Source: Chloroflexota bacterium
GTDB taxonomy: Bacteria; Chloroflexota; Anaerolineae; Promineifilales; Promineifilaceae
Direction of reading: 5' to 3'
DNA length: 64,000 bases
NCBI GenBank assembly: GCA_035444285.1
Contig: DAOMOK010000025.1
Span: 7,506-71,505, forward strand
In this document: positions 1 to 64,000 of the stretch, one piece after another
Layout of the letters: each line of letters begins with the position of its first letter
How positions within the stretch are numbered: position 1 is the first letter of the stretch
Program-made: the position numbers and the translations under genes
Notes under the pieces: generated by a model
Databases searched by the model: none
What the model was told of the DNA's origin: nothing
Seen by the model: only the letters and a program-made list of their open reading frames with translations

Positions 1-258
1 TTGGGGTCAATGCGTATTGAACTGGACGGCTGTGAACTCGTCATGCGTCCAGCTTCGCGAGCTCTATTTCTCTACTTATTACTTCATCGGCACAAATACC
101 TGCGGCGGGAAGCTCTAGCCGCTCTCTTTTGGGGCGAGAGTGACGATGCGCATGCAGGCGTTTTTGTAGCAAAAGGACAAAACTTTACGTTTGAGGACGA
201 GGCAACCAAAAGTAAGGCAGACATTCTAAGTTCAGGTGAGCTTTTCTGGCACGGTTAG
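1..258 (+). pseudogene. Remnant resembling the winged-helix N-terminus of a BTAD/SARP-type regulator
   Basis: LVMRPASRALFLYLLLHRHKYLRREALAALFWGESDDAHA parallels the N-termini of the regulators at 10552, 20056 and 27867 (e.g. KVRALLAYLAVESDRPHRRESLTALFWPE). The frame stops after 85 aa with no BTAD or ATPase part. Touches the window edge. Confidence 0.4.
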
Positions 259-394
259 CCACCTGCCTGCTGTCTACTTCTCACAACGTATTGTGGATGT
301 TGAGAACCATGGTGTATAGAGTTTTCGAGTAACACCAAACCGAGTCAATGATTTGGACTCCGGAGGATGAGATGTAAAGATGATCAGTCGGTCG

Positions 395-1399
395 TTACTG
401 CTTCTCGTCAACCATTTCAGCAACTAAAACAAAAAAATGGGGCAGGAGATGGCGCAGTGCTTCACGTCTAGCTGTCAGTTGCATAGTGGTTGCCAAACCT
501 AAGTCTGCCAACAACTGCTGGTATAGACTGGAAAAACATTTTCTTTCTACGGCCGTGGCGTCATTCTGGAAGACGAGGTTTAACAAAAAATAGGTGTGCA
601 GTATCCACTGCATGGCTTCCCGATGATGCCCCTCATCAATCATCTCTTGCGCAGCCGCGGTGTAATAAGGCAGCAGGTGGGGACGTAGTTTATACCCAAC
701 ATAGGGAATGGGGGTGCGATAGATAGCCACAGCCTGTGGGAATGCCTGGGCGACAAAGGGAAGATACCCCTCTACCTGAGAGCGTGTCATGCGGACACAG
801 CCCAATATTTGCAAAGCGTTTGTGTGAAGTTCCAGCCGTTTCTGCGCCTGCAAAATGCTCTTCATACCAATAAGCGAACGCCGGTGGGTGGGGATGTTCA
901 GACTGGCTACGGCCAGCAAGCCGCCCAGATACATCAGCGTGAAGGATAAGGCCAGGACGGTGAAATCTGGTTGGTCGAGCGTGGTTTGCACCAGTTCCTT
1001 TTCCCACTGGCAGCGCGCCTCTACCCAGCGGCGACGGCCGTACTCCCCTACTACTGCCCGCTGCACCTTCCCCAATAAGCCGGTGGGATCGGCCAGGATG
1101 TGGCCGTGCGCCAGGTGGGGCGCCAGGCGGGGGTTGGACAATACGGCCGTGACCTCATATTCCCCTGGTGTACCAAAGGCCACATCCAGCATCAGCCCCT
1201 CATACCAGACAGCCCGGTTGCCGCGTCCACCGTCCGCTAACACGATTTTTATATCCACGTCCCGATGTGCCGGAAAGTCCGCCTCAGCCGACAAACCATT
1301 CAAGCTGCCCTGTAAATGCGCGCCTATAAAACCGGGTGTCTGTGCCTCCTCGGCCGACACCCACTGCCGCGCCAATTGTGTGATTTTGTGTACCCTCAT
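395..1399 (-). CDS. Nucleotidyltransferase-domain protein (aminoglycoside/KNTase-like architecture)
   Basis: 334-aa ORF with AGGAG upstream of the ATG. GSLNG...HRDVDIKIV fits the G-S...D-x-D minimal NTase signature and is followed by a helical C-terminal half. Last gene of a co-directional cluster. Confidence 0.55.
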   Translation of the reverse strand: MRVHKITQLARQWVSAEEAQTPGFIGAHLQGSLNGLSAEADFPAHRDVDIKIVLADGGRGNRAVWYEGLMLDVAFGTPGEYEVTAVLSNPRLAPHLAHGHILADPTGLLGKVQRAVVGEYGRRRWVEARCQWEKELVQTTLDQPDFTVLALSFTLMYLGGLLAVASLNIPTHRRSLIGMKSILQAQKRLELHTNALQILGCVRMTRSQVEGYLPFVAQAFPQAVAIYRTPIPYVGYKLRPHLLPYYTAAAQEMIDEGHHREAMQWILHTYFLLNLVFQNDATAVERKCFSSLYQQLLADLGLATTMQLTARREALRHLLPHFFVLVAEMVDEKQ

Positions 1400-1403
1400 C
1401 AGC

Positions 1404-2126
1404 CTACTCCTGGTGCTGCTCTTCTTCTTCCTGTTCCACCGCTCTGGCAGAAATCAATTGCAGTTCTGCTTGTGTTAGAGCCTCCGAAAGCCAGAAGCGT
1501 TCCGCCTCATCTTCACCGGCGCGGTACAGCCAATGAGCGCTGACCGGCATGACACGGGCCGGATTAAACACCAGAATTTCATCCGAATCCCAATCCGCCC
1601 CTGACCGGTCGCCAATCGCCTCGTAGCCATGCCCCTTCACTTCCCCATGCAGCCGCGAGAGCCGTAGCCAGGCGTCGTGATAACGGGCCACTTTGCCCTT
1701 GCGTCCCCGCCCAATCGTCTGCACTCGTTGGCGGTGCGCGCGCATAAGAAGGTAGCTGCACAGGTGGATGAGTTCCTTCTGGGTTAATCGTTTGTTGGCG
1801 AGGATAGCCTGATGAAAATGGGGGCCAAGGTCGAGCAACTCCTGGCCGAATTCACGCCGCAGATGGCCAATCACTTTCCGGTCGTAGCTATCGTCCACCC
1901 ACAAGATGCGTGTACCCGGCCGTAGCTGGCAAACAATCACAAAATCTGGCGTCCACAAAGCGGCCGATTGCAGTTGTTGTGCCACATAAACGCCGCGCCC
2001 CAGCATATTGCCGTGCCCCTCATGCCCCAGGGCGAATCCCTGGCTCATAATGGCATAGGCATGACCGGTCCACGTCCCGTGATAGTAAATTTTGTCATCG
2101 TCCGTTTGCATGAGGTTTACACCCAT
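1404..2126 (-). CDS. PARP-like ADP-ribosyltransferase-fold protein
   Basis: YYHGTWTGHAYAIMSQGF...GNMLGRGVYVAQQLQSA fits the H-G-[ST]...G-F...G-x-G-[IV]-Y-[FV]-A core of PARP-type ARTs. C-terminal SDEILVFNPARV fits the catalytic-Glu strand (NEYIVY-like). The ATG overlaps the GNAT stop (TGATG). Confidence 0.55.
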   Translation of the reverse strand: MGVNLMQTDDDKIYYHGTWTGHAYAIMSQGFALGHEGHGNMLGRGVYVAQQLQSAALWTPDFVIVCQLRPGTRILWVDDSYDRKVIGHLRREFGQELLDLGPHFHQAILANKRLTQKELIHLCSYLLMRAHRQRVQTIGRGRKGKVARYHDAWLRLSRLHGEVKGHGYEAIGDRSGADWDSDEILVFNPARVMPVSAHWLYRAGEDEAERFWLSEALTQAELQLISARAVEQEEEEQHQE

Positions 2127-2608
2127 CAACGCATCTCAGCCAGTTCGACCTTCATCAAGTAGTATGGTTCCGATTCCCCGACGACGGCAAATCCCAGGCG
2201 TTCATAGAGCTGTCGGGCCGGATTCATTTTGAACACCTGGAGCGTAACCGGTTGCCGCCTGGCCCGGGCTTGCGCCAGGAGGTGGTGCAGCACGGCCGTG
2301 CCCACTCCCCGGTTTTGGTAGGTCGGCAAGATATAGATGCCTTTCAGGTATAACACATCATCCTCCTCTACCAGCGCCAGTTCGCCCACATCTTGGTCGC
2401 CTACAACGATAATCTGGCTGATACTCGGATTAAAAGAGACGGCAAAACGTTGTCGCTGCGCACCTTCATCCCAACCCCAGATCGCCTCCACGTACTTCTG
2501 CATGGTTGCCCGGCGCAATTGGTAGACAAAGTCATAATCCGATGCCGAAGCTGGACGCAATCTCACCTCTTGTGTATCCATAAGCTGCGTTACTTTTTCA
2601 ATAGACAT
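2126..2608 (-). CDS. GNAT family N-acetyltransferase
   Basis: 160 aa. Acetyl-CoA motif A is YQNRGVGTAVLHHLL, followed by NPARQLYERLGF. Confidence 0.85.
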   Translation of the reverse strand: MSIEKVTQLMDTQEVRLRPASASDYDFVYQLRRATMQKYVEAIWGWDEGAQRQRFAVSFNPSISQIIVVGDQDVGELALVEEDDVLYLKGIYILPTYQNRGVGTAVLHHLLAQARARRQPVTLQVFKMNPARQLYERLGFAVVGESEPYYLMKVELAEMR

Positions 2609-2638
2609 CTTCTTCAGACACCCTCTTCCTCTGACTCA

Positions 2639-3418
2639 TTATTTTACCCGCGCCTGGAACAACATCGTCAGATACGGTTTCAACACCTGTCCGCCGTGCT
2701 GCTGGATCGCGGTGCGGACGCCGGTAAAGAGCCGCTCGCGTGTGTCTGCCGCCAAATCTCGGTGAGCGGAATAGGTTTGTAACAGCTTAACGTAGCGTTC
2801 GGCCGTGTATGTCTCAGACCAGGCGTACTGCCGCACACTCACTGCACCAAAGCTGCCAGAAGCGCGGAAGTTTTCGGTGATGGCGCCGGTTAACCAATCG
2901 GCCGTAACGGTATTGTCCGGGTTTCGCAATTCCAGTTCGTGATATACAGCCTCAATGGCCCGCGACCACTCTGTTTGTGGGTCGGGGGTAACATTCCAGT
3001 AGAAAGCGGCCGATCCTGACTCTTTCAGGGCGGCGGCTGTTTTGGCATAACCTATCTCCGGCGGGATCCAGTGCATGGCCTCGGCGGAAATAACCAGGTC
3101 AAAGGCATTTGCTGCCAGCGGCCACTCTTCAAAGGCCACATTCACTACCTGGACGCGCGGGAAGGGGGCCAGATTGCACGCCGCCAGCGCCGCCAATTGT
3201 GGGCCGAGTTCAACGGCCGTAATGTGATAACCGCGTGTGGCGTAAGGCAGGGTGGCGTTGCCCGGCCCGCAGCCAATTTCCAGGATACGGCCGTCCGGCG
3301 GAATACCCGCCAGCGCCAGCACATCGTCAACCAACTGCGCCGGATAGCCGGGCCGGGCCTCGTTGAAGAGAGCGGCCGTTTCTTCAAATGTCGTGCGCCT
3401 GTTTCGGTCTATAGACAT
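2639..3418 (-). CDS. Class I SAM-dependent methyltransferase
   Basis: Motif I is ILEIGCGPGNATLPYA. Start moved to the internal ATG at 3418 (MSIDRNRR...), which is preceded by GGAAG. The longer track ORF has no RBS. Confidence 0.85.
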   Translation of the reverse strand: MSIDRNRRTTFEETAALFNEARPGYPAQLVDDVLALAGIPPDGRILEIGCGPGNATLPYATRGYHITAVELGPQLAALAACNLAPFPRVQVVNVAFEEWPLAANAFDLVISAEAMHWIPPEIGYAKTAAALKESGSAAFYWNVTPDPQTEWSRAIEAVYHELELRNPDNTVTADWLTGAITENFRASGSFGAVSVRQYAWSETYTAERYVKLLQTYSAHRDLAADTRERLFTGVRTAIQQHGGQVLKPYLTMLFQARVK

Positions 3419-3440
3419 CTTCACTTCCTTTTTTATTGTC

Positions 3441-3956
3441 CTATTTTGCAGCCACCTGTAAGCCAGCCCTCCATGAAAGAGCGTCGTCAAATGCGGCCTG
3501 GAAGACCTCATCCCATTCATGGTATTGCTGAGGGCGTGTCGTTACCGGTATGAACATTCGCCTTGATGTCTCATGTCTTGCAGCAAACGGCAGAATTCGA
3601 TTCACGGTACCAGCGTACAGCAACTGGCTGGCAAGTCGCGGATAGATGAAACCCGGTGCAAACGCCGGGTTCTCTGAGTGATCACACTCGACGGCGCCGA
3701 GCAGAACCGGTGAATCGATCGTGACACATGCTTCTTCGAGCAGCTCGCGTTGCAGGCAATCGAGCAGGCTCTCACCGGGCAGCACGTGACCGCCCGGAAT
3801 GGAGGCGCCCCGTCCGGCCACGTCAACCAGAATAAGCTGATCACCGGAAAAACAGAAGCAATGTACGGCCGTTACCGGCTCTGAGTACTGCCCCGGTTGC
3901 CGCACCCACCTGAGGCGAACAGGGCCGGAGGGCCAATGTACCAGGGCGCTGATCAT
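3441..3956 (-). CDS. Nudix hydrolase
   Basis: Nudix box [24 protein letters not shown] (G-x5-E-x7-REUxEE-x-GU pattern). ATGA overlap with the upstream gene. Confidence 0.85.
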
Positions 3957-4696
3957 TTGGTCTGACTGACATAGCGTTCGGCCGTGGCCACTTCCAACAC
4001 CAATTCACCCTGCTCATCGCGCCGCCAGATGGCGATGCCCAGCCACACCGCCCAGACGGGGATAAGCAGGAGAAACGGCGTTTCAATGATGGCCAGTGGT
4101 GTGACGCGGAATGCCTGCTCAAACCAGACACTGAGCGCCAGGACTCCCAAAACCATCGTCATGATGCCCAGGGCACGCCGCTCGTGCCGCAACACCGTGC
4201 CGATGCCCAGCCACCACAGGCCGCCAAAGAAAAATGCCAGCGGGCCGACACCATAAAAGACCATATTGAACCCGCTCTGGAAAACGACCAGCAGCACTTC
4301 TCGCTGCGCCTCCGAAGCGACCGCATATTCTCGCATCAACGGCGGCACCAGGCCGCCCATGAGGTTTACACCGATCATGCCCACGAGAATATGGGCGAAG
4401 CCGGCGATGGTGTACAGCGTGACCAGGGCAGGGTTACGCGGCTTGAGCCAATACCAAAGATAGAGGGCGGCCGGTGCCAGGAGCAGCGAGTAGCCAAACG
4501 TGTCCGAAACTGCCCAGGCCAGGTGGAGGTACCCGGCCGCAGGCTCTCCCAGGACGAGTACATCCGCCATATTAGACACTGCATCAGAATTGGCCCCAAT
4601 CGCCCGTGCGACCAGGACCCAGGCTGACAGGGCCACTGGCGCGGCGAGGATAGCGGTGATCGCAGCGATACGTCTGAATAAAGTTTGGTTGTTCAT
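3953..4696 (-). CDS. Polytopic membrane protein, function unknown
   Basis: 247 aa with about 7 hydrophobic segments. ATGA overlaps on both sides indicate operon membership. Confidence 0.6.
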
Positions 4697-5970
4697 GGGT
4701 TTTCTCCTTGTGAGACTATCAACCTGACCGCGTATAAAAAACGGTCTTTCGTCACCACGTACATCACGCCATTGGCTACACCTGGGGCCTTCGTACCAGG
4801 CTGCTTCTCCAGGTCGTAAGTAGCCAATAGAGCGCCGTCGCCCTTATCCAGGACGAACAGCCGGCCACTCGCACTCGCCAGATACAGATGCTGCCCGTCA
4901 ATCACGGGCGACCCCAACGGGACCCTTAACTCCGGGTCGTATTCCCACAAGGGCAACCCGTTATAGGCGTCAAGGGCCGCTACGACGCTGCTTGTGGCAT
5001 AGAGTGTGCCGGCATCTACCAGCGGAGTGGACACAATGCCCCCTGGCATACGAATTGACCACAAAAGACTACCATCCGTAGCATTCAGAGCCGATAGCCT
5101 GCGGTTCAGGCTGCCGACGTAGACGATCCCATTGCTTGCTCGTGGGGAACCGAAGACCTGACCATCCACCTGGTATTCCCACCGCAGCACGCCGTCCGCA
5201 ATGTTGATTGCGTGCAGGATGTGGTCACTTCCGGCAATGAACACAGCGCCATGGTCAACGGCCGGTGAGGAGGGAAGGGAGCCAGAACTGTCCATATCGC
5301 TCACTGGCTCGTCAAATTGGAAGCGCCACTGCAACGTCCCGTCTGTGGCGTCCAACGCATACAGGTATCCGTCCTGGCTATTCACAAAAACCAGCGTCTC
5401 ATAGACGGCAGGCTGTGAACGGACGTGCCCGCCGGTGGTGTAAGCCCAGAGCAAGGTCCCATCGAGGGCATCAACGGCGTATACATGGTGGTCTTCGCTG
5501 CCAAAGTATACTACTCCATCCGCGACTGTGGGTGTTGAAGGGGTATGCCCGTTGTGGTCGTAGCTCCAAAGGAGCGATCCGTCCCCGGCATCGAGCGCGT
5601 GCAGGCTTCCCCTCTTTCCTCCCGGAAGATCAGATGCACCGACGTAGACGACTCCATTAACGGCCGTTGCCGACGTCAACGGGGAAACCCAGTAAGGGGG
5701 TTCGCTCGCCGAACCCGGTTTGAAGGCCCAGAGCCGTTCACCGGCGGCTGTTTCCACTGTCGGCGTGGGGGCTTCTGTTGGCTCTGGTAGCAACGCGGTC
5801 GGCGGCAGATGAGCCTGGGCCGGTTCTTCCAATTCAGTCATCGGTGTGGGTTCCGGCTCTCCTGTTTTTTCAGGGATTGCCGTACCAGCCTGTGTGCAGC
5901 CAGGCGTCAAAAGCACTATCCCCAGGAGGACCATCATCGTCTGTCTGGCAAATTTGAATTGAGTATCCAT
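4693..5970 (-). CDS. PQQ-like (BamB-type) beta-propeller repeat lipoprotein
   Basis: Repeated G.VY.G..DG.L.ALDA.DG.L.W units (e.g. [45 protein letters not shown]). Signal peptide plus lipobox LLTPGC after the ATG at 5970. Confidence 0.8.
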
Positions 5971-6042
5971 GAAGTGCGTCTCCTTCGGCGAACGCTCACT
6001 CTTGATGTGCATAACCTTGTCCTATGGAACGGGACTGTTTGC

Positions 6043-6267
6043 TCAAACAAGCCCGGCTGCAAGAGCAGCGCCAATGAGCGCGCCTAAAGCGATGAACCCC
6101 AGGTTTGCCAGCGATTTCAGGCAACCGCCCGGCGGCACATCTCCTCTGGCTGGATCAAACTCCATGACTCCTGGGCGTACCATACGCCCACCCTTCATCC
6201 CAAATATCGGGATAGAGATTACCCAGGCGATTAAACCGCCTACAACTGCGCCTATAACGACTTCCAT
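6043..6267 (-). CDS. Small glycine-rich two-TM membrane protein
   Basis: Internal ATG at 6267 (MEVVIGAVVGGLIAWV...) is preceded by GAGGAG. The upstream part of the track ORF looks non-coding. Confidence 0.45.
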   Translation of the reverse strand: MEVVIGAVVGGLIAWVISIPIFGMKGGRMVRPGVMEFDPARGDVPPGGCLKSLANLGFIALGALIGAALAAGLV

Positions 6268-6301
6268 ATCTATACTCCTCGTAAATGGGACACCGTATAT
6301 G

Positions 6302-6775
6302 TCACACATGAATCCAACGATTGGCAAACTCTCCGGTGGTGCGGAACTCACTTCCGGGGACGGTGATCTGCCACATAATCCGGTAAGGGTCGCGGAAGGC
6401 AAGAGCCTCAGCGCTGTCCTCCATAATTGTTGCATCGGTGGGTAGGTGGGCGCGCACGCGGGCAATCTCATCTTCAATCATATGCAACCCGATGGCGAAG
6501 ACCTGGCCTGACGGCCTTTCGCCCTGAAACAAAGCCAGGATGAAATCTCCTTTGCGCAGGGCAACCATGCCTGGTGTGATGCCGGCCGCTTCGGCATCAT
6601 CCCAGCTTTTGTCAAAGGGCTTGTCCTGAGCGGCGTCGAAGGACAGCGTATACCACAGGCCATCGTCTAACAGCACCTCACGGCCGATCAACTGCATCTC
6701 GAACAACGGCCGGTAATACGCCTCGGCCGTGCGCAAGTCAGGGACGACCAGGGCGATGTGTCGTATGCTGGTCAT
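6302..6775 (-). CDS. VOC (glyoxalase/bleomycin-resistance/dioxygenase) family protein
   Basis: MTSIRHIALVVPDLRTAEAYYRPLFEM is a typical VOC N-terminus. AGGAGG lies upstream of the ATG at 6775. Confidence 0.8.
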   Translation of the reverse strand: MTSIRHIALVVPDLRTAEAYYRPLFEMQLIGREVLLDDGLWYTLSFDAAQDKPFDKSWDDAEAAGITPGMVALRKGDFILALFQGERPSGQVFAIGLHMIEDEIARVRAHLPTDATIMEDSAEALAFRDPYRIMWQITVPGSEFRTTGEFANRWIHV

Positions 6776-6795
6776 AGTTCTATACCTCCTGCGCT

Positions 6796-7419
6796 TCACC
6801 CGCGCCACAGCAGCCCAACTCCGAGCAGCAGCAGCGTCGGGATGTAGACCACCGGCCAGCCATTTACGTTAAAATAGAGATAGAAGGCCAGCAGGCTCCA
6901 GGCCAGAGCGGCCCAGCCGAGCCACGACGGTAGCAGTTTCGCATGCAGCCCCAACCAGCTAAAGAGCAGCAGAGCAGTGAGCAGGAAGCTGATGTAGATG
7001 CGTTGAAGGCCGTAATTTATCCAGTGGCGGAGGGGCTCGTAGAACTCTGGCGCGGCGCCTGCGCGGGCTACCCTGACCGCCCAAACGGTAACACTGGCGT
7101 GAAAACTGACCTCGATAACGGCCAAGACCGTGCCGAACACAAACAATACCAGGGCAACAACGGCCGTGCCCTTATCCCCGGCTTTAAGCAGGGCAAACCC
7201 GGCCAGTTGGGCCATTAAGTACGGCACGGCGAAGCGTGCGATGGTGCGCAGCCCCGAAGCGTCTCTGGTCGAAAAACTCACGCCGCGATAGCCGGCCGCC
7301 ATGCCCTCCAGCCGCCCCTGCGCGGCAATGGATCCGACACCATAAAGCAGGATGAGCAGGCCCAACAGCAGCAAGATGCCGGCGATACGCGCTGTGCTGA
7401 AGTAATTCGTGGCGATCAT
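6796..7419 (-). CDS. Membrane protein, paralog family with C-terminal LLPSWLGW motif
   Basis: Start at MIATNYF (7419) overlaps the upstream stop as ATGA. Shares KLLPSWLGWAALAWS-type C-terminal segments with 7992-8563 and 8610-9242. Confidence 0.6.
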   Translation of the reverse strand: MIATNYFSTARIAGILLLLGLLILLYGVGSIAAQGRLEGMAAGYRGVSFSTRDASGLRTIARFAVPYLMAQLAGFALLKAGDKGTAVVALVLFVFGTVLAVIEVSFHASVTVWAVRVARAGAAPEFYEPLRHWINYGLQRIYISFLLTALLLFSWLGLHAKLLPSWLGWAALAWSLLAFYLYFNVNGWPVVYIPTLLLLGVGLLWRG

Positions 7420-7850
7420 TGCGCCAATCCTTTGCGGGCCAAGAACATCCCGATCAGAGCGACGACCGCCAGGACAAGCAATCCGGCGCCAAATCCGCCG
7501 ACGTAGAGCATGCCCACGGCGACCAGGGCAGCAATCATGACCCACAAGGCGTACCAGGCCCAGCGAGAGCCGTTCCAAAACCCCTGCAAAGCAACGAGCA
7601 GCGCCAGCGAGCCAAACGCCATGTACCATATGGCTACTTGTTGGGCATTCTTCCCCATCTGGTCGGCAATTTCCGGATATAACTGACTGAATTCCAGCGC
7701 ACCCAAATCCCCTCTTTCGGCTTCGGGGCCGAGGAAGAACCAGGCAATGCCGTTGAACAACAGCATGGCACTGACGACCAGCAGGATACCCCAGCCCACC
7801 TTCACCGCTCTTGACTGGTTTTTTACCTCATGTGTAGTAATCGTAGTCAT
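7416..7850 (-). CDS. Four-TM membrane protein, function unknown
   Basis: 144 aa, hydrophobic throughout, translationally coupled to the downstream gene. Confidence 0.6.
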   Translation of the reverse strand: MTTITTHEVKNQSRAVKVGWGILLVVSAMLLFNGIAWFFLGPEAERGDLGALEFSQLYPEIADQMGKNAQQVAIWYMAFGSLALLVALQGFWNGSRWAWYALWVMIAALVAVGMLYVGGFGAGLLVLAVVALIGMFLARKGLAQ

Positions 7851-7922
7851 TTTTCATCTCCTTTCCTTGATGTCTTTACTGATTAAAATCATTGCCACAA
7901 AACTCCCGGCATAGCCCGGGCC

Positions 7923-7947
7923 AAAAGCGCCGTCGGCGCTTTTTTTA
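7923..7947 (-). terminator. Hairpin flanked by an A-run and a T-run (bidirectional intrinsic-terminator-like)
   Basis: aaaAGCGCCgtcGGCGCTttttttt lies about 45 nt downstream of the stop of the 7992-8563 gene. Confidence 0.4.
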
Positions 7948-7991
7948 TTTCGTTTTCATCTCTGACTCCTTACAATTTCAAACCATGTTCA

Positions 7992-8563
7992 TTACCCAGC
8001 CTTCTTCAATAGCAAAGGAATGCCAATCAGGAGCGGCATGAGGTGATGGGTAATGGGGTAATAGATGTCGCCTGGCGTGATGATAAAAAAAACGACCAGC
8101 AAGCCCAGGTTAAATGCGATGGTCGTCCAACCAATCCAGGATGGCAGCATCTTCGCCTGGAGCAATGCGCCCCCGATAGCCGCCTGGCCCAGAAAGGCAA
8201 GTATTACGTAGACGACGATGAGCGGAGAGGAAGGTATGCGCATCGCTTCGGCCGCCGCCAGCAAGACGGCTCCGAAGAAATAGGCACTGGCACCCAACCG
8301 CGCCAGTACACGGCCGTTGGTATCTTGAAGTGTCGCCTCAAGCAGCACAAATCCGAGCGCGGTAAGGATGACTGCCGCCAGGATGGATCCACGTTCCCAC
8401 ACGAAGAGCGCCGGGCTGTGGGGCGCAGGCTGTGGGGCGCACCTCCCTGGACTCCATTCCGGCTGTTAAACAGGTACAGGCCGAGCGCCAGAGGGAGAAT
8501 AGCGGCAACTAGCAAGGCGCCTGTTACTCTTTCTTCCGTCCAAAACGCCTGGTTTGTGTTCAT
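7992..8563 (-). pseudogene. Membrane-protein paralog disrupted by a 14-bp tandem duplication
   Basis: The N-terminal frame (MNTNQAFWTEERVTGALLV...) and the C-terminal frame (WERGSILAAVILTALG...) are in different phases. They are separated by GGCTGTGGGGCGCA x2 at 8414-8441. Removing one copy joins them in frame. Confidence 0.65.
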
Positions 8564-8609
8564 GATCCTTTCCTCTCTCCTTTCGTGTCTTATCTCGCTC
8601 GTGATGGTT

Positions 8610-9242
8610 CTATGGCCACAGCAGGGCCACACCGATGGCGGCCGGCATGATGAAGGGGATGGCCGGTGCCCCGACCCCAACCAGCCACCCGGCGAAACAC
8701 AGAGTGCTCCAGCCAATCGCCGCCCAGCCCAGCGAGGGCGGCAGCAGGCCGGTACGCAGGATGCCCCATCCGATTAAGATCATCGCCACAAAACTCCCTG
8801 CATAGCCCAGGCGAAAAGCGCCATCGGTCGCATCGCGTAACGGCGGATAAATCTCCGGGATGCTTTCGGTGCGCCCCGCCTCCTCCGCTGCCCAGGTGGT
8901 CAGGCCCACGTGGAAGGCTCCATGCAGAATGCCGGTAAGACCGGTTACAAGTGCGAGCGTAAAGGCCAACAGCGCCTGTTGTTCCTCCCCGGCCCGGGCC
9001 AGTAGGCGGGCCAATAGTGCAAACCCCAACAACGGGAAAATCCAGGTGACCGAGTAGATCTCGTTCAACAGCCGGAATGTATCGGCATAGGGGGCCATCG
9101 CTGCCAGCGCGCCTCCCACCGCCGCAAAGCCGGATGCCGCCCCGTTGACAATCATGATCACAGCCGCCAGCAAGCCGATCAGCAGGCCGCTAACCAGCAG
9201 GCTGCCCGTTACTCTTTCTTCCGTCCAAAATGCCTGGTTCAT
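8610..9242 (-). CDS. Membrane protein, intact paralog of 7992-8563
   Basis: Start at MNQAFWTEERVTGSLLV (9242) mirrors the N-terminus of the pseudogene. C-terminal LLPPSLGWAAIGWS motif. Confidence 0.65.
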   Translation of the reverse strand: MNQAFWTEERVTGSLLVSGLLIGLLAAVIMIVNGAASGFAAVGGALAAMAPYADTFRLLNEIYSVTWIFPLLGFALLARLLARAGEEQQALLAFTLALVTGLTGILHGAFHVGLTTWAAEEAGRTESIPEIYPPLRDATDGAFRLGYAGSFVAMILIGWGILRTGLLPPSLGWAAIGWSTLCFAGWLVGVGAPAIPFIMPAAIGVALLWP

Positions 9243-9285
9243 ATTTAGACTCCATTCTCCATTGGCCCAGACTGAGCCTTTACGA

Positions 9286-10200
9286 CTATTGGGATTCGTA
9301 ACCATTTTCCAGCGGCGGCAGTGATTGCAGGTACAAAAAGATGGCTCTCAGCTCGTCGTCCGTTTGCCTTTGCATGTGGGCCAGCGCATTGGTCATCGGC
9401 TCGCACAGAGCGTGTCCGTCTGGCGTGATGCCGGTGCGGATGGTCTGGATGAACTCTTCCTCCGACCAGCCGGCCAGTTGTCCGCCTGGGGTCAAATTAC
9501 GGGCTGGCGAATGGTCGAGGCCAGCTGCGGTAGGCTGACCATTCAGTTCCTCGCCGTGACAACTACGGCAATGACCAATATCTACCAGGTATTGGCCATA
9601 TGCGGCCGTGACGCCCGGCGCAACGGCCGTTCGATTGGAAACCGTGTGGTCAATCAGCGCGGCGGGCACAACAACTGGCTCTATTATTACCATCGCATAC
9701 CCTAACGGCCCCAGGCGCTGCTCCGGCACCTCGTTGTCCACCGGCTCCAGCGATTGAAGATAAGCCAGCATCGCGCCCAGGTCTTCGTCAGGCAGCGTAT
9801 GGTAGGTATTCGATGGCATCAACAAGAGGGATTTACCGTCTGTGCCTACGCCATGGCGGATAGCCCGCACCCAATCTTCTTCGCTGAAGTGGGTGCCGGC
9901 GCCCCCGGCTCCGGCCGTCAGGTTGGAGCCGTAAAAGGTTCCTATAGCGGGGTCATCTACCAGTAACATGCCGCCCAGGTTATCGCCATGACACTCCGTG
10001 CAGCCGGCAATGGCCCACACCAGAGGCTCGCCGCGGTCAATGGCCGCCTCATCGTCGGGAATGACTACGGCCGTAACCGGCACATCATAGCTCTGGTTAA
10101 TCTTTGAAGAGGCCGTAACATAACCAACAACAGCCGCTACTACAACCAGCCCCACCAGCCCGGCGAAGATGATGCCTATCCATTTCAATACTTTTTTCAT
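9286..10200 (-). CDS. Membrane-anchored dihaem c-type cytochrome
   Basis: N-terminal TM helix plus two CXXCH motifs (CTECH, CRSCH), each followed by a cytochrome c-like segment. Confidence 0.85.
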   Translation of the reverse strand: MKKVLKWIGIIFAGLVGLVVVAAVVGYVTASSKINQSYDVPVTAVVIPDDEAAIDRGEPLVWAIAGCTECHGDNLGGMLLVDDPAIGTFYGSNLTAGAGGAGTHFSEEDWVRAIRHGVGTDGKSLLLMPSNTYHTLPDEDLGAMLAYLQSLEPVDNEVPEQRLGPLGYAMVIIEPVVVPAALIDHTVSNRTAVAPGVTAAYGQYLVDIGHCRSCHGEELNGQPTAAGLDHSPARNLTPGGQLAGWSEEEFIQTIRTGITPDGHALCEPMTNALAHMQRQTDDELRAIFLYLQSLPPLENGYESQ

Positions 10201-10240
10201 CTTTCACCCTCGTTTGAGCCTGCCTTTTGCCTGGCAGGCC

Positions 10241-10447
10241 CTATTCTGGCTTCTCATTTTCGGTCTGGTCGGCAGGCTGGCCGGTTTGCTGCCGCAGAAA
10301 GCGGAACAACTCTTTCAGGGTGGCAAAGTTGGTACGCTCGCCGCTGTGCGGGCTTTCCAATGAGGCGCGCCAGATAGTTTTGTCTTTGTCTCCAGCCAGC
10401 CACAGTCGCAACAGATAAGATTGGTAGGCTGACGGCCGTTTGCTCAT
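10241..10447 (-). CDS. Small Trp-rich protein, unknown family (copy 1)
   Basis: 68 aa. YLLRLWLAGDKDKTIWRASLESPHSGERTNFATLKELFRFL aligns with the 69-aa ORF at 18799-19008. Divergent from the regulator at 10552. Confidence 0.55.
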   Translation of the reverse strand: MSKRPSAYQSYLLRLWLAGDKDKTIWRASLESPHSGERTNFATLKELFRFLRQQTGQPADQTENEKPE

Positions 10448-10536
10448 GCCTGCCAGCCTACCAAACAGGTCTCAGGAAAAACTCAGGAGGCTATCAGGCG
10501 AGAAAAAGTGAGTGTAAAAAACTCGCATCACCACGT

Positions 10537-10542
10537 TATAAT
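10537..10542 (+). promoter_or_regulatory. TATAAT -10 box 9 nt upstream of the regulator ATG (possible leaderless mRNA)
   Basis: cgtTATAATgagccaatcATG has no Shine-Dalgarno between the box and the ATG at 10552. Confidence 0.3.
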
Positions 10543-10551
10543 GAGCCAATC

Positions 10552-13500
10552 ATGACTCGCCTTTCCCTTTCTCTCCTGGGAAGCTGGCAGGCAACGCTAA
10601 ATGGAGAACCCATCACCGCTTTTGAATCGGATAAGGTTCGGGCTTTGCTGGCCTATCTGGCCGTGGAATCCGACCGGCCGCATCGCCGGGAAAGCCTGAC
10701 TGCATTGTTCTGGCCGGAACGGCCGGAGCGCAACGCCCGCCAAAATTTGAGCCAGGCATTGTTTAACCTGCGCCAGGCGATTGCAGACCGGGAGGCCAGG
10801 CCACCTTTCCTGCTCGTCTTACAACAGACAATCCAGTTCAACGGCGCAGCCGATTGCTGGCTCGACGTGACAACATTCGAGGAGCTGATAGCTGCTGCCA
10901 GACAACACAGGCATGAGGAACCGGCGCTCTGTGGCCCATGCTTGAAACGGTTAGAACGCGCCATTGCCCATTATCGGGGGGATTTCCTGGCCGGCTTTTC
11001 CCTGCCAGACAGCATCCCCTTTGACGAGTGGGCTTTACTCAAACGCGAACAGTTGCAGCGATTGGTTTTAGAAGCTCTGTTTACACTGACGGAGGCCTAC
11101 GAAGTTTACGGGACTGTTGACCTTGCACTGTCCTATGCCCGGCGGCTGGTGGAACTGGACCCCTGGCATGAAGAAGGGCAGCAACGTCTGCTGCGCCTGC
11201 TGGCGCTCAATGGCCTGCGGAATGAGGCGCTGACTCAGTATGAAAAGTTTCGCCAACTGCTCGGGCAAGAATTTGGCATCGAACCGGCGGCCAGGGCACA
11301 AACGCTGGCCGAAGCCATCCGTTCCGGAGAACTGGAAAAGGAAGCGGCAAGTCTCAGAATTGACAAACCACGTCAGAACCTTCCAGGGCAGCTAACATCC
11401 TTTATTGGTCGTGAGCCCGAGTTGGAAAGGATTAAGGAAAAGTTTGCGGATCAGGATTGCCGTCTGCTGACGCTGGTTGGCCCAGGCGGGATCGGCAAAA
11501 CCAGGCTGGCCGTGCAGGTTGCAGCCAGTCTGCTGGATCAGTACCTCCACGGGGTTTGGTTTGTGGACCTGTCGGCCAATACGGAGCCAGAGCAAGTGCT
11601 GGCAAGTGTGGCCAATACCCTCGGCATAAACGAAGTCGCCAGCGAGCCGCGCCTGAAGACCCTCCAGCGAGCTTTACGCCAGAAACAAATCTTTCTCTTG
11701 CTCGACAACTTTGAACATGTCATTGAAGCGGCGACTGACGTGAGTGAACTGCTGGCTGCTGCGCCAGGTCTCACCCTGATGGTGACCAGCCGGGAGGTAT
11801 TGCGCCTGGAAGGAGAACACGTTTATCTGGTGCTGCCGCTGGGGCTGCCTGAGGAGCAACGGCCGTTCCCGATGGCCGCCCTTTCCCAATATGAATCTGT
11901 GCGCCTTTTCCTGGACCGGGTGGGCGCCGTTAATCCGGCTTTTGCCCTGACGGAAGAGAATGCAACGGCCGTGGCCGAGATCTGCCTCCGCCTGGAAGGG
12001 TTGCCCCTGGCCATCGAGTTGGCCGCCGGGCGATCCCGGCTGTTTACCCCAGAGCAGTTGTTGGCGCAGCTCAAAAACCGACTGCGGACGCTGGTTGGTG
12101 GGTCGCGTAACCTGTCCCACCGGCAGCAGACGATCTGGAACACTATCGAATGGAGTTACCAGTTACTAGATGAGGGTGAAAGACTCCTTTTTGCCCGGCT
12201 GGGTGCCTTTGCGGGCGGCTGGACGTTGGAGGCAGCCGAATCGGTATGCGCCTCAAGTTTGCCCATGGATGTCCTCAGTGGTCTGGAATCCCTGCTGGAC
12301 AAGAGCCTCATCCGCCAAAGCAAGGCTGGAGCCGGTGGGCCACGTTTCACCATGCTGGAAACCATCCGCGAGTTTGCCGTCGAAAAACTCGTAGAAAGTG
12401 AGGAGCAGCCTGCCATACACCGCCGACATACCGCCTATTTTCTGGAGTGGATTCACCGAACACCGACATATTGGGGCAAATTGACACATCACATACAAGC
12501 GCCAGAGGTGGAAAATGTGCGTGCAATTATGCGCCGGGGGCTGACTTCAGGGGAATTGGCGGCGCCAGTGGAGCTTGTTTGCTGGATGGTCCGCCTATGG
12601 GAAGGGCGCGGCTATGCAGTGGAGATGGGTAACTGGCTGGAACTGGTTTTGGCCGATGAGAGCAGTAGAGTTAGCCTGCCCCTAAGGTTGTATGCGCTTG
12701 CTTTGCGCATCGCGGGTAATTTACAAGGTCTCTCAACATTGGATTTACAGAAAGCATACCGATATTATGAACAGAGCCTGATGATTTCCCGAGAAGAACA
12801 AGACCATCGGATGGCAGCAGCCGCTCTTTCCAACCTGGCCAATCTTGATGCCAGGCTGGGCAACTATTTGCTGGCCCGAACCCGCAATGAAGAGGCATTG
12901 GCCTTTTTGGAGAAATCTGGTCCGCTGAGTAAGAGTAACGTGCAGCCTGTGCGAATAGTCCTGGGGAATCTGGCGGAACAGCTGGCTGAAGAGGGGGCTT
13001 TTGAAGTGGCCTGGGTGCATGCTGAAAAAGCTTTGCAACTTGCCGAAGAATTGGAACACGAGGGTGGAGTTGCGATTGTGTTGGCCACCATGGGAATCAT
13101 TGCTATACGTCAGGAAAAGTATGAGCCGGCCCGTTTGTATTTAGAGCAAGCCCTGGCTACCTGGGATGAGCAACAAAACACCTATAGACGGACAGAGATA
13201 TGGGGATTGCTGGGAACGCTGGCTTTGAGAGAGCATAACCTGGCGGATGCGGAACAACTGTTGCTGCAAGCGCTCTATTCCTGTGCCGAGCAACAGGTGC
13301 GCGACTTAGTCCCAACTATCCTTGACCGGCTGGCGGAGCTTAGATTCACTCAGGGATATGCCATAGAGGCAGTTTGCATTTGTGCGGCTGTGGACGCTTT
13401 CTACAAACAGCACGGGTTGGTGCGTCCACCCGAGGAAATGCCAAATTACGAGCAGATTCTTGCCTCCGCTCGTCAACAGCTTGGCGAAGCAGCTTTTGCC

Positions 13501-13581
13501 TCTGCTTGGCAAGAAGGCAAGTCGTGGGAATTGTTCGATCTGGCCGACAACATAGTGGGCAAGCAAAGCGGGCGGACATGA
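10552..13581 (+). CDS. BTAD/SARP winged-helix + NB-ARC-type ATPase + TPR transcriptional regulator (STAND class)
   Basis: wHTH KVRALLAYLAVESDRPHRRESLTALFWPE. BTAD EEGQQRLLRLLALNGLRNEALTQYEKFRQLLGQEFGIEP. Walker A LVGPGGIGKTRLAV and Walker B FLLLDNFEH. About 400-aa TPR-like tail. Confidence 0.9.
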   Translation: MTRLSLSLLGSWQATLNGEPITAFESDKVRALLAYLAVESDRPHRRESLTALFWPERPERNARQNLSQALFNLRQAIADREARPPFLLVLQQTIQFNGAADCWLDVTTFEELIAAARQHRHEEPALCGPCLKRLERAIAHYRGDFLAGFSLPDSIPFDEWALLKREQLQRLVLEALFTLTEAYEVYGTVDLALSYARRLVELDPWHEEGQQRLLRLLALNGLRNEALTQYEKFRQLLGQEFGIEPAARAQTLAEAIRSGELEKEAASLRIDKPRQNLPGQLTSFIGREPELERIKEKFADQDCRLLTLVGPGGIGKTRLAVQVAASLLDQYLHGVWFVDLSANTEPEQVLASVANTLGINEVASEPRLKTLQRALRQKQIFLLLDNFEHVIEAATDVSELLAAAPGLTLMVTSREVLRLEGEHVYLVLPLGLPEEQRPFPMAALSQYESVRLFLDRVGAVNPAFALTEENATAVAEICLRLEGLPLAIELAAGRSRLFTPEQLLAQLKNRLRTLVGGSRNLSHRQQTIWNTIEWSYQLLDEGERLLFARLGAFAGGWTLEAAESVCASSLPMDVLSGLESLLDKSLIRQSKAGAGGPRFTMLETIREFAVEKLVESEEQPAIHRRHTAYFLEWIHRTPTYWGKLTHHIQAPEVENVRAIMRRGLTSGELAAPVELVCWMVRLWEGRGYAVEMGNWLELVLADESSRVSLPLRLYALALRIAGNLQGLSTLDLQKAYRYYEQSLMISREEQDHRMAAAALSNLANLDARLGNYLLARTRNEEALAFLEKSGPLSKSNVQPVRIVLGNLAEQLAEEGAFEVAWVHAEKALQLAEELEHEGGVAIVLATMGIIAIRQEKYEPARLYLEQALATWDEQQNTYRRTEIWGLLGTLALREHNLADAEQLLLQALYSCAEQQVRDLVPTILDRLAELRFTQGYAIEAVCICAAVDAFYKQHGLVRPPEEMPNYEQILASARQQLGEAAFASAWQEGKSWELFDLADNIVGKQSGRT

Positions 13582-13634
13582 GCATGACTCGCCTCGCCCT
13601 TTCTCTCCTGGGAAGCTGGCAAGTGAAGCTGTGA
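13578..13634 (+). pseudogene. Duplicated 5' end of a BTAD regulator gene, 18-codon stub
   Basis: MSMTRLALSLLGSWQVKL*. 36 of the first 38 nt from the ATG at 13584 are identical to 10552-10589. The stub overlaps the stop codon of the full-length gene. Confidence 0.6.
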
Positions 13635-13691
13635 CCCTCCCCGAAAAAGTGGATAACCAGTTAAGGCCAGGTATACTTTTTCGGGGGAGGG
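13635..13691. repeat. Long inverted repeat between convergent genes
   Basis: CCCTCCCCGAAAAAGT, a 24-nt loop, then ACTTTTTCGGGGGAGGG (16-bp arms, one extra G). Confidence 0.6.
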
Positions 13692-13819
13692 CGAAGGCAA
13701 CGGCGCGTCGAACAATGGACGAATGAGAGACATCGTTTCGGAGCGATTCAGCGGATAGCGCTTTCCCAAATCTCCATGTCAAAGACCATGTCTGTGTCCC
13801 ATTTCCGTTCCGATCCCGG

Positions 13820-16800
13820 TCAACCCCTGGCAACTACCGGCAGATACAGATCCATGGGCGCAAACTCATACGCCCCCATATCACAGCGCGCTTGCCCGTC
13901 CAGATCGCCATCCACCGGTCGGGCCACGCCTCGCTGGTCGGTTCCCGTCTGGCAGGCGCCGGCATCAATGGCCGGGCTGCCACCGCGCAGGGCTTGTGTG
14001 GGTGGCGCACCGTTGTCAGACAGCAAGGGTAGCAGGCGTGGATTCTGGCCGATGATGTTGCCCACTGTACTGCCACTAATCGTGCAATCGCTGACGTCGT
14101 CAACCAGGTTGTAGCCCTGAGAAGTAAAGCCGTAGCCACAATTGGGGCCGGCAACGGCCGCGCTATTCCCGGCCAGGATCGTGTTGCTGAGCGTAAATTC
14201 AGCCGGGCCGCCATTGAGACCGCCACCGCTGGCGGTGGCGTGGTTATGGCTGATGGTAACGTGGGTCAACATATTTGTACCGCCACCGCCAATGCCCCCG
14301 CCCGTACCAGCCTCATTCCCACTGATGGTGACGTTGGTGAGGGTTGCCGTTCCCTGGTTGTGCAGGCCGCCGCCGGAGCCGCCATTGCCCCGGTTGCCGA
14401 CAAGGGCGCTGTTGTTTACGGTCAGGTTGCCCTGATTCCAAATGCCGCCGCCGGATACAGCATCGTTGTGGCTGACAGTGACGCCATTAAGGATGAGCGT
14501 GCCGTTATTCAGGATGCCGCCGCCAGAACCGCCCGGTTCCTGGCCACGGGTGAGCGTCAACTGGTTGAGGGTGACGTTGGCGCCATTGTTGATGGTCAGG
14601 ACACGGCCGTTGCCCTGCCCGGCCAGAATCGTCTCCCCTTGCCCCAACCCGTTAATAGTCAGGTTGCCACTGATTACCATCGGCGCATCCAGCAGATAGG
14701 TCTGGTAGTTCAGGGCGATGGTCTGGTGGCCGGGCGTGGCATTGGCCTGCTCGATGGCTGCCCGCAGGCTGCAAACGCCGTCGGCCGTCTGGCATTGGTT
14801 GTCGTTGGGATCGGCGTCCGGCATATCGGCGATGGTGGTGACGATGAAGTCGGCCGGGGCGACGACGGTTGTCAGGACAAACCCACCCTGTGTCTCGGCC
14901 TGGTTGGCCTGCGCCAGCCGGAAGGAAGCCTCGGTTTCCAACCGGTCACCCGGCTGTAGCCCGGCGCTGAGTGTGGTGTGTATCTGGATCACGGCCGTAT
15001 CCCCCACCGGCAGCGCGTTCATCTGGCAGGTCACAATGCCCGCCGCCTGAGTGCAGCTTCCATCACTGCTGCTGGCCGATCCATAGTTTAGCCGCACATC
15101 CAGGGTGGCGCTGACCACCAGGTTGGTGGCCGTCAGCCCGCCGCCGACTGCCGGCGGGTTGTTGGTCAGCGACAGGGTGTGGGCCAGTGGTTGGTCGCTG
15201 GCTACCGGGTTGGACGAGGCGGTCACATCCAGCAGCAAGTCGGTCATCATCGCCACCGTCACCGGGATCGTTTTGCAGGCCGTCTGGGAAACGGCCGTTG
15301 GTTGTTTGTTACCGTCACCGTCAATGACCACCTGGTCGGTGACACACATCTCAACGTTGAAACTGCCGTTTTGGGTGAAAATGTGTTCGGCCGTGACCGC
15401 GCCATAACCACCCACCCCCTGGCTCAGAATGGGGCCGGTGACCGTGCCATCTTCCAAAATGCGTCCTTCCGGCTCCACCGGACTGCCATCGCCCCAATTT
15501 ACCGTCACCATATGCTGGTCGGGAATATCCGGGTCGTAGAAATCCACCTTGAACATCGTCTTGAAACCCCGGCCAATCTGCATGTCGTCCAGGCTGACCA
15601 GGCGCGTCAGGTCCAAACCACCACCCAATCGGTAAGCAAAGTTCTGGTTCGCCTCCGGGAAACGGGGGGCGTCGTGGATGGGCGCAATGGTCACCGTCAC
15701 CGTTTCCGGCGTGGACAGGAAGTGGGTATCATGGGCGACAAAGGTGAAGGTATCCAGGCCGTGGAAATCCAGGTTTGGTGTGTAAGTACGGTTGGCGCCG
15801 CTGCCGCTAATTGTGCCATGCGCCGGCGGCGTATCAATGTGGAAGGTCAGTGTATCCAGCGGCTCGTCGGGGTCATAGCCGCTCAACACCACGGTTGTGG
15901 GCACATCCTCTACAGTGGCAAAGGCCAATCCACGGTCGGCCTGGGGCGGGCGAAAATTACGACTGACGGCGATTTGCACCGTCGCCGGGGCACTGTTGTC
16001 CAGCCCATCGGTCACGCCAAAGGTAAAGCTGTCGGTACCCACAAAGTTGTTGTCCGACTGGTAAACAATGCGGGCGCTGGTGGGCGAGAGGGGCGTCAGC
16101 GGCGTCGTCTCGAAGACGTGCAGCAGGTCGGTGTTCTCGTCCAGCACGTAGAAATTAGTGGAATTGACCGTCACCTGTTTGGGCTGGCCGAAATCGCCCA
16201 GGACAAAGCAGGAGCCGTCACATTCAGAGATGGCCTGCCCGGCGAAGTGGCCTTCAGGAGTAAAACGCTGCACACGCTGGTTAAAGTAATCGGTGACATA
16301 GAGAATGTCGTTACCATCCAGGGCGATACCGCGCGGGCTGGCGAATTGGCCGGGGCCGCTGCCCTCCGTTTGTCCGCCGCCATTGATACCACAGGTGGCG
16401 TCGGTGCAGCTAAAACCAAAACTGCGCTGGTGGGCAATGTCGCAGCCAGGGCCAAAGTCACATTTGCCCAGCCAGCCAATCAGTTCGCCGGGGGTGAAAT
16501 TACCATGAGCATCCAGCACCGCCGGCCCCCATTTGTAGATGCGGTTTGGGCCGTCCCAACTACCGTTTTTACCCGTTGAGGCATACAGATTGCCCGCCGA
16601 ATCGAGGGCCAGGTTAGTCAAGACCGCGTCGGGGTGAGAGTAATCGGCCAGCAGCGTCGGATCGTCGGGGCCGGTAGTGTCGTACAGATATAACTCGGCC
16701 ACACCGGAAGAGATATAGCCACTGGTGACGTAGAGAATGCCCTGCCCGTCAATGAGGGCGTGCCTTGGCTGGCCGAATTGCGGCGTGGCATCGTCCATGC

Positions 16801-18802
16801 GATGCTGGACAATCAGGTTCAAATCCATATCGTATTGGCGTACCCAACTGAAGGTGCCGCCGACATTATGGCTGGCGGTGAAAAGGGAACCCAGACGCCA
16901 ATCAATATAGATACCCTTCACGTCAAAGGAGGAGGAAACCTGGTCCCAGGTACCATCAGGCCGGAATACCGCCAGCCGGTAAGAGGGGTAAGGGACGCCA
17001 AAAGAATCGCACCAGACCATGCCCTGATCGTGGACGTAGACGACGCCGTCGTCGTTAACAGCCATGAAGGTGGCGTCAACCGGCCAGTTCGTGGGTATGT
17101 ATTGCTGCCGGTGGTCGGGGTCCTGGCAATATTCCAAAAAGGAAATATCTTGAAAGTTGGACAGGCGGTAATCCTGGATGAAATAGGGGTAGAGCGGGGC
17201 GTGGAAGAAGCCGTTGCCTGGTTGTTCTCTGATTTGGAACCAGAGCGGGTCATGATCGGGGTCTTGGGCGGTAAGGGTGAGGGTGATCGGTTCGTAGGCG
17301 ATGGCTTGCGGGATATTGCCGCCAGTCTGGTTATGGGCGGTGGGTGTGTGGTTGGTGCCGGGGGCTTTGATGTTGACCACCTGCACGGCCGTGGCACTGT
17401 TGTTGGCGCTGTCGGTGGCTGTCCAGGTCACGGCCGTTTGCCCTGCCGGAAAGCGAATTTCATCTCCGGTGCAAACAACCCCTGGCCGGCTGCATCCATT
17501 GTGGCTGACGGTTGGATTTAAGTCGGCCAGGTCAAAAACGGCCGGATGGCCCAGGTTAATGGTTGCTGGAATCGTCGCCGTCTCGGTCACAATCGGCGGC
17601 GGGGCCAAAATCGTAGGGGCCAGGGTGTCCACTACAGTCAGCGTTTGCGGCAAGGTGGCCGCATTGTAGCCCCCTTGCAAGTTGTGTGGGCCACGGTCGC
17701 GCACTTCCCAGGTGATGGTATAGCTCTCATTGACGTGGGCAAATTCTGGGGCGTTTGACGAACTCAGCCGGGGATAGGGGTCGCAGTTATCGCTGACGCT
17801 AATGGTACGCTGCAAAACCGGCAGGTAGGTGCGGCGCGAAACGCCACCCGGCTCGGTTGCCTCAATGGTGACGTTGGACATGGATGTGCCTATCGTTGGG
17901 GCTACAAAGTCGGTGACGACCACGTACTGCAATTCCTCGTTATAGATGCCATGCGGGTTGGGATGGGCGGCAACCAGGAAACGCAGCGTTTTGTCGCCTA
18001 AAAACCTGGTCACGGAGAGCGCCGTTCTGAGCCTCGCACGATCCTGCCCCAGACCGGGGATGTAAATGAAGACGTAATCCATGAAGTGGATTAACGTCTC
18101 GCCGCGCCAGACGACCGGGTTGACGCCGGTAGGAAAGGTGATCTGCGACCCGTTAAAGTGGCCGCCGTGTTGGGCAGAAACGTCCACGTCGGTACTCCAA
18201 TGAACCAGTTCCGGTGTGCCCAGCTCACCCCAATCGGTCCAGGGGAAGATTTCGCTGAAAGGGGAGGGGAAGCCGAAGAGGTTGCTGTATTTACCGCTCA
18301 TGGTGGTTTGAGCAAAGGTGGCCTGGCAGTTGGCGACATTGGTGACGGTGCGTGTAGGCGGGGGATTGAGGTAAGGAGCGCAATGTTTCAGCCCCAGGTT
18401 GGCCAGGTAGGCGGCAACCGAAGGGTTGAAGTCAAGGGGAGGCGGCAGGAAGGTGAGGGGGAAAGAAAGGTTGTAGGTTCCGCCCAAGGGGAGGATGCAG
18501 GCCAGGGCGGCGGTGTTGCTCCAGTCGCCCAGATCGTTGATGGCTTCGACGCTGAGGGGACCAGGATAGGCGTTGGCGGCCACGGCCGTGGCCGCCAACG
18601 GTTCTGCCATCTTCATTGTCCACAAATCCCAAACCGCCTCCTGTTCGCCGATGTGGATGAGGGGGGCAGCGGCGGTGGGTGTGGGTTCGGGCACGGCGGC
18701 CGTGGCTACGGCCGTTGTCGTTTCCATCTGTCCTTGCAGGTGCAGCGGTGTTATCAATAAGGCAGTCAGAAAGAGAATGAAAATAAAAAGTGCGCGTTTC
18801 AT
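13820..18802 (-). CDS. Giant secreted multidomain protein (HYR/Ig-like, NHL, cadherin-like, PKD, DUF11-like, C-terminal parallel beta-helix)
   Basis: Signal peptide MKRALFIFILFLTALLITPLHLQG. NHL repeat GIALDGNDILYVTDYFNQRVQRF. Cadherin/VCBS-like DTFTFVAHDTHFLSTPETVTVTI. PKD-like VNWGDGSP...HIFTQNGSFNV. C-terminal CSLRAAIEQAN plus GGG[IL].N.G.L repeats, ending DQRGVARP...CDMGAYEF. Confidence 0.9.
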   Translation of the reverse strand: MKRALFIFILFLTALLITPLHLQGQMETTTAVATAAVPEPTPTAAAPLIHIGEQEAVWDLWTMKMAEPLAATAVAANAYPGPLSVEAINDLGDWSNTAALACILPLGGTYNLSFPLTFLPPPLDFNPSVAAYLANLGLKHCAPYLNPPPTRTVTNVANCQATFAQTTMSGKYSNLFGFPSPFSEIFPWTDWGELGTPELVHWSTDVDVSAQHGGHFNGSQITFPTGVNPVVWRGETLIHFMDYVFIYIPGLGQDRARLRTALSVTRFLGDKTLRFLVAAHPNPHGIYNEELQYVVVTDFVAPTIGTSMSNVTIEATEPGGVSRRTYLPVLQRTISVSDNCDPYPRLSSSNAPEFAHVNESYTITWEVRDRGPHNLQGGYNAATLPQTLTVVDTLAPTILAPPPIVTETATIPATINLGHPAVFDLADLNPTVSHNGCSRPGVVCTGDEIRFPAGQTAVTWTATDSANNSATAVQVVNIKAPGTNHTPTAHNQTGGNIPQAIAYEPITLTLTAQDPDHDPLWFQIREQPGNGFFHAPLYPYFIQDYRLSNFQDISFLEYCQDPDHRQQYIPTNWPVDATFMAVNDDGVVYVHDQGMVWCDSFGVPYPSYRLAVFRPDGTWDQVSSSFDVKGIYIDWRLGSLFTASHNVGGTFSWVRQYDMDLNLIVQHRMDDATPQFGQPRHALIDGQGILYVTSGYISSGVAELYLYDTTGPDDPTLLADYSHPDAVLTNLALDSAGNLYASTGKNGSWDGPNRIYKWGPAVLDAHGNFTPGELIGWLGKCDFGPGCDIAHQRSFGFSCTDATCGINGGGQTEGSGPGQFASPRGIALDGNDILYVTDYFNQRVQRFTPEGHFAGQAISECDGSCFVLGDFGQPKQVTVNSTNFYVLDENTDLLHVFETTPLTPLSPTSARIVYQSDNNFVGTDSFTFGVTDGLDNSAPATVQIAVSRNFRPPQADRGLAFATVEDVPTTVVLSGYDPDEPLDTLTFHIDTPPAHGTISGSGANRTYTPNLDFHGLDTFTFVAHDTHFLSTPETVTVTIAPIHDAPRFPEANQNFAYRLGGGLDLTRLVSLDDMQIGRGFKTMFKVDFYDPDIPDQHMVTVNWGDGSPVEPEGRILEDGTVTGPILSQGVGGYGAVTAEHIFTQNGSFNVEMCVTDQVVIDGDGNKQPTAVSQTACKTIPVTVAMMTDLLLDVTASSNPVASDQPLAHTLSLTNNPPAVGGGLTATNLVVSATLDVRLNYGSASSSDGSCTQAAGIVTCQMNALPVGDTAVIQIHTTLSAGLQPGDRLETEASFRLAQANQAETQGGFVLTTVVAPADFIVTTIADMPDADPNDNQCQTADGVCSLRAAIEQANATPGHQTIALNYQTYLLDAPMVISGNLTINGLGQGETILAGQGNGRVLTINNGANVTLNQLTLTRGQEPGGSGGGILNNGTLILNGVTVSHNDAVSGGGIWNQGNLTVNNSALVGNRGNGGSGGGLHNQGTATLTNVTISGNEAGTGGGIGGGGTNMLTHVTISHNHATASGGGLNGGPAEFTLSNTILAGNSAAVAGPNCGYGFTSQGYNLVDDVSDCTISGSTVGNIIGQNPRLLPLLSDNGAPPTQALRGGSPAIDAGACQTGTDQRGVARPVDGDLDGQARCDMGAYEFAPMDLYLPVVARG

Positions 18803-19008
18803 TTGTTGTTACCTCCAGGGGGGTCTGTTTCCGAATCAAACACATGTGCCAAAGAAGCCAGTAACCCCGCTACATTGGCAAAACTCTGTCGCTCCTCCGT
18901 ATCCAGCCATTGCAGGTGGAAACGCCAGAGGCGCCGGGACTCAGCGTCATCCTGTTCTGACCAACAGCGCAGGATGAGGGTGCGATGGGTCGGTGTGCGG
19001 TCGTTCAT
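18799..19008 (-). CDS. Small Trp-rich protein, unknown family (copy 2)
   Basis: 69 aa. LILRCWSEQDDAESRRLWRFHLQWLDTEERQSFANVAGLLASL aligns with 10241-10447. Its TGA overlaps the ATG of the giant gene (ATGA). Confidence 0.55.
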   Translation of the reverse strand: MNDRTPTHRTLILRCWSEQDDAESRRLWRFHLQWLDTEERQSFANVAGLLASLAHVFDSETDPPGGNNK

Positions 19009-19036
19009 GTTGTGTCTCTTTTCTGACCATGTTTGC

Positions 19037-19042
19037 TATAAT
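19037..19042 (+). promoter_or_regulatory. TATAAT -10 box upstream of the AbiE-like pair
   Basis: gcTATAATga lies in the 147-bp divergent spacer. Confidence 0.3.
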
Positions 19043-19154
19043 GACCAGATAAGCAGCAACATACACGGCTATTCTCAATTCAGTCTCAATTGGGAGACAG
19101 GCGGCTAAAAGTTGGTCTTTTCGCCAAAGCCTGACTTCTCCACAAAGTGTAGGT

Positions 19155-19436
19155 GTGATGAGACCAATACCCATCAACGAAAAACTGATGTGGGATACCG
19201 ATATTCCCCCCGATGCCCAAACTAACGAAGCCTTCCGCAAATGGTATATCAAGCGGGTGTTGACGCATGGAACAGCCGCCGACATACATGCCATAGGCTT
19301 AGAAACAATTCACCACTATCTGCCACATCTCCATCTTCCAGCCGATATAGATGAATTTTGGCAGTGGTATTTCAATGAACCACCCGTTCAGGAACGCTAT
19401 GGAAATCTTGACACCATTCCAGAATCAATTACTTAA
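19155..19436 (+). CDS. Small protein upstream of the AbiEii-like toxin (putative antitoxin partner)
   Basis: 93 aa. LMWDTDIP...FRKWYIKRVLTHGTAADI resembles, from memory, the short proteins that precede AbiEii-type NTases. Overlaps the next ORF by 38 nt. Confidence 0.5.
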   Translation: MMRPIPINEKLMWDTDIPPDAQTNEAFRKWYIKRVLTHGTAADIHAIGLETIHHYLPHLHLPADIDEFWQWYFNEPPVQERYGNLDTIPESIT

Positions 19437-20049
19437 AGCGATTGGCAGTTCTAATTTGGCGCAGAGTTTCTATCTAACAGGCGGAACCGCTCTGTCTGCT
19501 TTTTATCTACACCACCGCTTTTCAGAAGACCTCGACTTTTTTTCTGCTGATCCCAATGCTGTACGCCTGGTTCGCCCTGAACTGGAAAGAGTCGCATCTA
19601 ACCTCGGGGGACAACTTGAATTCAGCCGCACGTTCAATACCTTTGTTGAATGCTTTATTACTGCTCAGGATGGCGAAATAGTAAAGCTTGATTTTGCCCA
19701 AGATACGCCCTATCGATTGCAGCCGACGCAACTCAATTCTGTATTTGGCGTTCAGCTTGATAGTGCGTTAGATATTGCCGCAAATAAGCTGGCAGCCTTG
19801 TTTGACCGCGCTGCTGAAAAGGATTTCGTGGACATCTTTTTTGTCCACCGCGAATTGATTCAATTCGCTGAGTTGTTGCCGTTGGCGCGTGAAAAACAGA
19901 TGGGCATGGATGATTATTGGCTAGCAATTGCCTTACAGCGTGTCCGCCAGGTTGAAATACTACCGCGCATGATCAAACCGGTAGTCTTGGCTGATTTACG
20001 AACCTTCTTCTTACAGTTAGCACGGGCGTTAATGGCTAAGGGGGTATAA
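19399..20049 (+). CDS. Nucleotidyltransferase AbiEii/AbiGii toxin family protein
   Basis: FYLTGGTALSAFYLHHRFSEDLDFF is the family hallmark. Start set at MEILTPFQNQLL (19399). Confidence 0.85.
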   Translation: MEILTPFQNQLLKAIGSSNLAQSFYLTGGTALSAFYLHHRFSEDLDFFSADPNAVRLVRPELERVASNLGGQLEFSRTFNTFVECFITAQDGEIVKLDFAQDTPYRLQPTQLNSVFGVQLDSALDIAANKLAALFDRAAEKDFVDIFFVHRELIQFAELLPLAREKQMGMDDYWLAIALQRVRQVEILPRMIKPVVLADLRTFFLQLARALMAKGV

Positions 20050-20055
20050 GCCCTC

Positions 20056-23000
20056 ATGCTCAAATTCCACTTGCTGGGGCGGCCACAAATTAATCTGGGC
20101 GACCAGCCAGTTACCGACTTTGCCTCGGAAAAAGAGCTGCTGCTGCTCTGTTACCTGGCCTGCAATCCGGGTGAATACAGCCGACCACAGCTGGCCGGGC
20201 TACTGTGGGGGGAGATGCGCGAGGAGCGGGCGCGGGCTAACCTGAGTACGGCCGTATACAACCTGCACCAACTATTACCCACTGCCATCCAGGTCACCCG
20301 CAAAACGGCCGTTTTCAACCCCACCCAACCCGTCTGGCTGGATACGGCCGTTCTCCAGCAGGCTCTTAACGAAGATGCCGAGAACCTCGAAGCAGCGGTT
20401 GCCCGTTATCGCGGCCCATTTTTAGAAGGCATTTACCCACAGGATGCGCCGGAACTGGAAACATGGTTACAACAGGAGCGAGAACGATGGCGGTTGTTGG
20501 CCCTGACCGCCCTGGATCGCCTGGCTCAACAGCAAAGCCAGGGCGGGGAATGGGAAAAGGCCATCACCACTCTGCGCCGCCTGCTCGACCTGGAACCCTG
20601 GCGCGAAGAATCCCATCGGGTGCTCATGCGGCTGTTGGCCCGCACCGGCCAGTTCAACGCCGCTTTGGTGCAGTACGAAACCTGCCGCACTCTGCTTGAG
20701 CAAGAGTTAGGCGTGGAACCCATGGCGGAGACAACGGCCGTTTACCACCGCATCCAGACCGCCCGCCAGCGCCCCCAAACACACCATCTGCCCCCGCAAC
20801 CCACCCCTCTGGTCGGTCGCGCCGCCGAATTGGGCCGGCTTTTTGTCTGGTTCAATGACCCGTCGCGGCGGCTGATCACCCTGGCCGGGCCGGGTGGCAG
20901 CGGCAAAACGCGGCTGGCCCTGGCCGCCGCCGGCGATCAGGCTTACGCCTTTCTGGATGGCGTCCACTTTGTTCCCCTGGTCGAGGTAACCAACCACGCC
21001 GGACTGGTACAGGCCATCGCCACCGCGCTGGGGCTGACCCTGACCGCCGGTGAGGAGCAGCCCCAGCTGCTCGACTATCTGCGCCACAAAGAGATGCTGC
21101 TGTTATTGGACAATGTGGAGCAGGCATTGGCCCCCACCGCCGATCTGGTCTTGACCCTGCTGGAAAATGCGTCCCGGCTGCGCCTGATCGTCACCTCGCG
21201 GGAATATCTGCAACTGCGTTGGGAGACGCGCCTGTCTTTAGGCGGACTGCCTGTTCCCCCCGATGCAGCGGCCGATATGGCTGCCTTTGACGCCGTGCGC
21301 CTGTTTGTGCAGGTGGGGCAGCGGGTGTGTCCCGATTTCAATCTGACGGGGCAGGAAACGGCCGTTGCCGACCTCTGCCGCCTGGTGGAGGGCATACCGC
21401 TGGCGCTGGAACTGGCCGCTTCTCTGCTGAACGCCGAAGCCCCCCCCCAACTGCTGGCGCAAATCCGGCAAAGTTTCGACCGGCTGGCGACCACGATGCA
21501 CGACGTGCCCGCCCGCCACCGCAGCCTGCGCGCTGTATTTGACTATTCCTGGGCGCTGCTGGCGGCCGCGCAGCAGGCGGCGCTGCCCCGCCTGGCGCTG
21601 TTTCATGGCGGCTTTACGCCTCAGGCGGCGCTGGCTGTGGCCGCCGCGTCACCGGTGCTGTTGGCGGGTCTGGCCGCTAAATCGCTCATCCACACCGAGG
21701 CTAACGGCCGTTACAGCCTGCACGAACTCATCCGCCACTATGCCCTGGAGCGGCTGGCCGATGTGCCGCCAGCCACTGCCGCCCACGCCGCCTATTTTGC
21801 GGCACAGCTACAGCAGGCAGCGCAAACCTTGCATGGCTCAGCGCAAACGGCCGTTGCCCACCAACTGCTGGCCGATTTAGCCAATATCGAGGTGGGCTGG
21901 CAAACGGGAATTGCTGCCGCAGATGAAGATTTGCTGCGGGCAATGGCCCCCGGATTGGCCCGTTTTTATGTGGTAGCGGGTTTGTTTCAGGCAGGCGAGG
22001 CCGCTTTTGGTGCAGCCCTGGTCAGTCTCGCGACTCCGGCTTTACAGGTGTACCACGCCATGTTTTTGTTGGAACGGCAGGAATATGAGGCAGCGGCAAC
22101 GGCCGTTGCCGCTGCCTCTGCCGGCCTGTCAGATCCCGTTCTGGTGGCCCAGGCGTATCTCATTACCGCCGCCACTTCTTTGCGTCAGGGAGATGTGGCC
22201 GCAGCCCACGGCGCGCTCACACAGGCGCTGGCCACGGCTGAAAAGGCCCAAATTCCCTGGCTAGAGGCGCAGGCGTGGCGTTTGTTTGGGCAGGTGAGTG
22301 AGCGCACAGGCGCGTATGCCCAGGCAGAAGAGGCGCTGCGCCAGGCGTTGGCCATCTACGAGACCAGTGGTGATCCCCTGGAACTGGCGCGTACTTACCA
22401 ATCATTGGCCGCTGTGCTCTTTCGGCGCGGTGACAATGTCGGCTCAAAGCAGCTCTTGGAAAAAGCGTTGGCGATACAGCGGCAAGTAGACCCCACCGGC
22501 TTGAGCAGCGCCCGCGTGTTGGTGGCGCTGGGGACTGTCGCCAGCAACCTGAACCAGGAAGAGCAGGCGGTCGCTTTTTTCCAGCAGTCTCTGGCTGTTT
22601 TTCGGCAGATGGGCGACCGGGCCAATGCGGCGCTGGCGGCTAATATGTTGGGACGCGGAGCGGCCTGGGATTACGACTTCAGCCGGGCGCGAAATTATTA
22701 CACGCAGGCGTTGGCCTGGTATGGGGAGATCGGGCAGCGCAAGGGGGTAGCGGACACGCAGCGTTATCTGGCTGACTTGGCTCTTACTCTGGGGCAATAT
22801 GAGGAGGCGCAGGCGCGATTAACGGCCGTTTTAGACACCTATCACGCCATTCAAGATAAACGCAGTGTCGGCACAACTCTGACCCGACTCTCCCTCCTCC
22901 ACCATCTTCAGGGCGACGAGCAAACGGCCGCCCAGCAGGCTGAGGCGGCGCTGGCTATCGCCGCCGAAATTGGCAATCCGCTGCTGCGGGCATATGGTCT

Positions 23001-23439
23001 GAGTTGTTTGGGCCATGCCTGGCGGGGGAAAAAATTGTGGGATCGGGCTACGGCCGTGTACGGCGACGCCATCAACCTCTGGCAAGAATTGGATATGACG
23101 GGGTTGCAAGCAGAGAATCAGGCGGCGCTGGCAACCGTCCACCACGCGGCCGGGCGGCCGGATAACGCCTGGTCCTTGCTGGAAACGGCCGTGGCTCACC
23201 TGGTCGCCAATCCTCAGCCTGATTGTGACACGCCGGGGCAGTTGTATCTGGACTGTGTTCTCTTGCTGCAAGCGAAAGGGGATGAAGCCCAGGCGGCCCA
23301 TCTTTGGCGGCAAGCGATTGCGGTCATCCGCCGGCAGGCCGATGGAATTGACGAGGTGCAAAGCCGGTTGGCTTTTCTGACGGGCATCCAGGTGCACCAG
23401 CGATTGTTCACTCTCGACCTGGCGCATAATCCTCAATAG
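20056..23439 (+). CDS. BTAD/SARP + NB-ARC-type ATPase + TPR regulator (STAND class)
   Basis: LLLLCYLACNPGEYSRPQLAGLLWGE. BTAD HRVLMRLLARTGQFNAALVQYETCRTLLEQELGVEP. Walker A LAGPGGSGKTRLAL and Walker B LLLLDNVEQ. About 550-aa TPR region. Starts 7 nt after the AbiEii stop. Confidence 0.9.
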   Translation: MLKFHLLGRPQINLGDQPVTDFASEKELLLLCYLACNPGEYSRPQLAGLLWGEMREERARANLSTAVYNLHQLLPTAIQVTRKTAVFNPTQPVWLDTAVLQQALNEDAENLEAAVARYRGPFLEGIYPQDAPELETWLQQERERWRLLALTALDRLAQQQSQGGEWEKAITTLRRLLDLEPWREESHRVLMRLLARTGQFNAALVQYETCRTLLEQELGVEPMAETTAVYHRIQTARQRPQTHHLPPQPTPLVGRAAELGRLFVWFNDPSRRLITLAGPGGSGKTRLALAAAGDQAYAFLDGVHFVPLVEVTNHAGLVQAIATALGLTLTAGEEQPQLLDYLRHKEMLLLLDNVEQALAPTADLVLTLLENASRLRLIVTSREYLQLRWETRLSLGGLPVPPDAAADMAAFDAVRLFVQVGQRVCPDFNLTGQETAVADLCRLVEGIPLALELAASLLNAEAPPQLLAQIRQSFDRLATTMHDVPARHRSLRAVFDYSWALLAAAQQAALPRLALFHGGFTPQAALAVAAASPVLLAGLAAKSLIHTEANGRYSLHELIRHYALERLADVPPATAAHAAYFAAQLQQAAQTLHGSAQTAVAHQLLADLANIEVGWQTGIAAADEDLLRAMAPGLARFYVVAGLFQAGEAAFGAALVSLATPALQVYHAMFLLERQEYEAAATAVAAASAGLSDPVLVAQAYLITAATSLRQGDVAAAHGALTQALATAEKAQIPWLEAQAWRLFGQVSERTGAYAQAEEALRQALAIYETSGDPLELARTYQSLAAVLFRRGDNVGSKQLLEKALAIQRQVDPTGLSSARVLVALGTVASNLNQEEQAVAFFQQSLAVFRQMGDRANAALAANMLGRGAAWDYDFSRARNYYTQALAWYGEIGQRKGVADTQRYLADLALTLGQYEEAQARLTAVLDTYHAIQDKRSVGTTLTRLSLLHHLQGDEQTAAQQAEAALAIAAEIGNPLLRAYGLSCLGHAWRGKKLWDRATAVYGDAINLWQELDMTGLQAENQAALATVHHAAGRPDNAWSLLETAVAHLVANPQPDCDTPGQLYLDCVLLLQAKGDEAQAAHLWRQAIAVIRRQADGIDEVQSRLAFLTGIQVHQRLFTLDLAHNPQ

Positions 23440-23584
23440 CAGGGAGAATGATGCAATGCGCGCCTGCGAGTCGGTCTCACAAATTTTAGGATTTATTTGT
23501 TGGGAAATTTTCTGTGTTTTCCAGCCTGCTGTCAGGTTCTTGTGTGTTTTCGTTGAAAGGCGGAGGCATCATTTTCTAACCGCT

Positions 23585-24575
23585 CTAGTTTGATAAATCC
23601 TGGTCAATCTCGGCCAGATCAACCAACATTGTTTGGGAAATGCGCCAATTACGGCCGTTTCTTTCTTCATCAGTCACCAGTTTGCTTGCCGTTGTCTGGA
23701 CGTCCTTTACCCAGCCACCGCGCGCCATGCCCACGTAAGCAATTTGCCAATGACCTTGCGTAGGGACAACTGCCTCTGTTTTGCGACGCAAGGTATCCAG
23801 GACAGCACCATCCATTTGCTTAGGCGACCATTTACACTCGCCCAAAACGAGCGTTTTTTCCATTTTATTGATGCCGACGACATCTACTTGTGCCGTTTTG
23901 TCCCAATAGCTGCCCACCTGATCCACCAAAAAAGGCAGCTTACCGACAGCCCCAGCCCGCAGCACCCATTCGCGGCAGAGTTCTTCCCACGTATGTGTAC
24001 CAATAAAATCAAGCAGATGTCGTTTGATTTCAGCCAGGGCTGGCTCTTGGATTCCCAGAGCCAATTGTGTTTGGCGTGATGCCAGAAAACGATAATAAAA
24101 ACGGAGATAGGGGTCAGATATATGATAACGGCTTTGACGCGATTGTATGTGAGCCGTTATCGGAATTCGCCGCTCGATAAAACCGGCCGCTTCTAATACG
24201 CTGAGCTAGCTGGAGACATGGCCTTGCGCTAAACCCGTAAACGTTTTTATCTCTTTTTGCGTCCTGTAGCCATTGGCAATCGCGTTGAAAAGGGCGATGT
24301 AATTATCGGGTTCGCGCACAAAATCTTGCAGCAGCAAACGGGGTTCAGCTTGCATAAGATTATTGGCGGTCAGCAGCTGTTGGCGTATGTTTTCAGACAA
24401 CGTGACCGTTTGATCCAGCCGTTCCCAATAAGCCGGAATGCCGCCAAACATGGCATAGATGGCAACTCTTTCAGCCACATCATAATCTGGGAAATACAGC
24501 CTACTTGTACCAAAGGGCAGCGGTTGCACGTGCAGTTGCGCGCTGGCACGTCCATATAAAGGCGCCTGATAACCT
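23585..24575 (-). pseudogene. DUF234-type (archaeal-ATPase-like) ATPase, 5'-truncated with an in-frame TAG
   Basis: One frame reads APLYGRASAQLHVQPLPF...FGGIPAYWERL...GLAQGHVSS[TAG]LSVLEAAGFIERRIPIT...YHISDPYLRFYYRFL...ECKWSPKQ. No Walker A region. The upstream side abuts an IS5 fragment. Confidence 0.7.
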
Positions 24576-24592
24576 AGGGCGTGTCTGCAAAC

Positions 24593-24830
24593 TCATAACC
24601 AGATGAGAATCGCAGCAATCACCCACATAGCTCGATAATTTGCTACCCGTTTTTCGTACCGGGTCGCAATGCGGCGGTATTGCTTGAAACGATTGATGAG
24701 GCGTTCCACCAGATTTCGACGACGATATATTTCCTTGTTGAACGGCCCTTGCAGCTTCATGTTCGTCCTTTTGGCAATCGTGAAGCGAATGCCCTGCTTC
24801 TTTAAGGGGTAAATACGTAATACGGGTAAA
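24593..24830 (-). mobile_element. IS5-family transposase C-terminal fragment
   Basis: The minus strand reads ...GIRFTIAKRTNMKLQGPFNKEIYRRRNLVERLINRFKQYRRIATRYEKRVANYRAMWVIAAILIWL*, the conserved IS5/IS427-type tail. No N-terminal part is present. Confidence 0.7.
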
Positions 24831-24860
24831 AATGGTCCACTTTAGGGAAGTGATCAAATC

Positions 24861-25133
24861 TCAACCATAAAAACAAGCATACTCATCAGTTTCCACTGCA
24901 TCAATAAATTCTTCTAGAGTTTTGACTTCAGGCAGAGGATCATAACGATGCCATCTCATGTCGGCTCGGTGCCAAAAGATACGCCATACTTTTTGCGTCT
25001 TGACCCACGTAGTTTTGGCGATGGGGATTTCGATCATTTTCAGAGGGTCACCGAGCCGAGGACGAATTTCAAATATCTCAACATTTTGATTTTTAATGAG
25101 AAAAGCCAAGTCGACTTGATTGCGCAGGTGCAT
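24861..25133 (-). CDS. DUF3024-like small protein
   Basis: VWRIFWHRADMRWHRYDPLPEVKTLEEFIDAVETDEYACFYG matches my recollection of the DUF3024 C-terminus. Confidence 0.55.
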   Translation of the reverse strand: MHLRNQVDLAFLIKNQNVEIFEIRPRLGDPLKMIEIPIAKTTWVKTQKVWRIFWHRADMRWHRYDPLPEVKTLEEFIDAVETDEYACFYG

Positions 25134-25235
25134 AGGGGGCCGACGTTTTTCGATTTAGGCATTGACGATTTTTCGATATTGCTCTAATTCTTCTTGGGTA
25201 AACGCCATTTCTGTTCCCCTTCAAAAAGGTTTCTA

Positions 25236-25547
25236 TTATGACTTTTGCCAGGCAGCTAACAACTCTGCATCATGCGTCACAAAGTATTTGTACGAGTTGT
25301 AAGATAGCGGCTGATCGAGTTCGGGATTAATCAACTTCCGTACGCTGGCTAAATCAATCCCACGCCGCAAATACTTCAAAATCTCATCTCGGTGTGCATC
25401 CAGCACACGCTCTTTATTGCGACTGCCTTTTGGCCGGCCTAATTTAACTCCTTTGGCCTTTACCGCCGCCAACCCTTGTTTGACCCGCATGGAAATGAAC
25501 TCTCGCTCTGCGGTTCTTTGGGAATTCATGTGGTTGACAGCATATAT
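25236..25547 (-). pseudogene. Serine recombinase (resolvase) C-terminal fragment
   Basis: RTAEREFISMRVKQGLAAVKAKGVKLGRPKG plus an HTH tail. The catalytic N-terminal domain is missing. Abuts the ISL3 element. Confidence 0.65.
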
Positions 25548-25552
25548 GGGGG

Positions 25553-26227
25553 TCAAACATATCGTTTGTACCCCTCTAAATCCAGCCAAATGCGCTGAAA
25601 CAGCGTACTCACCTTCTTAATACCGTAGCACCGCCTCTTGATTACCTTCACTTTATTGTTCAATCCCTCCACAAAGCCGCTACTGGCCCGACGGATAAAG
25701 TAGTTGGCGATATAGGCCAAATGATGGCGCAAGCTCTTGATGAAGTCATCAAAACAAGTCAGGCTCGTTCGCTCCACTTTGGCTATCCACTTCAACAAAC
25801 GAGTTTCCGCCTGTTTGCGGCTCAGTTTCATCTCAAAAATCGCTGTCAGTTCCTGGCGTAGGGTGTAGGCCAGATGGAGGTGTGGTGAATGGGTCAGGAG
25901 GCGGCGCAGTTGGGCCTGTTGCCCTTCATCCAGGTCCTCGTGATTGTGCCGTAACAACCAGAGCGCCCCGGTAAAATCGGCTGTGTATGTTGCCGTGGCT
26001 AGCTCCTGTTTCAGACGACGCATCTCCTGTTTACGCAACTGGTCGAAACCGTCCCGATAATGTTGAGCCACATGAAAGCGATCTACCACGATGGCCGTTC
26101 CCTTCATCTCATGGCGGCTGATAAATTCAGCGATAGCCGTCAAGTAGCCTTCCCACATATCGGTGCAGAAGGTATGGATGGTGCGGCGTAGGCGCGCCGG
26201 TATCGTCTCCAAAAAGGCACTCACCAT
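25553..26227 (-). CDS. ISL3 transposase, C-terminal DDE part (-1 frame relative to the N-terminal part)
   Basis: FCTDMWEGYL...VVDRFHVAQH...FVEGLNNKVKVIKRRCYGI. Confidence 0.85.
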   Translation of the reverse strand: MVSAFLETIPARLRRTIHTFCTDMWEGYLTAIAEFISRHEMKGTAIVVDRFHVAQHYRDGFDQLRKQEMRRLKQELATATYTADFTGALWLLRHNHEDLDEGQQAQLRRLLTHSPHLHLAYTLRQELTAIFEMKLSRKQAETRLLKWIAKVERTSLTCFDDFIKSLRHHLAYIANYFIRRASSGFVEGLNNKVKVIKRRCYGIKKVSTLFQRIWLDLEGYKRYV

Positions 26228-26823
26228 CGTTTTTTTCGCTCCTCCAAGACCGCCAGAATCCGCACTTCCCCATTATCCTGGCAAGCGGTTATCACCGCCG
26301 CATACTCCTTGCGTCCCTTCTTGAGGGCGATTTCATCTATGCCTACCGTGCCCAAGTTTTCGATTTCTGTCCAATCCACGGCTACCGCTACCTGTCGCTG
26401 AACCGCCCCCAGCACCGCATCATACCCCACCTTCTCTTTCCGGCTGACATCTTCGATGGTGCTGCCAATTAACTGCTTCATCAGATAGCGGTCGTAGGCT
26501 TTCGTGTGCGGACTGCGCGGCTCATACCAGCCCACTACCTGTGTCGTTGTCGGTTCATGCTGACAACTGAGACATTGCCCCCGTTTCGGTCGGATGCGGA
26601 TGGTGCTCTCATATCCCAATATCGGCAGGTGGCGCAACTCGATTTCTGCCCCATGCCCATAGTTGCACTTGATGGCCTGCCCACATATCCCGCATGGTGT
26701 GGTTTCCAACCGGCTTTCCACCTCAATAATGTATTTGCCGTCCCGCGTGATTTCGGTGCCCATGATATCCACATCGGGTATGTCCAACGGTATGGTAAGT
26801 TTGCCTGACGAATAATGAGTCAT
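26221..26823 (-). CDS. ISL3 transposase, N-terminal part (zinc-finger/HTH region)
   Basis: CGICGQAIKCNYGHGAEIELRHLPILGYESTIRIRPKRGQCLSC and VGIDEIALKKGRKEYAAVI are typical of ISL3. Ends just after an A7 run. Confidence 0.85.
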   Translation of the reverse strand: MTHYSSGKLTIPLDIPDVDIMGTEITRDGKYIIEVESRLETTPCGICGQAIKCNYGHGAEIELRHLPILGYESTIRIRPKRGQCLSCQHEPTTTQVVGWYEPRSPHTKAYDRYLMKQLIGSTIEDVSRKEKVGYDAVLGAVQRQVAVAVDWTEIENLGTVGIDEIALKKGRKEYAAVITACQDNGEVRILAVLEERKKRW

Positions 26824-26896
26824 CTTTCTCTCCTTGTTGTAAAATGACCCCTTTTCTACGGTATACCCATATCTGGGTGTACCCCCTGTATTCCCA

Positions 26897-27313
26897 TTGA
26901 ACCAAAAATTCAGGAGCGAACATGGAAATGGACCTTCAATTATTCAAATCGTCGGGTTGGTCGTTCTCGTTAGCGTGGTTTTATATTTCGCCGTCTATAA
27001 GGAATTGCGCGGCAGAGGGGTAATGCCCGGTCAAAAGAAATTGCTTCAAACAGGGGTCGCGGCACATGCCAAAGTACTCCAGGCGCAACCCACCGGAAGT
27101 TTTTTTGGGACGAAGGGCAATACCCATGAGCTTCAGGAAATTGCGCTTGTGTTGGAAATTCAGCCACCCGATGGCCCAGCTTATTCTGTAAAAACAACCC
27201 GCGCCGTCCCCACATCAGGCTTTTCAAACCCGTTTAAGGTCGGGCGCGAGTTGGAGGTAAAGGTTGATGCTTCCAACCCCAACAAGATCGCGATTGTGGG
27301 TTTTGATGGGTGA
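26897..27313 (+). CDS. Hypothetical membrane-anchored protein (start uncertain)
   Basis: 138-aa ORF with one TM helix. The only AGGAG-preceded ATG (26922) is in a different frame, so the start is unclear or the gene is damaged. Confidence 0.35.
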   Translation: MNQKFRSEHGNGPSIIQIVGLVVLVSVVLYFAVYKELRGRGVMPGQKKLLQTGVAAHAKVLQAQPTGSFFGTKGNTHELQEIALVLEIQPPDGPAYSVKTTRAVPTSGFSNPFKVGRELEVKVDASNPNKIAIVGFDG

Positions 27314-27343
27314 TCGGTTGCCTCTTGTTATCAAGAAGGGCTG

Positions 27344-27673
27344 TTAAACGAGAACGCCTTCCAGAACCGGGCCGCGGGTCACGGCCGTATGCGCTTCCAT
27401 CACGTCAAACATACGCACATTCACATCATGGACGGTGGGGTCTTCGCCCATTGCTGCCACCATCGGGCTGGCCAGGAAGTTTTGCACGGCCGTTTCGTCA
27501 TCAAAAAGGTAAATGCCACCGGCGGCGTTTTCCGCCTCATTGGCCAGCCAGATTTTCCAGCGCAGGCCGGGCGTATCGGCAATCAGTTGGGCGGCGGGCA
27601 ACCAGGCCTGCTCCAACTCCGCTCTGGAAACACCGCGAAATTTGAGATTGATCTGCAAAATTTTCTGAGACAT
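27344..27673 (-). CDS. ydhR: YdhR-family putative monooxygenase
   Basis: ILQINLKFRGV...PGLRWKIWLANEAENAAGGIYLFDDETAVQNFL closely parallels E. coli YdhR (LLQLHFAFNGP...[33 protein letters not shown]). Start at MSQKILQ (27673). Confidence 0.8.
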   Translation of the reverse strand: MSQKILQINLKFRGVSRAELEQAWLPAAQLIADTPGLRWKIWLANEAENAAGGIYLFDDETAVQNFLASPMVAAMGEDPTVHDVNVRMFDVMEAHTAVTRGPVLEGVLV

Positions 27674-27814
27674 GATTTGGTTTCCTTTTGTAGGGCGATT
27701 TGCCAAATCGCCCTACGATAATTTTCGACAGTGTAACGAACGGCCGTCCCGCCATCGTCCCAGAAAGCGTCCCGGTTCGGCCGTATCGGACTAACTGGTT
27801 TTGGCCTACAATAG

Positions 27815-27848
27815 AGACCTGACAGGTTTTTTGAAACCTGTCAGGTCT
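27815..27848 (+). promoter_or_regulatory. Perfect 15-bp-arm palindrome between a TACAAT box and the RBS of the regulator gene
   Basis: AGACCTGACAGGTTT tttg AAACCTGTCAGGTCT. TACAAT lies at 27807-27812, GGAGGA at 27849-27854 and the ATG at 27867. Confidence 0.6.
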
Positions 27849-27866
27849 GGAGGAATCGGAACAACC

Positions 27867-30800
27867 ATGCCAGTGTTACGCTTATTTTTAGCAGGCATTC
27901 CCCGCGTGGAGCGGGACGGCCGTCCCGTCCTCATCGAGCGCCATAAATCTCTGGCCTTGCTGGCCTATCTGGCCGTCACCAGCAGCCCACACCGCCGGGA
28001 CGAACTGGCCGCCCTGCTCTGGCCGGAGCTGGATCAAACCCGCGCCCGCGCCGCTCTGCGCCGCACCCTCTCCGCCCTCAATCTGGCCCTGAATGGCGAC
28101 TGGTTGGCGATCGGCCGTGAAACAATTGACCTGTCACCAGCATCTACCTGTTGGCTGGATGTGGCCCACTTCCGCCAGCTATTAGAACAATGCCGGAAAC
28201 ATGGCCATCCAGAGACCGCCCCTTGCCCGGATTGCCTGCCCCTGCTGGCCGAAGCCGCCGCCCTCTATCGCGGCGACTTCCTCACCGGTTTTACTTTGCG
28301 AGATGCCCCCGCCTTTGACGACTGGCAATTCTTTGAAACGGAAACTTTACGCCGCGAACTGACCTCTGCCCTGGCGCGATTGGCCCAGCTTCACGGCCTG
28401 CGACAAGAGTTTGAGCAGGCGATTATGTATGCCCGCCGCTGGTTATCGCTCGATCTGCTGCATGAACCGGCGCATTGCCAGTTGATGCAACTGTACGCCT
28501 GGGCCGGCCAGCGCCCGGCCGCCCTGCGCCAATACGCCGAATGTGTCCGCCTGTTGGAGCGGGAGATTGGCGTTCCCCCACAGCCCGCCACGACCGAACT
28601 GTACCAGGCGATTAAAGAGAACCGCCTGCCACCCGCACTCGACATTCTCACCCTCCGCCTGTTAAGTAAACGGCCGGAAGATCGGCCAGCATCAGCGGGA
28701 GACGTGCAGGCGGCGCTGGAGGAGTTGCGCCGCCCCACGGCCGCGCCGCCCACGCTGACGGCCGTTTATTCCACCCTCGATCTCATCGTGCGCGGCCAGT
28801 TGGTGGGGCGCGAACGTGAATTGGCAGAGGCCAATGCTCTGTGGAGCCGGGCAACGGCCGTCGCCGGCCAGGTGTTGCTGGTCAGCGGCGAACCAGGCAT
28901 CGGCAAAACTCGCCTGGTGCGGGCGTTGGCCGAGTGGGCGCAGGCCAGTGGCGGCCGGGTTCTGGCCGATGGCTGCCACGCCGAAGGCGGCCCACCCTAC
29001 GCCCCGCTCGCCGGTATCATGCGCCAGGTGTGGGCACAATCGGCCGCCCCCGCCCTGCCGGAGTACCTGCTGGCCGATTTGCTCACCCTGGCGCCACACC
29101 TGCGCCCGCACCATCCGCACGTTTCGCCCAACCCGCCGCTTGAGCCTGAATTTGAGCAACAGCGGTTGTTCGATAGCTTTACCGCCTGGTGTGAATGGCT
29201 GGCTGCGGATACGCCGCTGCTGTTTCTGGTGGAAGATGTGCATTGGGCGGATAGTGGCACGCTGGCCCTGTTACGCCATGTGGCCCGCCGGATACAAAAG
29301 GCGCGGCTGCTGCTGGTGCTAACCTACCGGGATACCGAAGTGGCGCTGGATCAGGCGCACCCGCTCCATGCCATCTTGCACGACCTCAACCGGGAGCGAC
29401 TGGTCGGGGAAATTCATCTGGGCCGCCTCAGCCGGGAACAGACGGCCGAATTATTGGCGGCGGTGTTGTCTACGGCCGGAGAGATTAGCCCGGAATTTGT
29501 TACTACGCTGTACCGCGAAACGGAAGGTAATCCCTTCTTCGTCGAAGAAGTGTGCAAGGGGTTGATTGAGCAGGGCAAGCTTTACCATGCGGGTGGGGCG
29601 TGGCGGCGCGCCGATCTGCAAACCATCTTCATCCCGCCGGGGGTACGCAGCGCCATTCTGGCGCGGGTGGAGCGCCTGCCAGCCGAGGCGCAAGATACGC
29701 TGCGGCTGGCGGCCGTTCTGGGGCGGGAGTTTGATTTTGAGATGCTGGCGGCGGCGAGTGACCAGGATGAAGAGAATCTCATTGCTGCTCTGGAGCCGGC
29801 CGAGCGGGCGCAGTTGATTGAGGAGATGGCGCAGCAGACTGCGGCGCGGGCTGGGCGCATCGTTTATACCTTTGCCCACGCCCTCATCCCCTTTGTCTTG
29901 CGCGAGAGCCTGAATGGATTGCGCCGCCAACGGTTGCACGGGCGTGTTGCCAAAGCCCTGGAAGCCCATAGGCCGCATGATGTTGAAGCGCTGGCCTACC
30001 ATTTCGCCGCCGCTGGTGAACGGGAGCAAGCGATTGCCTGTTCGCGCCGGGCGGCCGAACGAGCAGAGGCTATTTATGCTTATGATACGGCCGTCCAACA
30101 TTGGCAAATCGCCCTTGACTTACTGGCCCCCGCATACGCGGGCGCTGACGAACAGCCAGAAATCCGCCTGGCGCTGGTGGAAAGTCTGGCCGACGTGTAC
30201 CGGCTGCGCGGCGACCGGGCGGACGCCATTCAAACTTACCAGCAGGCGCTCGCGGTCTGGCGGGGCATGGCCGATGGGGAGAAGTGGACGGCCGTGCGCC
30301 TGCACCGCAAAACCGGCGAAACGTTCAACCGCCTGGGCAAAGCGGCCGAAATTGAGCAGTTCAAGCCAATCGCCCTGGCGGGGCTGGAAACCGCCCGGCA
30401 ACTCATTGCGGCCGAGCCGCCCCATCCTGAAACGGTGCGCCTGTTGACTGCGCTGGCCAATTACGCTTATTGGGAAAGTTATGAACTCTATGGGCAGAGC
30501 GGCGATCCGTTCACTCAGGGAGAGCAGTTCGCCCACGCGGCGGTAGCTATGGCCGAACAATTAGACGCGCCGGTTGAGCTTTTGGCGGCGTTGGAGGCGC
30601 AGGCCAATCTCTATAGCGCCCATGAGCGATTGCGCGAGGGGGTAGAGATCGCGCAGCGACGGCTGGCTCTCAGCCGCACTCTGCGCTTAACCAATCCGCG
30701 TGAACAGGTCAATATCCTTTCCCAGGCCGGTTCGGCGCTGTGCGCGGTGGGCGATTATGCCCAGGCCCTGGCCTGTCTTTTGGAAGCGGAGCGGCTGGCG

Positions 30801-31094
30801 GATGAAATCCACGATTGGGGCCAGGTGATTTATACCTTGAATAAGCAGATCCAATGTTTCTTGGGTCTGGATCGGTGGGAGGAGATATTGCAGATTGAGG
30901 ATAAACGGCTGGTGTTGGCGGGGCGTTACGGCCGTGAACGGATTGGCCGGATGTGCTTCCAGTGTGGGGTCAGCGCCTACGTTCACGGCTGGCGCGGCGA
31001 AATGGAACTGGCCCGCGCCCACCGCCAGGAAGCATACCAGATGATGGCTGATAGTGTGCCGCTGGACAAGTGGTTGTCCATTCAACATTACTGA
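27867..31094 (+). CDS. BTAD + kinase-tail relic + AAA_16-type ATPase + TPR regulator, ending at an in-frame TGA
   Basis: LALLAYLAVTSSPHRRDELAALLWPE. BTAD HCQLMQLYAWAGQRPAALRQYAECVRLLEREIGVPP. LVGRERELAEAN...VSGEPGIGKTRLVRAL and Walker B LLFLVEDVHWAD. TPR tail. Start set at MPVLRLF, after GGAGGA. Confidence 0.85.
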   Translation: MPVLRLFLAGIPRVERDGRPVLIERHKSLALLAYLAVTSSPHRRDELAALLWPELDQTRARAALRRTLSALNLALNGDWLAIGRETIDLSPASTCWLDVAHFRQLLEQCRKHGHPETAPCPDCLPLLAEAAALYRGDFLTGFTLRDAPAFDDWQFFETETLRRELTSALARLAQLHGLRQEFEQAIMYARRWLSLDLLHEPAHCQLMQLYAWAGQRPAALRQYAECVRLLEREIGVPPQPATTELYQAIKENRLPPALDILTLRLLSKRPEDRPASAGDVQAALEELRRPTAAPPTLTAVYSTLDLIVRGQLVGRERELAEANALWSRATAVAGQVLLVSGEPGIGKTRLVRALAEWAQASGGRVLADGCHAEGGPPYAPLAGIMRQVWAQSAAPALPEYLLADLLTLAPHLRPHHPHVSPNPPLEPEFEQQRLFDSFTAWCEWLAADTPLLFLVEDVHWADSGTLALLRHVARRIQKARLLLVLTYRDTEVALDQAHPLHAILHDLNRERLVGEIHLGRLSREQTAELLAAVLSTAGEISPEFVTTLYRETEGNPFFVEEVCKGLIEQGKLYHAGGAWRRADLQTIFIPPGVRSAILARVERLPAEAQDTLRLAAVLGREFDFEMLAAASDQDEENLIAALEPAERAQLIEEMAQQTAARAGRIVYTFAHALIPFVLRESLNGLRRQRLHGRVAKALEAHRPHDVEALAYHFAAAGEREQAIACSRRAAERAEAIYAYDTAVQHWQIALDLLAPAYAGADEQPEIRLALVESLADVYRLRGDRADAIQTYQQALAVWRGMADGEKWTAVRLHRKTGETFNRLGKAAEIEQFKPIALAGLETARQLIAAEPPHPETVRLLTALANYAYWESYELYGQSGDPFTQGEQFAHAAVAMAEQLDAPVELLAALEAQANLYSAHERLREGVEIAQRRLALSRTLRLTNPREQVNILSQAGSALCAVGDYAQALACLLEAERLADEIHDWGQVIYTLNKQIQCFLGLDRWEEILQIEDKRLVLAGRYGRERIGRMCFQCGVSAYVHGWRGEMELARAHRQEAYQMMADSVPLDKWLSIQHY

Positions 31095-31583
31095 CTGGGG
31101 CAGGCCCTGGTGGGTGAGGGCGAGTTCGCCCTCGTCAGAGAGCATCTGGAAGCGTCGCTCCACTCGACGTCGTGGTGGGTGAGTGACCATGATATTTATG
31201 CCATGCTGGTGGATGTGGTAGTTTTGCAGCGTGACGAGGTCGCGATTCGCCAATATGCGCCGGCGGCCGAAGAACTGGCGATGCGCTACGGCCACACGCT
31301 GTATCAGGCCATCGTCCACCGCGCCTGGGGCGTGGCGCACCGGCTGGCAGGTGAATATGCCGAAGCCGAGGCGCGTTTGCATCAGGCGTTGGATTTGTTC
31401 AGCAGCCTGGGCACGCGCTGGCAATTGGGGCGGACGTTGTATGAGTTGGGGGAGGTGACGGCCGAACAAACAAACACCGACGCCGCCCGCAACTACTTCA
31501 CCCGCGCCCTGGCCCAGTTTGAAGCGCTGCGCGCCGCCCCGGACATGGCCCGGACGCAGGCGGCGCTGGAAAAGTTCAATTAA
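31095..31583 (+). CDS. TPR continuation in the same frame as 27867-31094 (separated only by TGA at 31092-31094)
   Basis: No stop between 31095 and 31583. AWGVAHRLAGEYAEAEARLHQALDLFSSLGTRWQLGRTLYELGEV is TPR-like. There is no independent RBS and only a GTG start at 31110. Confidence 0.5.
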   Translation: MGQALVGEGEFALVREHLEASLHSTSWWVSDHDIYAMLVDVVVLQRDEVAIRQYAPAAEELAMRYGHTLYQAIVHRAWGVAHRLAGEYAEAEARLHQALDLFSSLGTRWQLGRTLYELGEVTAEQTNTDAARNYFTRALAQFEALRAAPDMARTQAALEKFN

Positions 31584-31642
31584 AGGGGTGTTGTCAGAAA
31601 CCTGTCAGATGTGAGCAGTTATGCTGCGGATTGGATAATGCT

Positions 31643-31648
31643 ATAATG
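31643..31648 (+). promoter_or_regulatory. TATAAT -10 box upstream of the NB-ARC/LuxR regulator
   Basis: gcTATAATga lies 22 nt upstream of the ATG at 31670. Confidence 0.3.
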
Positions 31649-31669
31649 ATTTGAGTATCAGGTGGTCTG

Positions 31670-32887
31670 ATGATCGCTCATTCGATTCCACAACCAACAA
31701 CTTTTATCGGCCGTGATGACGAGCTACGCGATATTTCCGCGCTCATGCACAACCATCTTTGCCGCCTGCTAACACTGGTTGGCCCCGGCGGCATCGGCAA
31801 GACTCGGCTGGCGCTAGAGATAGCCAGCAGCCAGCAGGATTTGTTTCCCGATGGTGTTCATCTCACCTACCTGCAAGCAACCCCCTCGTCGGATTTCCTG
31901 GTTTCGGCCGTTGCCGAATCGCTGGATTTCCGCTTTCAACCGGACGGCGATTCCCAATCCCAGTTAATCAATTATCTTCGCCATCAATCGCTCCTGCTGG
32001 TGCTGGACAATTTTGAGCATCTCGCCGATGGGGCGGCGTTTGTCGGTGATATTTTGGCGGCGGCAACGGCCGTTAAACTGCTGGTCACGTCACGAGAACG
32101 GCTCTCCTTGCAGGAAGAATGGGTCTATGAGGTGCCTGGGCTGGACTGCCCGGCGCACGACGGCGATCCTGATATTGAAGCGTATGGGGCGGTGCGATTG
32201 TTTGTCCATAGCGCCCGCCGGGCCTCCCCCCATTTTCGCCTGACAAAGCAGTACAGACCGCCGGTGGCCCGTATCTGCCGCCTGGTTGGGGGGATGCCGC
32301 TGGGGATTGAGCTGGCCGCCGCCTGGACGCGGGCGCTGCCTTGCGACGAGATCGCCCATGAAATCGAACATAGTCTGGACATATTAGAAACATCCGCCCG
32401 CAACGTGCCGCCGCGCCACCGCAATATGCGGGCTGTATTTGCGCCCACCTGGCAGCTTTTGTCGGCGGAGGAGCAGCATGTTTTTATGAAGCTGTCGGTT
32501 TTTCGCGGCGGTTTCACCCGCCAGGCGGCCGAGTCCGTTGCCAGCGCGACCATGCGCACGTTGCTCTCGTTGGTGGATAAGTCGCTCTTGCGATTGGATG
32601 GGAACGGCCGTTACACCCTCCACGAACTGCTGCGCCAATACGGCGAGGAACAGTTGCACAACTCCCCGCCAGAGCAAGAACAGACCCTTGATCTGCATCG
32701 CGCCTGTTATATGGCCCTCCTGGCTCGGTGCGAACAGATGATTGTTTTCCGGGGACAGTCAAAAGAAGCCCTGAAGATCATGAAAAACGAACTGGAAAAC
32801 ATGCGGATGGCCTGGCGGCGAGCCGTCTGGCAGGGGCAGTTTGCGGAGATTGCCCACGGTGCGGAGGGATTATGGACCTTCTACTGA
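31670..32887 (+). CDS. NB-ARC-type STAND ATPase (no N-terminal effector domain), ending at an in-frame TGA
   Basis: FIGRDDELRDI...LVGPGGIGKTRLALEIA, then LLLVLDNFEH, then a winged-helix part SVFRGGFTRQAAESV. Confidence 0.8.
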   Translation: MIAHSIPQPTTFIGRDDELRDISALMHNHLCRLLTLVGPGGIGKTRLALEIASSQQDLFPDGVHLTYLQATPSSDFLVSAVAESLDFRFQPDGDSQSQLINYLRHQSLLLVLDNFEHLADGAAFVGDILAAATAVKLLVTSRERLSLQEEWVYEVPGLDCPAHDGDPDIEAYGAVRLFVHSARRASPHFRLTKQYRPPVARICRLVGGMPLGIELAAAWTRALPCDEIAHEIEHSLDILETSARNVPPRHRNMRAVFAPTWQLLSAEEQHVFMKLSVFRGGFTRQAAESVASATMRTLLSLVDKSLLRLDGNGRYTLHELLRQYGEEQLHNSPPEQEQTLDLHRACYMALLARCEQMIVFRGQSKEALKIMKNELENMRMAWRRAVWQGQFAEIAHGAEGLWTFY

Positions 32888-34189
32888 ATGACGGGGCTGA
32901 ACCGGGATGGCGCCGCCCTTTTCCGCTGGTCAGCGGATTGCCTGCGTGAGAATGTTTACGAACCTGAAGAGGAACGGCAGCGACTGCTGGCGCTGCTTCT
33001 GGCGTTCGAGGGCCAGTGCCGCATACCCCTCTCTTATGAGGCTGCCAGAGGGCTGGCGCAGGAAAGCCTGGCGATGATGCGCCACCTGCCGGTGAGCAGA
33101 GAGACGGTTCATGCCATCGTCATTGGGCAGGTATTTGCCGCTGATAAAAGTGAAAAAACGCAGCTCATCCAGGAAGCGCTCAACATTGCCAGAGCGAATG
33201 ATTATGGCTGGTGGATTGCCAAACTGACTGTTGACCTGGCGCACCAGGCCATGGGGGATGGTGACCTGGAGCAGGCGGAGAGGCTGTTGCAGGAAGCTTT
33301 GGTCGTTTGTCGGGAAACCAAGGAGCCTATCCAGACGGTTCATGCGTTGATGGGGTTGAGTGGGCTGGCTTACAATCACCATGATTATGCCGGAGCGCAG
33401 CAGCGGGCACAGGAGGCGCTGGCGTTGGCACAGGAGATGGATTACACGGCCGGTACCCTGCGGGCTACGGCGGCCGTGGCCGATCATGCCCTGCTGCAAG
33501 GGGATTATGCCACCGCCTATGCCTACTCTCAAACGACAGTTAGGCTGTGCCAGGAACAGGAAAATCGGGTAGATGGCGCTTTTCAGTTGCGCCGCCTCGG
33601 TTCGGCCGCCTGTGGGCTGGGGCATTACGAGGAGGCCCGCCGTTATTTCTACGAGGGGCTGCAAACGGCCGTAGATGCGGGCAATGAAGCGGTCACGCTG
33701 GATGTGATGGGGGAAGCGGCCTGGCTGCTGCATGGCTGCGGCCAGACGGGCCGGGCGGCCGCACTGGCCGGCTTTGTTCTCAACCATCCCGCCCGCCTGG
33801 ACATCATCAAAAGGCGCTTAACCAGTCTGCTGACTGAGTTGGAGGGTGTGTGGCCAATGGAGATGCTGGCAACGGCCGTTGCCCAGGGCAAGACGCTTGA
33901 TTTCGATAAAACGGTGCAAGAACTGCTGGCGGAATTGGGACGGCCGTTGCCAGACACCAAGCGCGTGGGGGAACTACCCGGTCCCCAGCCAGCGGTTGAT
34001 CCCCTGACGGAACGCGAGTTAGAGGTTCTGCAACTGATCGCCGAGGGTTTATCCAACTACGATATCGCCGTCCGGCTTTTTGTCGGGGTAAGTACCGTCA
34101 AAACCCATGTCAACCGCATTTTCAGCAAATTGGGCGTGAAAAACCGAACGCAGGCCGTAGCCCGCGCCAGGGAACTCCACTTACTTTAA
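32888..34189 (+). CDS. TPR + LuxR-type HTH protein, same frame as and contiguous with 31670-32887
   Basis: C-terminal LTERELEVLQLIAEGLSNYDIAVRLFVGVSTVKTHVNRIFSKLGVKNRTQAV (GerE/LuxR HTH). The ATG directly follows the TGA of the upstream ORF, in the same phase. Confidence 0.8.
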   Translation: MTGLNRDGAALFRWSADCLRENVYEPEEERQRLLALLLAFEGQCRIPLSYEAARGLAQESLAMMRHLPVSRETVHAIVIGQVFAADKSEKTQLIQEALNIARANDYGWWIAKLTVDLAHQAMGDGDLEQAERLLQEALVVCRETKEPIQTVHALMGLSGLAYNHHDYAGAQQRAQEALALAQEMDYTAGTLRATAAVADHALLQGDYATAYAYSQTTVRLCQEQENRVDGAFQLRRLGSAACGLGHYEEARRYFYEGLQTAVDAGNEAVTLDVMGEAAWLLHGCGQTGRAAALAGFVLNHPARLDIIKRRLTSLLTELEGVWPMEMLATAVAQGKTLDFDKTVQELLAELGRPLPDTKRVGELPGPQPAVDPLTERELEVLQLIAEGLSNYDIAVRLFVGVSTVKTHVNRIFSKLGVKNRTQAVARARELHLL

Positions 34190-34334
34190 GGCCAGATTAC
34201 CCCAACTCCACCCAACCCCCAACTGAATATCCATCAAAAGGTGGACGACGCTGCCTGGCTATGCCTTTATCCTCAATCAAAAATTTATAACGCGATTTAC
34301 CAAATCGCATCACCCTTTTAAAGGAGACAAAAAG

Positions 34335-34739
34335 ATGAACAAGACATTTGCACAGATGGCGTCCGAGGCTTTTGCCCAGGTACCGGCGATTAGCCCGGCC
34401 GAAGCCCGGTCACGGCTAGAACAGGACTCCCACATCCTGGTGATTGACGTGCGCGATGCGGCCGACATCGCCGGGACAGGTTCGGTGCCAGGTGCGGTGA
34501 ACATCTCATTGGGCAGCCTGACTTATAGGGCTGACCATGAAGTTCCCGAAGATTGGCGCGATCCGGTGCTGGCGGACCATTCTCGCCCCATCATCACCAC
34601 CTGTATTCTAGGCCCATTGGGCGCGCTGGGCGGCAAACTGCTGCACGATATGGGCTTTACCAATGTTTCGATTCTGGAAGGTGGGGTTCAGGGCTGGATA
34701 GATGCTGGCTTCCCGACTGAACAGCCGCGTACCGCCTAG
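34335..34739 (+). CDS. Single-domain rhodanese sulfurtransferase
   Basis: 134 aa. Active-site loop [11 protein letters not shown], followed by [12 protein letters not shown]. Confidence 0.8.
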
Positions 34740-34745
34740 GAGGGG

Positions 34746-35609
34746 ATGATGTCTGACTACGCTTATCCTGAAATGCTGGCCAGCCCACAATGGGCGGCCG
34801 ACCATCTGAATGATCCAAACGTGCGCTTTGTCGAGGCTGGCTTTAACCCGGCCGCCTATGACTCAGGTCACATTCCAGGAGCCGTTTATTGGTGTTGGAA
34901 CGGCGACATCTTGCAGGCGGGCAGCCGCGATATTCTGAGCAAGACGGCCGTAGAGGCATTGCTTTCCCGCTCAGGAATTGACAACCAGACCACAATTGTA
35001 GTGTACGATGGCTTTAGTAATCTACTGGCAGCCATGGCTCTCTGGATGCTGAAGATATATGGCCATCAAGACGTGCGCTTGCTAGACGGTGAACGGAGGA
35101 AGTGGACAAGCGACGGCCGTCCACTCACCACGGATGCACCTTCCTACCAGCCAAAGCCATACTCGGCCAAAAAGCCGGATTGGACACTACGAGCGCATCA
35201 CGACCTCGTTTTGGACGGAATTGGCAGAGCAAACAGGGTGCTGGTGGATGCTCGGACGGTGGCGATGTACCGGGGTGAAGATGTCATGGGTGGTACCGTT
35301 GGCGGGCACATTCCCGGCGCAGTTAATGTACCGGCCGTGATGGAAACGGAAAACGGCCAGTTCCGCGGCTGGACCACACCAACGATGAATGAGGATGGCA
35401 CGTTCAAGTCGGCTGTTGGGCTACGCACTTTGTTTAGCGATAAAGGCATCAGCCCGGACAAAGAAGTCATCACTTATTGCGTGCGCGGCGGTCTGTCCAC
35501 GCATATGTGGTTTGTGCTGAAATACCTGTTGGGCTACCCCGAAGTGCGCGAATATGACGGCTCTTGGGCCGAATGGGGCAACCTGATCGGTGTGCCAATA
35601 TCGGTATAA
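34746..35609 (+). CDS. Two-domain thiosulfate/3-mercaptopyruvate sulfurtransferase
   Basis: HIPGAV appears in both halves. Catalytic loop ITYCVRGGLST and C-terminal YDGSWAEWG. GGAGGGG RBS. Confidence 0.85.
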   Translation: MMSDYAYPEMLASPQWAADHLNDPNVRFVEAGFNPAAYDSGHIPGAVYWCWNGDILQAGSRDILSKTAVEALLSRSGIDNQTTIVVYDGFSNLLAAMALWMLKIYGHQDVRLLDGERRKWTSDGRPLTTDAPSYQPKPYSAKKPDWTLRAHHDLVLDGIGRANRVLVDARTVAMYRGEDVMGGTVGGHIPGAVNVPAVMETENGQFRGWTTPTMNEDGTFKSAVGLRTLFSDKGISPDKEVITYCVRGGLSTHMWFVLKYLLGYPEVREYDGSWAEWGNLIGVPISV

Positions 35610-35900
35610 TCAGCCAGATGTCTGTGATAAGCATGCAACTCAGGGCAGTTGCACAGGGGCAAATTGGTGATAATTTCATCTCACCTCGGCGTTTTGGAGC
35701 AATAGGACGAAAACCTATCCTAAGGCTCAGTCAGATCGCAGTGGACGCAGACCGGTTGGGGCCAGATCATCACCTATATCGAAGCGAAACTTACCATACC
35801 GATTGATATGTCTAAACCTCACAGGTGATAAGTGGACAAAGTCAGTAAGCGTTCAGATGTCATATATGGTGGTTAAAACCATCTGTAAACCCTATATATG

Positions 35901-35938
35901 GGGGTCGTCATGTCAAAACAGCCTTTCGTACATTGATA
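35901..35938 (+). repeat. Candidate terminal inverted repeat (tnpA-proximal), diverged
   Basis: GGGGTCGTCATGTCAAAACAGCCTTTCGTACATTGATA. The GGGGTCGTC...AAAAC start resembles Tn3-family IRs, but the inner ACGCTAAG end is missing. Confidence 0.45.
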
Positions 35939-36000
35939 TTCTATGTATTTTATTCAGCGAATAACGCCATATCTGGCCTTTTCTTCTCAAAAGGCATACT

Positions 36001-38904
36001 TTAGCCCACATATACAACTGAACGGTTACCAAAGTCAGCTTCATTGATGGTGTGACCTCGTCTTCTTAATTCTTCAATAGCCGCCTGCATGTAAACCGTA
36101 TTCCAGACAGTCACAGCATTCGATAGCAGATTCAAGCAGCCAGCCAGGTTCGCCAAATCATCCGGCTGCTGTTTGCGAATCTGCCCCTTGTTATCGAAAA
36201 ACAGGAAATCCCGTAAGCCGTGTACTTCTTCCCCCTTGTTGAGTTGTACCAAAATTCGCCGTCTATTGGTTGGGTCATCCAGGTAAAAAGGAATGAAAGT
36301 GCTGCGGATGAGACGGCCGTATTCCACCAGCAATTGTGTCAGTTTATGCTGGCGAGGATAAGCCAGCATTTTGTTGATAAACGTTGAAGCCGTCACCCAA
36401 CCCATCATCATCGAAGCAGCTACGCGCAATAATTCATCCCAATCATCCACAAACAAAGCCGCCTTGAGGGGGTTTTTACTCAGAAGGGGGTTGATGTTTT
36501 GGTACTTGATACTTGTATCAAGACGATAAAGTGTGTAATCGCCAATGTCACGCAGGCGCGGCGAAAACTGCATCCCCAGCAGGTCAAAAAGAGCGAACAT
36601 CATGTCGGTGTAACCAGCGGTGTCCGTCGTATGCTCTTTAATCTTCAGAACCGTCTCGTTGTCCAGGATCGCATCCAGAGTAAAAGTAGATTCCCGAATA
36701 CGAGGCGGTGTAACCAGGACACGATACTGGGAAAGCTGGTCAGATGTCCAGGTGATGACGCTCAAGCCACGCCCAAAGCCAAAGTAACGGGGCAGTGGCG
36801 AGGCTTTGTTGGTCTTACGCGCCACCGCGAATCGCTGTCCATCCGATGAAGAAAACGTGCCGCTGCCCCAATACTGGCTGAGAGGTTGTTGGTATTGAAA
36901 GTTGACTAACACATCTGTCGCTGCCTGTAAGGTCTCCTCCCGGATGTACCAGTTGGTACACCAGAGCAGCTGGTCATAAGACAGGTCGCTCAAATCGGCC
37001 ATGCCGCTGAGCGTCATATTGCAAGCTTGCGTCAAAATAGCGGCATACAGGTGGGTAGCCAAGTCAGGGATTCGGGATGTCGCGCCGCCGGCGTGGGTTA
37101 GCTGCTGGCTAAATCCAGTCCAGGCGTCTACTTCAGCCAGAAGCTGTCCCAGTTGAATGGCCGGCAGCAAAGGCCCTGTCTTTTTGGCCAGTGGGTGCTC
37201 CTGGCGGATTTCCTCTTCCTCTTTATCCAGCGGTGACAAGACCAGTTCGCCATTCTCGAACCGGACAAATTCATTCTTGGCAAATCCCTTGTCCAGACGG
37301 GCCAGGTTCTCTTCTAATGCGGCCTGCTTCAGTTCCAGTTGCACAGCGCCATCTGCGGGGATACCCACCATCTCACAGTACGTCTGTCGTAGTTGCTCCC
37401 AACGTGCTTTCGGTATCAGGTAGCTGTCCAGATTGGCATACTGGCGGCTGCCTTCCAACCAGACGGCTCCGGAGCGAAGGGAATCACGCAGGTCGGAAAG
37501 GGCGCACATCTCATAATCGCGCCGATTAACAGTACCATCTCGATTCAAGACACGACTCCGCCATTGCGCCGGTACAAATTCAGTTGGCACTTCGGCAAAC
37601 GTCGCCGGCAACAGCGTCTCGTCGGCCTCATTCATTTCGCGCAGGACATCCAATGCTTCCAGTAAACTCTCTTTGTCGGCATAATTGTGGAAGGTCAACG
37701 CTTTCAAGAAGGCCGGGGTGAAGCGGCGAAAATAGCTGTAACGTTTATCGAAGAAATCCAGAAGGGTGCGTTTACGGCCGGCAATGAAAAAGGACTCCAC
37801 CTCATCCAGGGCTATTTGTAGGGTGTCTACTGGTACCTGTTTGTAAATGGTCGGGCGAATAGCTTCATCAGCTACCGCCTCATCCAGAACTACCTGGCTC
37901 ATGTCCCGAAAGTAGCCGATCACCGCTTGCATATGGACCATGAACTGTAACTGGAATTCCTGCAAATCGCGCTTGGATCGGCGATAGGCATCGGCCAGAC
38001 ACAGGTCAAACAGTTCGATCAGTTCATCAATCGTTTTTTCGTGCGCCCAGAGGAGAAAGGCAACCAGGATGGCATATCGTTTGGCCACCGGCTTCTTCCG
38101 TTTGAGTCCCTGGGGGCTGGTGTAACGGGACACCTGGGCCAGATAGCGAATCCGGCTGGGCGGAAGTTCATCCACCGGCCAGGTGGTCACTGCCCATTGG
38201 CGAATGAAAGCCAGTTTTTGCAGCGCTTCCAAAATATCTTTATCACTATGCCCTGTGGCAAAGCGGCGCAACCACAGGATGGGAGACTTGTCGTGTTCTT
38301 CACTGGGTATCAACAAGGTATCCAGCGACTTTTGTACCCGTGCCGACAGCGGGTTGACCAGGACTTCTATCGTTTTTGCTTCAGCCCACTGCCGGGCATC
38401 GGCCACCAACTCTTCCATTGTGGTGATCGCCGGTCGCACCAGGCGCAACTGGTAGAGCCGTTCACAGGCTTGTTGTAACAGTGTTGAGGGACGGTCATGT
38501 TCCAAAACCCGCTCGCCCAACCAGGCGATCAGGCTTTCGCGGTCGTCAGGCTGCACTCGACGAAAATCAAGGTGCTGCATCAGCACAGGCAGATGTTCGC
38601 GGCGCGTTTCGTCCCGGTCGGCATAATCGGCCAAAACGATGGGCGACAGTTGTAGCTGATTGGACACGAAAGCCACGACATTTTCCGGGGTATGGTTGAT
38701 GCTGGCCGGAAAATAGCCCAGGTAGCGCAAGCTGCACAACAGCAAGGCCAGCCCCAACCGATTTTCTCCACCCCTCCTGCTGCTAATGAGTTCCATATCG
38801 GCCGGGGTGAGCGTGAAGTAGACAATGCAATCTGCCTCAGTCACTTCATCGGGAAATTGACTCAAGCGTTCACGCTCAACCTGGCTCAAGAATCGCCGGG
38901 GCAT
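36001..38904 (-). CDS. tnpA: Tn3-family transposase
   Basis: 967 aa. N-terminal DUF4158-like FLSQVERERLSQFPDEV...NRLGLALLLCSLRYLGYFP and a C-terminal DDE region HTTDTAGYTDMMFALFDLLGMQFSPRLRD. Confidence 0.95.
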   Translation of the reverse strand: MPRRFLSQVERERLSQFPDEVTEADCIVYFTLTPADMELISSRRGGENRLGLALLLCSLRYLGYFPASINHTPENVVAFVSNQLQLSPIVLADYADRDETRREHLPVLMQHLDFRRVQPDDRESLIAWLGERVLEHDRPSTLLQQACERLYQLRLVRPAITTMEELVADARQWAEAKTIEVLVNPLSARVQKSLDTLLIPSEEHDKSPILWLRRFATGHSDKDILEALQKLAFIRQWAVTTWPVDELPPSRIRYLAQVSRYTSPQGLKRKKPVAKRYAILVAFLLWAHEKTIDELIELFDLCLADAYRRSKRDLQEFQLQFMVHMQAVIGYFRDMSQVVLDEAVADEAIRPTIYKQVPVDTLQIALDEVESFFIAGRKRTLLDFFDKRYSYFRRFTPAFLKALTFHNYADKESLLEALDVLREMNEADETLLPATFAEVPTEFVPAQWRSRVLNRDGTVNRRDYEMCALSDLRDSLRSGAVWLEGSRQYANLDSYLIPKARWEQLRQTYCEMVGIPADGAVQLELKQAALEENLARLDKGFAKNEFVRFENGELVLSPLDKEEEEIRQEHPLAKKTGPLLPAIQLGQLLAEVDAWTGFSQQLTHAGGATSRIPDLATHLYAAILTQACNMTLSGMADLSDLSYDQLLWCTNWYIREETLQAATDVLVNFQYQQPLSQYWGSGTFSSSDGQRFAVARKTNKASPLPRYFGFGRGLSVITWTSDQLSQYRVLVTPPRIRESTFTLDAILDNETVLKIKEHTTDTAGYTDMMFALFDLLGMQFSPRLRDIGDYTLYRLDTSIKYQNINPLLSKNPLKAALFVDDWDELLRVAASMMMGWVTASTFINKMLAYPRQHKLTQLLVEYGRLIRSTFIPFYLDDPTNRRRILVQLNKGEEVHGLRDFLFFDNKGQIRKQQPDDLANLAGCLNLLSNAVTVWNTVYMQAAIEELRRRGHTINEADFGNRSVVYVG

Positions 38905-38934
38905 CGTGCTGCCATTCCTATCCCACCCATGTTG

Positions 38935-39811
38935 CTAATCCACCTGGATGTTGCCCATTCGCTCCATCCGGTTGGCCAGGTCTTCTGGGGTGGGTTTGGT
39001 GTAAACCATCACGGTGTTCAAGTCGCTGTGTCCTAACAAAGCGGCCAAACCACGCAAATCATCGGGATTGGCCTTAAGATAGTGTGTGGCAAAGGTATGT
39101 CGCAGGACATGAGGGCCGAAGGGGTCCAGTTGAACACGGAGGGCATATCTTTTGAGAATACGCAGGACTCAACTGCGATGGGTCAAAGGCCCTTGCTTTC
39201 CCCACCATAACGGTGTTTCCTCCTCTTGATGCCCGACTGCCGGACCGGTTTCCAGATAATCTGCCAGGGCCTGCCGCACTTCCTGGGTTAAAGGTACCTC
39301 TCGATAGCCACCCTGTTTGCCCTCCCGCACGATGACCCATCCCGACCGGTCGCGCAGGACAACATCGCCTATTTGCAATTGGAGCAACTCCCCTACCCGC
39401 AAGCCGGTGCCGGCCAGCATTTCAATGATGGCCACATCACGGGCCGAGCCACCGTTGTGAACAGCCCGTAGTAGCCGACGTAATTGCCTGGTGGAAAGAC
39501 TTTGCGGCTGCAACGGCACCACTCGAATGGTGGTCACATCCACCGTTGGGTCGCGGGATACCTGGTCGTGAGCGAGTGCCCACCTATAACAAGGAAGAGA
39601 CAGCCACCAGGCGCTGGTTGATGGTGTTGGGAGCGGCTTTCTCGACACTTTGCTGGTACGATTTCCAATCGCGGATGTCGCGGGCAATGAGGCGCGTCGG
39701 GTCACAAGATTCCCCATATGTCCCCTGATACCAACGGGCCAGGTGATGCCAGCCGCGCCGATAGGCTTTGAGGGTATGTGAGCTGCGGCCCTGCGCCGTC
39801 AGGTGTTCCAA
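38935..39811 (-). pseudogene. Tyrosine recombinase (TnpI/XerC-like) with a frameshift and an in-frame TGA
   Basis: The N-terminal SAM-like part (TLKAYRRGWHHLARWY...INQRLVAVSSL) shifts frame near 39590. The middle part reads ARDVAIIEMLAGTGLRVGEL. After the TGA at 39169-39171 the same frame reads VLRILKRYA...PHVLRHTFATHYL...LLGHSDLNTVMVYT. Confidence 0.8.
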
Positions 39812-39866
39812 CCAGGTTTCAATGAGCCAATCGGCTGTTCTGGTGCTGCCATTTGACCTTCCAAGT

Positions 39867-39976
39867 TATTATGTTGCGAAAAATTCAGGCGTTAACTATA
39901 CAGAATTCGGGGAAGTTATGGCCTATGAGGGACGTATTGGCAACATAATGACACTTATCGCGTCTATTATGTTGCG
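39867..39976. promoter_or_regulatory. Candidate recombinase target site (three copies of ATTATGTTGC)
   Basis: GCAACATAAT (39940-39949) and ATTATGTTGC (39966-39975) form a 10-bp inverted pair with a 16-bp spacer. A further direct copy, TATTATGTTGCG, lies at 39867-39878. All sit between the recombinase 5' end and the IR. Confidence 0.45.
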
Positions 39977-40012
39977 TACCAGAACGCTGGAAAACGGAAG
40001 TTTTAACCCGAC

Positions 40013-40050
40013 CTTAGCGTACAGTTTCGTCCTTTTGCTCCAAAAACCCC
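40013..40050 (-). repeat. 38-bp Tn3-family terminal inverted repeat
   Basis: Read inward it is GGGGTTTTTGGAGCAAAAGGACGAAACTGTACGCTAAG. The GGGG start and ACGCTAAG inner end match canonical Tn3/Tn21/Tn4430-type IRs. Confidence 0.7.
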
Positions 40051-40152
40051 ATGAAGAACATTCTCGCCAAACTCCACCTCCGCAACCGGCGCCAGGCAGC
40101 CGCCTATGGCGTCGCTCGTGGCTGGCTGCCTCGCCCCAAAGGGCGCATCTAG
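40051..40152 (+). pseudogene. LuxR-type HTH C-terminal remnant abutting the transposon end
   Basis: MKNILAKLHLRNRRQAAAYGVARGWL fits the last helix of a GerE/LuxR domain (..NIL.KL.V.NR.QA...A...G). Only 33 codons remain. Confidence 0.45.
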
Positions 40153-40526
40153 CATCCCCTTCTCCCCCTTCTGGCAAAAATAGCCCTTTTCTTCCCTCCT
40201 CTGCCTTCTATGGGCCATGTCCTGCGGACTGCTTCTCCCTAAAATACAGGGTATACCCAATGTGCGACTTTTTCTTGACCTATATCTGGGCAAACATTGC
40301 CTAAAAGCAACAATTCTCCAAGATATAGACTGAGCATGCTTTTCAGGCCTATTACAGATTTTGTCATAGAGCAGTAGCAACGAATTGCAGTTTTCCATAT
40401 ATGGGCAATTAGGTGTGATTATGTTTGTTTTTCGCCATATCTGCATCTTGGAAAGTCGCACGTTAGGTAGGGTATGTCAATGAGGAAAAATTTTTGTTAC
40501 TCTGCACAACAGAGGAGGACATACAC

Positions 40527-40784
40527 ATGGCTGACCCATCTTCCTACAGCACACCACGCTGGGTAAAGATTTTTGCCCTCATCGCTGTCGTCCTGGTTCT
40601 GCTGGTTGTCATTGTAATGCTCATAATCGGTGGCGACCACGGCCCAGGTCGTCACACGCCATCTGGCGGCGCCGGCGACGCGCCAACGACCCTGGTGGTC
40701 ACATATCGCCCAGAGAACATGGCGGACAGCCCTGAACGGAGTAGCGGGAACTTTAGCTATAACCATGCCGCCTGGCCTGCGTAA
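40527..40784 (+). CDS. Small single-TM protein with GGDHGPGRH motif
   Basis: MADPSSYSTPRWVKIFALIAVVLVLLVVIVMLIIGGDHGPGRHTPSGG. GAGGAGG RBS upstream. Confidence 0.5.
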   Translation: MADPSSYSTPRWVKIFALIAVVLVLLVVIVMLIIGGDHGPGRHTPSGGAGDAPTTLVVTYRPENMADSPERSSGNFSYNHAAWPA

Positions 40785-41292
40785 GTTTGCCCTCACCATG
40801 CATATCACGTTTTCGGTTGGCTGGATTGGCGCCGTCGCTGCTTATATCGCGCTTGATATGAGCACGGCGACCAGCCAGGATGTTCAGACGTTACGCGCCG
40901 CCTATCTGGCGATGGCCCTGATTGCCGGGTACGTTATCGTCCCATAGGCCTTCGTCTCGCTGCTCACGGGGCTTGTCATGTCACTAGGGACCAGGTGGGG
41001 TTTGTTCCGGCACTATTGGGTCCTGATCTCACTCTTACTGACTGTCATTGCCACGGCCGTCTTGTTGGCTGAGACGCGGACAATCAGCTATCTTGCAGGC
41101 ATAGCCGCAGACCCGGCCACGGCCGTTGACGATCTGCGCGCCCTGGAAAGCACCCTGGTCCACTCTGTTAGCGGCCTGGTGGTATTGCTCGTGATCATGT
41201 GGCTCAATGTGTACAAGCCACGAGGTCTGACCCCCTATGGATGGCGTAAACAGCAAGAGGAGCGCAGGCAGCGGACGGTGTCTAGGCCATAA
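40765..41292 (+). pseudogene. Four-TM membrane protein interrupted by an in-frame TAG (40945-40947)
   Basis: ORFs 40765-40947 and 40978-41292 are in the same phase with no other stop. The hydrophobic segment reads across the TAG: ...LIAGYVIVP[TAG]AFVSLLTGLVMSLGTRWGLFRHYWV. Confidence 0.55.
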
Positions 41293-41422
41293 AGGGGTAA
41301 TCCGCTGGTAACGCGCTCGCATGCATGCTGTTGCTTTCTTGTCAATCACGGTCACTCACAATAAAACTTTAGCATAGGGTACAGGCCGGTCTGGCAACAG
41401 CGCCATCTGGCCTGCACGTCGC

Positions 41423-41626
41423 TTAGAACTGCGGTTGCCGGTGCGGCCGGCGCGGCTTCTTTTTGACCTTTTCGCCCATTTCCGGCCGGGCATACGCTTT
41501 GGGGGCGCGCTCAAATTCTGACTGGCACTGGGGGCAGCACAGAAAGTAGGCGACGCCTTCGTACTCGATAATGATATGCGCCTTGCTACGATTCATGCGT
41601 TTGCCGCATACGGGGTCTTTTAACAT
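41423..41626 (-). CDS. YHS/TRASH-domain metal-binding protein
   Basis: MLKDPVCGKRM...VAYFLCCPQCQSEF. GGAAGG RBS. Start set at 41626. Confidence 0.8.
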   Translation of the reverse strand: MLKDPVCGKRMNRSKAHIIIEYEGVAYFLCCPQCQSEFERAPKAYARPEMGEKVKKKPRRPHRQPQF

Positions 41627-41669
41627 GGTAAACCTTCCTTTTTGATTGATTACAACAACGAAAGCTGAT

Positions 41670-41975
41670 TTACCAGCCTGCATTGACTGTCATAGCCTGG
41701 TAGGTGTGCCGCCCATCGTTCCCGGCCTGGGCTACAGCCTCTAACAGCGCCGGAAACGTGACCAGGTCGGGGTTAAACGTGATCTGGGCACTTCCCGTGA
41801 CATGATCCACCACCACATTAGTGACGCCGTAAAGGGCAATCAAACTGTTGCCAACCCGGGCGGCGCAGTTAGGACAACCCATGCCGGCCACGGCCAGCAG
41901 CGCCAGGCGCGTTTTCTGATATTCTTCCATGGTCACTTTCTTGTGCAGCGATTGCACCTCGCAATTCTCGTTCAT
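41670..41975 (-). CDS. Heavy-metal-associated (HMA) domain protein, CopZ-like
   Basis: GMGCPNCAARVGNSL (MxCxxC-type motif) within a ferredoxin-like repeat pattern. Confidence 0.8.
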   Translation of the reverse strand: MNENCEVQSLHKKVTMEEYQKTRLALLAVAGMGCPNCAARVGNSLIALYGVTNVVVDHVTGSAQITFNPDLVTFPALLEAVAQAGNDGRHTYQAMTVNAGW

Positions 41976-41976
41976 C

Positions 41977-42618
41977 TCAATTTCCTCTTTTTACAAAATT
42001 TTGGGTAAACGCCAGCGGTGTGCCCCAATACCGGGTTGGTTCAAAACCGACCGCCTGGCCCAGGTTTAACACGGTTGGCCGGGTCTGATAGTGCGGGTCA
42101 GGAAAGATTTCGGTGATAGAGAGCGTGCCGCCGGGCTTGAGCAGACGCCACAGATTACGAAGCGCCGCTTCCCGGTTGGGAATCTCGCCCAGAACGGTGA
42201 CCAGCCAGGCGCGGTCAAAACTGTTTGCGGGCAGGGAATTATCGCCGAAAATGTCGGCTAATTGGGGCGTGATATTGGCCACGCCGGCTTCTGCCGCCCG
42301 CTCTTGCAGGCGGGCCAGCATTGACGATTGAATGTCCAAAGCAACGACACGGCCGTCAGACCCCACTCGTTGCGCCGCCGGAATAGCCAGGCGGCCCGGC
42401 CCGCTGCCCACGTCGAGGACATGTTCGCCGGGCTGCAAGCCGATGCGATCCAGCGTGGTTTGTGTACCGGCTACGGCTTCGGTCAGGGGATTATCAAGTA
42501 CGCCTGCCAGCCAGGAGGGACAGGGCAACTGGCGCCGGCGGCTGGCCCAACGCCACCAGATGCCGGCGCCGATGAGCGTCGTTATCAGCGCCAGTAGACC
42601 AAACAGGGTTTTCTTCAC
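41977..42618 (-). CDS. Membrane-anchored class I SAM-dependent methyltransferase
   Basis: N-terminal TM helix. Motif I VLDVGSGPGRLAIPAA, then VVALDIQSSML and LKPGGTLSI. Confidence 0.8.
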   Translation of the reverse strand: MKKTLFGLLALITTLIGAGIWWRWASRRRQLPCPSWLAGVLDNPLTEAVAGTQTTLDRIGLQPGEHVLDVGSGPGRLAIPAAQRVGSDGRVVALDIQSSMLARLQERAAEAGVANITPQLADIFGDNSLPANSFDRAWLVTVLGEIPNREAALRNLWRLLKPGGTLSITEIFPDPHYQTRPTVLNLGQAVGFEPTRYWGTPLAFTQNFVKRGN

Positions 42619-42634
42619 GAGATCATCCTCCGGC

Positions 42635-43129
42635 CTATCGTGGCGGCCATGCGCCCGTCACGTTTTCAAGTTGTGGTGGATCGCCGCCAGAAATGCGCCA
42701 GCCACGGGGTGTTTTGAGCAGGGCCAGGTTTTGGGTGGCCTGGGCGCTATAAACGGCCGTGCCACCACGCACAACGCTGAAATGAAGCCGGTAAGTCACC
42801 CGCGCCAGGCCGGCCTCTTCATGTACTTCAAGCCCGCTGATGGTAAACGAGTGAAACTGCAACGTGTTGTTAGCGGGCAATTGAGCCACAAAATCTTTGT
42901 AGGCCTGTTGCGTTTCGGCCAACCCGGCCGCCTGGGCGCCCTCTGCTTCCGTGGCAAAGTACATGTCCAGCGCGTCTGGATTGCGGCGATTCAAGCCGGC
43001 CAGGGTGGCCGCTTGCGCCTCATCCATGAACTGCCGTATGGCTCTTTCCTCTGCGCCTCGCTGCCGTATTAGCCAGACAGCGCTGCTGGCCAGAACGACC
43101 AGCACAATAACACTCAGGATTTTCTTCAT
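42635..43129 (-). CDS. Membrane-anchored hypothetical protein (possibly NTF2-like fold)
   Basis: N-terminal TM or signal segment. ATGA overlap with the upstream gene. No recognisable motif. Confidence 0.45.
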   Translation of the reverse strand: MKKILSVIVLVVLASSAVWLIRQRGAEERAIRQFMDEAQAATLAGLNRRNPDALDMYFATEAEGAQAAGLAETQQAYKDFVAQLPANNTLQFHSFTISGLEVHEEAGLARVTYRLHFSVVRGGTAVYSAQATQNLALLKTPRGWRISGGDPPQLENVTGAWPPR

Positions 43130-43782
43130 GGCACACCTTCCTCAACGACCGGCGGCCGGCGGGGAAAGAAGGCAGGCACATTGGCGGCATATTGAGCATA
43201 AGCTTCGCCAAACTCCGCCAGCGCCTCGCGTTCCTCGCGCTGCGCCAGCCGCACATACATCACCACCAGGACGGGGAACATGAGCAGCGTAAGCAAGGTT
43301 GGCCATTGGAGTAGGAAGCCAAGCAGGATGAAGGTGAAACCGGCATACTGCGGGTGGCGCAGGTAAGCGTAGGGGCCGGTGGTGGCCAATTGGTACTCGC
43401 GTTGCGCCGTGTAAAGCACCTTCCAGGCGGCGCTGAGCAGAGCAAAGCCGCCGCCAATGAACAGGTAACTCAACTGGTGCAGCGGGCTGAAATGGGGGTC
43501 TCCCTGCCAGCCCAGGAGGGTACTCCACAAATGGCCGCTGTTGTGCGCCAGCAGGTCAATTCCAGGGTAGCGGCTGCCCAGCCAGCCGGATAGCAGGTAA
43601 ATGGTCAGGGGGAAGCCGTACATCTCGGTGAACAGGGCGACCAGGAAGGCGGAAAATGCGCCAAAGGAGCGCCAGTCACGGCCGTTGCGCGGACGGGCAA
43701 AGCTAAAGGCGAAGATGATGAAAACGGCCGTGTTGATGATAACCAAAGGCCACAAACCATAGGCCGGCATTTCAGCGTTCAC
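43126..43782 (-). CDS. ICMT/PEMT-family membrane methyltransferase
   Basis: LATTGPYAYLRHPQYAGFTFILLG...EEREALAEFGEAYAQY is the conserved C-terminal ICMT-type signature. Confidence 0.8.
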   Translation of the reverse strand: MNAEMPAYGLWPLVIINTAVFIIFAFSFARPRNGRDWRSFGAFSAFLVALFTEMYGFPLTIYLLSGWLGSRYPGIDLLAHNSGHLWSTLLGWQGDPHFSPLHQLSYLFIGGGFALLSAAWKVLYTAQREYQLATTGPYAYLRHPQYAGFTFILLGFLLQWPTLLTLLMFPVLVVMYVRLAQREEREALAEFGEAYAQYAANVPAFFPRRPPVVEEGVP

Positions 43783-44054
43783 TCTTTTCCTCCTCCACGG
43801 TGGTCATGGTTATCCCCATGGCCGCCGTGGTCACCATGACCCCGGTGCATGAAAAGATGCAGCACCGGGCACAGGAGCAATAGGGCATAGGGCAGGATGC
43901 CGAAGACATGGGCCGTATGCTCCGTAATCAGGAAAAAAGCAGCAATAGTCAGGAAGGCCAGCAACACCAGGCCGGTGCGTGACTGGAAAAATCGTTTGGT
44001 TGATGGTTGGGGTGTCATCGTGCCTGCCTCACTTTTTACTGTCTCTTGGCCCAA
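43779..44054 (-). CDS. DUF2933-like small membrane protein with His-rich tail
   Basis: FLITEHTAHVFGILPYALLLLCPVLHLFMHRGHGDHGGHGDNHDH. Confidence 0.65.
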   Translation of the reverse strand: MGQETVKSEAGTMTPQPSTKRFFQSRTGLVLLAFLTIAAFFLITEHTAHVFGILPYALLLLCPVLHLFMHRGHGDHGGHGDNHDHRGGGKE

Positions 44055-44277
44055 AACCGGCGCGTTTGATAACCATGGTCAAATGAGCTTCATTCGTCAG
44101 CCCCGGATCGTAGACAATGTAAGCCGTCTCTGTGGCCGGGTTGGCATACACTTCAACTACCCCAGACTGCTGTGCCAGGATACGCTCCACAATCAGGACA
44201 TCCCCACTGCTACAGCCAAGGTTGTAAAGCGGCAGCGTCAAGCGCTGTGTCTGTTTGACTTCATCTTGTGTGTTCAT
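44029..44277 (-). CDS. HMA-like domain protein with degenerate metal motif
   Basis: The fold pattern is retained (LTLPLYNLGCSSGDVLIVERILAQQSGVVEVYANPATETAYIVYDP), but CxxC is replaced by C-S-S-G. Confidence 0.55.
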   Translation of the reverse strand: MNTQDEVKQTQRLTLPLYNLGCSSGDVLIVERILAQQSGVVEVYANPATETAYIVYDPGLTNEAHLTMVIKRAGFGPRDSKK

Positions 44278-44567
44278 TTTGCTACTCCTGCCGGCTTAGC
44301 CGCTTTCAGCGCGCCCAGCGGGCCAAAAATAGTTGTAAAGTGGCGAATCTCGTCCAACTCTGTGAACCCACTGCCGGTGAGCATCTCAGGTAAACGGCCG
44401 TCTAACTGTTCGGCCGTTTCTTCAAAGTGGCGGATGACGGCCGCTGCCAGGCGTGTGTACAGGTTGTGGGGTTTACCAAAGTCAAGAATGTGCAGCTCGC
44501 CGCCGGGGCGCAGAACCCGCAGCGCCTCGATAAACGTGCGCTGCTTATAAAGTGACCGGCCCTTCAT
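44274..44567 (-). pseudogene. C-terminal fragment of a class I SAM methyltransferase
   Basis: ALRVLRPGGELHILDF (post-motif II/III region) is present, but no motif I. Begins immediately after the stop of the upstream gene. Confidence 0.5.
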
Positions 44568-44570
44568 CAC

Positions 44571-44945
44571 CTACTGCACAACCACCTTACCCCGCAGCAT
44601 ACCCATCTGGCACTGGAAGGGAATTTCACCCCGTTGTTGGGGGGTGAACTCAATCGCCACCGTTTCCCCTTCCGGCAACTTGGCCGATTGACCAATCTTG
44701 TCAAAGACGACCATCTCGCTGCACATGGCCGATTCTTGCCGGTTAAAGTGCAGCCGGACGGGCTTGCCCTGCTTGACCACGATCACATCGGGATCGTAGC
44801 CGCCTTTCACCTTAATTTGCGCTTCCTGCACGCCACCTACATCCGCAACCTGGATGCCTTCCCGGCGGTAAAGCCAGAAGTACCAGACGATGAGGGCGAT
44901 AAGGGCAAGTCCAGTAACGTTAACGATAATCTGTGTAAGTGTCAT
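44571..44945 (-). CDS. Membrane-anchored cupredoxin-like protein of the CopA-adjacent type
   Basis: IKVKGGYDPDVIVVKQGKPVRLHFNRQESAMCSEMVVF...EIPFQCQMGMLRGKVVV (F-x-C-x-M-x-M pattern). Confidence 0.7.
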   Translation of the reverse strand: MTLTQIIVNVTGLALIALIVWYFWLYRREGIQVADVGGVQEAQIKVKGGYDPDVIVVKQGKPVRLHFNRQESAMCSEMVVFDKIGQSAKLPEGETVAIEFTPQQRGEIPFQCQMGMLRGKVVVQ

Positions 44946-44960
44946 GATAAAAACTCCTAA

Positions 44961-47672
44961 TTAAGCTGCCATTTCGGCCGTTTCCGCAAAGCTTCTGGCT
45001 TTGAAGAAACGGAGCCGGTTGGCATTCGAGACGACAGTCACGCTGGAGGCGGCCATGGCGGCCCCGGCAATCAGGGGCGAGAGCAGCAGCCCGAAGAAGG
45101 GAAAGAGGACGCCGGCGGCCACCGGGATGCCCAACGAGTTGTAGGCAAAGGCCCCAAACAGGCTCTGTTTGGCGTTGCGCATGGTCGCTTTGGAAATCTC
45201 GATGGCATAGGCTACGCCCTTCAGGCTGCCGCTCATCAGGGTGATGTCGGCGGCCTCAATGGCCACATCCGTGCCGGTGCCGATGGCAAAACCAACGTCG
45301 GCCTCGACCAGCGCCGGCGCGTCGTTGATGCCGTCGCCGACCATGCCCACCTTTTTGCCGCCCACTTTGAGCATGTGGACTTCTTGCGCCTTGTCTTCCG
45401 GCAGCACCTCGGCCAGCACGCTCTCGATACCTACCTGCCGGGCAATTGCCTGGGCAGTGCGTTTGTTATCGCCGGTGAGCATCATCACTTCCAGCCCCAT
45501 CTCCTGCATCACGCGGATGGCCTGGATGGAGTCTTCTTTGATGGTATCGGCGACGGCGACCACACCGGCGGCACGGCCGTCCACAGCCACGTACATCGCC
45601 GTTTTGCCTTCACCTTGCAACCGCTGCACATCAGCTTCAATGGCGCTGGTCTCAATGTCGTGGCGGCGCATCAGCTTGATGTTGCCAACCAGTACCTCGT
45701 GACCTTCGACAATCGTTTCCACGCCATGGCCGGGCACAGCATCGAACTCGGTGGGTTCAACCAGCGCCGCGCCCTGGTTGCGAGCGCCCTCGACGATGGC
45801 CTGGGCCAATGGATGTTCGCTGAGCAAATCGGCGCTGGCTGCGTTGCGCAGCAGCGCCGCCGTTTCAAAGCCGTTGGCCGGAACGGTGTCGGTTAGCTCT
45901 GGCTTGCCCTTGGTGATGGTGCCCGTTTTATCCAGCACAACCACGTTAAGCTGGGAAGCGGTTTGCAGCGCCTCGCCGTTGCGGATGAGAACGCCATGTT
46001 CAGCGCCTTTGCCCACGCCGGCGACCAGGCTCATGGGTACGGCCATGCCTACCGCGCAGGGGCAGGCGATGATGAGGACGGTGACGGCCGTGACGATAGC
46101 AAAGGCCAGCGCCGGACTCGGTCCAAAGTTGAACCAGACCAGGAAGGTAAGGATAGCGATAATCATCACCGCCGGGACAAAGTAACTGGAAACCACGTCC
46201 ACCAGCCGGGCGATGGGCGCTTTGGAACCCATGGCGTCCTGCACCATTTTCACGATTTGGGCCAGGGCGGTGTCTTTGCCCACCTTGGTGGCCCGGAATT
46301 TGAAGCTGCCGGTGGTGTTGACCGTAGCGCCGATGACCTCGTCGCCAACTTTCTTGTCCACCGGCAGGCTTTCACCGGTGACCATAGATTCATCAATGGC
46401 GGAACGGCCGTCAATAATCTCACCATCTACCGGAATCTTGTCACCCGGACGGACGACGACCACGTCGCCGACCAGCACTTCCTCGACCGGAATCTCAATT
46501 TCCTGCCCATCCCGCAGCACACGGGCCATTTTGGCCTGCAAATCCAACAGCTTGCGGATGGCCTGGCTGGTCTGGCCCTTGGCCCGCACTTCCAATGCCT
46601 GGCCTAATATCACCAGGGCAGTGACCACGGCCGTGACATCATAAAAAGGCGTCGCCGTTCCTTCCGGGAAAATGCTGGGGATGATGAGGGCCACCGTCGA
46701 GTAAATCCAGGCGGCGCTGGTGCCCAGGGCAATCAGGGTGTTCATGTCGGCTGCGTGATGCTTGAACGCAGCCCAGCCGCCGGTGAAGAACTGCCGCCCG
46801 GAATAAACCATCACCGGCAGGGTGACGACCCCCGACAAAATAAACAGCCAGCGAATGAGCGTCTCTGAAGCCTCAGCCACGAACAGGTTGGGCAGGTAAA
46901 GCCAGGGAAGTTCCGGGTAAGCCACCAATATCACCGGGATAGAGATGATGGCCGCAAACCAGAATTTGCGCATCAGGCTCTGGTATTCGCGTTGGTGCGC
47001 GGCCGTTTCCTCGTCTACGCCTTCTTCCTGTTCCACCGGGCGGGCGGCCTGGTAGCCAGTGGACTCGATGGCCGCCTGCACGGCGGCAAAGTCTACCTGC
47101 TCAGGAACGTAGCGGATCAGGGCTGTGTCAGTGCCGGGGCTGACGCTGGCTTCTAGCACGCCGGGCAGGTCGTTCAAGGCTTCTTCGATGAAACCCACGC
47201 AGGAAGCGCAGTGCAAGCCGGGGGTAATGCGCACCCGCATTTCGGCCGTGCCCACGTTGTAGCCGGCCTTCTTGACGGCCCCGATGAAATCACTCACGTC
47301 TGCCTGTTTTGGATCGTAGGTGACGTGGGCTTTGCTCTGGGTAAAATTCACGTGAGCCTCGGTCACACCAGGCACGGCTTGCAGGTTTCGCTCGACCGTC
47401 ATCACGCAAGTGCTGCAAGTCAGCCCAGCGATGGGCAGTTCTACATGTAGCGGGCCGGACAAGTCGGGATTGAATCCGGTGGTGGCGGAACCGGCCAGCG
47501 ATTCCACGACGTTGCAGCCCATCTCCTGATGCGCGTACTGATGCGGATTGGCGTCAAATATCTCGGCGCACCGGGCTGAACAAAAATAGAAGGTTTGTCC
47601 CATGTGGTCGCGTTTGGCAGCGGCCGTTTCGGGGTTTACTTCCATCCCGCAAACTGGGTCTTTGACCATCAT
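44961..47672 (-). CDS. copA: Copper-translocating P1B-type ATPase
   Basis: N-terminal TRASH/YHS (KDPVCGMEV...FYFCSARC) and two HMA domains (CSTC, CASC). TM CPC motif [19 protein letters not shown] and GDGINDAP. Start at MMVKDPV, after AAGGAG. Confidence 0.95.
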
Positions 47673-48065
47673 CTTATCTCCTTCATGAATTTTTGGTTCA
47701 AGGGTATAGAGGCGGAAACAACGGCCGTTGCTTGCTTTCCCCAATAGGCAAGGTGGCGCCAGGTTAACATCCAGATCAAGGCAGTTGTCAAGGGAAAATC
47801 GATTGTTATTACCACTGCTGATACTCCTTCACTAAATGAACCGCTTTTGAACGGCCCACAGGTTTTCAGGTTATGGGCCTCCATCATTTGCATTGTACAT
47901 CTGGGCCTATTCCAGTGTAAGCGCAGCTTGGCGGTTGCGAGCATAGGCAAATTGGCGCATGTTGCCTCTAGGTGGAACCACTTACTTTTGCCAATAGTCA
48001 ATGGAACCCTTGGGTCTTGAGCGGTGTAGCTATAATAGAGTTGCTGCGCTTGACGGAGGCTTGAC

Positions 48066-49526
48066 ATGAAACGCAAATTAAAGCGGCCAGTTCGTTTGCT
48101 GATTGTTATATGGGTCTTTGCTGCCGCCGGTTGTCGCACACCCAAAACGGCCGATCTCCCAACAACGTCAACCTTAATTACTACGGCCGTCGATTCCATC
48201 AACGCCACCACCCCAACTGCAGATGCCAGCCCCTCCGAATATGCTCTGCCGGCAGCAACTGAATCTTTTGGCAATGTTGAAACCGGACAGCCTGTGAACG
48301 GCTCTACCCTTGCTATCACACCATCCCTGGCACCGGCTCCCAAGGAATCTCTGCCTGCTGCAACCGGTGAAGACAGATGGGCCGTCTATCACTCCGATCC
48401 ACAGCACCTCTGGAATCGCCTGTTTCGCCAATTCTTTAGACGCACTACGAACGAGGGTGAGGAGTATGGGTGGGATGCAATTGATCCACTCTTGTGGCCT
48501 GAAACCACACATTTGTTTGAGATCGCTACTTACCAACAAACCGTCCAACTGCTCGACGAATTCCTCGCTACGGATGGTGAAATGTTGATTAGAGATCCTC
48601 TCAAACGGGCTATGTTTCAGCGCGACTTATGGGCAGTCTTTGACTGGTTAGGGCTTCGTACTGACAACCACACCGAACAGCGTCAGGAATTACAATGGCG
48701 GATCGCTCGCATTATGCAAAAAGTGGCCCTTACGCAGCAGGAGATTTTATTGTTACCAGACAACTATATGACGGCCGTAAAATCCGGCGTTTTTCAGGCA
48801 ACTTACCAGAACGAGAATCCCAACGCCCCCTTCTTGCCTACTGGTTTGTTTGCGCGAAACGGGGAGTGGGTGACTGTTGGACGCCAGGGCGGGCCAATTG
48901 CCATGACGCATACCACAGAGTTTCCCTTTTTGGGACGCTCCGCCTTTCTGGTCTTTATCAGAGTTCCCGGTGGCCGGGAAGCAACACTGTCCTTTCTGTG
49001 GGAGCTAAATACGGAACAATCACCGGGCCTGCCTGTCGGTTTAGAAGTCGCGTTGGTCAGGCGGGGCCTGCTCATTGACCAGCAGGGCAACGTAATAGCT
49101 TCGCCGATTGTCGAGACAATCCAGCTTCGTCACTTTCGCCCTCAGCAGAGCTTCTATAACTTCGGATTGTATCGAAATCGTTTGTTTGCAGAAGCCTCCG
49201 GTGGACTGCAGCCAGTGGATAAAGAGATAATGCTGTTCTTCTCGCACGGCGATGTGTTTTCGATGGATTATTTTGGAGAAGTCGCCATAGATGTATGCGC
49301 GGGTTGCCACACTGACGCCGGCCTAGGCATCATGGGTATCAAGAGCATTTTGAGCTACTCGCGAGCAAGATTTCCCCTGCCCAACGGACAACGGCCGATC
49401 TTATCCGTCACAACGCCTGAGTACGAAGTGGAGGCGGTTATCACTTGGAAGACGCAGCAGGAGAGTTGGCAAAGACTCCAGGGGTTATGGAATGAAACGA
49501 TTTCATTTAGCGTACCGCATCCGTAG
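48066..49526 (+). CDS. Hypothetical lipoprotein with a single C-terminal CXXCH motif
   Basis: Signal peptide plus lipobox VFAAAGC. CAGCH lies near residue 420. Otherwise no recognisable domain. Confidence 0.55.
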   Translation: MKRKLKRPVRLLIVIWVFAAAGCRTPKTADLPTTSTLITTAVDSINATTPTADASPSEYALPAATESFGNVETGQPVNGSTLAITPSLAPAPKESLPAATGEDRWAVYHSDPQHLWNRLFRQFFRRTTNEGEEYGWDAIDPLLWPETTHLFEIATYQQTVQLLDEFLATDGEMLIRDPLKRAMFQRDLWAVFDWLGLRTDNHTEQRQELQWRIARIMQKVALTQQEILLLPDNYMTAVKSGVFQATYQNENPNAPFLPTGLFARNGEWVTVGRQGGPIAMTHTTEFPFLGRSAFLVFIRVPGGREATLSFLWELNTEQSPGLPVGLEVALVRRGLLIDQQGNVIASPIVETIQLRHFRPQQSFYNFGLYRNRLFAEASGGLQPVDKEIMLFFSHGDVFSMDYFGEVAIDVCAGCHTDAGLGIMGIKSILSYSRARFPLPNGQRPILSVTTPEYEVEAVITWKTQQESWQRLQGLWNETISFSVPHP

Positions 49527-49705
49527 TGTTCAACGTGAGCGCCAAATAGCGTATGCCGGGATAGGGCATTTGGCGCTCCCTTCGCCGGCGACATTACCGT
49601 ATAGTTGCTGGTGAGGCTAACCAATGGCGTGCGCCATCCTGGTGACGCCTGGACACTTACGCCTGATGAATACACCCTTATAATCGAAAAGAGGATGAAT
49701 AAGCC

Positions 49706-50164
49706 ATGAACAAAAACATCCGTAAAGACCGTAAACAGGCCCGGCAGCGCCAAAAGCGAAATCGGGCGATTACCTTTGCTCTCATTGTTGTGGGCGTGCT
49801 GGGCCTGGCTGGCTACCTGCTGGCCGCAGCTTTCTCCCGGCCGGCGCTCGAACCGCTGGCCGGCGATGTCATCGAAATTGCCGCCGACATGGGCGGTTTT
49901 GACCGGCAGGAAATCCATATCAAGGCTGGCGCACCGGTTACGCTCCGGCTGACCAGCCTGGACAACCAATTCCATACCGATGGCGGCGGCCAGCACCAAT
50001 GGGCCGTAGATGAATTGGGCGTCAGCGTGATTGCCCCGCCCAAAGGGGCGAACACGGTGACGTTTACGCCGGACTTACCCGGCACGTACACCTTCTACTG
50101 CGACATCTGTTGTGGCGGCCGGGCCAACCCCACTATGCAGGGCACGCTCATTGTGGAGGCGTAA
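49706..50164 (+). CDS. Membrane-anchored cupredoxin-like protein
   Basis: TM helix, then QEIHIKAGAPVTLRLTSLDNQFHTD...GTYTFYCDICCGGRANPTMQGTLIV. Confidence 0.6.
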   Translation: MNKNIRKDRKQARQRQKRNRAITFALIVVGVLGLAGYLLAAAFSRPALEPLAGDVIEIAADMGGFDRQEIHIKAGAPVTLRLTSLDNQFHTDGGGQHQWAVDELGVSVIAPPKGANTVTFTPDLPGTYTFYCDICCGGRANPTMQGTLIVEA

Positions 50165-50167
50165 CCC

Positions 50168-50992
50168 ATGACCCGGTCACTGCGGCTTCATACCATCGCC
50201 ATCGTTTCACTCCTGGGGTTGATTGCTCTCGGCGCAGTGGCCCTCACCGGTTTCTGGCACCCCGAGGCGCCGGCCGAGGCCATGCGGGCGTACCTGCCCC
50301 AAATTACACTACCAACCGTGATCCTGGCCGGCCTGGTGGACGGCATCAATCCGTGCGCCTTTACCGTGCTGCTGCTGTTTATCACCGCGCTGTTGGCTAC
50401 GCTGCAAGCCGGGCAGCACAGCGTGAATGTTGCGCGTATGCGGCTGATTGGGATGGGCAGCATTTACATTGGGGCTATCTTCTTCACCTACCTGGCGTTA
50501 GGGGTGGGCCTGCTCAAGTCGGTAGACTTTTTCACGCAGCAGCACGCGCTGGCCCGCTTAGGCGCGCTGTTTGCTATCCTGTTTGGCCTGTGGATGGTGA
50601 AGGATTACTTTCTGCCAGATGTGGGCTGGCAGCTGCAAGCGCCGGGTAAGGTAGGGGCTATTGCACGCCAGTCTGCCCGTAAAGCAACCATCCCTGCCTT
50701 GGTCGCGGGAGGATTTCTCATCGGTTTATGCACGGTGCCTTGCAGTGGCGCTGTCTATTTAGGGGTGTTAAGCCTGCTGGCTTTGCAGCCGACGGCGCTC
50801 CTGGGCTATGGTTACCTGGTGCTGTACAACGTTGTTTTTGTGCTGCCACTGGTGGCCATCCTGGTAGCTGCTTCGGCCCGGCCTACCCTGAATCGCCTGG
50901 CACACTGGAACCTACACCACAAGGAGTGGGTGCGGCTGGCGCTCGGCGGGGGCGTGATCGTGATGGGGCTGGTTATTTTGGTCATGGTATGA
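50168..50992 (+). CDS. CcdA/DsbD-like thiol-disulfide transporter family membrane protein
   Basis: DGINPCAFTVLLLFI and LCTVPCSGAVYLGVL sit in a 6-TM protein. Starts 4 nt after the cupredoxin gene. Confidence 0.7.
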   Translation: MTRSLRLHTIAIVSLLGLIALGAVALTGFWHPEAPAEAMRAYLPQITLPTVILAGLVDGINPCAFTVLLLFITALLATLQAGQHSVNVARMRLIGMGSIYIGAIFFTYLALGVGLLKSVDFFTQQHALARLGALFAILFGLWMVKDYFLPDVGWQLQAPGKVGAIARQSARKATIPALVAGGFLIGLCTVPCSGAVYLGVLSLLALQPTALLGYGYLVLYNVVFVLPLVAILVAASARPTLNRLAHWNLHHKEWVRLALGGGVIVMGLVILVMV

Positions 50993-51220
50993 AAGCCACA
51001 GGATGACACCCACACCGGTTTTGCCGGTGAGTGGGCCGGCCGGGTTCCACCAGTTTAGCGCGTTCCTCAAGCCTTCGCTGATGACTGCGCCGGTCGTCAT
51101 CAGGCCGATAGTCAGAACGCCAATGTCGCTAGAAACGAGGGCAGCCGCGGCCGGTCCGGTGGTAACGGCCGCCTGCTCATGGAGCTTATTTTTCTCTTCA
51201 GGAGCGGTGTCAGTTGTCAT
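50912..51220 (-). CDS. Hypothetical small membrane protein (3' end uncertain)
   Basis: GVLTIGLMTTGAVISEGLRNALNWWNPAGPLTGKTGVGVILWL looks genuine. The last about 27 codons overlap the convergent CcdA-like gene and may be out of frame. Confidence 0.35.
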   Translation of the reverse strand: MTTDTAPEEKNKLHEQAAVTTGPAAAALVSSDIGVLTIGLMTTGAVISEGLRNALNWWNPAGPLTGKTGVGVILWLSYHDQNNQPHHDHAPAERQPHPLLVV

Positions 51221-51262
51221 CTTTTACTTCTCCTATCGATTATCAATGCATGGTCTATCCGA

Positions 51263-51793
51263 TTACAGGATGGGGGCTGCCTTGGTAATGAGCGCGCCAA
51301 ACAGCCCGGCAATGGCGGCGGCAAAGGCAAGGATGAATAGAACCATCACCGTTTTGCGCAGCCGATCATTCTGGGCCAGTTCGGGGCCGTACTTCCAGGT
51401 GATGTAGAAAACGGCCGTCGCCAGGATGGGCGCAAACCAAGCCACGTGCTCCTTCCACTCCATGCCAAAGGTGTGCCAGCCGGCCAGGTTCGGGTTGTCG
51501 AGCAAGAAGTAACGCAGGTAACCGGTCAGGTCTGTCACGCCTTCAGGCGGCCGGGCCCGATACCAGGGATAGACGATGTACGTCCCGCTGATGACGGTGA
51601 GCCAGGCAATGAGAGCCATCAGGCCCGTGCCCCGCCTGATGCGTGGCAGCCGCTCCCGTATTCCTGCTGCGGTCACCAATTCTGGACGCAAACTATAGAG
51701 GCTGGCCAGCCCGCCGGCGAAGGCCAGTAAAAAAACTGCACCAAAAATCATGCCGTGTGCGGCCGTCCACAATTCGCGAAGTGTCAGACTCAT
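51263..51793 (-). CDS. Four-TM membrane protein, function unknown
   Basis: 176 aa with an AGGAGG-like RBS. Co-directional with its neighbours. Confidence 0.55.
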   Translation of the reverse strand: MSLTLRELWTAAHGMIFGAVFLLAFAGGLASLYSLRPELVTAAGIRERLPRIRRGTGLMALIAWLTVISGTYIVYPWYRARPPEGVTDLTGYLRYFLLDNPNLAGWHTFGMEWKEHVAWFAPILATAVFYITWKYGPELAQNDRLRKTVMVLFILAFAAAIAGLFGALITKAAPIL

Positions 51794-51808
51794 GGGAACC
51801 TCCTTTCC

Positions 51809-52018
51809 TTAACTGGAAGAGTTTTTAACCGTGCGCCAGCCGCAGATACCCCAGCAAATAAGCAGTAAAATGGGCAGCAGCGCCAAAGCTACGGTAAAAG
51901 CGACTGTCCGGCCGAATAGTGGCAAAATAACCAGCGCGATCAACGGCAACGAACAGAGCCACAATACAATCATCAAGGCCATCGTATCTGAAAAAACGCT
52001 TAATTTAACGCGCATCAC
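51809..52018 (-). CDS. Small two-TM protein
   Basis: 69 aa, hydrophobic. Located between the MBL gene and the 51263-51793 gene. Confidence 0.4.
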   Translation of the reverse strand: MMRVKLSVFSDTMALMIVLWLCSLPLIALVILPLFGRTVAFTVALALLPILLLICWGICGWRTVKNSSS

Positions 52019-52027
52019 AACCTCCAG

Positions 52028-53416
52028 TCAGGCCAGGGTGTAACTTTCTTCCCTGGCAGGAATAGTCGTTTGCCAGCTCCACTTTTCCAGATCGGTCTGC
52101 AGCGCCCGGCTGGCTTCTGGCTCGCCGTGGACGATGAATGTTTGTTGCGGCGGCCGTTCAAACCCGCCAAGCCAGCGCAGCAGCTCGTCGTGGCCGGCGT
52201 GGCCGGACAAGGCGTGCAGGCTGGCAATACGCGCCCGTACCGGGAATTCTTCGCCGTGAATGCGGATGCTTTTGGCCCCGTTGAGTAACCAGCGGCCGCG
52301 TGTGCCTTGCGCCTGGTAGCCCACGAGCAACACCACGTTGCGCGGGTCGGGCAGCCGCCACTTGAGGTGGTGCTTGATACGGCCGCCGGTACACATGCCG
52401 CTGGCCGAGATAATGATGGCCGGGCCAGGGCGGGTGTTGAGCTGCTTGGATTCTTCCACGTCGCGCACAAAGTGAGTGTCAGGGCAGCGCAGCGGGCAGG
52501 CGTGTTCATCCATCAACAGGTTGACATCCAGGTTGTGGTCGTCGCCAAAGCGACAATAAATGTGGCTGGCATCCACGGCCATGGGACTATCAATAAAAAT
52601 GGGAATCTCCGGCGCACGGCCGGCCTCTTGCAAGCGGCGCAGGTGGTAAAGCACCTGCTGGGTACGGCCGACAGCAAAGGCAGGAATGAGTAGTACACCT
52701 TCCCTGGCGGTGATGTAATCCAGCACCTCCGCTAGCAAGGTGGCGATGTCATCGTCGCTGTGGCGGCGGCCACCATAGGTGGATTCGACAATCAGGGTAT
52801 CGGCCGTTGCCATGGATGCAGGCGGTTTCATGACTGTCCCGTCGTAACGGCCCAGATCGCCAGAAAAAACAAGGCGATACGGGCCATCGGCCCCATCCAG
52901 ATTTACCTGTACTATCGCCGAGCCGAGTAAATGCCCCGCTGGCCACCAGGTAACCTCAACTTCATTCAGTTGCAGGGGTTCGTAAAATTGAACAGGAGAA
53001 AGCAGCCGCAGCGTCTCTTGCGCGTCGGCCGTAGTGTAGAGGGGCAGCGCCGGTTGGTGACGGCTGAACCCCTTTTTATTGGCATAAGCAGCGTCCTGCT
53101 CATGCAAATGGGCAGAATCGGGCAGCAGAATATCCAGTAAGGCGCAGGTCGCTTCGGTGGCATAGATGGGGCCACCAAAACCTTGCTGCACCAGCCGGGG
53201 CAGATAGCCGGTATGGTCAATGTGGGCGTGGGTCAGGATGACGGCATCAATTTGATCCAGCTGGATAGGGAATGGTTGCCAGTTGGCTTCTTTGTTCTGG
53301 CGGCCGCCCTGGAATAAGCCGCAATCTATAAGAATGTAACGGCCGTTTAGCCGCAGCATGAAGCGAGAGCCGGTCACTGTTCCGGCCGCGCCCAGAAATT
53401 GTAGGTCTATTATCAT
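52028..53416 (-). CDS. MBL-fold beta-CASP family hydrolase (RNA-metabolising type)
   Basis: LQFLGAAGTVTGSRFML, AVILTHAHIDHTGYLP, a beta-CASP middle part and C-terminal LSGHAGHDELLRW. The ATG at 53416 overlaps the MgtC stop (ATGA). Confidence 0.85.
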   Translation of the reverse strand: MIIDLQFLGAAGTVTGSRFMLRLNGRYILIDCGLFQGGRQNKEANWQPFPIQLDQIDAVILTHAHIDHTGYLPRLVQQGFGGPIYATEATCALLDILLPDSAHLHEQDAAYANKKGFSRHQPALPLYTTADAQETLRLLSPVQFYEPLQLNEVEVTWWPAGHLLGSAIVQVNLDGADGPYRLVFSGDLGRYDGTVMKPPASMATADTLIVESTYGGRRHSDDDIATLLAEVLDYITAREGVLLIPAFAVGRTQQVLYHLRRLQEAGRAPEIPIFIDSPMAVDASHIYCRFGDDHNLDVNLLMDEHACPLRCPDTHFVRDVEESKQLNTRPGPAIIISASGMCTGGRIKHHLKWRLPDPRNVVLLVGYQAQGTRGRWLLNGAKSIRIHGEEFPVRARIASLHALSGHAGHDELLRWLGGFERPPQQTFIVHGEPEASRALQTDLEKWSWQTTIPAREESYTLA

Positions 53417-53877
53417 TCGCTTTTCCTCTCCGAGGCGGTGTTGGTATCGGTTTGTCGCTGCAAAAGGCCAGATCGGGGACCGAAACGTAACAGCAAAAAA
53501 ACGAGAACGGTTGTTGCTATGGACATCAATACCATACCCACCCCCACGGCCAGGCCGATAGCGGCTGTTACCCAAAGGGTGGCGGCCGTTGTCAGGCCGT
53601 GAATATTGCCGCGGTGATGCAGGATAGCGCCAGCGCCCAGGAAGCCAATGCCGGTCACAATTTGGGCGGCTACCCGTCCCGGATCACCGTTACCAAAGCC
53701 GTGAGTAGATACGACGGTAAACAGGGTCGCACCCAGGCTAACCATACCATGTGTGCGCATACCTGCTTCTTTGCCGGCATGTTCACGTTCGTAGCCAACC
53801 ACCGCACCTAAAATTGTGGCAATAACCAGACGCAGGAACATCTGGGCATCAAGAGCCAAAGCGGTGACCTCCATCAC
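53413..53877 (-). CDS. mgtC: MgtC/SapB family membrane protein
   Basis: ILGAVVGYEREHAGKEAGMRTHGMVSLGATLF...TGIGFLGAGAIL...GLTTAATLWVTAAIG. Confidence 0.85.
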   Translation of the reverse strand: MMEVTALALDAQMFLRLVIATILGAVVGYEREHAGKEAGMRTHGMVSLGATLFTVVSTHGFGNGDPGRVAAQIVTGIGFLGAGAILHHRGNIHGLTTAATLWVTAAIGLAVGVGMVLMSIATTVLVFLLLRFGPRSGLLQRQTDTNTASERKSE

Positions 53878-53903
53878 CAGACTCCGGTTACCTTCTCCCG
53901 CGG

Positions 53904-54167
53904 TCAGGCAGCCTGTTGCCGGATCAAGTAGTTGTAGGGGAAGACGATTAGGGCGGTACCGTACAGACTATAGCCAATAATCCACAGCAGGCCGACGAGG
54001 AAGCCAACAGCCGTTAGCGGCCAAGCAAAGCCGGGCAGCAACGGCGCCCAGGTCTGGTACATCGTCCAGCCGAAGAGCAGGTCTCCGACAATACAAAGCG
54101 CATAGCTAATGACCAGGACTATAAAAATCGTAATCGCCACCGGGCGAAATTGCAGGGCAGGTCTCAT
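53904..54167 (-). CDS. Small three-TM membrane protein
   Basis: 87 aa, hydrophobic. I have only a weak recollection of a DUF5676-like pattern. Confidence 0.45.
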   Translation of the reverse strand: MRPALQFRPVAITIFIVLVISYALCIVGDLLFGWTMYQTWAPLLPGFAWPLTAVGFLVGLLWIIGYSLYGTALIVFPYNYLIRQQAA

Positions 54168-54243
54168 TTTGCACCTCCGTCATTTGACTGGTTTGCACCA
54201 CCTGGCCTGGTGCATCATCACACACATTCTTTCTTATCTCACA

Positions 54244-55032
54244 CTATAGAGCAGGTGAACTGTTTGCAGCAAGCGCCGAGTGGCGTATGTCAAGAGAGTA
54301 AAAATGCCTGTTGGCGTGGGCGCTATCTGGCCTATCACCCAACCGCCCATCCTCCAGCCACAACACCCGGTCGGCAATTTGCTGCAGGCGGTGGTCGTGG
54401 GTGACAATGACAATGGCCCGGCCCCTTCGACCGCGCTCAGGGCTGGCCTGGTCACGTCCCAGGCCACAGCAGAGCAGCTCCATCACTTCCCGGCCGGTCT
54501 GGCTGTCCAGGTTGCCCGTTGGCTCGTCGGCCAGGATGAGCGGCGGGTCGTTGGCCAGGGCGCGAGCGATGGCCACCCGCTGCTTCTCGCCACCGGAAAG
54601 GTCGGCCGGTTTGTGATCCAGGCGGTGTTCCAGGCCCAACATGGCCAGTAACTCGGCCGCACGTTTGCTGGCGGCCCGACCCTTCACCCCGGCCAGGTTC
54701 ATCACCACGGCCACGTTTTCGCGGGCGGTCAGCGCCCCCAGCAGGTTGTACGCCTGGAAAACGAACCCCAGCGAACGCAGGCGCAAAGCCGCCATCTGCC
54801 GCTGGCTCAGGCCGGTTATGTCACGGCCGTTGACCAGCACTTTGCCTTCAGTGGGCCGCAGCAGCAGGCCGGCCATGCTTAACACCGTCGTCTTGCCGCT
54901 GCCGGATGGCCCCATGATCAGGACGATCTCGCCCGGCTTCACCTGTAGATTGACGTGGTCGCTGGCTGTGACGGCCGTGTGGCCGCTGCCATAAATTTTG
55001 CTCACGTTTTGCAGTTCCAATACCTTGTTCAT
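54244..55032 (-). CDS. ABC transporter ATP-binding protein (MacB/LolD type)
   Basis: Walker A GPSGSGKTT, Q-loop, signature LSGGEKQRVAIARAL and Walker B LILADEPTGNLD. Start at MNKVLELQNV (55032). Confidence 0.9.
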   Translation of the reverse strand: MNKVLELQNVSKIYGSGHTAVTASDHVNLQVKPGEIVLIMGPSGSGKTTVLSMAGLLLRPTEGKVLVNGRDITGLSQRQMAALRLRSLGFVFQAYNLLGALTARENVAVVMNLAGVKGRAASKRAAELLAMLGLEHRLDHKPADLSGGEKQRVAIARALANDPPLILADEPTGNLDSQTGREVMELLCCGLGRDQASPERGRRGRAIVIVTHDHRLQQIADRVLWLEDGRLGDRPDSAHANRHFYSLDIRHSALAANSSPAL

Positions 55033-55063
55033 GATTCTCTCCACTTTGCACCTGGCAACGCTC

Positions 55064-56176
55064 CTACGCTCGGAAAACAACCATCGGATCCAGGCGGCTG
55101 ATGCGGCCAAGTGGTAACAAGGCGGCCAGAGTGGTGATAACCGCCAGCACCGGCAGTTGTCGCAACCATAAGCCCGGTTCAATCAGAATGAGCATCTCCG
55201 GGAAAAGACGGCCGACCAGCGCCGCTACCCCATAAGAGAGGCCAACGCCGGCCACATACCCCAGCCCGGTGCTGATGCTGGCCTGGGCCAACACCACCCG
55301 CAACAGGTCGCCGGTGTTGGCGCCAATGGCCTTCAGTACTCCATACTCGTGGGCTCGTTCCACCGTGGCCGTGTAAACGGTCAGGGCGATGACCAGCAAC
55401 CCCACCATGTAGGCCACCCCGCTCATGGCGCGAATAATGTCCGTGCCCATCTGCCGGATCATCGCCTGGTCGCTGGCGATGAATGCCGCCTGGGTGAGCA
55501 GATTGGCGTCGGGCACGGCCGCGCGCACACTGGCAGCCACCTGTTCTACGTTTGCGTCTGGCTCTGTCTGTACCAGCACGTAGCTGGCTGCCTGCGGCGA
55601 GACACCCATCAAAGCCGCCAGCGCCTGCTTGTTGACAAAGGTGATGCTGGTGGCGATGCCAAAAGTCCCCTGGCTCAATCCAGCAATGGTCAGCTCATAC
55701 CCCATGAGATTGACCGTATCCCCCAGCCCCAGGCCATAACGCGCCGCCAGATCGCGATCCAGCACCACCTCATCCAGGCCCAGGTCGCCCGTGCCCTCAA
55801 CCAGGCGCCACGGGCCGCCAAAGGGGGCAGCGCCATCCACGGCAAAGATGTAACTGGCTACCTGCGTTTCCCCCATATCCACGCTGCCGCCAGCGTACAA
55901 GAGGCCAACCGTCTCAGCTACCCCCTCCACCTGGCGGGCCTGTCTGACCGTTTCCGGCGGCAAAATGGACGAAGACATGTGCAGATTCTCGACCCCTTGC
56001 TGCATCAACCACAGGGGGGCCGGCTGGTTCTTGATGTAGGCCACGGCGTGTTCTTCTGAACCGGCAAAGACGCCGGCCATGACCAGGATGAGCAAAACAG
56101 CCAGGGCTACGCCGCCTACGCTGATGGCCAGCCGGGTTCGTTCGTGCATCAGGTTACGCCAGGCAAGTTTGAACAT
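55064..56176 (-). CDS. FtsX-like ABC transporter permease
   Basis: N-terminal TM, a large periplasmic loop and a C-terminal FtsX region EYGVLKAIGANTGDLL. Confidence 0.85.
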   Translation of the reverse strand: MFKLAWRNLMHERTRLAISVGGVALAVLLILVMAGVFAGSEEHAVAYIKNQPAPLWLMQQGVENLHMSSSILPPETVRQARQVEGVAETVGLLYAGGSVDMGETQVASYIFAVDGAAPFGGPWRLVEGTGDLGLDEVVLDRDLAARYGLGLGDTVNLMGYELTIAGLSQGTFGIATSITFVNKQALAALMGVSPQAASYVLVQTEPDANVEQVAASVRAAVPDANLLTQAAFIASDQAMIRQMGTDIIRAMSGVAYMVGLLVIALTVYTATVERAHEYGVLKAIGANTGDLLRVVLAQASISTGLGYVAGVGLSYGVAALVGRLFPEMLILIEPGLWLRQLPVLAVITTLAALLPLGRISRLDPMVVFRA

Positions 56177-56188
56177 GGTAGGTTCCTC

Positions 56189-57319
56189 TTACTGCTTAAA
56201 CACCAGCAGCGGATCAACCTGGTTCAGGCGGTAGATGGGCAGCAGGGCAGCCAGGATGGTCATGAGAACGGCCAGCGTGCCTGCCTGGGCGACTGTGCCG
56301 GGCCGGATGACGATGTTAAACTGGGGCCAGATGGCCATAATCAGGGCTGCGGCCGCGTAAGCCAACCCAATTCCCACGACGAAACCCATGACCGCCCGGT
56401 AGAGCGTTTCGGCCGTAACCAGCCAGGCCAGGCGGCGACCCCCCACGCCTATCGCTTTCAACACGCCATACTCGCGCATCTGGTCGGTCACGGCCGTGTA
56501 TGCCGTCAGTCCCATCACCGCCACGCCAATCACCACACCAATGAAAATCATAACGTTGAGCGGTGTAGCCATCACCGTGGCCAAAACCCGTTGGTCGGCG
56601 GCAGCAATATCGGCCGGCGTCAGGGCGGCGATGCCCGGCACCTCTCTCTCAATGATCGTGATCGCCGCTGCAGGGTTAACTCCTTCCGGCAGGCGCAGCA
56701 GGTGATAGCTAACCATGTTGTTCAGGCCCAGGGCGGAGGCGGCCGCATCTAGCGAAATGAAGACGTAGGGACTCATCCAGGAGGCAGTTTCTCGCGTCAA
56801 CCCCACCACGGTGAACGCCTGACCTAACACGTCTACCGTATCACCCACGGCGATACCGTTGCGCTGCGCCAGCCAGGTATCCAGCAATATCTCGCTGTTG
56901 GCTGTGCTGCTGGGGCCAACGTCCAGGCCCCGCCCCTGGCCGATGTTCCAGGGGCTGCCGAAGGTAGTAGCCGGATCGTAACCCACCAGTAACACCGGCG
57001 TTTTGGTCCCTTTACGGGTGAAGATGATCCCGGCTACGATGATATGTCCGGCTTCGGCGGCGTTAACGGCCGTGGCCGCCTGGTCGTGCAGCCCCAGAGG
57101 AACGACGGAATCGGACGTAAACATGCCCTGGGTTCCGCTTTGAGCCACAATCAAGTCTGCACCGACGTTGTTCACGAAGGCGGCCAGGGTGGCGTACAAC
57201 CCCTCGCGGAAACCGAGCAGGAGCAAGATCAGCGCCAGCGCCGCGGCCACACCGGCTACACTCAGGGCCAGTTTGCCCTTTTCGTGAAACAAATTGCGTC
57301 GCGTCAGGGGCACACTCAT
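56189..57319 (-). CDS. FtsX-like ABC transporter permease (second copy)
   Basis: Same architecture, with EYGVLKAIGVGGRRLA. Start at MSVPLTRRNLF (57319), after GAGGAGG. Confidence 0.85.
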   Translation of the reverse strand: MSVPLTRRNLFHEKGKLALSVAGVAAALALILLLLGFREGLYATLAAFVNNVGADLIVAQSGTQGMFTSDSVVPLGLHDQAATAVNAAEAGHIIVAGIIFTRKGTKTPVLLVGYDPATTFGSPWNIGQGRGLDVGPSSTANSEILLDTWLAQRNGIAVGDTVDVLGQAFTVVGLTRETASWMSPYVFISLDAAASALGLNNMVSYHLLRLPEGVNPAAAITIIEREVPGIAALTPADIAAADQRVLATVMATPLNVMIFIGVVIGVAVMGLTAYTAVTDQMREYGVLKAIGVGGRRLAWLVTAETLYRAVMGFVVGIGLAYAAAALIMAIWPQFNIVIRPGTVAQAGTLAVLMTILAALLPIYRLNQVDPLLVFKQ

Positions 57320-57666
57320 GCTTCGGTCCTCCTCACCATCCAGACAACAGGTAATGGTTTGATTGTTCTCCTTTACACGGCTACAGCGTAGCACGGGAAC
57401 GCCCGCCACAGAAAGCGCCATACGACCTGTTCGGCCATAGGTGAAATCGCCTACAAACACCCTGAGCCTGCCCAAACAGATGTTTAGCAAAAGTTACATT
57501 TCCGTTGCCCCGGAACGGATGTTCCACTATAATCTCCTGGCGTTAAGGGCGCAACCTGTCTGCGGAAAGGGATTATCCCACCTGATGACAATCTTATAAC
57601 CAATTCAGACGATTTTCTTTTGACCTGTTCAGCAGACAGCAGGACCATATACAAAAGGAGATCGGC

Positions 57667-59409
57667 ATGTCTACTCAACTCCCCCCTAATCCCAATCTTA
57701 TCTATTTGAAGAAACAGGCTAAGACCTTGCATAAACAACTGAAGGCTGGCGAACCAACGGCCGTCGCGCGCGGCCGGCAATCCCACCCCCAAGGCGCAAA
57801 TCTAACCGCACCCAAATTAAGCGATGCCCAACTGGTTATTGCCCGTGAGCATGGTTTTGCCAGTTGGCCCAGGCTAAAGCGCTATATCGAGGAGATACAC
57901 GGCCGTCCCCTTCACCGGGTTTTTGAAACGGACATGGACTATTATGAGGGGCGGGCCTTTGGCCTGCACAGCGTTTACCAGACCGGGCAACCACGAGCCT
58001 TAAACCTGATCCGCCAGTCCCACCCCCGTTTTGCTGCTGCCAGTGACGAGGCCATCAAACAAGCCGACTTTACGCTGGATGATGCCCGGTTGGTATTGGC
58101 ACGTGAACATGGTTTTGCCGATTGGCCAGCCCTGGCCGTCCACGTGGAGCGGCTGGCGCAAGGCCAGGTCGTAGAGCCGTTCCGCGTCGCTTTTCAAGCC
58201 ATCAAAGCCAATGAGTTGGATGCCTTCAAACAAACTCTGGCTGACTATCCCGAACTGGCTACGACCCCAGGTACTAACGGCAATGGGCTGCTGCACCTGG
58301 CGGCCGATTTTGGGCGGGTAGAGATGGTCAGGCTGCTCCTGGACGCTGGGGCCGGCATCAATATGGCCAATAATAAGGGTTGGACGCTGCTCCACATAGC
58401 TGCCTGCGCCTCAGCCGATGGGCTGCCCGGCGGGCCGGAAATGCTGGCCACGTTTATTGATTGGCTCCTGACTGCCGGCGCGGATGTCACGGCCGAAGCG
58501 CACGGCGCGGGCGGCACGCCCCTGATGCAGGCACTCTTTTGGGGGCGTCGTCTACAGGCTGAACGATTGGCCCAAGAAGGCATTTACCCCTACAATTTAC
58601 GCGCAGTTGCCGGTCTGGGGCGTCTCGATCTCCTGCCAGACTTCTTCAAAGCAGATGGCTTACTGAAGCCTGAGGCCGGACAAAAGCGAGAATTTCACCG
58701 CCCGCACTCTGGCTTTCCGCCCTGGACGCCTCACGATGACCGGCAAGAGATTGTGGATGAAGCGTTGGTCTATGCGGCTAAGAGCGGCCGTATCCAAGCT
58801 CTGGCCTATCTCCTTAACCGAGGGGCTAACCTGGACGGCGAACCCTACAACGGCACGGCACTCTTCTGGGCCGTCTCCTGTGAACAGACAGAAACGGTGC
58901 GCTGGCTGTTGGAGCATGGCGCCGATGTTCATCAAATAGCCAGCTTTGGCAGCGAGAAAAAAATCACGGTGCTGCATATCGCGGCCTGGGGTGGACATTT
59001 GGTGCCGGCTCAAGTGCTGCTGCAATTTGGCGCGGAGGCCACCTACCATGAACCTCGCTATGGCAGTTCTGCTGTTGGTTGGGCTGCTCATATGGGCCAC
59101 CACCAATTGCGCGACTATTTGCTGGAACATGCTCCCCTTAGTCTTGACGATGCCGCTTTTTACGGCCGTCTACAACGGGTAAAGGCGTTGATCGAAGCCA
59201 ACCCCACGCTGGTAAATGGGGCGGATGGCAAGGGTACTCCCTTACGTCATGCGGCCGCGGCCGGGCGCCTGGCTATCGTAACGTATCTGCTAGACAAAGG
59301 GGCCGACCGTACCCTTCCCGGTGATGATAGCAAGATCGCTATGGACTATGCCAGGGAGAACAGTCATCAGGCCGTTGTTGATCTTTTGCAAGACGAAGCG
59401 GCAGCTTAA
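57667..59409 (+). CDS. Ankyrin-repeat protein
   Basis: Multiple G..LLH.AA..G....V..LL..GAD units (e.g. GNGLLHLAADFGRVEMVRLLLDAGAGIN, GTPLRHAAAAGRLAIVTYLLDKGAD). AAGGAG RBS. Confidence 0.85.
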   Translation: MSTQLPPNPNLIYLKKQAKTLHKQLKAGEPTAVARGRQSHPQGANLTAPKLSDAQLVIAREHGFASWPRLKRYIEEIHGRPLHRVFETDMDYYEGRAFGLHSVYQTGQPRALNLIRQSHPRFAAASDEAIKQADFTLDDARLVLAREHGFADWPALAVHVERLAQGQVVEPFRVAFQAIKANELDAFKQTLADYPELATTPGTNGNGLLHLAADFGRVEMVRLLLDAGAGINMANNKGWTLLHIAACASADGLPGGPEMLATFIDWLLTAGADVTAEAHGAGGTPLMQALFWGRRLQAERLAQEGIYPYNLRAVAGLGRLDLLPDFFKADGLLKPEAGQKREFHRPHSGFPPWTPHDDRQEIVDEALVYAAKSGRIQALAYLLNRGANLDGEPYNGTALFWAVSCEQTETVRWLLEHGADVHQIASFGSEKKITVLHIAAWGGHLVPAQVLLQFGAEATYHEPRYGSSAVGWAAHMGHHQLRDYLLEHAPLSLDDAAFYGRLQRVKALIEANPTLVNGADGKGTPLRHAAAAGRLAIVTYLLDKGADRTLPGDDSKIAMDYARENSHQAVVDLLQDEAAA

Positions 59410-59410
59410 C

Positions 59411-59659
59411 TTCTCGCCCGATGACATTGGCGAAATCCTGGCCCTGCGCGACCGGGGTGAAGCCCCCTGCCGGGTGGTGTTGGACTTGCTGGTCCACAAA
59501 GCGGACGAAGTGCGCTGGCGCATCGTCGAACTGGAACGGCTGGAAAAGGAGCTGCGCCAGTTGCACCGGCTTGGCCAGACCTTCCCCACCGATGACGTAG
59601 ACGGCAAGCACTGCGTTTGCCATCTGGTCAGCCAGCAGGCCGGCCGGGAGAAGAACTGA
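59411..59659 (+). pseudogene. MerR-family metal-sensor C-terminal fragment (no HTH)
   Basis: NFSPDDIGEILALRDRGEAPCRVVLDLLVHKADEVRWRIVELERLEKELRQL...KHCVCH covers the dimerisation helix and a Cys-containing metal loop. It begins exactly at the ankyrin gene stop. Confidence 0.6.
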
Positions 59660-59816
59660 AACATCACCAGCGCCGGGCCCGCTACTTCAAGGTTACCTCC
59701 CCCTGTCTGATCACGGGTACAGGCAACTGCCCCCGCAGCCAGAAACGCCATTAGCAAAACGAACCCAAACTGTAATTTCATCTGGTTCCCTCCAAATTGT
59801 GCGTTCGTGGTTTTAC

Positions 59817-60302
59817 TCATGGTTGCGTCTGCGCCGTTTGTTCCCATTGAGCTTCCCGCAGCTCTGCCGGCCAGCTACGCTTGATGTAAGCCAGCACTGC
59901 CAGCATCTCTGCCTCGGTAAGAATATCATCGTAGGCCGGCATGTTGCTGCTACCGCCAATGTTCGCCGGCAAACGCGCACCGCCCAATCGAATCGCCTCA
60001 ATCAGCACACTATCGCTGTGGTGCCACGTGTGCCCGCTGGCGTCGTGTGGCGGCGCGCGAAAAGATCCATCTTCGTTCGGGCTTTTCCACTCTGGTTCGC
60101 CTTCCAGTTCGGCCCCATGGCAGGCAGCGCAATACTCTACATAAACCTGCTGTCCCAGGGCAATGGCATCTGGGCTTAAGGTGGGCGCCGGCGGGAGAGG
60201 CGTTGCCTGGCGATCGCCACTGCCCACAACGAGGTTGCCGCTGCTCTGGCAGGCTGCCAGTAACGCAGACCAGGCAAAAAACAGTAAAAGATACTTTTTC
60301 AA
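59817..60302 (-). CDS. Monohaem c-type cytochrome lipoprotein
   Basis: Lipobox LLAACQ, then CAACHG, followed by a Met-containing distal segment. Confidence 0.8.
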   Translation of the reverse strand: MKKYLLLFFAWSALLAACQSSGNLVVGSGDRQATPLPPAPTLSPDAIALGQQVYVEYCAACHGAELEGEPEWKSPNEDGSFRAPPHDASGHTWHHSDSVLIEAIRLGGARLPANIGGSSNMPAYDDILTEAEMLAVLAYIKRSWPAELREAQWEQTAQTQP

Positions 60303-60563
60303 GGCGCTCTCCTTCGTGAACTCCAGACATGTACCTTATGATTGGGTTTAGCAGTGCACTGCTAAACCCAATACTTCTCACACTCACCAATACGGCCATA
60401 CCCTGGCGTAGCCTGTGTATAGTGATCGTATGTCTGGTTGCTTTTAGGCGGTGGGGCTGCGTCCGGTGGTGAGAGATAAATAATTTTATACTGTTAATGA
60501 AATTCACCAAACTCAGCGGCGTTTAGAAAGACGCCTTTTGAAATTTTGGAAAGGAACCCAAAC

Positions 60564-62858
60564 ATGTTCAAGTTACACTTCGCTTTTCTGATAACAATTT
60601 CCTTTTCACTGGCCGCTTGTGTGCCGGCTGACGCGACCAGGGATTCGTCTGAGGTGGGGGCGACAGGACCGGCGACAACGGCCGTTTCCTCCACCACGCC
60701 GCCGCTACCCACCCAAACGGCCGATCAATCCCCCATAGACACCCTCATCGCCTCCCTCACCGCTGCTGGCGCCGCCGTTGTCAATAACGGCCGTAGCGGA
60801 CAAGGCCTCTTCCCAGTCGAAGGCATCGGTCTCTGGCATCTCACCGTTAACGATACCAACGTCAACGTTTACGAATTCAGCGATGTGGCCGCCCGCGACG
60901 CTGTCAGTAGCAGCATCTCGCCGAGAGGTGATGAGTACACCGTCACCGAAGGGGGCGCCACGGTGACAACCACCTGGGATGGTGAAGGTCTATCGCGCTG
61001 GTGGGCCGCAGATAATTCACTGGTACACTATTCAGGAGCGGATACGGCCGTTTCCACCCTCCTTACCACCGTCCTTGGCCCACCCTTTGCCGATGGTTCC
61101 CAACCCTACCGCCCCGAAGCAGGCAGCGGCGTGATTGCCGGCGTCAGCGAATACGGCGTTAGCTTCCAGTACGATCCCTACCTGGCCGCCGGTATTCAGG
61201 CGCAGATAGTAGATGCTTTTACCGAGGATGGCGGCATGAATTACTTACTGGTACCCCAACACCTCTCCTTCACCTTCCCCAACAGCTACGCTGACGCTGA
61301 TCCGCTCTACCAGCAGCGGTGGCAGCTCAACCTGGAGACGATGCCGCAGATTGCAGTTTACCCGGCGGCTGCCTATTCAGCCATGCACGACCTGGCCAGG
61401 AGACAGATCGAACAGTTGCAGGCCCTGTTAGCGGCACGGCCGTCTACCCCTGGCGGTACACTGCCTTACCTGCCGCTGATCAATTCTGCTCAGGACTTCC
61501 ACAGCCAGGTGGCCTACCTGGCATTCGCCAACGGCGCCGGCGTGCGCTACGTGACCGCATTTTCCCAGGACTCGTCCCCCGTGACCAACCAACGCCTGAT
61601 TTATACCTTCCAGGGATTGACGGCCGATGGGCAGTATTATGTGGCGGCCTTTTTCCCGGTGACGACGGCCGTTCTGCCAGACACGTTCCAGGTAGACGAT
61701 TGGGAAGCCTTTAGTCTCAATTATGCGACCTATGTGGCGGAGACGAAAGCGGTGCTAAACGACTTGACGCCGCCTGGCTTTGCGCCTGACTTAAGACTGC
61801 TGGATGCGGTCGTGACCTCTTTGCGAGTAGAGCCAGACGTGGAATTAAGTGGGGTCGAAACGGCCGTGCCTCCTGACGAGCGTGTGCTGATAGCGCCGGC
61901 CGGTGTGTACCAGGTCTATGACAATGACAACGGCCAGTATCGCCTTTACCGTGTGGCGATGGACGGCCGTCTCCATCAGGTGACCGAGCAGCGCTACCCC
62001 CTCTTGCCCGCGCCCGATGCGGCCCGCGCCGTTTACCTAGACGACGAGCGCCGCCTCTGGCTGGTTGACCTGGCCAGTGGCAGTGAAAGGCAACTGGCTG
62101 CGGACATTACCCTTTCCTGGCTGCATGTGTGGGGAGATGCCCATACGTTGCTATTAGGTGTCTATCTTTCGGCCGCGGAAGGCGAAGGTCCCTCTATTGG
62201 GCACGTGGCCATGCTAGACATAGATAGCGGCGAACTCCAAATAATCGAAGAGGAATACCTCTCTCTGGGACGACCGGCAATGGCTTCCGATGGGCAATCC
62301 GTTGCTTACGACATCTCGGCTTTTTCTGCTGATGAAGTCAACGGCCGCATCTACCGGCCTGACGGCGGCTCGCAGCCGTTGGACCAGGCCCTTTTTCATG
62401 GCCTGGAGGGGGAGCCAGCATGCAACCTCTATAACCCCGCTTGGTCGCCAGATGGCAGGCAGCTGGCCTGGTTGTGCAGCGCGGCAGCCGGCTCTCGCCT
62501 GGTCGTGTTCGATCTGATCCGGCAAACCGCTATGACCGTGTTCACCTGGCAGCCGGCCCAGTTCGGCGCTTTGCCGCCCTCACCCGTGTGGAGTATTGAC
62601 GGGAAATGGCTGGCGATTGAAATTTGGGCCAAAAATGAAGACGAATCGGGCCTGTGGGTCTTGCCGGCCGACGGCACCATGGCCCGGTTGCACGTACCGA
62701 CCGGTCGCGAACCTATCTGGTTGAATTCGTCACAATTGTTTTACACCGACGTAGACGAAAATATGAGCGGCGTCATTAAGCTGTTTGACCTGAATTACGG
62801 CGAGATAGGCGTACTGGATTTGCCGGCAGGCAGCACATTGTTGCTGGCATCTTATTGA
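60564..62858 (+). CDS. Secreted lipoprotein with C-terminal TolB/PD40-like beta-propeller repeats
   Basis: Signal peptide plus lipobox SLAAC. YNPAWSPDGRQLAWL and PVWSIDGKWLAIE are PD40-type repeats. Confidence 0.65.
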   Translation: MFKLHFAFLITISFSLAACVPADATRDSSEVGATGPATTAVSSTTPPLPTQTADQSPIDTLIASLTAAGAAVVNNGRSGQGLFPVEGIGLWHLTVNDTNVNVYEFSDVAARDAVSSSISPRGDEYTVTEGGATVTTTWDGEGLSRWWAADNSLVHYSGADTAVSTLLTTVLGPPFADGSQPYRPEAGSGVIAGVSEYGVSFQYDPYLAAGIQAQIVDAFTEDGGMNYLLVPQHLSFTFPNSYADADPLYQQRWQLNLETMPQIAVYPAAAYSAMHDLARRQIEQLQALLAARPSTPGGTLPYLPLINSAQDFHSQVAYLAFANGAGVRYVTAFSQDSSPVTNQRLIYTFQGLTADGQYYVAAFFPVTTAVLPDTFQVDDWEAFSLNYATYVAETKAVLNDLTPPGFAPDLRLLDAVVTSLRVEPDVELSGVETAVPPDERVLIAPAGVYQVYDNDNGQYRLYRVAMDGRLHQVTEQRYPLLPAPDAARAVYLDDERRLWLVDLASGSERQLAADITLSWLHVWGDAHTLLLGVYLSAAEGEGPSIGHVAMLDIDSGELQIIEEEYLSLGRPAMASDGQSVAYDISAFSADEVNGRIYRPDGGSQPLDQALFHGLEGEPACNLYNPAWSPDGRQLAWLCSAAAGSRLVVFDLIRQTAMTVFTWQPAQFGALPPSPVWSIDGKWLAIEIWAKNEDESGLWVLPADGTMARLHVPTGREPIWLNSSQLFYTDVDENMSGVIKLFDLNYGEIGVLDLPAGSTLLLASY

Positions 62859-63124
62859 TGCTGTTGGGAGGATAAAGCTATCATAGTCTGCTTCCTGAAT
62901 CAGTGGACCAACACTACGACAGGCGACGAAAAGCCTGGTCCGGCGGCCAAAGCCGCATCACCACCAACGCAAGCTCACCAGGCAGTTTCTCGGCGCCCTT
63001 GCCGGAACGATCAGCAATCCGGTGGTTCATACGCTAAATGGCCTATGGAATAGCGCGATATTTGGCGCTTACGGGGAGACCGGTTTTTCGATTAAGGTAG
63101 TGAATAACGCTGTACAGGGGATAG

Positions 63125-63454
63125 ATGATGACGGAACTGCTGACGCTAAACCAACCGGCTATCGAAGCCGTTAACAGAGTTACCCGGCTGCTGGCACAGA
63201 CCGGCTTAGAGGTGTGGCGCTCATTTGACCTGCGGGCGGCACTGGCAGCCGACACGCCCTGTACCTGCCCCCATCACGCCGGCAACTGTGATTGTGATAT
63301 GGTGGTGCTGTTAGTGTATGGAGAGGAACGCCGGCCGGCGACCGTGGTGGCGCATAGCCACAACGGCCGTACCTGGCTGTCACTGGCTGATGGGCCGGAG
63401 GAACGGCCGTCGCCAAACCTGAGTCACCGCATTATGGCGGCTCTGGCACCTTAA
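63125..63454 (+). CDS. Small cytoplasmic Cys/His-rich protein, function unknown
   Basis: 109 aa. CTCPHHAGNCDCDMVVLLVYG cluster. Lies inside the copper/redox neighbourhood. Confidence 0.5.
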   Translation: MMTELLTLNQPAIEAVNRVTRLLAQTGLEVWRSFDLRAALAADTPCTCPHHAGNCDCDMVVLLVYGEERRPATVVAHSHNGRTWLSLADGPEERPSPNLSHRIMAALAP

Positions 63455-63522
63455 ACGAAAACGGCCGTCACGCTCAGCATCAGGTGGCGTAACGGCCGTT
63501 TCTCAAATGGTCGGCGTTGCGC

Positions 63523-63963
63523 TTAGGGCGCTTTCACTACCAGCGTTCCAACCATACCCGCCTCTTTGTGGCCTGCTACCGTGCAGACAAACTCATACTC
63601 ACCCGGTTCAGACGGGACAAATTCAATCATATTCCTGCTTCCGGCGGCAGCAGCCACATGGATGTCCGGTTCTGCGCTCATGTGGCCCATATCATGGCCT
63701 GCCATTACTTCATGGTCAACCACTACTTCGCCAGTGTGGGGCATTTCCATGATGCTGAAATCATGCTCTAAGACGCCTTCGTTTTGCAGCGTTAGCCTCA
63801 CCGGTTGCCCCGCCTGCGCTTCCAGCCGGGTATTGTCAAAGGCAATATCAGTAGCCTTCAGGGTGAATTCAGTCCGAGGTACAAGCGATGGCTCGGCCGT
63901 GGAGCTACACGCGGTTAATACGGCCGCCACAATAACCAATAAGCAAAGTGCCACTTTTTTCAT
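63523..63963 (-). CDS. Plastocyanin/azurin-like type-1 copper lipoprotein
   Basis: Lipobox LTACSS. Ligand pattern H...C-x2-x-H-x4-M within EHDFSI...YEFVCTVAGHKEAGMVGTLVV. Confidence 0.85.
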   Translation of the reverse strand: MKKVALCLLVIVAAVLTACSSTAEPSLVPRTEFTLKATDIAFDNTRLEAQAGQPVRLTLQNEGVLEHDFSIMEMPHTGEVVVDHEVMAGHDMGHMSAEPDIHVAAAAGSRNMIEFVPSEPGEYEFVCTVAGHKEAGMVGTLVVKAP

Positions 63964-64000
63964 TCCGTTTCTTCCTCATAGCGATAAATGTTAGTCGGGC

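Follow-up and report, generated by a model that had tools for sequence, protein, structure and literature searches.

The 8-base palindrome ACGGCCGT is a counterpart, apparently not described before, of the puzzling HIP1 repeat outside the cyanobacteria. It occurs about once per 750 bases in a Chloroflexota genome and its relatives, approximately 50 times above chance. Our analysis centered on one stretch of 64,000 nucleotides from a Chloroflexota MAG (the window), in which ACGGCCGT is by far the most frequent of all 8-mers. The first-pass annotation had estimated about 85 exact copies by eye, and a full count returned exactly 85, including the three that it had cited as examples (549-556, 20305-20312 and 63461-63468). 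They are listed here by open reading frame (ORF), with the strand of the frame and the phase of each copy.

395-1399 (-): 549-556, phase 0 (Thr-Ala-Val); 1034-1041, phase 1 (x-Gly-Arg); 1143-1150, phase 0
2126-2608 (-): 2292-2299, phase 0
2639-3520 (-): 3213-3220, phase 0; 3287-3294, phase 1
Intergenic: 3865-3872
4693-6012 (-): 5660-5667, phase 0
6796-7629 (-): 7160-7167, phase 0
7992-8402 (-): 8310-8317, phase 1
9286-10200 (-): 9623-9630 and 10067-10074, phase 0
10241-10447 (-): 10432-10439, phase 2
10552-13581 (+): 11859-11866, phase 2; 11965-11972, phase 0
13820-18802 (-): 14603-14610, phase 1; 14991-14998, 15291-15298, 17385-17392, 17430-17437, 18582-18589 and 18708-18715, phase 0
20056-23439 (+): 20248-20255 (STAVYN), 20305-20312 (KTAVFN), 20344-20351 (DTAVLQ), 20734-20741 (TTAVYH) and 21358-21365 (ETAVAD), phase 0; 21704-21711 (ANGRYS), phase 1; 21847-21854 (QTAVAH), 22099-22106 (ATAVAA), 22822-22829 (LTAVLD), 23050-23057 (ATAVYG) and 23185-23192 (ETAVAH), phase 0
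23585-24064 (-): 23651-23658, phase 1
27344-27706 (-): 27381-27388 and 27486-27493, phase 0
Intergenic: 27740-27747
27801-31094 (+): 27916-27923, phase 1; 28758-28765, 28854-28861, 30087-30094 and 30288-30295, phase 0; 30928-30935, phase 1
31670-32887 (+): 32066-32073, phase 0; 32604-32611, phase 1
32888-34189 (+): 33665-33672 and 33872-33879, phase 0; 33940-33947, phase 2
34746-35609 (+): 34944-34951, phase 0; 35113-35120, phase 1
36001-38904 (-), Tn3 transposase: 36313-36320, phase 1, sole copy
40978-41292 (+): 41053-41060 and 41119-41126, phase 0
41977-42618 (-): 42349-42356, phase 1
42635-43129 (-): 42753-42760, phase 0
43126-43782 (-): 43678-43685, phase 1; 43724-43731, phase 0
44274-44570 (-): 44394-44401, phase 1
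44961-47672 (-), Cu P-type ATPase: 45573-45580, phase 1; 46084-46091, phase 0; 46404-46411, phase 1; 46627-46634, phase 0
47669-47893 (-): 47721-47728, phase 0
48066-49526 (+): 48183-48190 and 48771-48778, phase 0
51263-51793 (-): 51411-51418, phase 0
52028-53416 (-), beta-CASP: 53339-53346, phase 1 (NGR)
54244-55032 (-), ABC ATPase: 54823-54830, phase 1; 54971-54978, phase 0
56189-57319 (-): 56490-56497 and 57066-57073, phase 0
57667-59409 (+), ankyrin: 57757-57764, phase 0; 57899-57906 and 59162-59169, phase 1
60546-62858 (+): 60678-60685, phase 0; 60787-60794, phase 1; 61044-61051, phase 0; 61436-61443, phase 2; 61665-61672 and 61860-61867, phase 0; 61963-61970, phase 1
63125-63454 (+): 63363-63370, phase 1; 63403-63410, phase 2
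Intergenic: 63461-63468 and 63492-63499

The window has a GC content of 57.2%, lower than the 60% given in the first-pass annotation, and the tens-fold excess over about two expected copies held: 1.3-2.8 copies are expected against 85 observed, for an observed/expected ratio (O/E) of about 30-65. Composition alone predicts 1.6 copies (order 0) and an order-1 model 1.31, while dinucleotide shuffles of the window contained 1.31 on average and never more than 5. Unmasked models of higher order gave lower ratios (8 at order 4 and 1.3 at order 6) because their sub-words themselves consist of ACGGCCGT; 85 of the 113 ACGGCCG heptamers in the window lie inside it. We corrected the nulls by masking. 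With ACGGCCGT masked, models of orders 2-4 expect 2.1-2.8 copies and the O/E stays at 30-41, not near 1, and masking every octamer that contains the core leaves 1.6 expected copies, for an O/E of 52. As a control, the identical model applied to 1.22 Mb from 80 unrelated genomes gave an O/E of 0.95 for the same word.

The copies are independent octamers. Across all 85, the flanking positions carry at most 0.25 bit each, and the spacing between copies in the window is near-exponential. We rejected the alternative that ACGGCCGT is part of one longer dispersed repeat. Many copies had been said to extend to the 10-mer AACGGCCGTT, and 18 of the 85 do so. Near-variants are also abundant, as had been proposed with an estimate of roughly 50: the window holds 47 of the kinds named (TCGGCCGT, 17; GCGGCCGT, 11; ACGGCCGA, 10; ACGGCCGC, 9), 59 when all outer-position variants are counted, and 73 with one mismatch at any position. 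Deviations cluster at the two outermost bases, and the CGGCCG core is tightly maintained.

As first noticed, copies occur in intergenic DNA (4 of 85) and in genes of both strands, with 42 of the 81 genic copies on plus-strand genes and 39 on minus-strand genes. The gene at 20056-23439 (+) has the highest density in the window, at 3.25 copies per kb. Ten of its 11 copies are read ACG-GCC-GTN, exactly as reported, and the peptides match those originally listed. This phase bias is real for that gene, but it is not a special property of the motif. Relative to a codon-shuffle null, ACGGCCGT is enriched 31-fold in phase 0, 48-fold in phase 1 and 47-fold in phase 2. Intergenic DNA and every reading frame show similar enrichment, about 30-50-fold, so the bias is just a reflection of which codons and amino acids are used. 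Thr-Ala-Val is the tripeptide with the strongest over-representation, and ACG-GCC-GTN accounts for 53 of its 54 occurrences. We conclude that protein sequences are shaped by this DNA word.

The motif extends beyond the window. Related genomes of 47-60% GC, including that of Candidatus Leptofilum (Promineifilaceae), carry ACGGCCGT at 1.0-1.5 per kb, as does a Mu-like phage contig, and CGGCCG is avoided in one more distant Chloroflexota relative. Alignment of orthologous genes, which had been suggested as a check, showed that sites fall two ways: some are conserved, 2-4-fold above background, and the others differ greatly, with frequent amino-acid changes. In the Cu P-type ATPase gene, the site at 46084-46091 (VTAVT) is common to the L084 and L086 orthologs, and that at 45573-45580 (VDGRA) to the L084 ortholog. 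The sites at 46404-46411 (DGR versus EGQ) and 46627-46634 (TAV versus TTV) are present in L086 and missing from L084. In the beta-CASP gene, the NGR site at 53339-53346 is present in L082 and L084 and missing in L086 (NDH) and in L088 (KDH), the relative without the motif.

HIP1 is defined as an extreme outlier among 8-mers, with dispersed, independent copies, enrichment in every reading frame and in non-coding DNA, one-base deviations gathered at the outermost positions, above-background conservation at orthologous sites, few copies in transposable-element genes, and clade-wide presence with exceptions (Elhai 2015 PMC4390886; Xu et al. 2018 PMC5861425). We tested ACGGCCGT for all of these sequence-level properties and found every one, which supports the initial description of a HIP1-like element with a different core. 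Unlike cyanobacterial HIP1, it has CGGCCG as its core and belongs to another phylum, the Chloroflexota; GCGATCGC, counted for the HIP1 comparison, occurs once in the window. We found no earlier description of ACGGCCGT as an iterated palindrome in the literature. A link had been suggested to a methyltransferase specific for CGGCCG, the presumed cognate enzyme, or to a repair nuclease of the very-short-patch type; neither the window nor any fetched locus contained a gene for either.

Transposase, integrase and retroelement genes largely lack ACGGCCGT. Stretches and genes of the window that are poor in it include:

23659-27380: motif desert of 3.7 kb with zero copies, containing an ISL3-family transposase and low-GC small genes
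25553-26227 and 26221-26823 (-): the ISL3-family transposase, split in two ORFs
36321-41052: motif desert of 4.7 kb with zero copies, overlapping a Tn3-family transposase and a phage-integrase fragment
36001-38904 (-): the Tn3-family transposase gene, with its single copy at 36313-36320
39169-39717 (-): the phage-integrase fragment, within the second desert
19351-20049 (+): AbiEii toxin gene, GC 46%, with neither ACGGCCGT nor CGGCCG

We read both deserts as recently acquired DNA. The AbiEii toxin gene directly adjoins the gene at 20056-23439, the densest in ACGGCCGT.

The octamer ACGGCCGT occurs exactly 85 times in the window (1328 per Mb, or 1.33 per kb), confirming the count made in the first-pass annotation and the positions it quoted; its GC estimate of about 60% was too high, the measured value being 57.2%. 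ACGGCCGT is by far the top 8-mer of the window: the runner-up palindromic octamer has 13 copies, and the remaining top 8-mers all overlap ACGGCCGT itself. One hundred dinucleotide-preserving shuffles of the window contained 1.31 copies on average and never more than 5. [quoted passage not shown] Without masking, orders 5 and 6 brought the ratio down to 2.7 and 1.3, respectively. We rejected these high-order models as a refutation because they are circular: the 6- and 7-mer counts on which they draw consist of the motif, which accounts for 85 of the 113 ACGGCCG heptamers in the window. With the motif masked, orders 2–4 expect 2.1–2.8 copies, and with all core-containing octamers masked the expectation is 1.6 and the O/E is 52. 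Applied to an external control (1.22 Mb from 80 unrelated genomes), the core-masked model gave an O/E of 0.95, which validates it. Once oligonucleotide bias was modeled in this way, the ratio did not fall to near 1, as the first-pass annotation had allowed that it might, but stayed at 30–52 across the masked backgrounds, and the expectation for the window lies at 1.3–2.8 copies. Rfam and tRNA scans of the window gave no matches.

We placed the copies in a gene set built with a codon-usage model and corrected with the genes called on an identical public contig. Eighty-one of the 85 are genic, 42 in plus-strand and 39 in minus-strand genes, and the other 4 lie in 8.1 kb of intergenic DNA (51% GC) in which 0.13 are expected, an enrichment of about 30-fold. 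This agrees with the earlier observation that copies occur on both strands and between genes. Within genes, 53 copies are in phase 0 (read as Thr-Ala-Val), 23 in phase 1 (x-Gly-Arg), and 5 in phase 2. The first-pass annotation had pointed to such a bias in the gene at 20056-23439, and its peptides are exact, with 10 of the 11 copies there read ACG-GCC-GTN. The bias is present, but it is not a property of the element, because the enrichment over a shuffle of codon order, which expects 1.7, 0.48, and 0.11 copies in phases 0, 1, and 2, is similar in all three (about 31-, 48-, and 47-fold). It is a consequence of codon usage. A synonymous shuffle that preserves protein sequences and the codon pool of each gene expects 10.6, 1.7, and 0.2 copies in the three phases.

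The octamer also leaves its mark on the encoded proteins. Thr-Ala-Val is the most over-represented tripeptide among the window proteins (54 observed, 9.6 expected), and 53 of the 54 are encoded by ACG-GCC, one among 16 possible Thr-Ala codon pairs and one that codon usage outside the motif would predict in 15% of cases. Similarly, nAC-GGC-CGT encodes 23 of the 28 (N/H/D/Y)-Gly-Arg tripeptides in the window. These results show that ACGGCCGT overrides codon choice and even amino-acid sequence. In inflating Thr-Ala-Val and Asn/Asp-Gly-Arg, the word matters to protein-evolution analyses in this Chloroflexota lineage.

Alternatively, the copies could belong to one extended dispersed repeat of REP, MITE, or satellite type, or repeated TPR-type domains could give rise to them through codon bias or selection on the protein. 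The product of the densest gene (20056-23439) is indeed a regulator rich in TPRs and has paralogs in the window, and elsewhere in metagenomes ACGGCCGT is also found within a 12-bp satellite. Against this explanation, the flanks of ACGGCCGT carry at most 0.25 bit at any position and the closest pair of flanks in the window is alike at 17 of 28 bases. On this flank information content we rejected an origin in a longer repeat, REP, or MITE, and with it the reservation in the first-pass annotation that all copies might be pieces of one repeat. The hallmarks of REP and MITE elements, namely extragenic position and an imperfect palindrome of 20–40 nt or more, are likewise absent from the window, where 81 of 85 copies are genic and nothing is conserved past 8–10 nt. 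Copies are spread through many unrelated gene families on both strands (95% genic), and the word is just as dense in other genomes at housekeeping loci, around DinG, MutL, MutS, FabF, and Ccm genes. We also rejected an origin in protein or codon bias, on tests of reading frame, synonymous shuffling, and codon choice: all three frames and intergenic DNA are enriched, also relative to synonymous shuffles, and one codon pair serves almost every Thr-Ala-Val. Taken together, these results have already refuted this explanation, and we give it practically no chance of being right.

What conservation there is beyond the octamer is weak, with A at position −1 in 44% of copies and T at position +8 in 40%, and the resulting 10-mer AACGGCCGTT makes up 18 of the 85 copies in the window. 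Spacing between copies in the window is near-exponential (coefficient of variation 1.09), with no regular period.

We used near-matches to define which bases matter. In the window, one-mismatch variants at the outer two bases number 59 against about 19 expected, and variants at the inner six bases number 14 against about 26 expected, at or under expectation. Pooling 351 kb of carrier DNA with 669 copies of ACGGCCGT gave O/E values of 2.0 (C), 4.1 (G), and 5.0 (T) for outer variants and 0.23–1.3 for inner variants (positions 2–7), with 99 inner near-cognates observed against 136 expected beside the 669-copy source. By class, enrichment is 52- to 63-fold when both flanks of the core are correct, about 4-fold when one is correct, and about 1.8-fold when neither is (bare CGGCCG). 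Because of this class-wise enrichment and the positions of the variants, we take the unit to be the octamer as a whole, symmetric, strict in its CGGCCG core, and more tolerant at the outer contacts; the same pattern of deviation at the outer bases is seen in HIP1 (Elhai 2015, PMC4390886). Neighbors that would arise by C-to-T deamination (ATGGCCGT, ACGGTCGT, ACGGCTGT, and their complements) showed no specific depletion in the pooled DNA (O/E 0.92, 0.99, and 1.30), and transition neighbors are no lower than transversion neighbors (0.23–1.05). The deficit of T:G deamination neighbors that is the hallmark of Vsr/Dcm repair is therefore absent here, leaving the classical very-short-patch mechanism unsupported. 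The share of copies extended to AACGGCCGTT is 35–79% in carriers of lower GC (47–52%; L142, L135, L241, L213, and L210) and 6–29% in genomes of 54–59% GC, the window included, so in the lower-GC relatives the iterated unit is effectively the 10-mer.

We wanted to know how far the word extends, and compared the window with loci from related genomes and from metagenomes. A homology-free metagenome scan, triggered by three clustered copies of ACGGCCGT, returned many contigs on which dispersed copies occur at 1.2–2.6 per kb once the trigger is discounted. One of these, L168, encodes a DinG helicase 88% identical to that of 'Candidatus Leptofilum sp.', an organism placed by NCBI taxonomy in Chloroflexota; Ardenticatenia; Promineifilales; Promineifilaceae. 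This match was the starting point for a ladder of DinG loci (L210–L213 and L241).

Table. Density of ACGGCCGT in the window and in loci of other genomes (locus; how it is related or was reached; GC; copies per kb)
Window; GC 57.2%; 1.33
L082/L083; beta-CASP protein 87% identical; GC 55.5–55.8%; 0.73–0.78
L084/L085; beta-CASP protein 80% identical; GC 57–59%; 1.1–1.3
L086/L087; beta-CASP protein 73% identical; GC 56%; 1.25–1.3
L088/L089, GCA_016178765.1 (Chloroflexi bacterium); beta-CASP protein 67% identical; GC 54%; 0
L240, GCA_023382655.1 ('Anaerolineae bacterium'); nearest named relative, ABC ATPase 84%; GC 54%; 1.16
L210, closed 6.36 Mb 'Candidatus Leptofilum sp.'; DinG ladder; GC 52%; 1.40
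L211, 'Ardenticatenaceae' MAG GCA_020634245.1; DinG ladder; GC 54%; 1.23
L213, cluster named 'Anaerolineales'; DinG ladder; GC 47%; 1.49
L241, 3.49 Mb contig; DinG ladder; GC 48.5%; 0.96
L212, Promineifilaceae MAG GCA_046259695.1; DinG ladder; GC 57%; 0.40
L001–L080, 80 genomes of other phyla, from a beta-CASP profile search of genome contigs with no Chloroflexota among the matches listed; negative control use only; various GC; 0.024

Close relatives of the window carry 0.73–1.34 copies per kb, and nearly all sampled carriers fall at about 1.0–1.5 per kb whatever their GC content (47–60%). In L213, the octamer contains 34 of the 40 CGGCCG hexamers. The loci come from independent short-read, MAG, and closed long-read assemblies, so the pattern is not an assembly artifact. 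By extrapolation, a 6.36 Mb genome would carry some 8,000–9,000 copies. The motif-free genome at L088/L089 avoids the core, with 3 CGGCCG hexamers against 19.6 expected in 21 kb; such a contrast between neighboring lineages, hyper-abundance against avoidance of one hexamer, is the pattern described for cyanobacterial methyltransferase targets (Elhai 2015). We lean, by a small measure, toward the view that the word is a genome-wide tag of the HIP type in a Chloroflexota lineage that includes the Promineifilaceae (Candidatus Leptofilum) and MAGs labeled Ardenticatenaceae or Anaerolineae.

Also among the contigs from the metagenome scan were some with (TACACGGCCGTG)n, a degenerate tandem satellite with a 12-bp unit, which holds the same octamer at 5–18 copies per kb (L138, 3596-6064; L126, L103, L144, L143, and other Ga0056108/133-135, Ga0209459, and Ga0209259 contigs). 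These metagenome contigs are unrelated, range from 47 to 62% GC, and represent a different phenomenon from dispersed ACGGCCGT. Proteins of the window are on record as HRQ41564–HRQ41589, and an exact look-up of its 1127-aa regulator found no record. The window contains a copper/metal-resistance island (44961-60302) that is syntenic in L084 and L086 and encodes a YHS/HMA P-type ATPase, cupredoxin-domain proteins, a MerR regulator, MgtC, and a MacB-type ABC exporter. A beta-CASP/RMMBL metallo-hydrolase (RNase-J-like) lies in the island and accompanies its genes in relatives.

The first-pass annotation had proposed aligning orthologous genes to see whether sites arise by directional substitution. 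Codon alignments of orthologs contain no indels at ACGGCCGT sites, and site gains often change the protein (NFT to NGR, VAL to TAV, DGQ to DGR, KDH to NGR, and LDR to NGR). With their uninformative flanks, the copies are thus shown to be independent octamers put into resident DNA through point substitution, not insertion. After removal of shadow ORFs, orthologous sites were conserved at 36–67% compared with 10–27% for phase-matched 8-mers in three genome pairs, a statistic based on a small sample of 20–30 sites per pair from the copper-resistance island, itself possibly mobile. Four-fold codons tend to higher conservation inside ACGGCCGT than outside (small samples), and four of five genomes, whose nucleotide identity is about 65%, have two DinG sites in common. 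Once present, ACGGCCGT sites are retained above background. At non-shared sites, the mean difference from the orthologous octamer is 3.6 nt, compared with 2.4 for controls (P = 4e-7), and just 3 of 36 are a single base away. Sites are either kept or very different, and inner one-off variants are scarce, which indicates that near-cognate states are short-lived. We read the history of a site as directional creation followed by maintenance.

The two largest gaps between ACGGCCGT copies in the window both coincide with mobile DNA:

23659-27380, copy-free gap containing a split ISL3 transposase
25553-26227 (−) and 26221-26823 (−), ISL3-family transposase in two overlapping ORFs (frameshift or decay), in a lower-GC copy-free segment of 3.7 kb
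36321-41052, copy-free gap containing a Tn3 transposase and an integrase fragment
36001-38904 (−), Tn3-family transposase, intact, 967 aa, with DUF4158 and DDE_Tnp_Tn3 domains; an identical one is found in a second MAG (HUM67233.1)
39169-39717 (−), truncated tyrosine-recombinase fragment adjoining the Tn3-family transposase

The low-GC AbiEii toxin gene adjoining the densest gene (20056-23439) also has no copies. Over the window and four related loci, genes annotated as transposase, integrase, reverse transcriptase, or toxin contain 2 copies in 9.8 kb, compared with 174 in the other 130 kb (Poisson P = 2e-4). A separate observation comes from L240 (GCA_023382655.1), where a gene for an RVT_1 reverse transcriptase at 1-1950 has 39% GC within a 54% GC carrier and no copy.

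Scanning IMG/VR by the same clustered-copy criterion returned contigs with dispersed copies at 1–3.5 per kb. The Mu-like phage region L231 (IMGVR_UViG_3300048592_001391, 1-13620) has 48 dispersed copies, also inside phage genes, and its density of 3.5 per kb exceeds that of every chromosomal locus sampled, having been ascertained by word clusters. Its phage genes are:

4608-6416, LigT and Mu-like prophage I (Mu-like_Pro) domain protein
7249-8178, Mu F
8178-9494, Mu-like portal
9496-10845, large terminase

Plasmid-like contigs, two with FtsK and ParA (L216/L220) and two with an actin-like segregation protein (ALP; L229/L238), carry 2.3–3.5 copies per kb. These phage and plasmid-like densities are inflated, because the contigs were found by searching for word clusters. 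It holds nonetheless that replicons of this lineage carry ACGGCCGT rather than avoid it, which argues against the octamer as an effective restriction target in these hosts.

HIP1 was reportedly described by Robinson et al. in 1995. The likeness to HIP1 proposed in the first-pass annotation held up for every sequence-level property that we compared. Like HIP1 (GCGATCGC; Elhai 2015, PMC4390886; Xu et al. 2018, PMC5861425), ACGGCCGT is a GC-rich palindrome of 8 bp that outnumbers every other 8-mer, HIP1 in its genome and ACGGCCGT in the window. Its frequency of about 1000–1500 per Mb and O/E of tens of fold both fall within the HIP1 ranges of 500–2500 per Mb (Elhai 2015, PMC4390886) and 15- to 300-fold (Elhai 2015, PMC4390886; Xu et al. 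2018, PMC5861425). Both words occur as dispersed, independent copies enriched in all three frames and in non-coding DNA, at sites conserved above control octamers; in both, single-base deviations fall mostly at the two end positions, and the 6 bp between these form a classical type II site; both have lineage-specific 10-mer extensions; and both are clade-wide, with certain member genomes poor in the word. Both are also under-represented in horizontally acquired DNA, yet the Mu-like phage and plasmid-like contigs carry ACGGCCGT. The two differ in core, CGGCCG (EagI/Eco52I type) with no internal GATC compared with CGATCG, and in host, Chloroflexota as opposed to Cyanobacteria; HIP1 itself occurs once in the window against 1.6 expected. 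In addition, HIP1 has two known cognate orphan methyltransferases, whereas none was found for ACGGCCGT in the loci examined.

Other known systems share part of this behavior. Alternate HIPs in cyanobacteria (GGGATCCC, TCGATCGA, GGCGCC, rCCGGy, and GCsGC) indicate that the phenomenon is not bound to one sequence, and each genome carrying HIP1 or an alternate HIP has a methyltransferase for its word (Elhai 2015, PMC4390886). In these genomes the hyper-abundant word holds a methyltransferase target that is avoided in others, as CGGCCG is in L088. However, all alternate HIPs are cyanobacterial, most are confined to one or two strains, and ACGGCCGT, which spans many genomes of varied GC, is not among them. 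The uptake sequences of Neisseria (DUS) and Pasteurellaceae (USS) are similarly lineage-specific, occur at about one per kb, lie in genes at some cost to protein sequence, and are scarce in recently acquired DNA. Unlike the perfect, 95% genic palindrome ACGGCCGT, they are asymmetric, oriented words of 9–12 nt that often form inverted pairs at terminators, and their function has been shown by uptake assays and a known receptor. We know of nothing like DUS or USS in Chloroflexota. In the Dcm/Vsr system of E. coli (CCWGG), an established methyltransferase-linked repair nuclease biases substitutions toward the methylated word, but its target is a 5-mer, its effect on counts is small and nowhere near 50-fold, and it leaves a T:G-derived neighbor deficit of which there is no sign around ACGGCCGT. 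The first-pass annotation knew of no description of this motif as a HIP, and we found none in the open-access literature, though a description elsewhere is possible. Searches of that literature for ACGGCCGT, AACGGCCGTT, or a CGGCCG methyltransferase in Chloroflexi, and for methylation motifs or palindromes in Promineifilum, Ardenticatena, and Leptofilum, gave only primers and coincidental operator sites.

How might such a word be used? We suggest that the lineage has a dimeric, sequence-specific protein that recognizes the word as a symmetric site of 8–10 bp; the CGGCCG core would be indispensable to it, and the outer A/T would be contacted more weakly. The analogy to HIP1 and the alternate HIPs makes an orphan DNA methyltransferase of EagI-type (CGGCCG) or longer specificity the most probable reader. 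A six-frame motif search of the window and motif-carrying loci revealed no m5C, N4, or N6 DNA methyltransferase, Vsr-type nuclease, or restriction gene. Just two DPPY/NPPY motif hits were obtained, in L209 (71% GC, a different lineage) and L162 (a satellite contig of a different repeat class), and competence genes were not present in the loci examined. The tag would be held at a working density and would mark resident DNA for a DNA transaction, candidates being strand discrimination in repair and the acceptance or recombination of incoming self-like DNA. Near-cognate sequences may be driven quickly to the full word, giving an all-or-none, attractor-like pattern. That the density stays nearly constant at about 1 per kb from 47 to 60% GC points to a functional set-point and not to a mutational equilibrium. 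The likeness to HIP1 would fix the phenomenology and not the biochemistry, because the function of HIP1 is itself unsettled.

Three other explanations have to be weighed against a methyltransferase-read tag. ACGGCCGT could be an uptake or recombination-enhancing sequence comparable to DUS and USS with no need for methylation, in which a receptor or recombination factor favors DNA with the word, and biased uptake plus homologous recombination acts as a molecular drive. The density of about one per 0.7–1 kb equals that of DUS and USS, and such a drive would fit the clade-wide, GC-independent occurrence, the scarcity in transposable elements, the conservation of some sites and gain of others at amino-acid cost, and the tolerance of one-off variants at weak positions only; recent preprints give HIP1 exactly this role. 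On the other hand, known uptake sequences are asymmetric 9- to 12-mers and none is an 8-bp palindrome, and a Mu-like phage contig with 3.5 copies per kb is not obviously due to chromosomal recombinational drive. If uptake were methylation-dependent, this explanation would merge with the tag. As a distinct mechanism, we think it unlikely.

We regard as somewhat less probable still that the word is a functionless by-product of biased mismatch repair, with no selection on it. Here, a CGGCCG-type m5C methyltransferase and a very-short-patch-like nuclease would over-correct near-cognates, as Dcm/Vsr does at CCWGG but much more strongly. Such repair would produce the scarcity of inner near-cognates next to an abundant source, the all-or-none orthologous states, and the equal enrichment in all frames and non-coding DNA, and a related genome that avoids CGGCCG shows that enzymes reading the hexamer act on this group. 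However, transition neighbors are no more depleted than transversion neighbors, and sites are conserved at 2–4 times background, which for HIP1 has been taken as evidence for selection and not replenishment (Xu et al. 2018, PMC5861425). Density should also follow composition if the equilibrium were purely mutational, yet it is near-constant over 47–60% GC, and an octamer enrichment of about 50-fold is far above the modest excess of CCWGG. A site for an abundant nucleoid-associated or chromosome-organizing protein, or a Chi-like signal that shields ends from a helicase-nuclease, with the palindrome readable from either direction, seems to us very improbable. It would account for the symmetric recognition and strict core, and for phage and plasmid-like replicons at host-like or higher density if they need protection or compaction, and a nucleoid role is favored for HIP1 (Xu et al. 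2018, PMC5861425). Known Chi sites, by contrast, are asymmetric and skewed to a replication strand, which a palindrome cannot be; the spacing in the window is near-random and aperiodic, and no candidate protein was identified.

The finding reaches past the window to a whole lineage of Chloroflexota, mobile replicons included. HIP1 came to light in the mid-1990s, and there is still debate over its function, with biased repair, nucleoid structure, and a DNA-uptake tag among the proposals. Because all HIPs described in the literature we searched are cyanobacterial, their correlations are confounded by shared ancestry, and the same behavior with another core in an unrelated phylum is an independent replicate. 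We see an even chance that ACGGCCGT/AACGGCCGTT represents a second, independently evolved HIP system outside the cyanobacteria, a selected genome-wide self-tag of an order-level lineage (Promineifilales and neighbors, including abundant wastewater filaments) that is held at about 1 per 0.7–1 kb regardless of composition, rewrites protein sequences, and is copied by the phages and plasmids of the lineage. If so, hyper-iterated palindromes would be a convergent, general solution to a DNA transaction such as methyl-directed repair or self-DNA recognition, and the 30-year-old question of the purpose of HIP1 would be open to comparison in two unrelated phyla. Anything that co-occurs with the word in both, such as an orphan methyltransferase, a nicking nuclease, or competence and pilus genes, would be a prime candidate for the mechanism. 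As a sharp compositional marker (1.3 per kb, compared with 0.02 in other phyla), the word could serve in contig binning, flag recently acquired DNA, and link phages and plasmids to Promineifilaceae-like hosts. With an EagI site as its core, the word would make these genomes unusually frequent targets of cleavage, or of protection, by EagI-type enzymes.

Several other features of the window deserve mention. Three regulator paralogs, large signal-transduction proteins with BTAD, NB-ARC/AAA_16 (STAND), and TPR domains, are encoded on the plus strand, and two ORFs that follow the cluster abut (stop at 32887, start at 32888) and may be one split gene. A predicted surface protein carries 7 motif copies.

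10552-13581 (+), regulator paralog
20056-23439 (+), regulator paralog
27801-31094 (+), regulator paralog
31670-32887 (+), TPR/ATPase ORF
32888-34189 (+), ORF with TPR and LuxR-type HTH
13820-18802 (−), predicted surface protein of 1660 aa with Big_9, cadherin-like, NHL, and DUF11 domains

Follow-up and report, generated by a model that had tools for sequence, protein, structure and literature searches.

Gene content and organisation of the locus

The window analysed here is a 64,000-nucleotide stretch of a Chloroflexota bacterium genome (assembly GCA_035444285.1, contig DAOMOK010000025.1, positions 7,506 to 71,505 of the forward strand), and all coordinates refer to it. Seven co-directional minus-strand genes occupy 395–6012, with overlaps of 1–4 nt or short gaps between them, and are probably co-transcribed:

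395–1399, minus strand: NTase-like protein, 334 aa (fold match to the predicted model)
1404–2126, minus strand: PARP-like ADP-ribosyltransferase (ART), 240 aa (sub-threshold PF00644 match and Foldseek)
2126–2608, minus strand: GNAT acetyltransferase, generic, 160 aa (Pfam Acetyltransf_7/1/10, E = 6e-13)
2639–3418, minus strand: class I SAM-dependent methyltransferase, ~259 aa (Pfam Methyltransf_25/11/23; Methyltransf_25 E = 6e-14)
3441–3956, minus strand: Nudix hydrolase, 171 aa (Pfam NUDIX, E = 7e-10)
3953–4696, minus strand: DUF4386-like multi-pass membrane protein, 247 aa (Pfam DUF4386, E = 1.9e-5, below cut-off)
4693–6012, minus strand: PQQ/BamB-like beta-propeller, 439 aa (Pfam PQQ_2, E = 2e-59)
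6302–6808: VOC/Glyoxalase (Pfam, marginal, 21.9 bits against a cut-off of 20.6)

A preliminary description of the span 395–4696 had reported six tightly packed minus-strand genes with three overlaps, and this packing is borne out: the GNAT and ART genes share 1 nt where the stop of the former runs into the start of the latter (TGATG at 2126), the Nudix and DUF4386-like genes overlap at 3953–3956 (ATGA), and the DUF4386-like and PQQ/BamB-like genes share 4 nt at 4693–4696 (ATGA). The PQQ/BamB-like gene, the first of the string, lies outside that span, and only 4 nt separate the ART stop from the NTase-like start. The methyltransferase reading frame reaches 3520; we prefer the ATG at 3418, as it is preceded by a Shine-Dalgarno sequence (AAGGAAG) and the longer frame would share 80 nt with the Nudix gene.

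The earlier GNAT, methyltransferase and Nudix assignments are upheld by Pfam. The Nudix protein carries the box GHVLPGE-x7-RELLEEACV and has no equivalog-level NCBIfam match, and the GNAT protein matches only RimI or AAC families in NCBIfam, all far below threshold. The ART is not flanked by the Nudix gene, as had been stated; its direct neighbours are the GNAT and NTase-like genes, and the Nudix gene lies two genes upstream. None of the eight genes scanned matched macrodomain, PARG or ARH families. Elsewhere the window carries a Tn3 transposase, AbiEii and several BTAD-STAND genes.

Fold and family of the 240-residue protein

The Pfam PARP profile (PF00644) matches the 240-residue protein with E = 1.8e-5 and 24.7 bits, against a gathering score of 26.7, and covers residues 11–60 only, the His-Tyr half. 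Across the family, 38 of 77 members match this profile at E < 0.01 and no other ART family recurs, ART-PolyVal (PF18760) giving a weak match in one member. A profile built from the family retrieved PARP10, PARP3, PARP16 and PARP1 from the PDB (E ~2e-4 to 1e-3). The AF2 model (pLDDT 81.7, pTM 0.78) was searched with Foldseek; a non-ART fold had been named beforehand as the outcome that would speak against a PARP-like protein, and nearly all matches were ART domains with a probability of ~1. These comprised PARP1/2/3/4/10, SAIP, ExoA and DT in the PDB, and phage PARP-catalytic and ART-PolyVal proteins in BFVD (down to E = 3e-7), with low TM-scores (0.3–0.39) and modest E-values. Profiles and predicted structure together thus support the earlier PARP-like claim and a place within the H-Y-E clade of the ART fold, at modest scores.

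The protein matched none of the Arr, Tpt1 and DarT profiles, and no Arr Pfam family at E <= 0.1. PADLOC gave no match for the ART, GNAT, NTase-like and membrane proteins and only generic matches for the methyltransferase and Nudix proteins; the plasmid and phage collections held no match to the ART at sequence level. The protein belongs to a previously unnamed bacterial family with an inserted helical module. This family comprises 59 clusters (~312 representatives), all without a name, from metagenome genomes of Chloroflexota, Planctomycetota, Verrucomicrobiota and Bdellovibrionota. Against the closest relative, the ART, GNAT and NTase genes are under purifying selection (dN/dS of 0.135, 0.24 and 0.24, respectively), and because of its value we regard the ART as a real gene. 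The protein ends in an acidic tail, EQEEEEQHQE.

Catalytic residues and the helical insert

All three motifs named in the preliminary description (YYHGT, GRGVYVA and DEILVF) are present, and the positions with a predicted role in catalysis or acceptor binding are as follows:

2079–2081, minus strand: His16 codon, in motif YYHGT
1986–1988, minus strand: Tyr47 codon, in motif GRGVYVA
1953–1955, minus strand: Trp58 codon, the aromatic 11 positions past Tyr47
1632–1880, minus strand: helical insert, residues ~83–165, between beta4 and beta5 (AF2 secondary structure)
1578–1580, minus strand: Glu183 codon, in motif DEILVF

The PARP-type NAD+-binding elements are His16-Gly-Thr on beta1, Gly45-x-Tyr47 on beta2 and Trp58, and Glu183 starts the predicted catalytic strand. 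Of 77 diverse relatives, 76 have His16, 76 have Tyr47 and 76 have an aromatic residue at position 58, so the claim of a conserved triad holds for His and Tyr. For the third residue it holds in part: position 183 is Glu (27/30) or Gln (3/30) in the close subfamily, and Gly in 48 of 77 members (62%) of the wider family. Nearly all Gly-type members (44/48) have an Asp or Glu 2–3 residues upstream; either the acid is shifted or supplied by the insert, or many members are non-transferases. Absence of the Glu is common among active mono-ART PARPs, which then have an H-Y-I/L/T triad.

An insertion of roughly 130 aa between Tyr and Glu had also been described. The spacing itself is confirmed (136 aa), but only ~83 aa are additional to a canonical ART core; in PARP1, ~92 aa separate the two residues. 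This insert, all helical in the AF2 model, contains the most conserved polar motif of the family, with near-invariant columns L89-x2-E92-F93-G94 ... P109-x-N111-K112 ... E118-x3-L122 across the 77 members, kept in both Glu-type and Gly-type subgroups. In the window protein, Leu replaces the Pro that is almost always present at position 109. The insert would lie where PARPs have their acceptor loop, and the Glu, Asn, Lys and Glu that are invariant in it probably form the acceptor-binding site.

The NTase-like neighbour

The 334-residue protein has no Pfam, NCBIfam or PDB sequence match, so its earlier annotation as a nucleotidyltransferase lacks support at the profile level. What remains of that annotation is a confident AF2 model (pLDDT 94.8), in which an N-terminal Pol-beta-like NTase domain precedes a long C-terminal helical domain, together with weak fold matches and three residues invariant among homologs (Asp47, Asp49 and Asp104). 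Foldseek matched the model to HalB of the Hailong defence system—the best fold match—and to 3c18, AAD(9) and AadA (E 4e-4 to 0.6, TM 0.25–0.45).

Gene neighbourhood in relatives

The closest relative, locus L025, is syntenic with part of the window at ~80% nucleotide identity; its ART is 85% identical, and the GNAT homolog upstream of it 72%. Between homologous flanks, the upstream one being the DUF4386-like gene (3' end homologous to L025:1–65), L025 has a P450 in place of the Nudix and methyltransferase genes, as seen in both blastn and the gene tables, and the methyltransferase position has no DNA homology to L025. The Nudix and methyltransferase genes are a replaceable cassette. The GNAT-ART-NTase trio is kept in one close relative (L025–L027) with the ART/NTase gap unchanged although both flanks have changed, and occurs in no other close relative examined, although one contig ends before the downstream gene would be reached.

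When the cluster proteins were compared by tblastn with 28 loci, GNAT and NTase-like homologs were found beside an ART only in L025–L027; the remaining matches were the NTase homolog of L028, a locus chosen for that homolog and with no ART beside it, and a weak methyltransferase match in L018 (28% identity, E = 3e-4). No other locus examined has a Nudix homolog next to the ART. Outside L025–L027, the ART loci examined showed no GNAT or NTase homolog and no recurrent adjacent gene. Neighbours there include APH, beta-lactamase, MerR/TipAS, and MFS with abhydrolase genes, besides the P450 of L025; one ART homolog directly follows an SpvB/TcdB/RHS giant protein, and a second has phage-like surroundings that include PTH2 and T4 RNA ligase. 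Across the genomes compared, only the trio was conserved, and only in one close relative. The proposal that the six genes work as a unit, with the Nudix hydrolase or methyltransferase processing ART products, is not supported, in view of the P450 swap, the tblastn result and the absence of a PADLOC match for the ART. Since the surrounding genes do not form a conserved system, the “operon” looks like a chance, evolutionarily ad hoc assembly in a plastic accessory region.

Function of the ART and alternative explanations

We consider it rather probable that 1404–2126 encodes a stand-alone NAD+-dependent mono-ADP-ribosyltransferase of an unnamed PARP-like family, with neighbours assembled ad hoc in a plastic region. 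Going by sequence and model, this cytoplasmic enzyme of the H-Y-E (PARP/diphtheria-toxin) clade would bind NAD+ and place a single ADP-ribose on a specific acceptor, for which the inserted helical module probably supplies the binding residues. Polymer synthesis is unlikely, because the ART lacks WGR and regulatory domains and none of its neighbours was identified as a poly(ADP-ribose) glycohydrolase. The loci examined showed no conserved neighbour with an antitoxin, immunity or delivery function, and for this reason the enzyme appears more likely to modify a specific substrate, be it a small molecule, a nucleic-acid end or a single protein, than to act as a broad toxin. The sub-threshold PF00644 match to the His-Tyr half, the low Foldseek TM-scores and modest E-values, the Glu-to-Gly change in 48/77 and the Leu at Pro109 weigh against this interpretation. 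So does the tight spacing of the ART with GNAT (1 nt) and NTase (4 nt), which one relative retains and which would fit a functional unit of three genes.

Alternatively, the GNAT, ART and NTase-like genes, with or without the Nudix and methyltransferase genes, could be a set modifying small molecules (antibiotics or xenobiotics), in which the ART would ADP-ribosylate a drug hydroxyl as Arr does on rifamycins while the GNAT and NTase act like AAC and ANT. An enzyme acting harmlessly on small molecules could well be a solo ART lacking an antitoxin, AAD(9) and AadA resemble the NTase-like fold (NTase plus helical domain), the neighbours in other loci include APH, beta-lactamase, MerR/TipAS, MFS with abhydrolase and P450 genes, and a VOC gene lies at 6302 here; the Glu-to-Gly change would also fit Arr-type chemistry, which does not strictly require the third triad residue. 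We nevertheless think this unlikely: family-level profile matches to Arr, AAC or ANT are absent, the NCBIfam matches falling far below their cut-offs; soil Chloroflexota carry genes for enzymes of this kind in abundance, so that their proximity may be chance; the neighbours vary by locus; and the strong conservation of the polar insert suggests that members from four phyla act on a single conserved target, probably a macromolecule. Less likely still, the ART could be the toxin of a conflict module, of toxin-antitoxin or anti-phage type, with the overlapping GNAT or the NTase-like protein as antidote or regulator. The 1-nt overlap and 4-nt gap are translational-coupling distances, and the intact trio in L025–L027, the HalB-like fold, the AbiEii, Tn3 and STAND genes of the window and the toxin-like and phage-like settings of two ART homologs all agree with such a module. 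Beyond L025–L027, however, the ART has no constant partner in the loci examined, the NTase family exists without an ART (L028), PADLOC and the plasmid and phage collections are silent, and the synteny with L025 is explicable by recent common ancestry.

A pseudo-enzyme of ART fold, or a protein that binds NAD+ or ADP-ribose or hydrolyses NAD+ and is no transferase, seems very improbable. Glu183 is not family-wide, conservation is highest in the insert and not at the catalytic Glu, and the window copy carries P109L; yet the His, Tyr and second aromatic of the NAD+ pocket are almost invariant, the window protein's own subfamily retains Glu or Gln, and active mono-ART PARPs manage without the Glu.

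Comparison with known systems

The best match to the 240-residue protein in both sequence and fold is the PARP catalytic domain (PF00644), above all that of the mono-ARTs PARP10, PARP16 and PARP3 and of PARP1. Shared features are H-G-T on beta1, G-x-G-x-Y-x-A on beta2, a second aromatic 11 residues past the Tyr, and a Glu that opens the catalytic strand and precedes a hydrophobic strand (DEILVFNP here, NEYIVYD in PARP1). Unlike PARPs, the protein scores under the Pfam gathering threshold, has no WGR, PARP_reg/helical or other accessory domain, carries an 83-aa helical module within the ART core and an acidic C-terminal tail, has no PARG or macrodomain partner nearby, and belongs to a wider family in which the Glu is mostly replaced by Gly. 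According to a review (PMC8120803), the domains of bacterial PARPs number at most three (WGR, PARP_reg and catalytic), and most of these proteins combine WGR with the catalytic domain.

For the NTase-like neighbour, HalB, ANT(9)/AadA and 3c18 share a Pol-beta fold with a helical C-domain (probability ~1), but profile matches are lacking and TM-scores reach only 0.25–0.45; relative to HalB, its helical domain is much longer and a HalA-like partner was not seen.

Arr rifamycin ADP-ribosyltransferases (H-Y-D) are likewise small, stand-alone H-Y-x ARTs without an antitoxin, set among drug-modifying-type genes. Arr has ~140 aa with ~35 aa between Tyr and Asp, whereas our protein has 240 aa, 136 aa from Tyr to Glu, a helical insert and no Arr profile match. 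The best Foldseek E-values (3e-7 in BFVD, 1.3e-4 in the PDB) belong to phage PARP-like/ART-PolyVal (PF18760) domains, including those of large internal or ejection proteins of cyanopodophages (A4 gp28, PDB 9k3a_B; Pf-WMP3 gp26). As far as can be judged, these phage proteins appear to lack the conserved insert motif, and our protein differs from them in being chromosomal and stand-alone, with no sequence-level match in the phage collection; both are small H-Y-E cores free of PARP accessory domains.

Organization of the gene string

The genes between 395 and 6012 all lie on the minus strand and form one co-directional string at the low end of the window. They are listed here in transcriptional order, together with a neighboring VOC gene:

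6302–6808, VOC gene (Pfam, marginal)
4693–6012, minus, PQQ/BamB-like beta-propeller (Pfam)
3953–4696, minus, DUF4386-like membrane protein
3441–3956, minus, Nudix hydrolase (Pfam)
2639–3418, minus, class I SAM methyltransferase (Pfam; ATG at 3418 the most likely start)
2126–2608, minus, GNAT (Pfam)
1404–2126, minus, 240-aa PARP-like ADP-ribosyltransferase (ART; PF00644 below gathering score, predicted ART fold)
395–1399, minus, 334-aa nucleotidyltransferase (NTase)-like protein (fold-level match only)

ATGA overlaps are found at the propeller/DUF4386 and DUF4386/Nudix junctions, a one-base overlap (TGATG) joins the GNAT and ART genes, and 4 nt separate the ART gene from the 334-aa gene. For the methyltransferase, the ATG at 3418 is preferred over 3520 because it is preceded by an AAGGAAG Shine-Dalgarno sequence. 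The junctions as read, and the Pfam matches for GNAT, methyltransferase, Nudix, propeller and, marginally, VOC, agree with the layout given in the preliminary description. Consensus scans of window 1–7000 returned promoters (5 seen, 3.6 expected) and terminators (8 seen, 6.4 expected) at chance level, and the scans neither subdivide the string nor define operon boundaries.

The window as a whole is an accessory, plastic region, and a complete Tn3-family transposase supports its being mobile or accessory. Its further features include:

6796–7629, 7992–8402 and 8610–9305, minus, paralogous multi-pass membrane proteins with a C-terminal LPSWLGW-like motif in common
10552–13581, 20056–23439 and 27801–31094, plus, three BTAD-NB-ARC/AAA-TPR (SARP/STAND-type) proteins
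19351–20049, plus, AbiEii-type nucleotidyltransferase toxin (type IV TA/abortive infection; Pfam E = 2e-20)
36001–38904, minus, Tn3-family transposase (DUF4158 + DDE_Tnp_Tn3, E = 2e-118)
44961–47744, Cu/heavy-metal P-type ATPase, which may or may not be Tn3-related cargo

An ankyrin-repeat protein and a 1660-aa Ig/cadherin-like surface protein are also encoded. The membrane proteins at 6796–9305 resemble the DUF4386-like gene product (3953–4696), and the run looks like a local paralog expansion. The AbiEii gene lies directly upstream of a BTAD-NB-ARC-TPR gene, and the density of BTAD-STAND regulators or sensors in the window is unusual; an ORF at 1–258 was judged, by eye only, to be a further BTAD/SARP-type fragment.

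Fold and family of the 240-aa protein

The ART matches PF00644 with E = 1.8e-5 and 24.7 bits, under the gathering cut-off of 26.7, and the alignment is limited to residues 11–60 (profile positions 48–100 of 199), which is the His-Tyr half of the domain. NCBIfam gave no match, and a single-sequence phmmer search against the PDB returned noise only. A profile built from 77 diverse family members matched the PDB chains of PARP10, PARP3, PARP16, and PARP1 at E = 2e-4 to 1e-3; 38 of these 77 match PF00644 individually, and no second ART family recurs among their Pfam matches. The AlphaFold model (pLDDT 81.7, pTM 0.78) retrieved almost exclusively ART domains from the PDB in Foldseek (PARP1/2/3/4/10, tankyrase, SAIP, ExoA, DT, RES/NatT); in BFVD its matches were PARP-catalytic and ART-PolyVal proteins of phages. 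Foldseek probabilities were about 1 (0.95–1.0 for the top PARP1/2/3/4/10 matches) and TM-scores low (0.3–0.39 overall, 0.3–0.37 for these PARPs), as would be expected if roughly one third of the modelled chain is an insert. Profile and structure placement thus returned an ART fold rather than a non-ART one, and the original assignment of this protein as an ART was right. The ART fold and a place in the H-Y-E clade are well supported; the evidence stops short of placing the protein in the PARP family proper.

Homologs fall into 59 clusters, all unnamed, from metagenome genomes of Chloroflexota (Promineifilaceae, Ardenticatenaceae, Anaerolinea). Searching 1.8 billion representatives with a profile widened this to 312 relatives at E ≤ 1e-3, which include Planctomycetota, Verrucomicrobiota, and Bdellovibrionota besides Chloroflexota. 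In the protein collections that were searched, the family (~312 representatives) is neither named nor annotated. The ART had no PADLOC match, and tblastn with the ART found no homolog in the plasmid and phage collections.

Fusions are rare: one 385-aa member (P0157) carries a C-terminal NIF/FCP1-like phosphatase domain, and one of 347 aa (P0075) has DUF2914 at its C-terminus. In another relative (locus L008), an ORF ~3.5 kb from the ART contains a DLDETL motif and is NIF/FCP1-like by eye. Among PDB structures the ART model matches 9k3a_B best in fold; this is gp28 of cyanopodophage A4, a pre-ejectosome protein. This domain and the related gp26 of the Phormidium phage Pf-WMP3 (BFVD A5HL40) may represent an ART-like domain that has gone unrecognised in phage proteins of the ejected kind.

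Active site and helical insert

All three triad residues are present in the window copy (His16, Tyr47, Glu183). Across the 77 diverse members His16 is kept in 76, Gly17 in 69, Thr18 in 74, Gly45 in 71 and Tyr47 in 76, and an aromatic residue occupies the Trp58 position (Tyr47 +11) in 76; we take this position to match the second nicotinamide-stacking Tyr of PARP1. Glu183, within DSDEILVFNP, behaves differently. In the close subfamily 27 of 30 members have Glu and the other 3 have Gln; in the wider family the residue is Gly in 48/77, and 44 of these 48 Gly-type members carry an acidic residue (Asp or Glu) 2–3 positions upstream. Absence of the triad from homologs would have spoken against the original assignment; His16 and Tyr47 are retained, and the Glu is lost only outside the close subfamily. 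This combination of near-invariant His, Tyr, and aromatic residues with a variable Glu183 suggests that the NAD+ pocket of the family looks conserved and that its catalytic acid would be either mobile or dispensable.

Tyr47 and Glu183 are separated by 136 aa. The preliminary description had placed an insertion of ~130 aa here; the insertion exists, but its true extra length is ~83 aa by the model, in which residues 83–165 form a module made up of helices only, placed between beta4 and beta5. This insert contains the columns that are most conserved in the family (L89, E92, F93, G94, P109, N111, K112, E118, L122), and they are conserved equally in Glu-type and Gly-type members. Judging from its position next to the catalytic strand, presumably where PARPs carry their acceptor loop, the module is a predicted acceptor-recognition site, and it might also supply catalytic residues. 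Residue 109 (codon at 1800–1802) is Leu in the window copy (AILANK) and Pro in 75 of 76 other family members, including an 85%-identical relative (AIPANK); the substitution may have changed the function of the window copy.

Comparison of the gene neighborhoods

All eight window proteins were compared by tblastn with 28 loci, namely every locus fetched to that point. The Nudix hydrolase has no homolog in any of them, the methyltransferase has a single weak match (L018; 28% identity, E = 3e-4), and homologs of GNAT and the NTase-like protein adjoin the ART only in the closest relative set (L025–L027). In L025, the nearest relative, with an ART 85% identical, blastn aligns window 157–2569 (the GNAT, ART and NTase genes with a stretch downstream of them) and 3979–4043 (the end of the DUF4386 gene), and the intervening 2570–3978, which holds the Nudix and methyltransferase genes, is swapped for a P450 gene. 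With a P450 gene in their place between homologous flanks, the Nudix and methyltransferase genes are an exchangeable cassette and not partners of the ART. The preliminary description was right on the layout and on the ART, but the operon or functional link to Nudix that it proposed is not supported, given this cassette swap and the want of a Nudix homolog in any ART locus compared; in these loci the cluster is not kept except for the GNAT–ART–NTase part in L025–L027.

This trio is retained in L025 with the same 4-nt ART/NTase gap, and all three genes are under purifying selection (dN/dS 0.135–0.24); at ~80% nucleotide identity, its retention can be plain synteny. An obligatory trio is argued against by other close relatives: L001 (ART 76% identical) has a different gene upstream, its contig ending before the downstream gene, L002 (70%) has no NTase gene downstream, and L020 (74%) lacks both GNAT and NTase genes. 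A 308-aa gene after the ART in L014 was considered as an NTase homolog and ruled out (BLASTP E = 1.8).

Among close homologs the annotated surroundings vary from locus to locus. They include IS21 and Ada/HTH genes, an aldolase/AFOR region that also holds APH, the ImuA-ImuB-DnaE2 cassette, genes for a metallophosphatase, an abhydrolase or a Zn ABC transporter, and one for a 2257-aa SpvB/TcdB/RHS protein. For distant members the setting is a phage-like region (PTH2, T4-type RNA ligase, DNA methylases), a place beside TPR giants, or a divergent position to sbcCD with a sigma-70 gene after the ART. Repair genes occur near several ARTs (Ada in three syntenic loci, ImuA/ImuB/DnaE2 in L016, SbcCD in L010 and L031, SSB in L025); by a rough estimate over ~20 loci with ~10 neighbors each, this was judged compatible with chance and shared synteny, and a DNA-repair link was not adopted.

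Three of these settings are recorded here in their own right. In Verrucomicrobiota (L010:6473–8741, L031:4554–6891, L009:2474–4949) the ART and sbcD-sbcC are divergently oriented, and the gene after the ART is of the sigma-70 family, matched by Pfam in L031 and guessed by position in L010 and L009; the recurring arrangement may be lineage synteny. In L020 (also L021–L023) the 74%-identical ART (8001–8675) lies 170 nt downstream of the 2257-aa SpvB/TcdB_toxin_midN/RHS-repeat protein (1058–7831), which ends in a Gly/Ala-rich tip of ~270 aa, a position typical for an immunity gene or orphan toxin. As a general role for the ART this was rejected, given the single near-identical contig set, the 170-nt gap, and no Rhs remnant elsewhere. 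The distant member at L029:5277–5984 belongs to a phage-like block whose other genes encode three DNA methylases, Amidoligase_2, PTH2 peptidyl-tRNA hydrolase, T4-type RNA ligase 1, and HNH, which hints that some members act in phage–host conflict around RNA or tRNA.

Interpretation

The predicted enzyme is best read as a stand-alone mono-ADP-ribosyltransferase that depends on NAD+ and belongs to an unnamed PARP-like family; its conserved insert would probably specify its target, and its gene would sit in a co-transcribed but ad hoc string. For the 334-aa protein, Pfam, NCBIfam, and the PDB gave no sequence match, and neither its family profile nor single-sequence phmmer found anything in the PDB; its family is common in Chloroflexota (186 matches, all “hypothetical”), and one homolog occurs without an ART (L028). 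Its AF2 model (pLDDT 94.8) matches Hailong HalB, the “nucleotidyltransferase-like protein” 3c18, the spectinomycin adenylyltransferase AAD(9), and AadA in Foldseek, and the acidic triad of the NTase pattern hG[GS]...D-x-D...D is found as Asp47, Asp49, and Asp104, invariant in the family, which supports a nucleotidyltransferase at the predicted fold level only. The HalB, AAD(9), and AadA matches would fit a drug-modifying and a signalling role alike. We consider a small-molecule modification set unlikely. A three-gene conflict module of GNAT, ART, and NTase is more improbable still. PADLOC gave no match for GNAT, NTase, or the membrane protein and generic matches only for methyltransferase and Nudix. 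Least probable is that the ART is a pseudo-enzyme or NADase, a reading to be set between the frequent loss of the Glu and the preserved His and Tyr.

The unusual features of the family are the insert and the Glu-to-Gly change. ADP-ribosyltransferases have repeatedly shown unexpected substrates (DNA bases, RNA ends, antibiotics) and have turned out to act in toxin systems and in phage defence, and the computational discovery of new ART families is a regular occurrence. With its intact NAD+ pocket, its frequent loss of the Glu and a conserved insert that is unique to it and probably on the acceptor side, this family is a reasonable place to look for a new target or new ART chemistry. A more specific proposal, which we offer tentatively and hold to be rather doubtful, is an undescribed H-Y-[E/G] family with an 83-aa insert in at least four phyla, in which insert residues E92/N111/K112/E118 or the acid 2–3 residues upstream would complete the active site, and which would modify an acceptor class new to bacterial PARP-like enzymes (e.g. 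a conserved housekeeping protein or the terminal phosphate of a nucleic acid), here as a unit with GNAT and the NTase-fold protein. The negative result is also of use: tight packing and an NAD-related, group-transfer theme failed to predict a conserved system, and one close-relative comparison sufficed to expose the Nudix and methyltransferase genes as an exchangeable cassette.

Comparison with known ADP-ribosyltransferases

Among the eight genes scanned at 395–6808, Pfam matched no Macro, PARG, or ARH domain. The toxin ART profiles DarT and RES were likewise unmatched by the ART, and no recurrent neighbor, antitoxin and immunity genes included, was seen in the ART loci examined. Tpt1/KptA enzymes carry an R-H-R-R tetrad; the ART query did not match PF01885, and the family profile reached Tpt1 chains weakly (E = 0.026 over 29 residues). 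Arr profiles in Pfam and NCBIfam gave no match at E ≤ 0.1, and the ART differs in spacing and size from the compact H-Y-D core of Arr. Bacterial PARPs have at most three domains (WGR, regulatory, and catalytic), most of them WGR plus catalytic (PMC8120803). The ART begins 13 residues ahead of beta1 and matches neither WGR nor PARP_reg, of which one or both precede the ART domain in bacterial PARPs as that review describes them. Set against that architecture, a catalytic part alone with an internal insert led us not to file the 240-aa protein as a bacterial PARP.

Follow-up and report, generated by a model that had tools for sequence, protein, structure and literature searches.

Two paralogous small genes paired with AfsR-type STAND regulators in tandem cassettes of a Chloroflexota genome: candidate regulator targets and feedback partners

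The window analysed here, a stretch of 64,000 nucleotides from a Chloroflexota bacterium, holds two separate regulatory cassettes in tandem (8610-13581 and 13820-23439), in each of which a small gene is paired with an AfsR-type regulator gene of its own. The analysis establishes a family of small proteins, the prediction of their fold, the pairing of their genes with regulator genes, the architecture of the promoters between them, covariation of the promoter repeats with the recognition helix of the regulator, and the exported nature of the cargo encoded downstream. The best reading of these features, and one that we consider somewhat probable, is that the small protein is an analogue of AfsS, being a direct target of the AfsR-type regulator that in turn feeds back on it. 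By analogy with AfsS such feedback probably exists, its sign being taken from the same analogy, and a role as co-factor or anti-factor is the best available hypothesis for the small protein.

Copy 1 (10241..10447, minus strand, 68 aa) and copy 2 (18799..19008, minus strand, 69 aa) are present with the positions and sequences given in an earlier note on this DNA, which had taken them for paralogues. This paralogy is confirmed by BLASTP (28% identity over 53 aa, E=6e-6) and by an HMM built from 19 relatives of copy 1 with copy 2 left out, which, when run against 1,269 reading-frame segments of the window, retrieves copy 2 at E=2.7e-6, the next-best segment scoring E=1.9. Regex and HMM scans of all six frames found only these two copies in the window, copy 2 representing a divergent subfamily (LILRCW...WRFHLQW...EERQSFA). 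The 104-bp spacer between copy 1 and the start of regulator 1 at 10552, and the 4-nt ATGA overlap of copy 2 with the 1660-aa ORF (13820-18802, minus strand), both described in the same note, are likewise as reported, and the overlap is kept in the orthologous loci L013-L016.

It might be thought that such ORFs are untranslated leaders or chance ORFs, given their small size and the lack of a Shine-Dalgarno sequence before copy 1, although the latter would follow from a leaderless start. The earlier note had named untranslated leaders, and a lack of homologues beyond this genome, as findings that would speak against its proposal. Copy 1 has at least 250 homologous clusters and copy 2 has 24, and the thousands of homologues share an invariant residue pattern. 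The dN/dS ratio is 0.48 for copy 1 against its L001 orthologue and 0.08-0.20 for copy 2 against its orthologues (values 0.20 and 0.08), all well below 1; both ORFs, judged by their codon evolution, evolve like protein-coding genes under purifying selection. With a confident fold prediction and no Rfam family found in the small-ORF region, the leader or chance explanation is hardly tenable.

A profile search at E<=1e-3 returned 7,242 cluster representatives (50% identity), and among the best 150 of these nearly all are stand-alone proteins of 64-150 aa, a few being tandem duplications. The small ORFs belong to a very large, unannotated and mainly Chloroflexota family. The matches of a degenerate-DNA scan covering one genome per GTDB species fell almost entirely in this phylum, whereas the earlier note had mentioned cyanobacterial genomes as well. 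The statement of the earlier note that no named domain could be assigned is borne out, as Pfam, NCBIfam, PADLOC and PHROG gave no significant match: neither protein matched Pfam at E<=10 (so there is no DUF397), NCBIfam gave a chance match only (E=0.12), PADLOC a chance Cas11e match only (copy 2, E=0.002), and PHROGs nothing at E<=0.1. Searches for an MbtH-like or DUF397 profile match gave nothing significant, and a search of the literature found no match for the family. So large a family thus has neither a Pfam nor an NCBIfam model, and its genomic context renders its function testable.

Structure prediction of the small protein alone, a check that had been suggested earlier, yields a confident beta-beta-beta-alpha core (AF2, pLDDT 85-91; residues 12-55 of copy 1) with strands at 12-18, 25-31 and 38-41 and a helix at 44-55, followed by a disordered acidic tail. 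The core is almost invariant across paralogues (pooled dN/dS in the family 0.15), and it is the C-terminal tail (pooled dN/dS 0.32, 33% identity) that varies and is specific to each subfamily. Both proteins begin with hydrophilic residues (MSKRPSAYQS.., MNDRTPTHRT..) and lack a signal peptide or any hydrophobic stretch, and no internal repeats occur in either of them or in the family alignment. Each small ORF is predicted to yield a protein of the cytoplasm that has a folded core of about 55 residues and ends in an acidic tail, which is disordered and evolves fast. The conserved residues R14, W16 and R27 appear, from strand alternation, to be exposed on the sheet face.

Both window copies have an AfsR-type regulator gene as neighbour. 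Regulator 1 (10552..13581, plus strand, 1009 aa) is the divergent partner of copy 1 and regulator 2 (20056..23439, plus strand, 1127 aa) is the partner of copy 2, and Pfam finds in each the BTAD, NB-ARC/NOD and C-terminal TPR domains of the AfsR-type "large SARP" architecture. Trans_reg_C is not listed for the window regulators at E<=0.001, and a faint match to it was recorded for the BTAD protein of L005; an alignment of the regulators over their first 100 residues shows a conserved helix "..NL(S/R)xAL.NLRxA.". Between the copy-2 promoter region and regulator 2 lie a 93-aa ORF and an AbiEii-like nucleotidyltransferase gene (19155..20049 together, the latter at 19351-20049, plus strand; Pfam, PADLOC), a pair that is also present in L014-L016.

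This pairing is general in a set of 118 stretches, one genome per GTDB species, all 118 of which contain a true family member. Of the 95 small genes whose upstream flank reaches 1.2 kb or more, 76 have a divergent BTAD ORF within 1 kb and 70 have one within 500 bp (median gap 173 bp), so that the co-occurrence with BTAD/NB-ARC regulators, for which the earlier note had suggested looking, is genuine and strongly conserved. All BTAD neighbours are upstream and divergent where the flank suffices, the exception, L046, having only 45 bp upstream, and individual metagenome loci follow the same pattern. On the other side of the small gene, a hydrophobic, signal-peptide-like N-terminus is encoded by 54 of 73 downstream ORFs (74%) versus 73 of 397 controls (18%; odds ratio 12.6, p=3e-20). 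Among 62 loci with flank on both sides, 48 have a regulator and 35 an exported cargo; 19 have the regulator only and 6 the cargo only. A distant "FIVRL..WRGEVEH" branch also adjoins STAND regulators, the partner in one of its loci (L135) being an AAA_16-TPR protein without BTAD. About 20% of loci lack a BTAD ORF within 1 kb, and in most of these the small gene lies inside a longer operon. In a mirror-tree comparison of 19 pairs, which is weakly informative since co-divergence is expected for any co-inherited pair, the small protein co-diverges with the SARP part of the regulator (rho 0.46) and with its NOD part (rho 0.42), and not significantly with the TPR sensor (rho 0.17).

In cassette 1, regulator 1 is divergent from copy 1, which is followed 40 bp downstream by the gene of its exported cargo, a di-haem cytochrome c (9286..10200, minus strand, 304 aa) that carries a membrane anchor or signal segment at its N-terminus, and the cassette runs left beyond the 10241-19008 region to which the earlier note was confined. 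Its last gene is probably that of a 231-aa membrane protein without a Pfam match (8610..9305, minus strand), judging only from its overlap with the end of the cytochrome c gene. In cassette 2, regulator 2, accompanied by the AbiEii-like gene and likewise outside that region, is divergent from copy 2, which leads into the gene of a giant exported protein (13820..18802, minus strand, 1660 aa) with a signal peptide, NHL, cadherin-like/Big_9 and DUF11 domains and a Gly-rich beta-helix-like C-terminal part. The same arrangement is found in L013-L016, where giant-protein orthologues of 1652-1663 aa occupy the same position, and the regulator 2/copy 2 pairing extends to L010-L016. The orthologous regulator 1/small gene pair in L001 and L003 is also separated by 104 bp, and L001 retains the regulator, small gene and repeats with a different exported cargo.

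The earlier note had instead read the order of small protein, regulator, huge surface protein and small protein as one module, in which both small proteins would bracket and serve a unit made up of the giant protein and its neighbour regulator 1. Only the order of genes in the present window favours that layout. Orthologues and paralogues pair each small gene with its own regulator, copy-2 orthologues always having theirs on the far side, copy-1 orthologues are found without any giant protein, and regulator 1 and the giant gene are merely convergent neighbours; these loci contradict the single module, which is most improbable.

In published SARP promoters the repeats are spaced by 11 bp or 22 bp and a distance of 8 bp separates the 3' repeat from the -10 box (PMC10936776), and the repeats upstream of the small genes, as read from sequence, match this layout. 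Before copy 1, three direct repeats (10470..10500, minus strand) have CCTGA cores at 10472-76, 10483-87 and 10494-98, spaced by exactly 11 bp, and the proximal heptamer lies 9 bp from a predicted -10 box TAGGCT (10455..10460, minus strand), as in a SARP box. Since this box stands 7 nt before the ATG, the copy-1 mRNA would be leaderless or nearly so. L001 has TAGAGT at the site of this box and keeps the repeats as CCTGACA/CCTGAGA/CCTGAGA. Before copy 2, two direct repeats AATTGAGA with 11-bp spacing (19073..19091, minus strand) precede a predicted -10 box TATGTT (19058..19063, minus strand) that lies 9 nt downstream of the proximal repeat; the box is conserved as TATGCT in L010, L013 and L014-L016, and the repeats are kept in orthologous loci, including L010, whose cargo differs. 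A predicted -10 box TATAAT (10537..10542, plus strand), 9 nt before the ATG of regulator 1, would make that transcript leaderless as well. No canonical -35/-10 promoter was found in either spacer.

Across the loci, triple repeats are uniquely enriched at a spacing of 11 bp (mean best score 3.39 versus 1.7-2.0 at spacings of 8-10 and 12-14), and at least 5 of 7 identical columns occur in 19 loci at 11 bp versus 0-1 at other spacings. The repeat words differ by cassette (CCTGAGA, AATTGAGA, TGCGTTT, CCACACG and others), three or four repeats being common, and they covary with the recognition helix of the regulator in a comparison that ignores kinship of the loci: (S/N)Q occurs with C[CT]TGA, LR[NRY] with GCGTTT, and AL..LR[HY] with CCAC..G. 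We infer that the regulators bind these repeats.

In Streptomyces, which belongs to the Actinomycetota, afsR and afsS are co-directional, with the regulator gene followed by the small gene, and this order is also seen in the distant-branch locus L139, whereas most pairs in the Chloroflexota are divergent. AfsR directly activates afsS, and AfsS binds AfsR with a Kd of 4.7 uM and raises promoter occupancy (PMC10832544). In both systems the regulator combines SARP/BTAD, NB-ARC-type NOD and TPR domains (PMC10936776), the gene of a 60-70 aa protein adjoins it, and the small-gene promoter has 11-bp direct repeats abutting the -10 box and no usable -35 box. AfsS, a protein of 63 aa, has three or four 12-aa repeats that are required for AfsR binding (PMC10832544), and this published description sets it apart from the Chloroflexota small proteins, which have none and for which a beta-beta-beta-alpha fold is predicted. 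AfsR-AfsS is described in the literature as a single global pair and acts on antibiotic clusters, whereas several Chloroflexota MAGs carry at least two cassettes and the small gene heads an exported-protein operon. The actII-ORF4/DnrI/AfsR-type promoters share the 11-bp repeats, a distance of about 8 bp between the -10 box and the nearest repeat, and a -35 box that is weak or missing, but the repeat words here are new, cassette-specific and often present three or four times, and their binding is predicted.

A cassette has three parts, namely an AfsR-type regulator, in which a BTAD and putatively OmpR-like DNA-binding part is joined to an NB-ARC switch and a TPR sensor; a back-to-back promoter without a -35 box, in which two to four 11-bp-spaced repeats end about 9 bp from the predicted -10 box; and a small gene that would be transcribed first, in most cases ahead of a gene whose product is exported or surface-bound and can have almost any fold. 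Once the regulator is switched on, its SARP domains would align along the repeats and bring in RNA polymerase, cargo and small protein would be produced together, and the small protein would bind back to the regulator or to the regulator-polymerase complex, tuning the regulator. AfsR-like STAND regulators are numerous, and for most of them neither targets nor signals are known, as pointed out for Actinomycetota in a 2026 preprint. The cassettes offer such regulators, phylum-wide, a likely direct target in the small gene and cargo, a likely operator in the 11-bp-spaced repeats, whose sequence changes in step with the recognition helix, and a candidate protein partner in the small protein. If the small protein does bind the regulator, the pairing of an activator with a small feedback partner would have arisen at least twice, from seemingly unrelated small proteins, and the cassettes would be a ready-made toolbox of orthogonal activator/promoter pairs. 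A bolder version, which we regard as doubtful, makes the small protein an allosteric ligand of its own NLR-like regulator, with dozens of cassettes per genome, each driving a different exported protein; each would be a self-locking bistable switch because the regulator transcribes the gene of its ligand. Filamentous Chloroflexota would thereby possess a repertoire of surface proteins that is combinatorial and is switched on or off heritably, which would amount to a protein-based phase-variation system made of STAND regulators.

A cognate-specific partner is suggested by the near-invariant core no more strongly than one shared by all cassettes, for example RNA polymerase, a nucleic acid or the Sec route. 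The small protein might be a dedicated cytoplasmic helper of the exported cargo (a pre-export chaperone, targeting factor or translation-coupling partner), with the regulator only providing transcription. The signal-peptide-like N-terminus encoded by 74% of the downstream ORFs would suit this, as would the conserved overlap of copy 2 with its cargo gene, and the core could bind a feature common to all cargoes, for example the Sec machinery or signal peptides. The folds of the cargo proteins are unrelated, ranging over propellers, beta-helices, cadherin-like domains, a solute-binding protein and cytochrome c, and the gap from small gene to cargo varies from -28 to >600 bp, so coupling is not general. 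Of the 62 loci flanked on both sides, 19 have the regulator and no exported gene downstream, and only 6 have the cargo without the regulator. As a generic helper re-encoded at every cassette is also hard to explain, this reading seems unlikely. Similarly unlikely is a nucleic-acid-binding role at the locus of the small gene itself, in which the protein would either bind RNA and aid read-through or translation of long operons, or bind DNA and modulate the repeat-bearing promoter independently of the regulator. The conserved exposed R14, W16 and R27 would suit such binding, as would a weak resemblance to the PUR repeat, Cren7 and dsRBD, and the natural tandem duplications recall the two-repeat PUR domain. 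Nevertheless, Foldseek found no significant neighbour in the PDB (best YaiA, E=0.13; the nucleic-acid binders E about 0.7-1, TM 0.3-0.4), a PDB sequence-profile search found nothing, the model of the tandem form is of low confidence and matches no PDB structure, and the net charge is not strongly basic, the tail being acidic.

PlcR-PapR and Rap-Phr (RNPP) also place a TPR-bearing regulator beside a small gene, and the PlcR regulon consists of secreted proteins, which would lead one to consider that the variable, subfamily-specific tail is released as a peptide and sensed by the TPR of the cognate regulator. The small gene beside a TPR regulator and the secreted-protein regulon agree with this. 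It is nonetheless quite improbable, as the small protein lacks a signal peptide or hydrophobic segment, its conserved part is a folded domain and not a leader, its tail is weakly constrained and does not covary with the TPR region, and no peptidase or exporter is conserved in the cassettes; moreover, RNPP regulators are HTH-TPR proteins, whereas those here are STAND ATPases with a SARP DNA-binding domain. WhiJ-BldB (DUF397) differs from the AfsS-like arrangement that we prefer in its XRE HTH regulator, and from the small proteins here in that these match no Pfam family, but it resembles the cassettes in forming, in the filamentous bacterium Streptomyces, many paralogous pairs of a regulator and a small partner of about 70 aa.

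The two small Trp-rich ORFs, copy 1 (10241-10447, minus strand, 68 aa) and copy 2 (18799-19008, minus strand, 69 aa), exist as the earlier note described them, as do the 104-bp spacer between copy 1 and the divergent regulator gene and the ATGA overlap of copy 2 with the ORF of the giant 1660-aa exported protein (13820-18802, minus strand). Their proposed paralogy is also borne out: pairwise alignment gives 28% identity across 53 residues (E=6e-6), and an HMM trained on 19 copy-1 relatives, with copy 2 left out, picks copy 2 at E=2.7e-6 among 1,269 reading-frame segments of the window, the next best segment reaching E=1.9. No further family copies were found in the window. Comparison with orthologues gives dN/dS values of 0.48, 0.20 and 0.08 for the small genes, and 34 independent pairs give pooled values of 0.15 (core) and 0.32 (tail), the tails being only 33% identical; an Rfam scan of 8000-24000 returned no family. 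Because these genes evolve as proteins and the Rfam scan is empty, we reject the readings of chance ORFs and of untranslated leaders, the latter raised by the earlier note itself.

Both copies belong to a new and very large family of small proteins. For copy 1, whose exact sequence also occurs in a Chloroflexota MAG at NCBI, at least 250 clusters of homologues were found, each of 58-120 aa and "hypothetical" wherever named; copy 2 has a subfamily of 24 clusters of its own. A family profile built from 33 members and scored against 1.84 billion representatives shows that homologues extend well beyond this genome, with 7,242 matches at E<=1e-3 and 2,935 at E<=1e-10. The best 150 matches are nearly all stand-alone proteins of 64-150 aa, with a few natural tandem duplications; the top match, P0145 (3802 aa, 35 stretches), was discarded as an artefact of translated repeat junk. 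Residues L13, R14, W16, W26, R27, L30, F41 and L51 are invariant. As previously stated, no named domain can be assigned: Pfam gives no match at E<=10, NCBIfam only a chance match (E=0.12) and PADLOC only a chance match of copy 2 to Cas11e (E=0.002), and no match was obtained from PHROGs, from a sequence-profile search of the PDB, or from tblastn of PLSDB plasmids with the family consensus. Full-text searches of the literature for the motif strings, or for BTAD with a small protein in Chloroflexi, returned no relevant paper. In the AlphaFold2 model, residues 12-18, 25-31 and 38-41 form strands, residues 44-55 form a helix, and the tail is disordered (core pLDDT 85-91). Foldseek against the PDB found nothing significant with this single-domain model (best YaiA, E=0.13) or with a model of a natural tandem-domain protein, and the latter, because of its low confidence (pLDDT 66), is uninformative on dimerisation.

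The link to the regulator proposed in the earlier note holds. Among copy-1 relatives on metagenome contigs, L001 and L003 have a directly divergent BTAD-STAND regulator across the same 104-bp spacer, L006 has one, likewise directly divergent, across a 52-bp spacer, and in L005 and L007 it lies a few genes upstream. A census of one genome per GTDB species, scanned with a degenerate DNA pattern for WRASLE..ER..FA..L..L, returned 118 stretches, almost all from Chloroflexota (Anaerolineae, Caldilineae, Thermoflexales, Ardenticatenaceae, Chloroflexia and Roseiflexaceae), with two loci each in several MAGs and a true family member in 118/118. For 95 small genes the available upstream sequence reached 1.2 kb or more, and among these a divergent BTAD ORF was present within 1 kb in 76/95 and within 500 bp in 70/95, at a median gap of 173 bp. 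Given enough flank, every BTAD neighbor is upstream and divergent, the sole exception, L046, having just 45 bp of upstream sequence; at loci without a nearby divergent BTAD ORF, the small gene mostly lies within a longer co-directional operon. The distant "FIVRL..WRGEVEH" branch also adjoins STAND regulators. In L139, a locus of this branch, regulator and small gene are co-directional, and afsR and afsS are also arranged co-directionally. In L135 (2793-5870), the gene divergent from the distant-branch member encodes a STAND protein of 1025 aa (AAA_16-TPR, MalT-like) in which neither a BTAD nor any other N-terminal DNA-binding domain is detectable, a hint that the STAND/TPR part, and not the SARP domain, may be the constant partner.

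The module boundaries drawn in the earlier note, however, did not stand. Around relatives of copy 2, the genes are always arranged in one of two ways: either a ~92-aa gene, AbiEii and a BTAD-NB-ARC-TPR regulator, in this order, are divergent from the small gene and an overlapping giant gene (1652-1663 aa), or, in L010-L012, a 54-aa gene and regulator are divergent from the small gene, a thiol-cytolysin/laminin-G protein gene and a Kelch protein gene. Copy 2 therefore belongs with the second regulator (20056-23439, plus strand), not with regulator 1 (10552-13581, plus strand). The window is thereby shown to hold two cassettes in tandem, at 8610-13581 and 13820-23439, and it is this tandem that gave the appearance of a single bracketed block. 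Between the copy-2 promoter region and regulator 2 are a 93-aa ORF without family match and an AbiEii-like gene of the nucleotidyltransferase toxin type (together 19155-20049, plus strand); both appear to belong to the operon of regulator 2, and the same pair (92 aa and AbiEii, 220-228 aa) is seen in the orthologous loci L014-L016.

The gene downstream of the small gene, here termed cargo, usually encodes an exported protein: the next same-strand gene opens with a signal-peptide-like hydrophobic segment in 54/73 cases, versus 73/397 control ORFs drawn from the same loci (odds ratio 12.6, p=3e-20). Cargo folds are highly diverse, including FG-GAP, NHL, LVIVD and PD40 propellers, beta-helices, cadherin-like/Big_9/DUF11 proteins, a solute-binding protein and many proteins without Pfam match. 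In L139 (6536-10621), two caspase-like Peptidase_C14 proteins, one fused to Amidase_2, are encoded downstream of the co-directional BTAD-AAA_16-TPR regulator and small gene. In the window, a gene for a membrane-anchored di-haem cytochrome c (9286-10200) begins 40 bp after copy 1 and is followed by one for a membrane protein (8610-9305). In the orthologous L001 cassette, whose small protein is 75% identical to copy 1, the regulator, small gene and a promoter with the same CCTGAGA repeats are all retained, but the cargo (8486-9052) is a 188-aa secreted protein unrelated to the cytochrome; cargo is thus exchanged while the other three elements stay. The small gene is flanked by sequence on both sides at 62 loci: 29 have regulator and exported cargo, 19 the regulator only, 6 the cargo only and 8 neither, which makes the regulator the more constant partner.

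The promoters of the small genes carry direct repeats. When triple repeats were scored by spacing in 82 unique upstream regions, enrichment was confined to a spacing of exactly 11 bp (mean best score 3.39, versus 1.7-2.0 at spacings of 8-10 and 12-14), with at least 5/7 identical columns in 19 loci versus 0-1 at other spacings, and a -10-like hexamer comes after the repeats. Upstream of copy 1 the minus strand reads CGCCTGAtagc CTCCTGAgttt TTCCTGAgacc tgtttgg TAGGCT ggcaggc ATG, with CCTGA cores at 10472-76, 10483-87 and 10494-98 and a predicted -10 box, TAGGCT (10455-10460), 7 nt from the start codon, a layout conserved in L001. From the position of this box, the copy-1 mRNA would have essentially no leader. 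Regulator 1 has a predicted -10 box, TATAAT (10537-42, plus strand), 9 nt from its start codon, neither gene has a Shine-Dalgarno sequence within 10447-10552, and both appear to be leaderless. Copy 2 has two AATTGAGA repeats, 11 bp apart (19073-19091, minus strand), and a predicted -10 box, TATGTT (19058-19063, minus strand), 9 nt after them; L010 and L013-L016 conserve these repeats along with a TATGCT box, though the cargo of L010 differs. A conserved TGcTATAAT on the plus strand (19035-19042) lies within the predicted 5' UTR of copy 2. Within 19035-19063 the two divergent promoters would overlap, so that they could be mutually exclusive, a possible switch between regulator operon and target operon.

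This layout matches the one published for SARP-dependent promoters, in which repeats are 11 or 22 bp apart and 8 bp separate the 3' repeat from the -10 box; in the promoter of afsS, two 11-bp repeats occupy -40 to -19 and the -35 box is poor (PMC10936776). A consensus scan found no -35/-10 promoter in either spacer, which, as negative evidence only, fits activator dependence. The repeat word varies by cassette and covaries, without correction for phylogeny, with the putative recognition helix of the regulator: C[CT]TGA with ..L(S/N)QAL.., GCGTTT with ..LR[NRY].L.. and CCAC..G with AL..LR[HY]AL.

Overall, a conserved cassette of AfsR-type regulator, SARP-box promoter, small gene and usually exported cargo gene is shown, and this architecture is well supported. 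We infer that the regulator binds the 11-bp repeats and drives the small gene, so that the family would mark a direct target of AfsR-like regulators in Chloroflexota. The small protein probably acts back on its regulator in turn, a reasoned guess by analogy, because the regulator is its one invariant neighbor, because the protein is cytoplasmic and has no enzymatic or DNA-binding signature, and because AfsR offers a precedent: it activates afsS, whose 63-aa product binds to it (Kd 4.7 uM) and raises its promoter occupancy (PMC10832544). However, AfsS is built from 12-aa repeats, whereas the small proteins of the window have none and are predicted to be beta-beta-beta-alpha, and the likeness is therefore read as analogy rather than family membership.

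A cognate-specific interface between small protein and regulator is disfavored, as the core is nearly invariant between paralogues and the variable tail is weakly constrained. Mirror-tree analysis of 19 pairs gives co-divergence with the SARP (rho 0.46) and NOD (rho 0.42) domains and not with TPR (rho 0.17), a pattern that also counts against such an interface; by-domain values of this kind reflect co-inheritance and cannot locate an interface. Less probable alternatives to feedback on the regulator are that the small protein helps cargo export or that it binds nucleic acid. Since the protein has no signal peptide, it is unlikely to be a PapR-like pro-peptide. A RiPP precursor was dropped for want of conserved modifying enzymes and of Cys/Ser/Thr-rich cores, and toxin immunity because one immunity fold could not serve so diverse a cargo.

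Not all SARP-STAND regulators of this genome use the small protein. A third BTAD-AAA_16-TPR regulator (27801-31094, plus strand) has no small-family partner in the window and is divergent from a YdhR-like 120-aa ORF (27344-27706, minus strand). Just upstream of this region lies a 200-aa ORF (26221-26823, minus strand) with a Cys-rich N-terminal part, which may be a transposase fragment.
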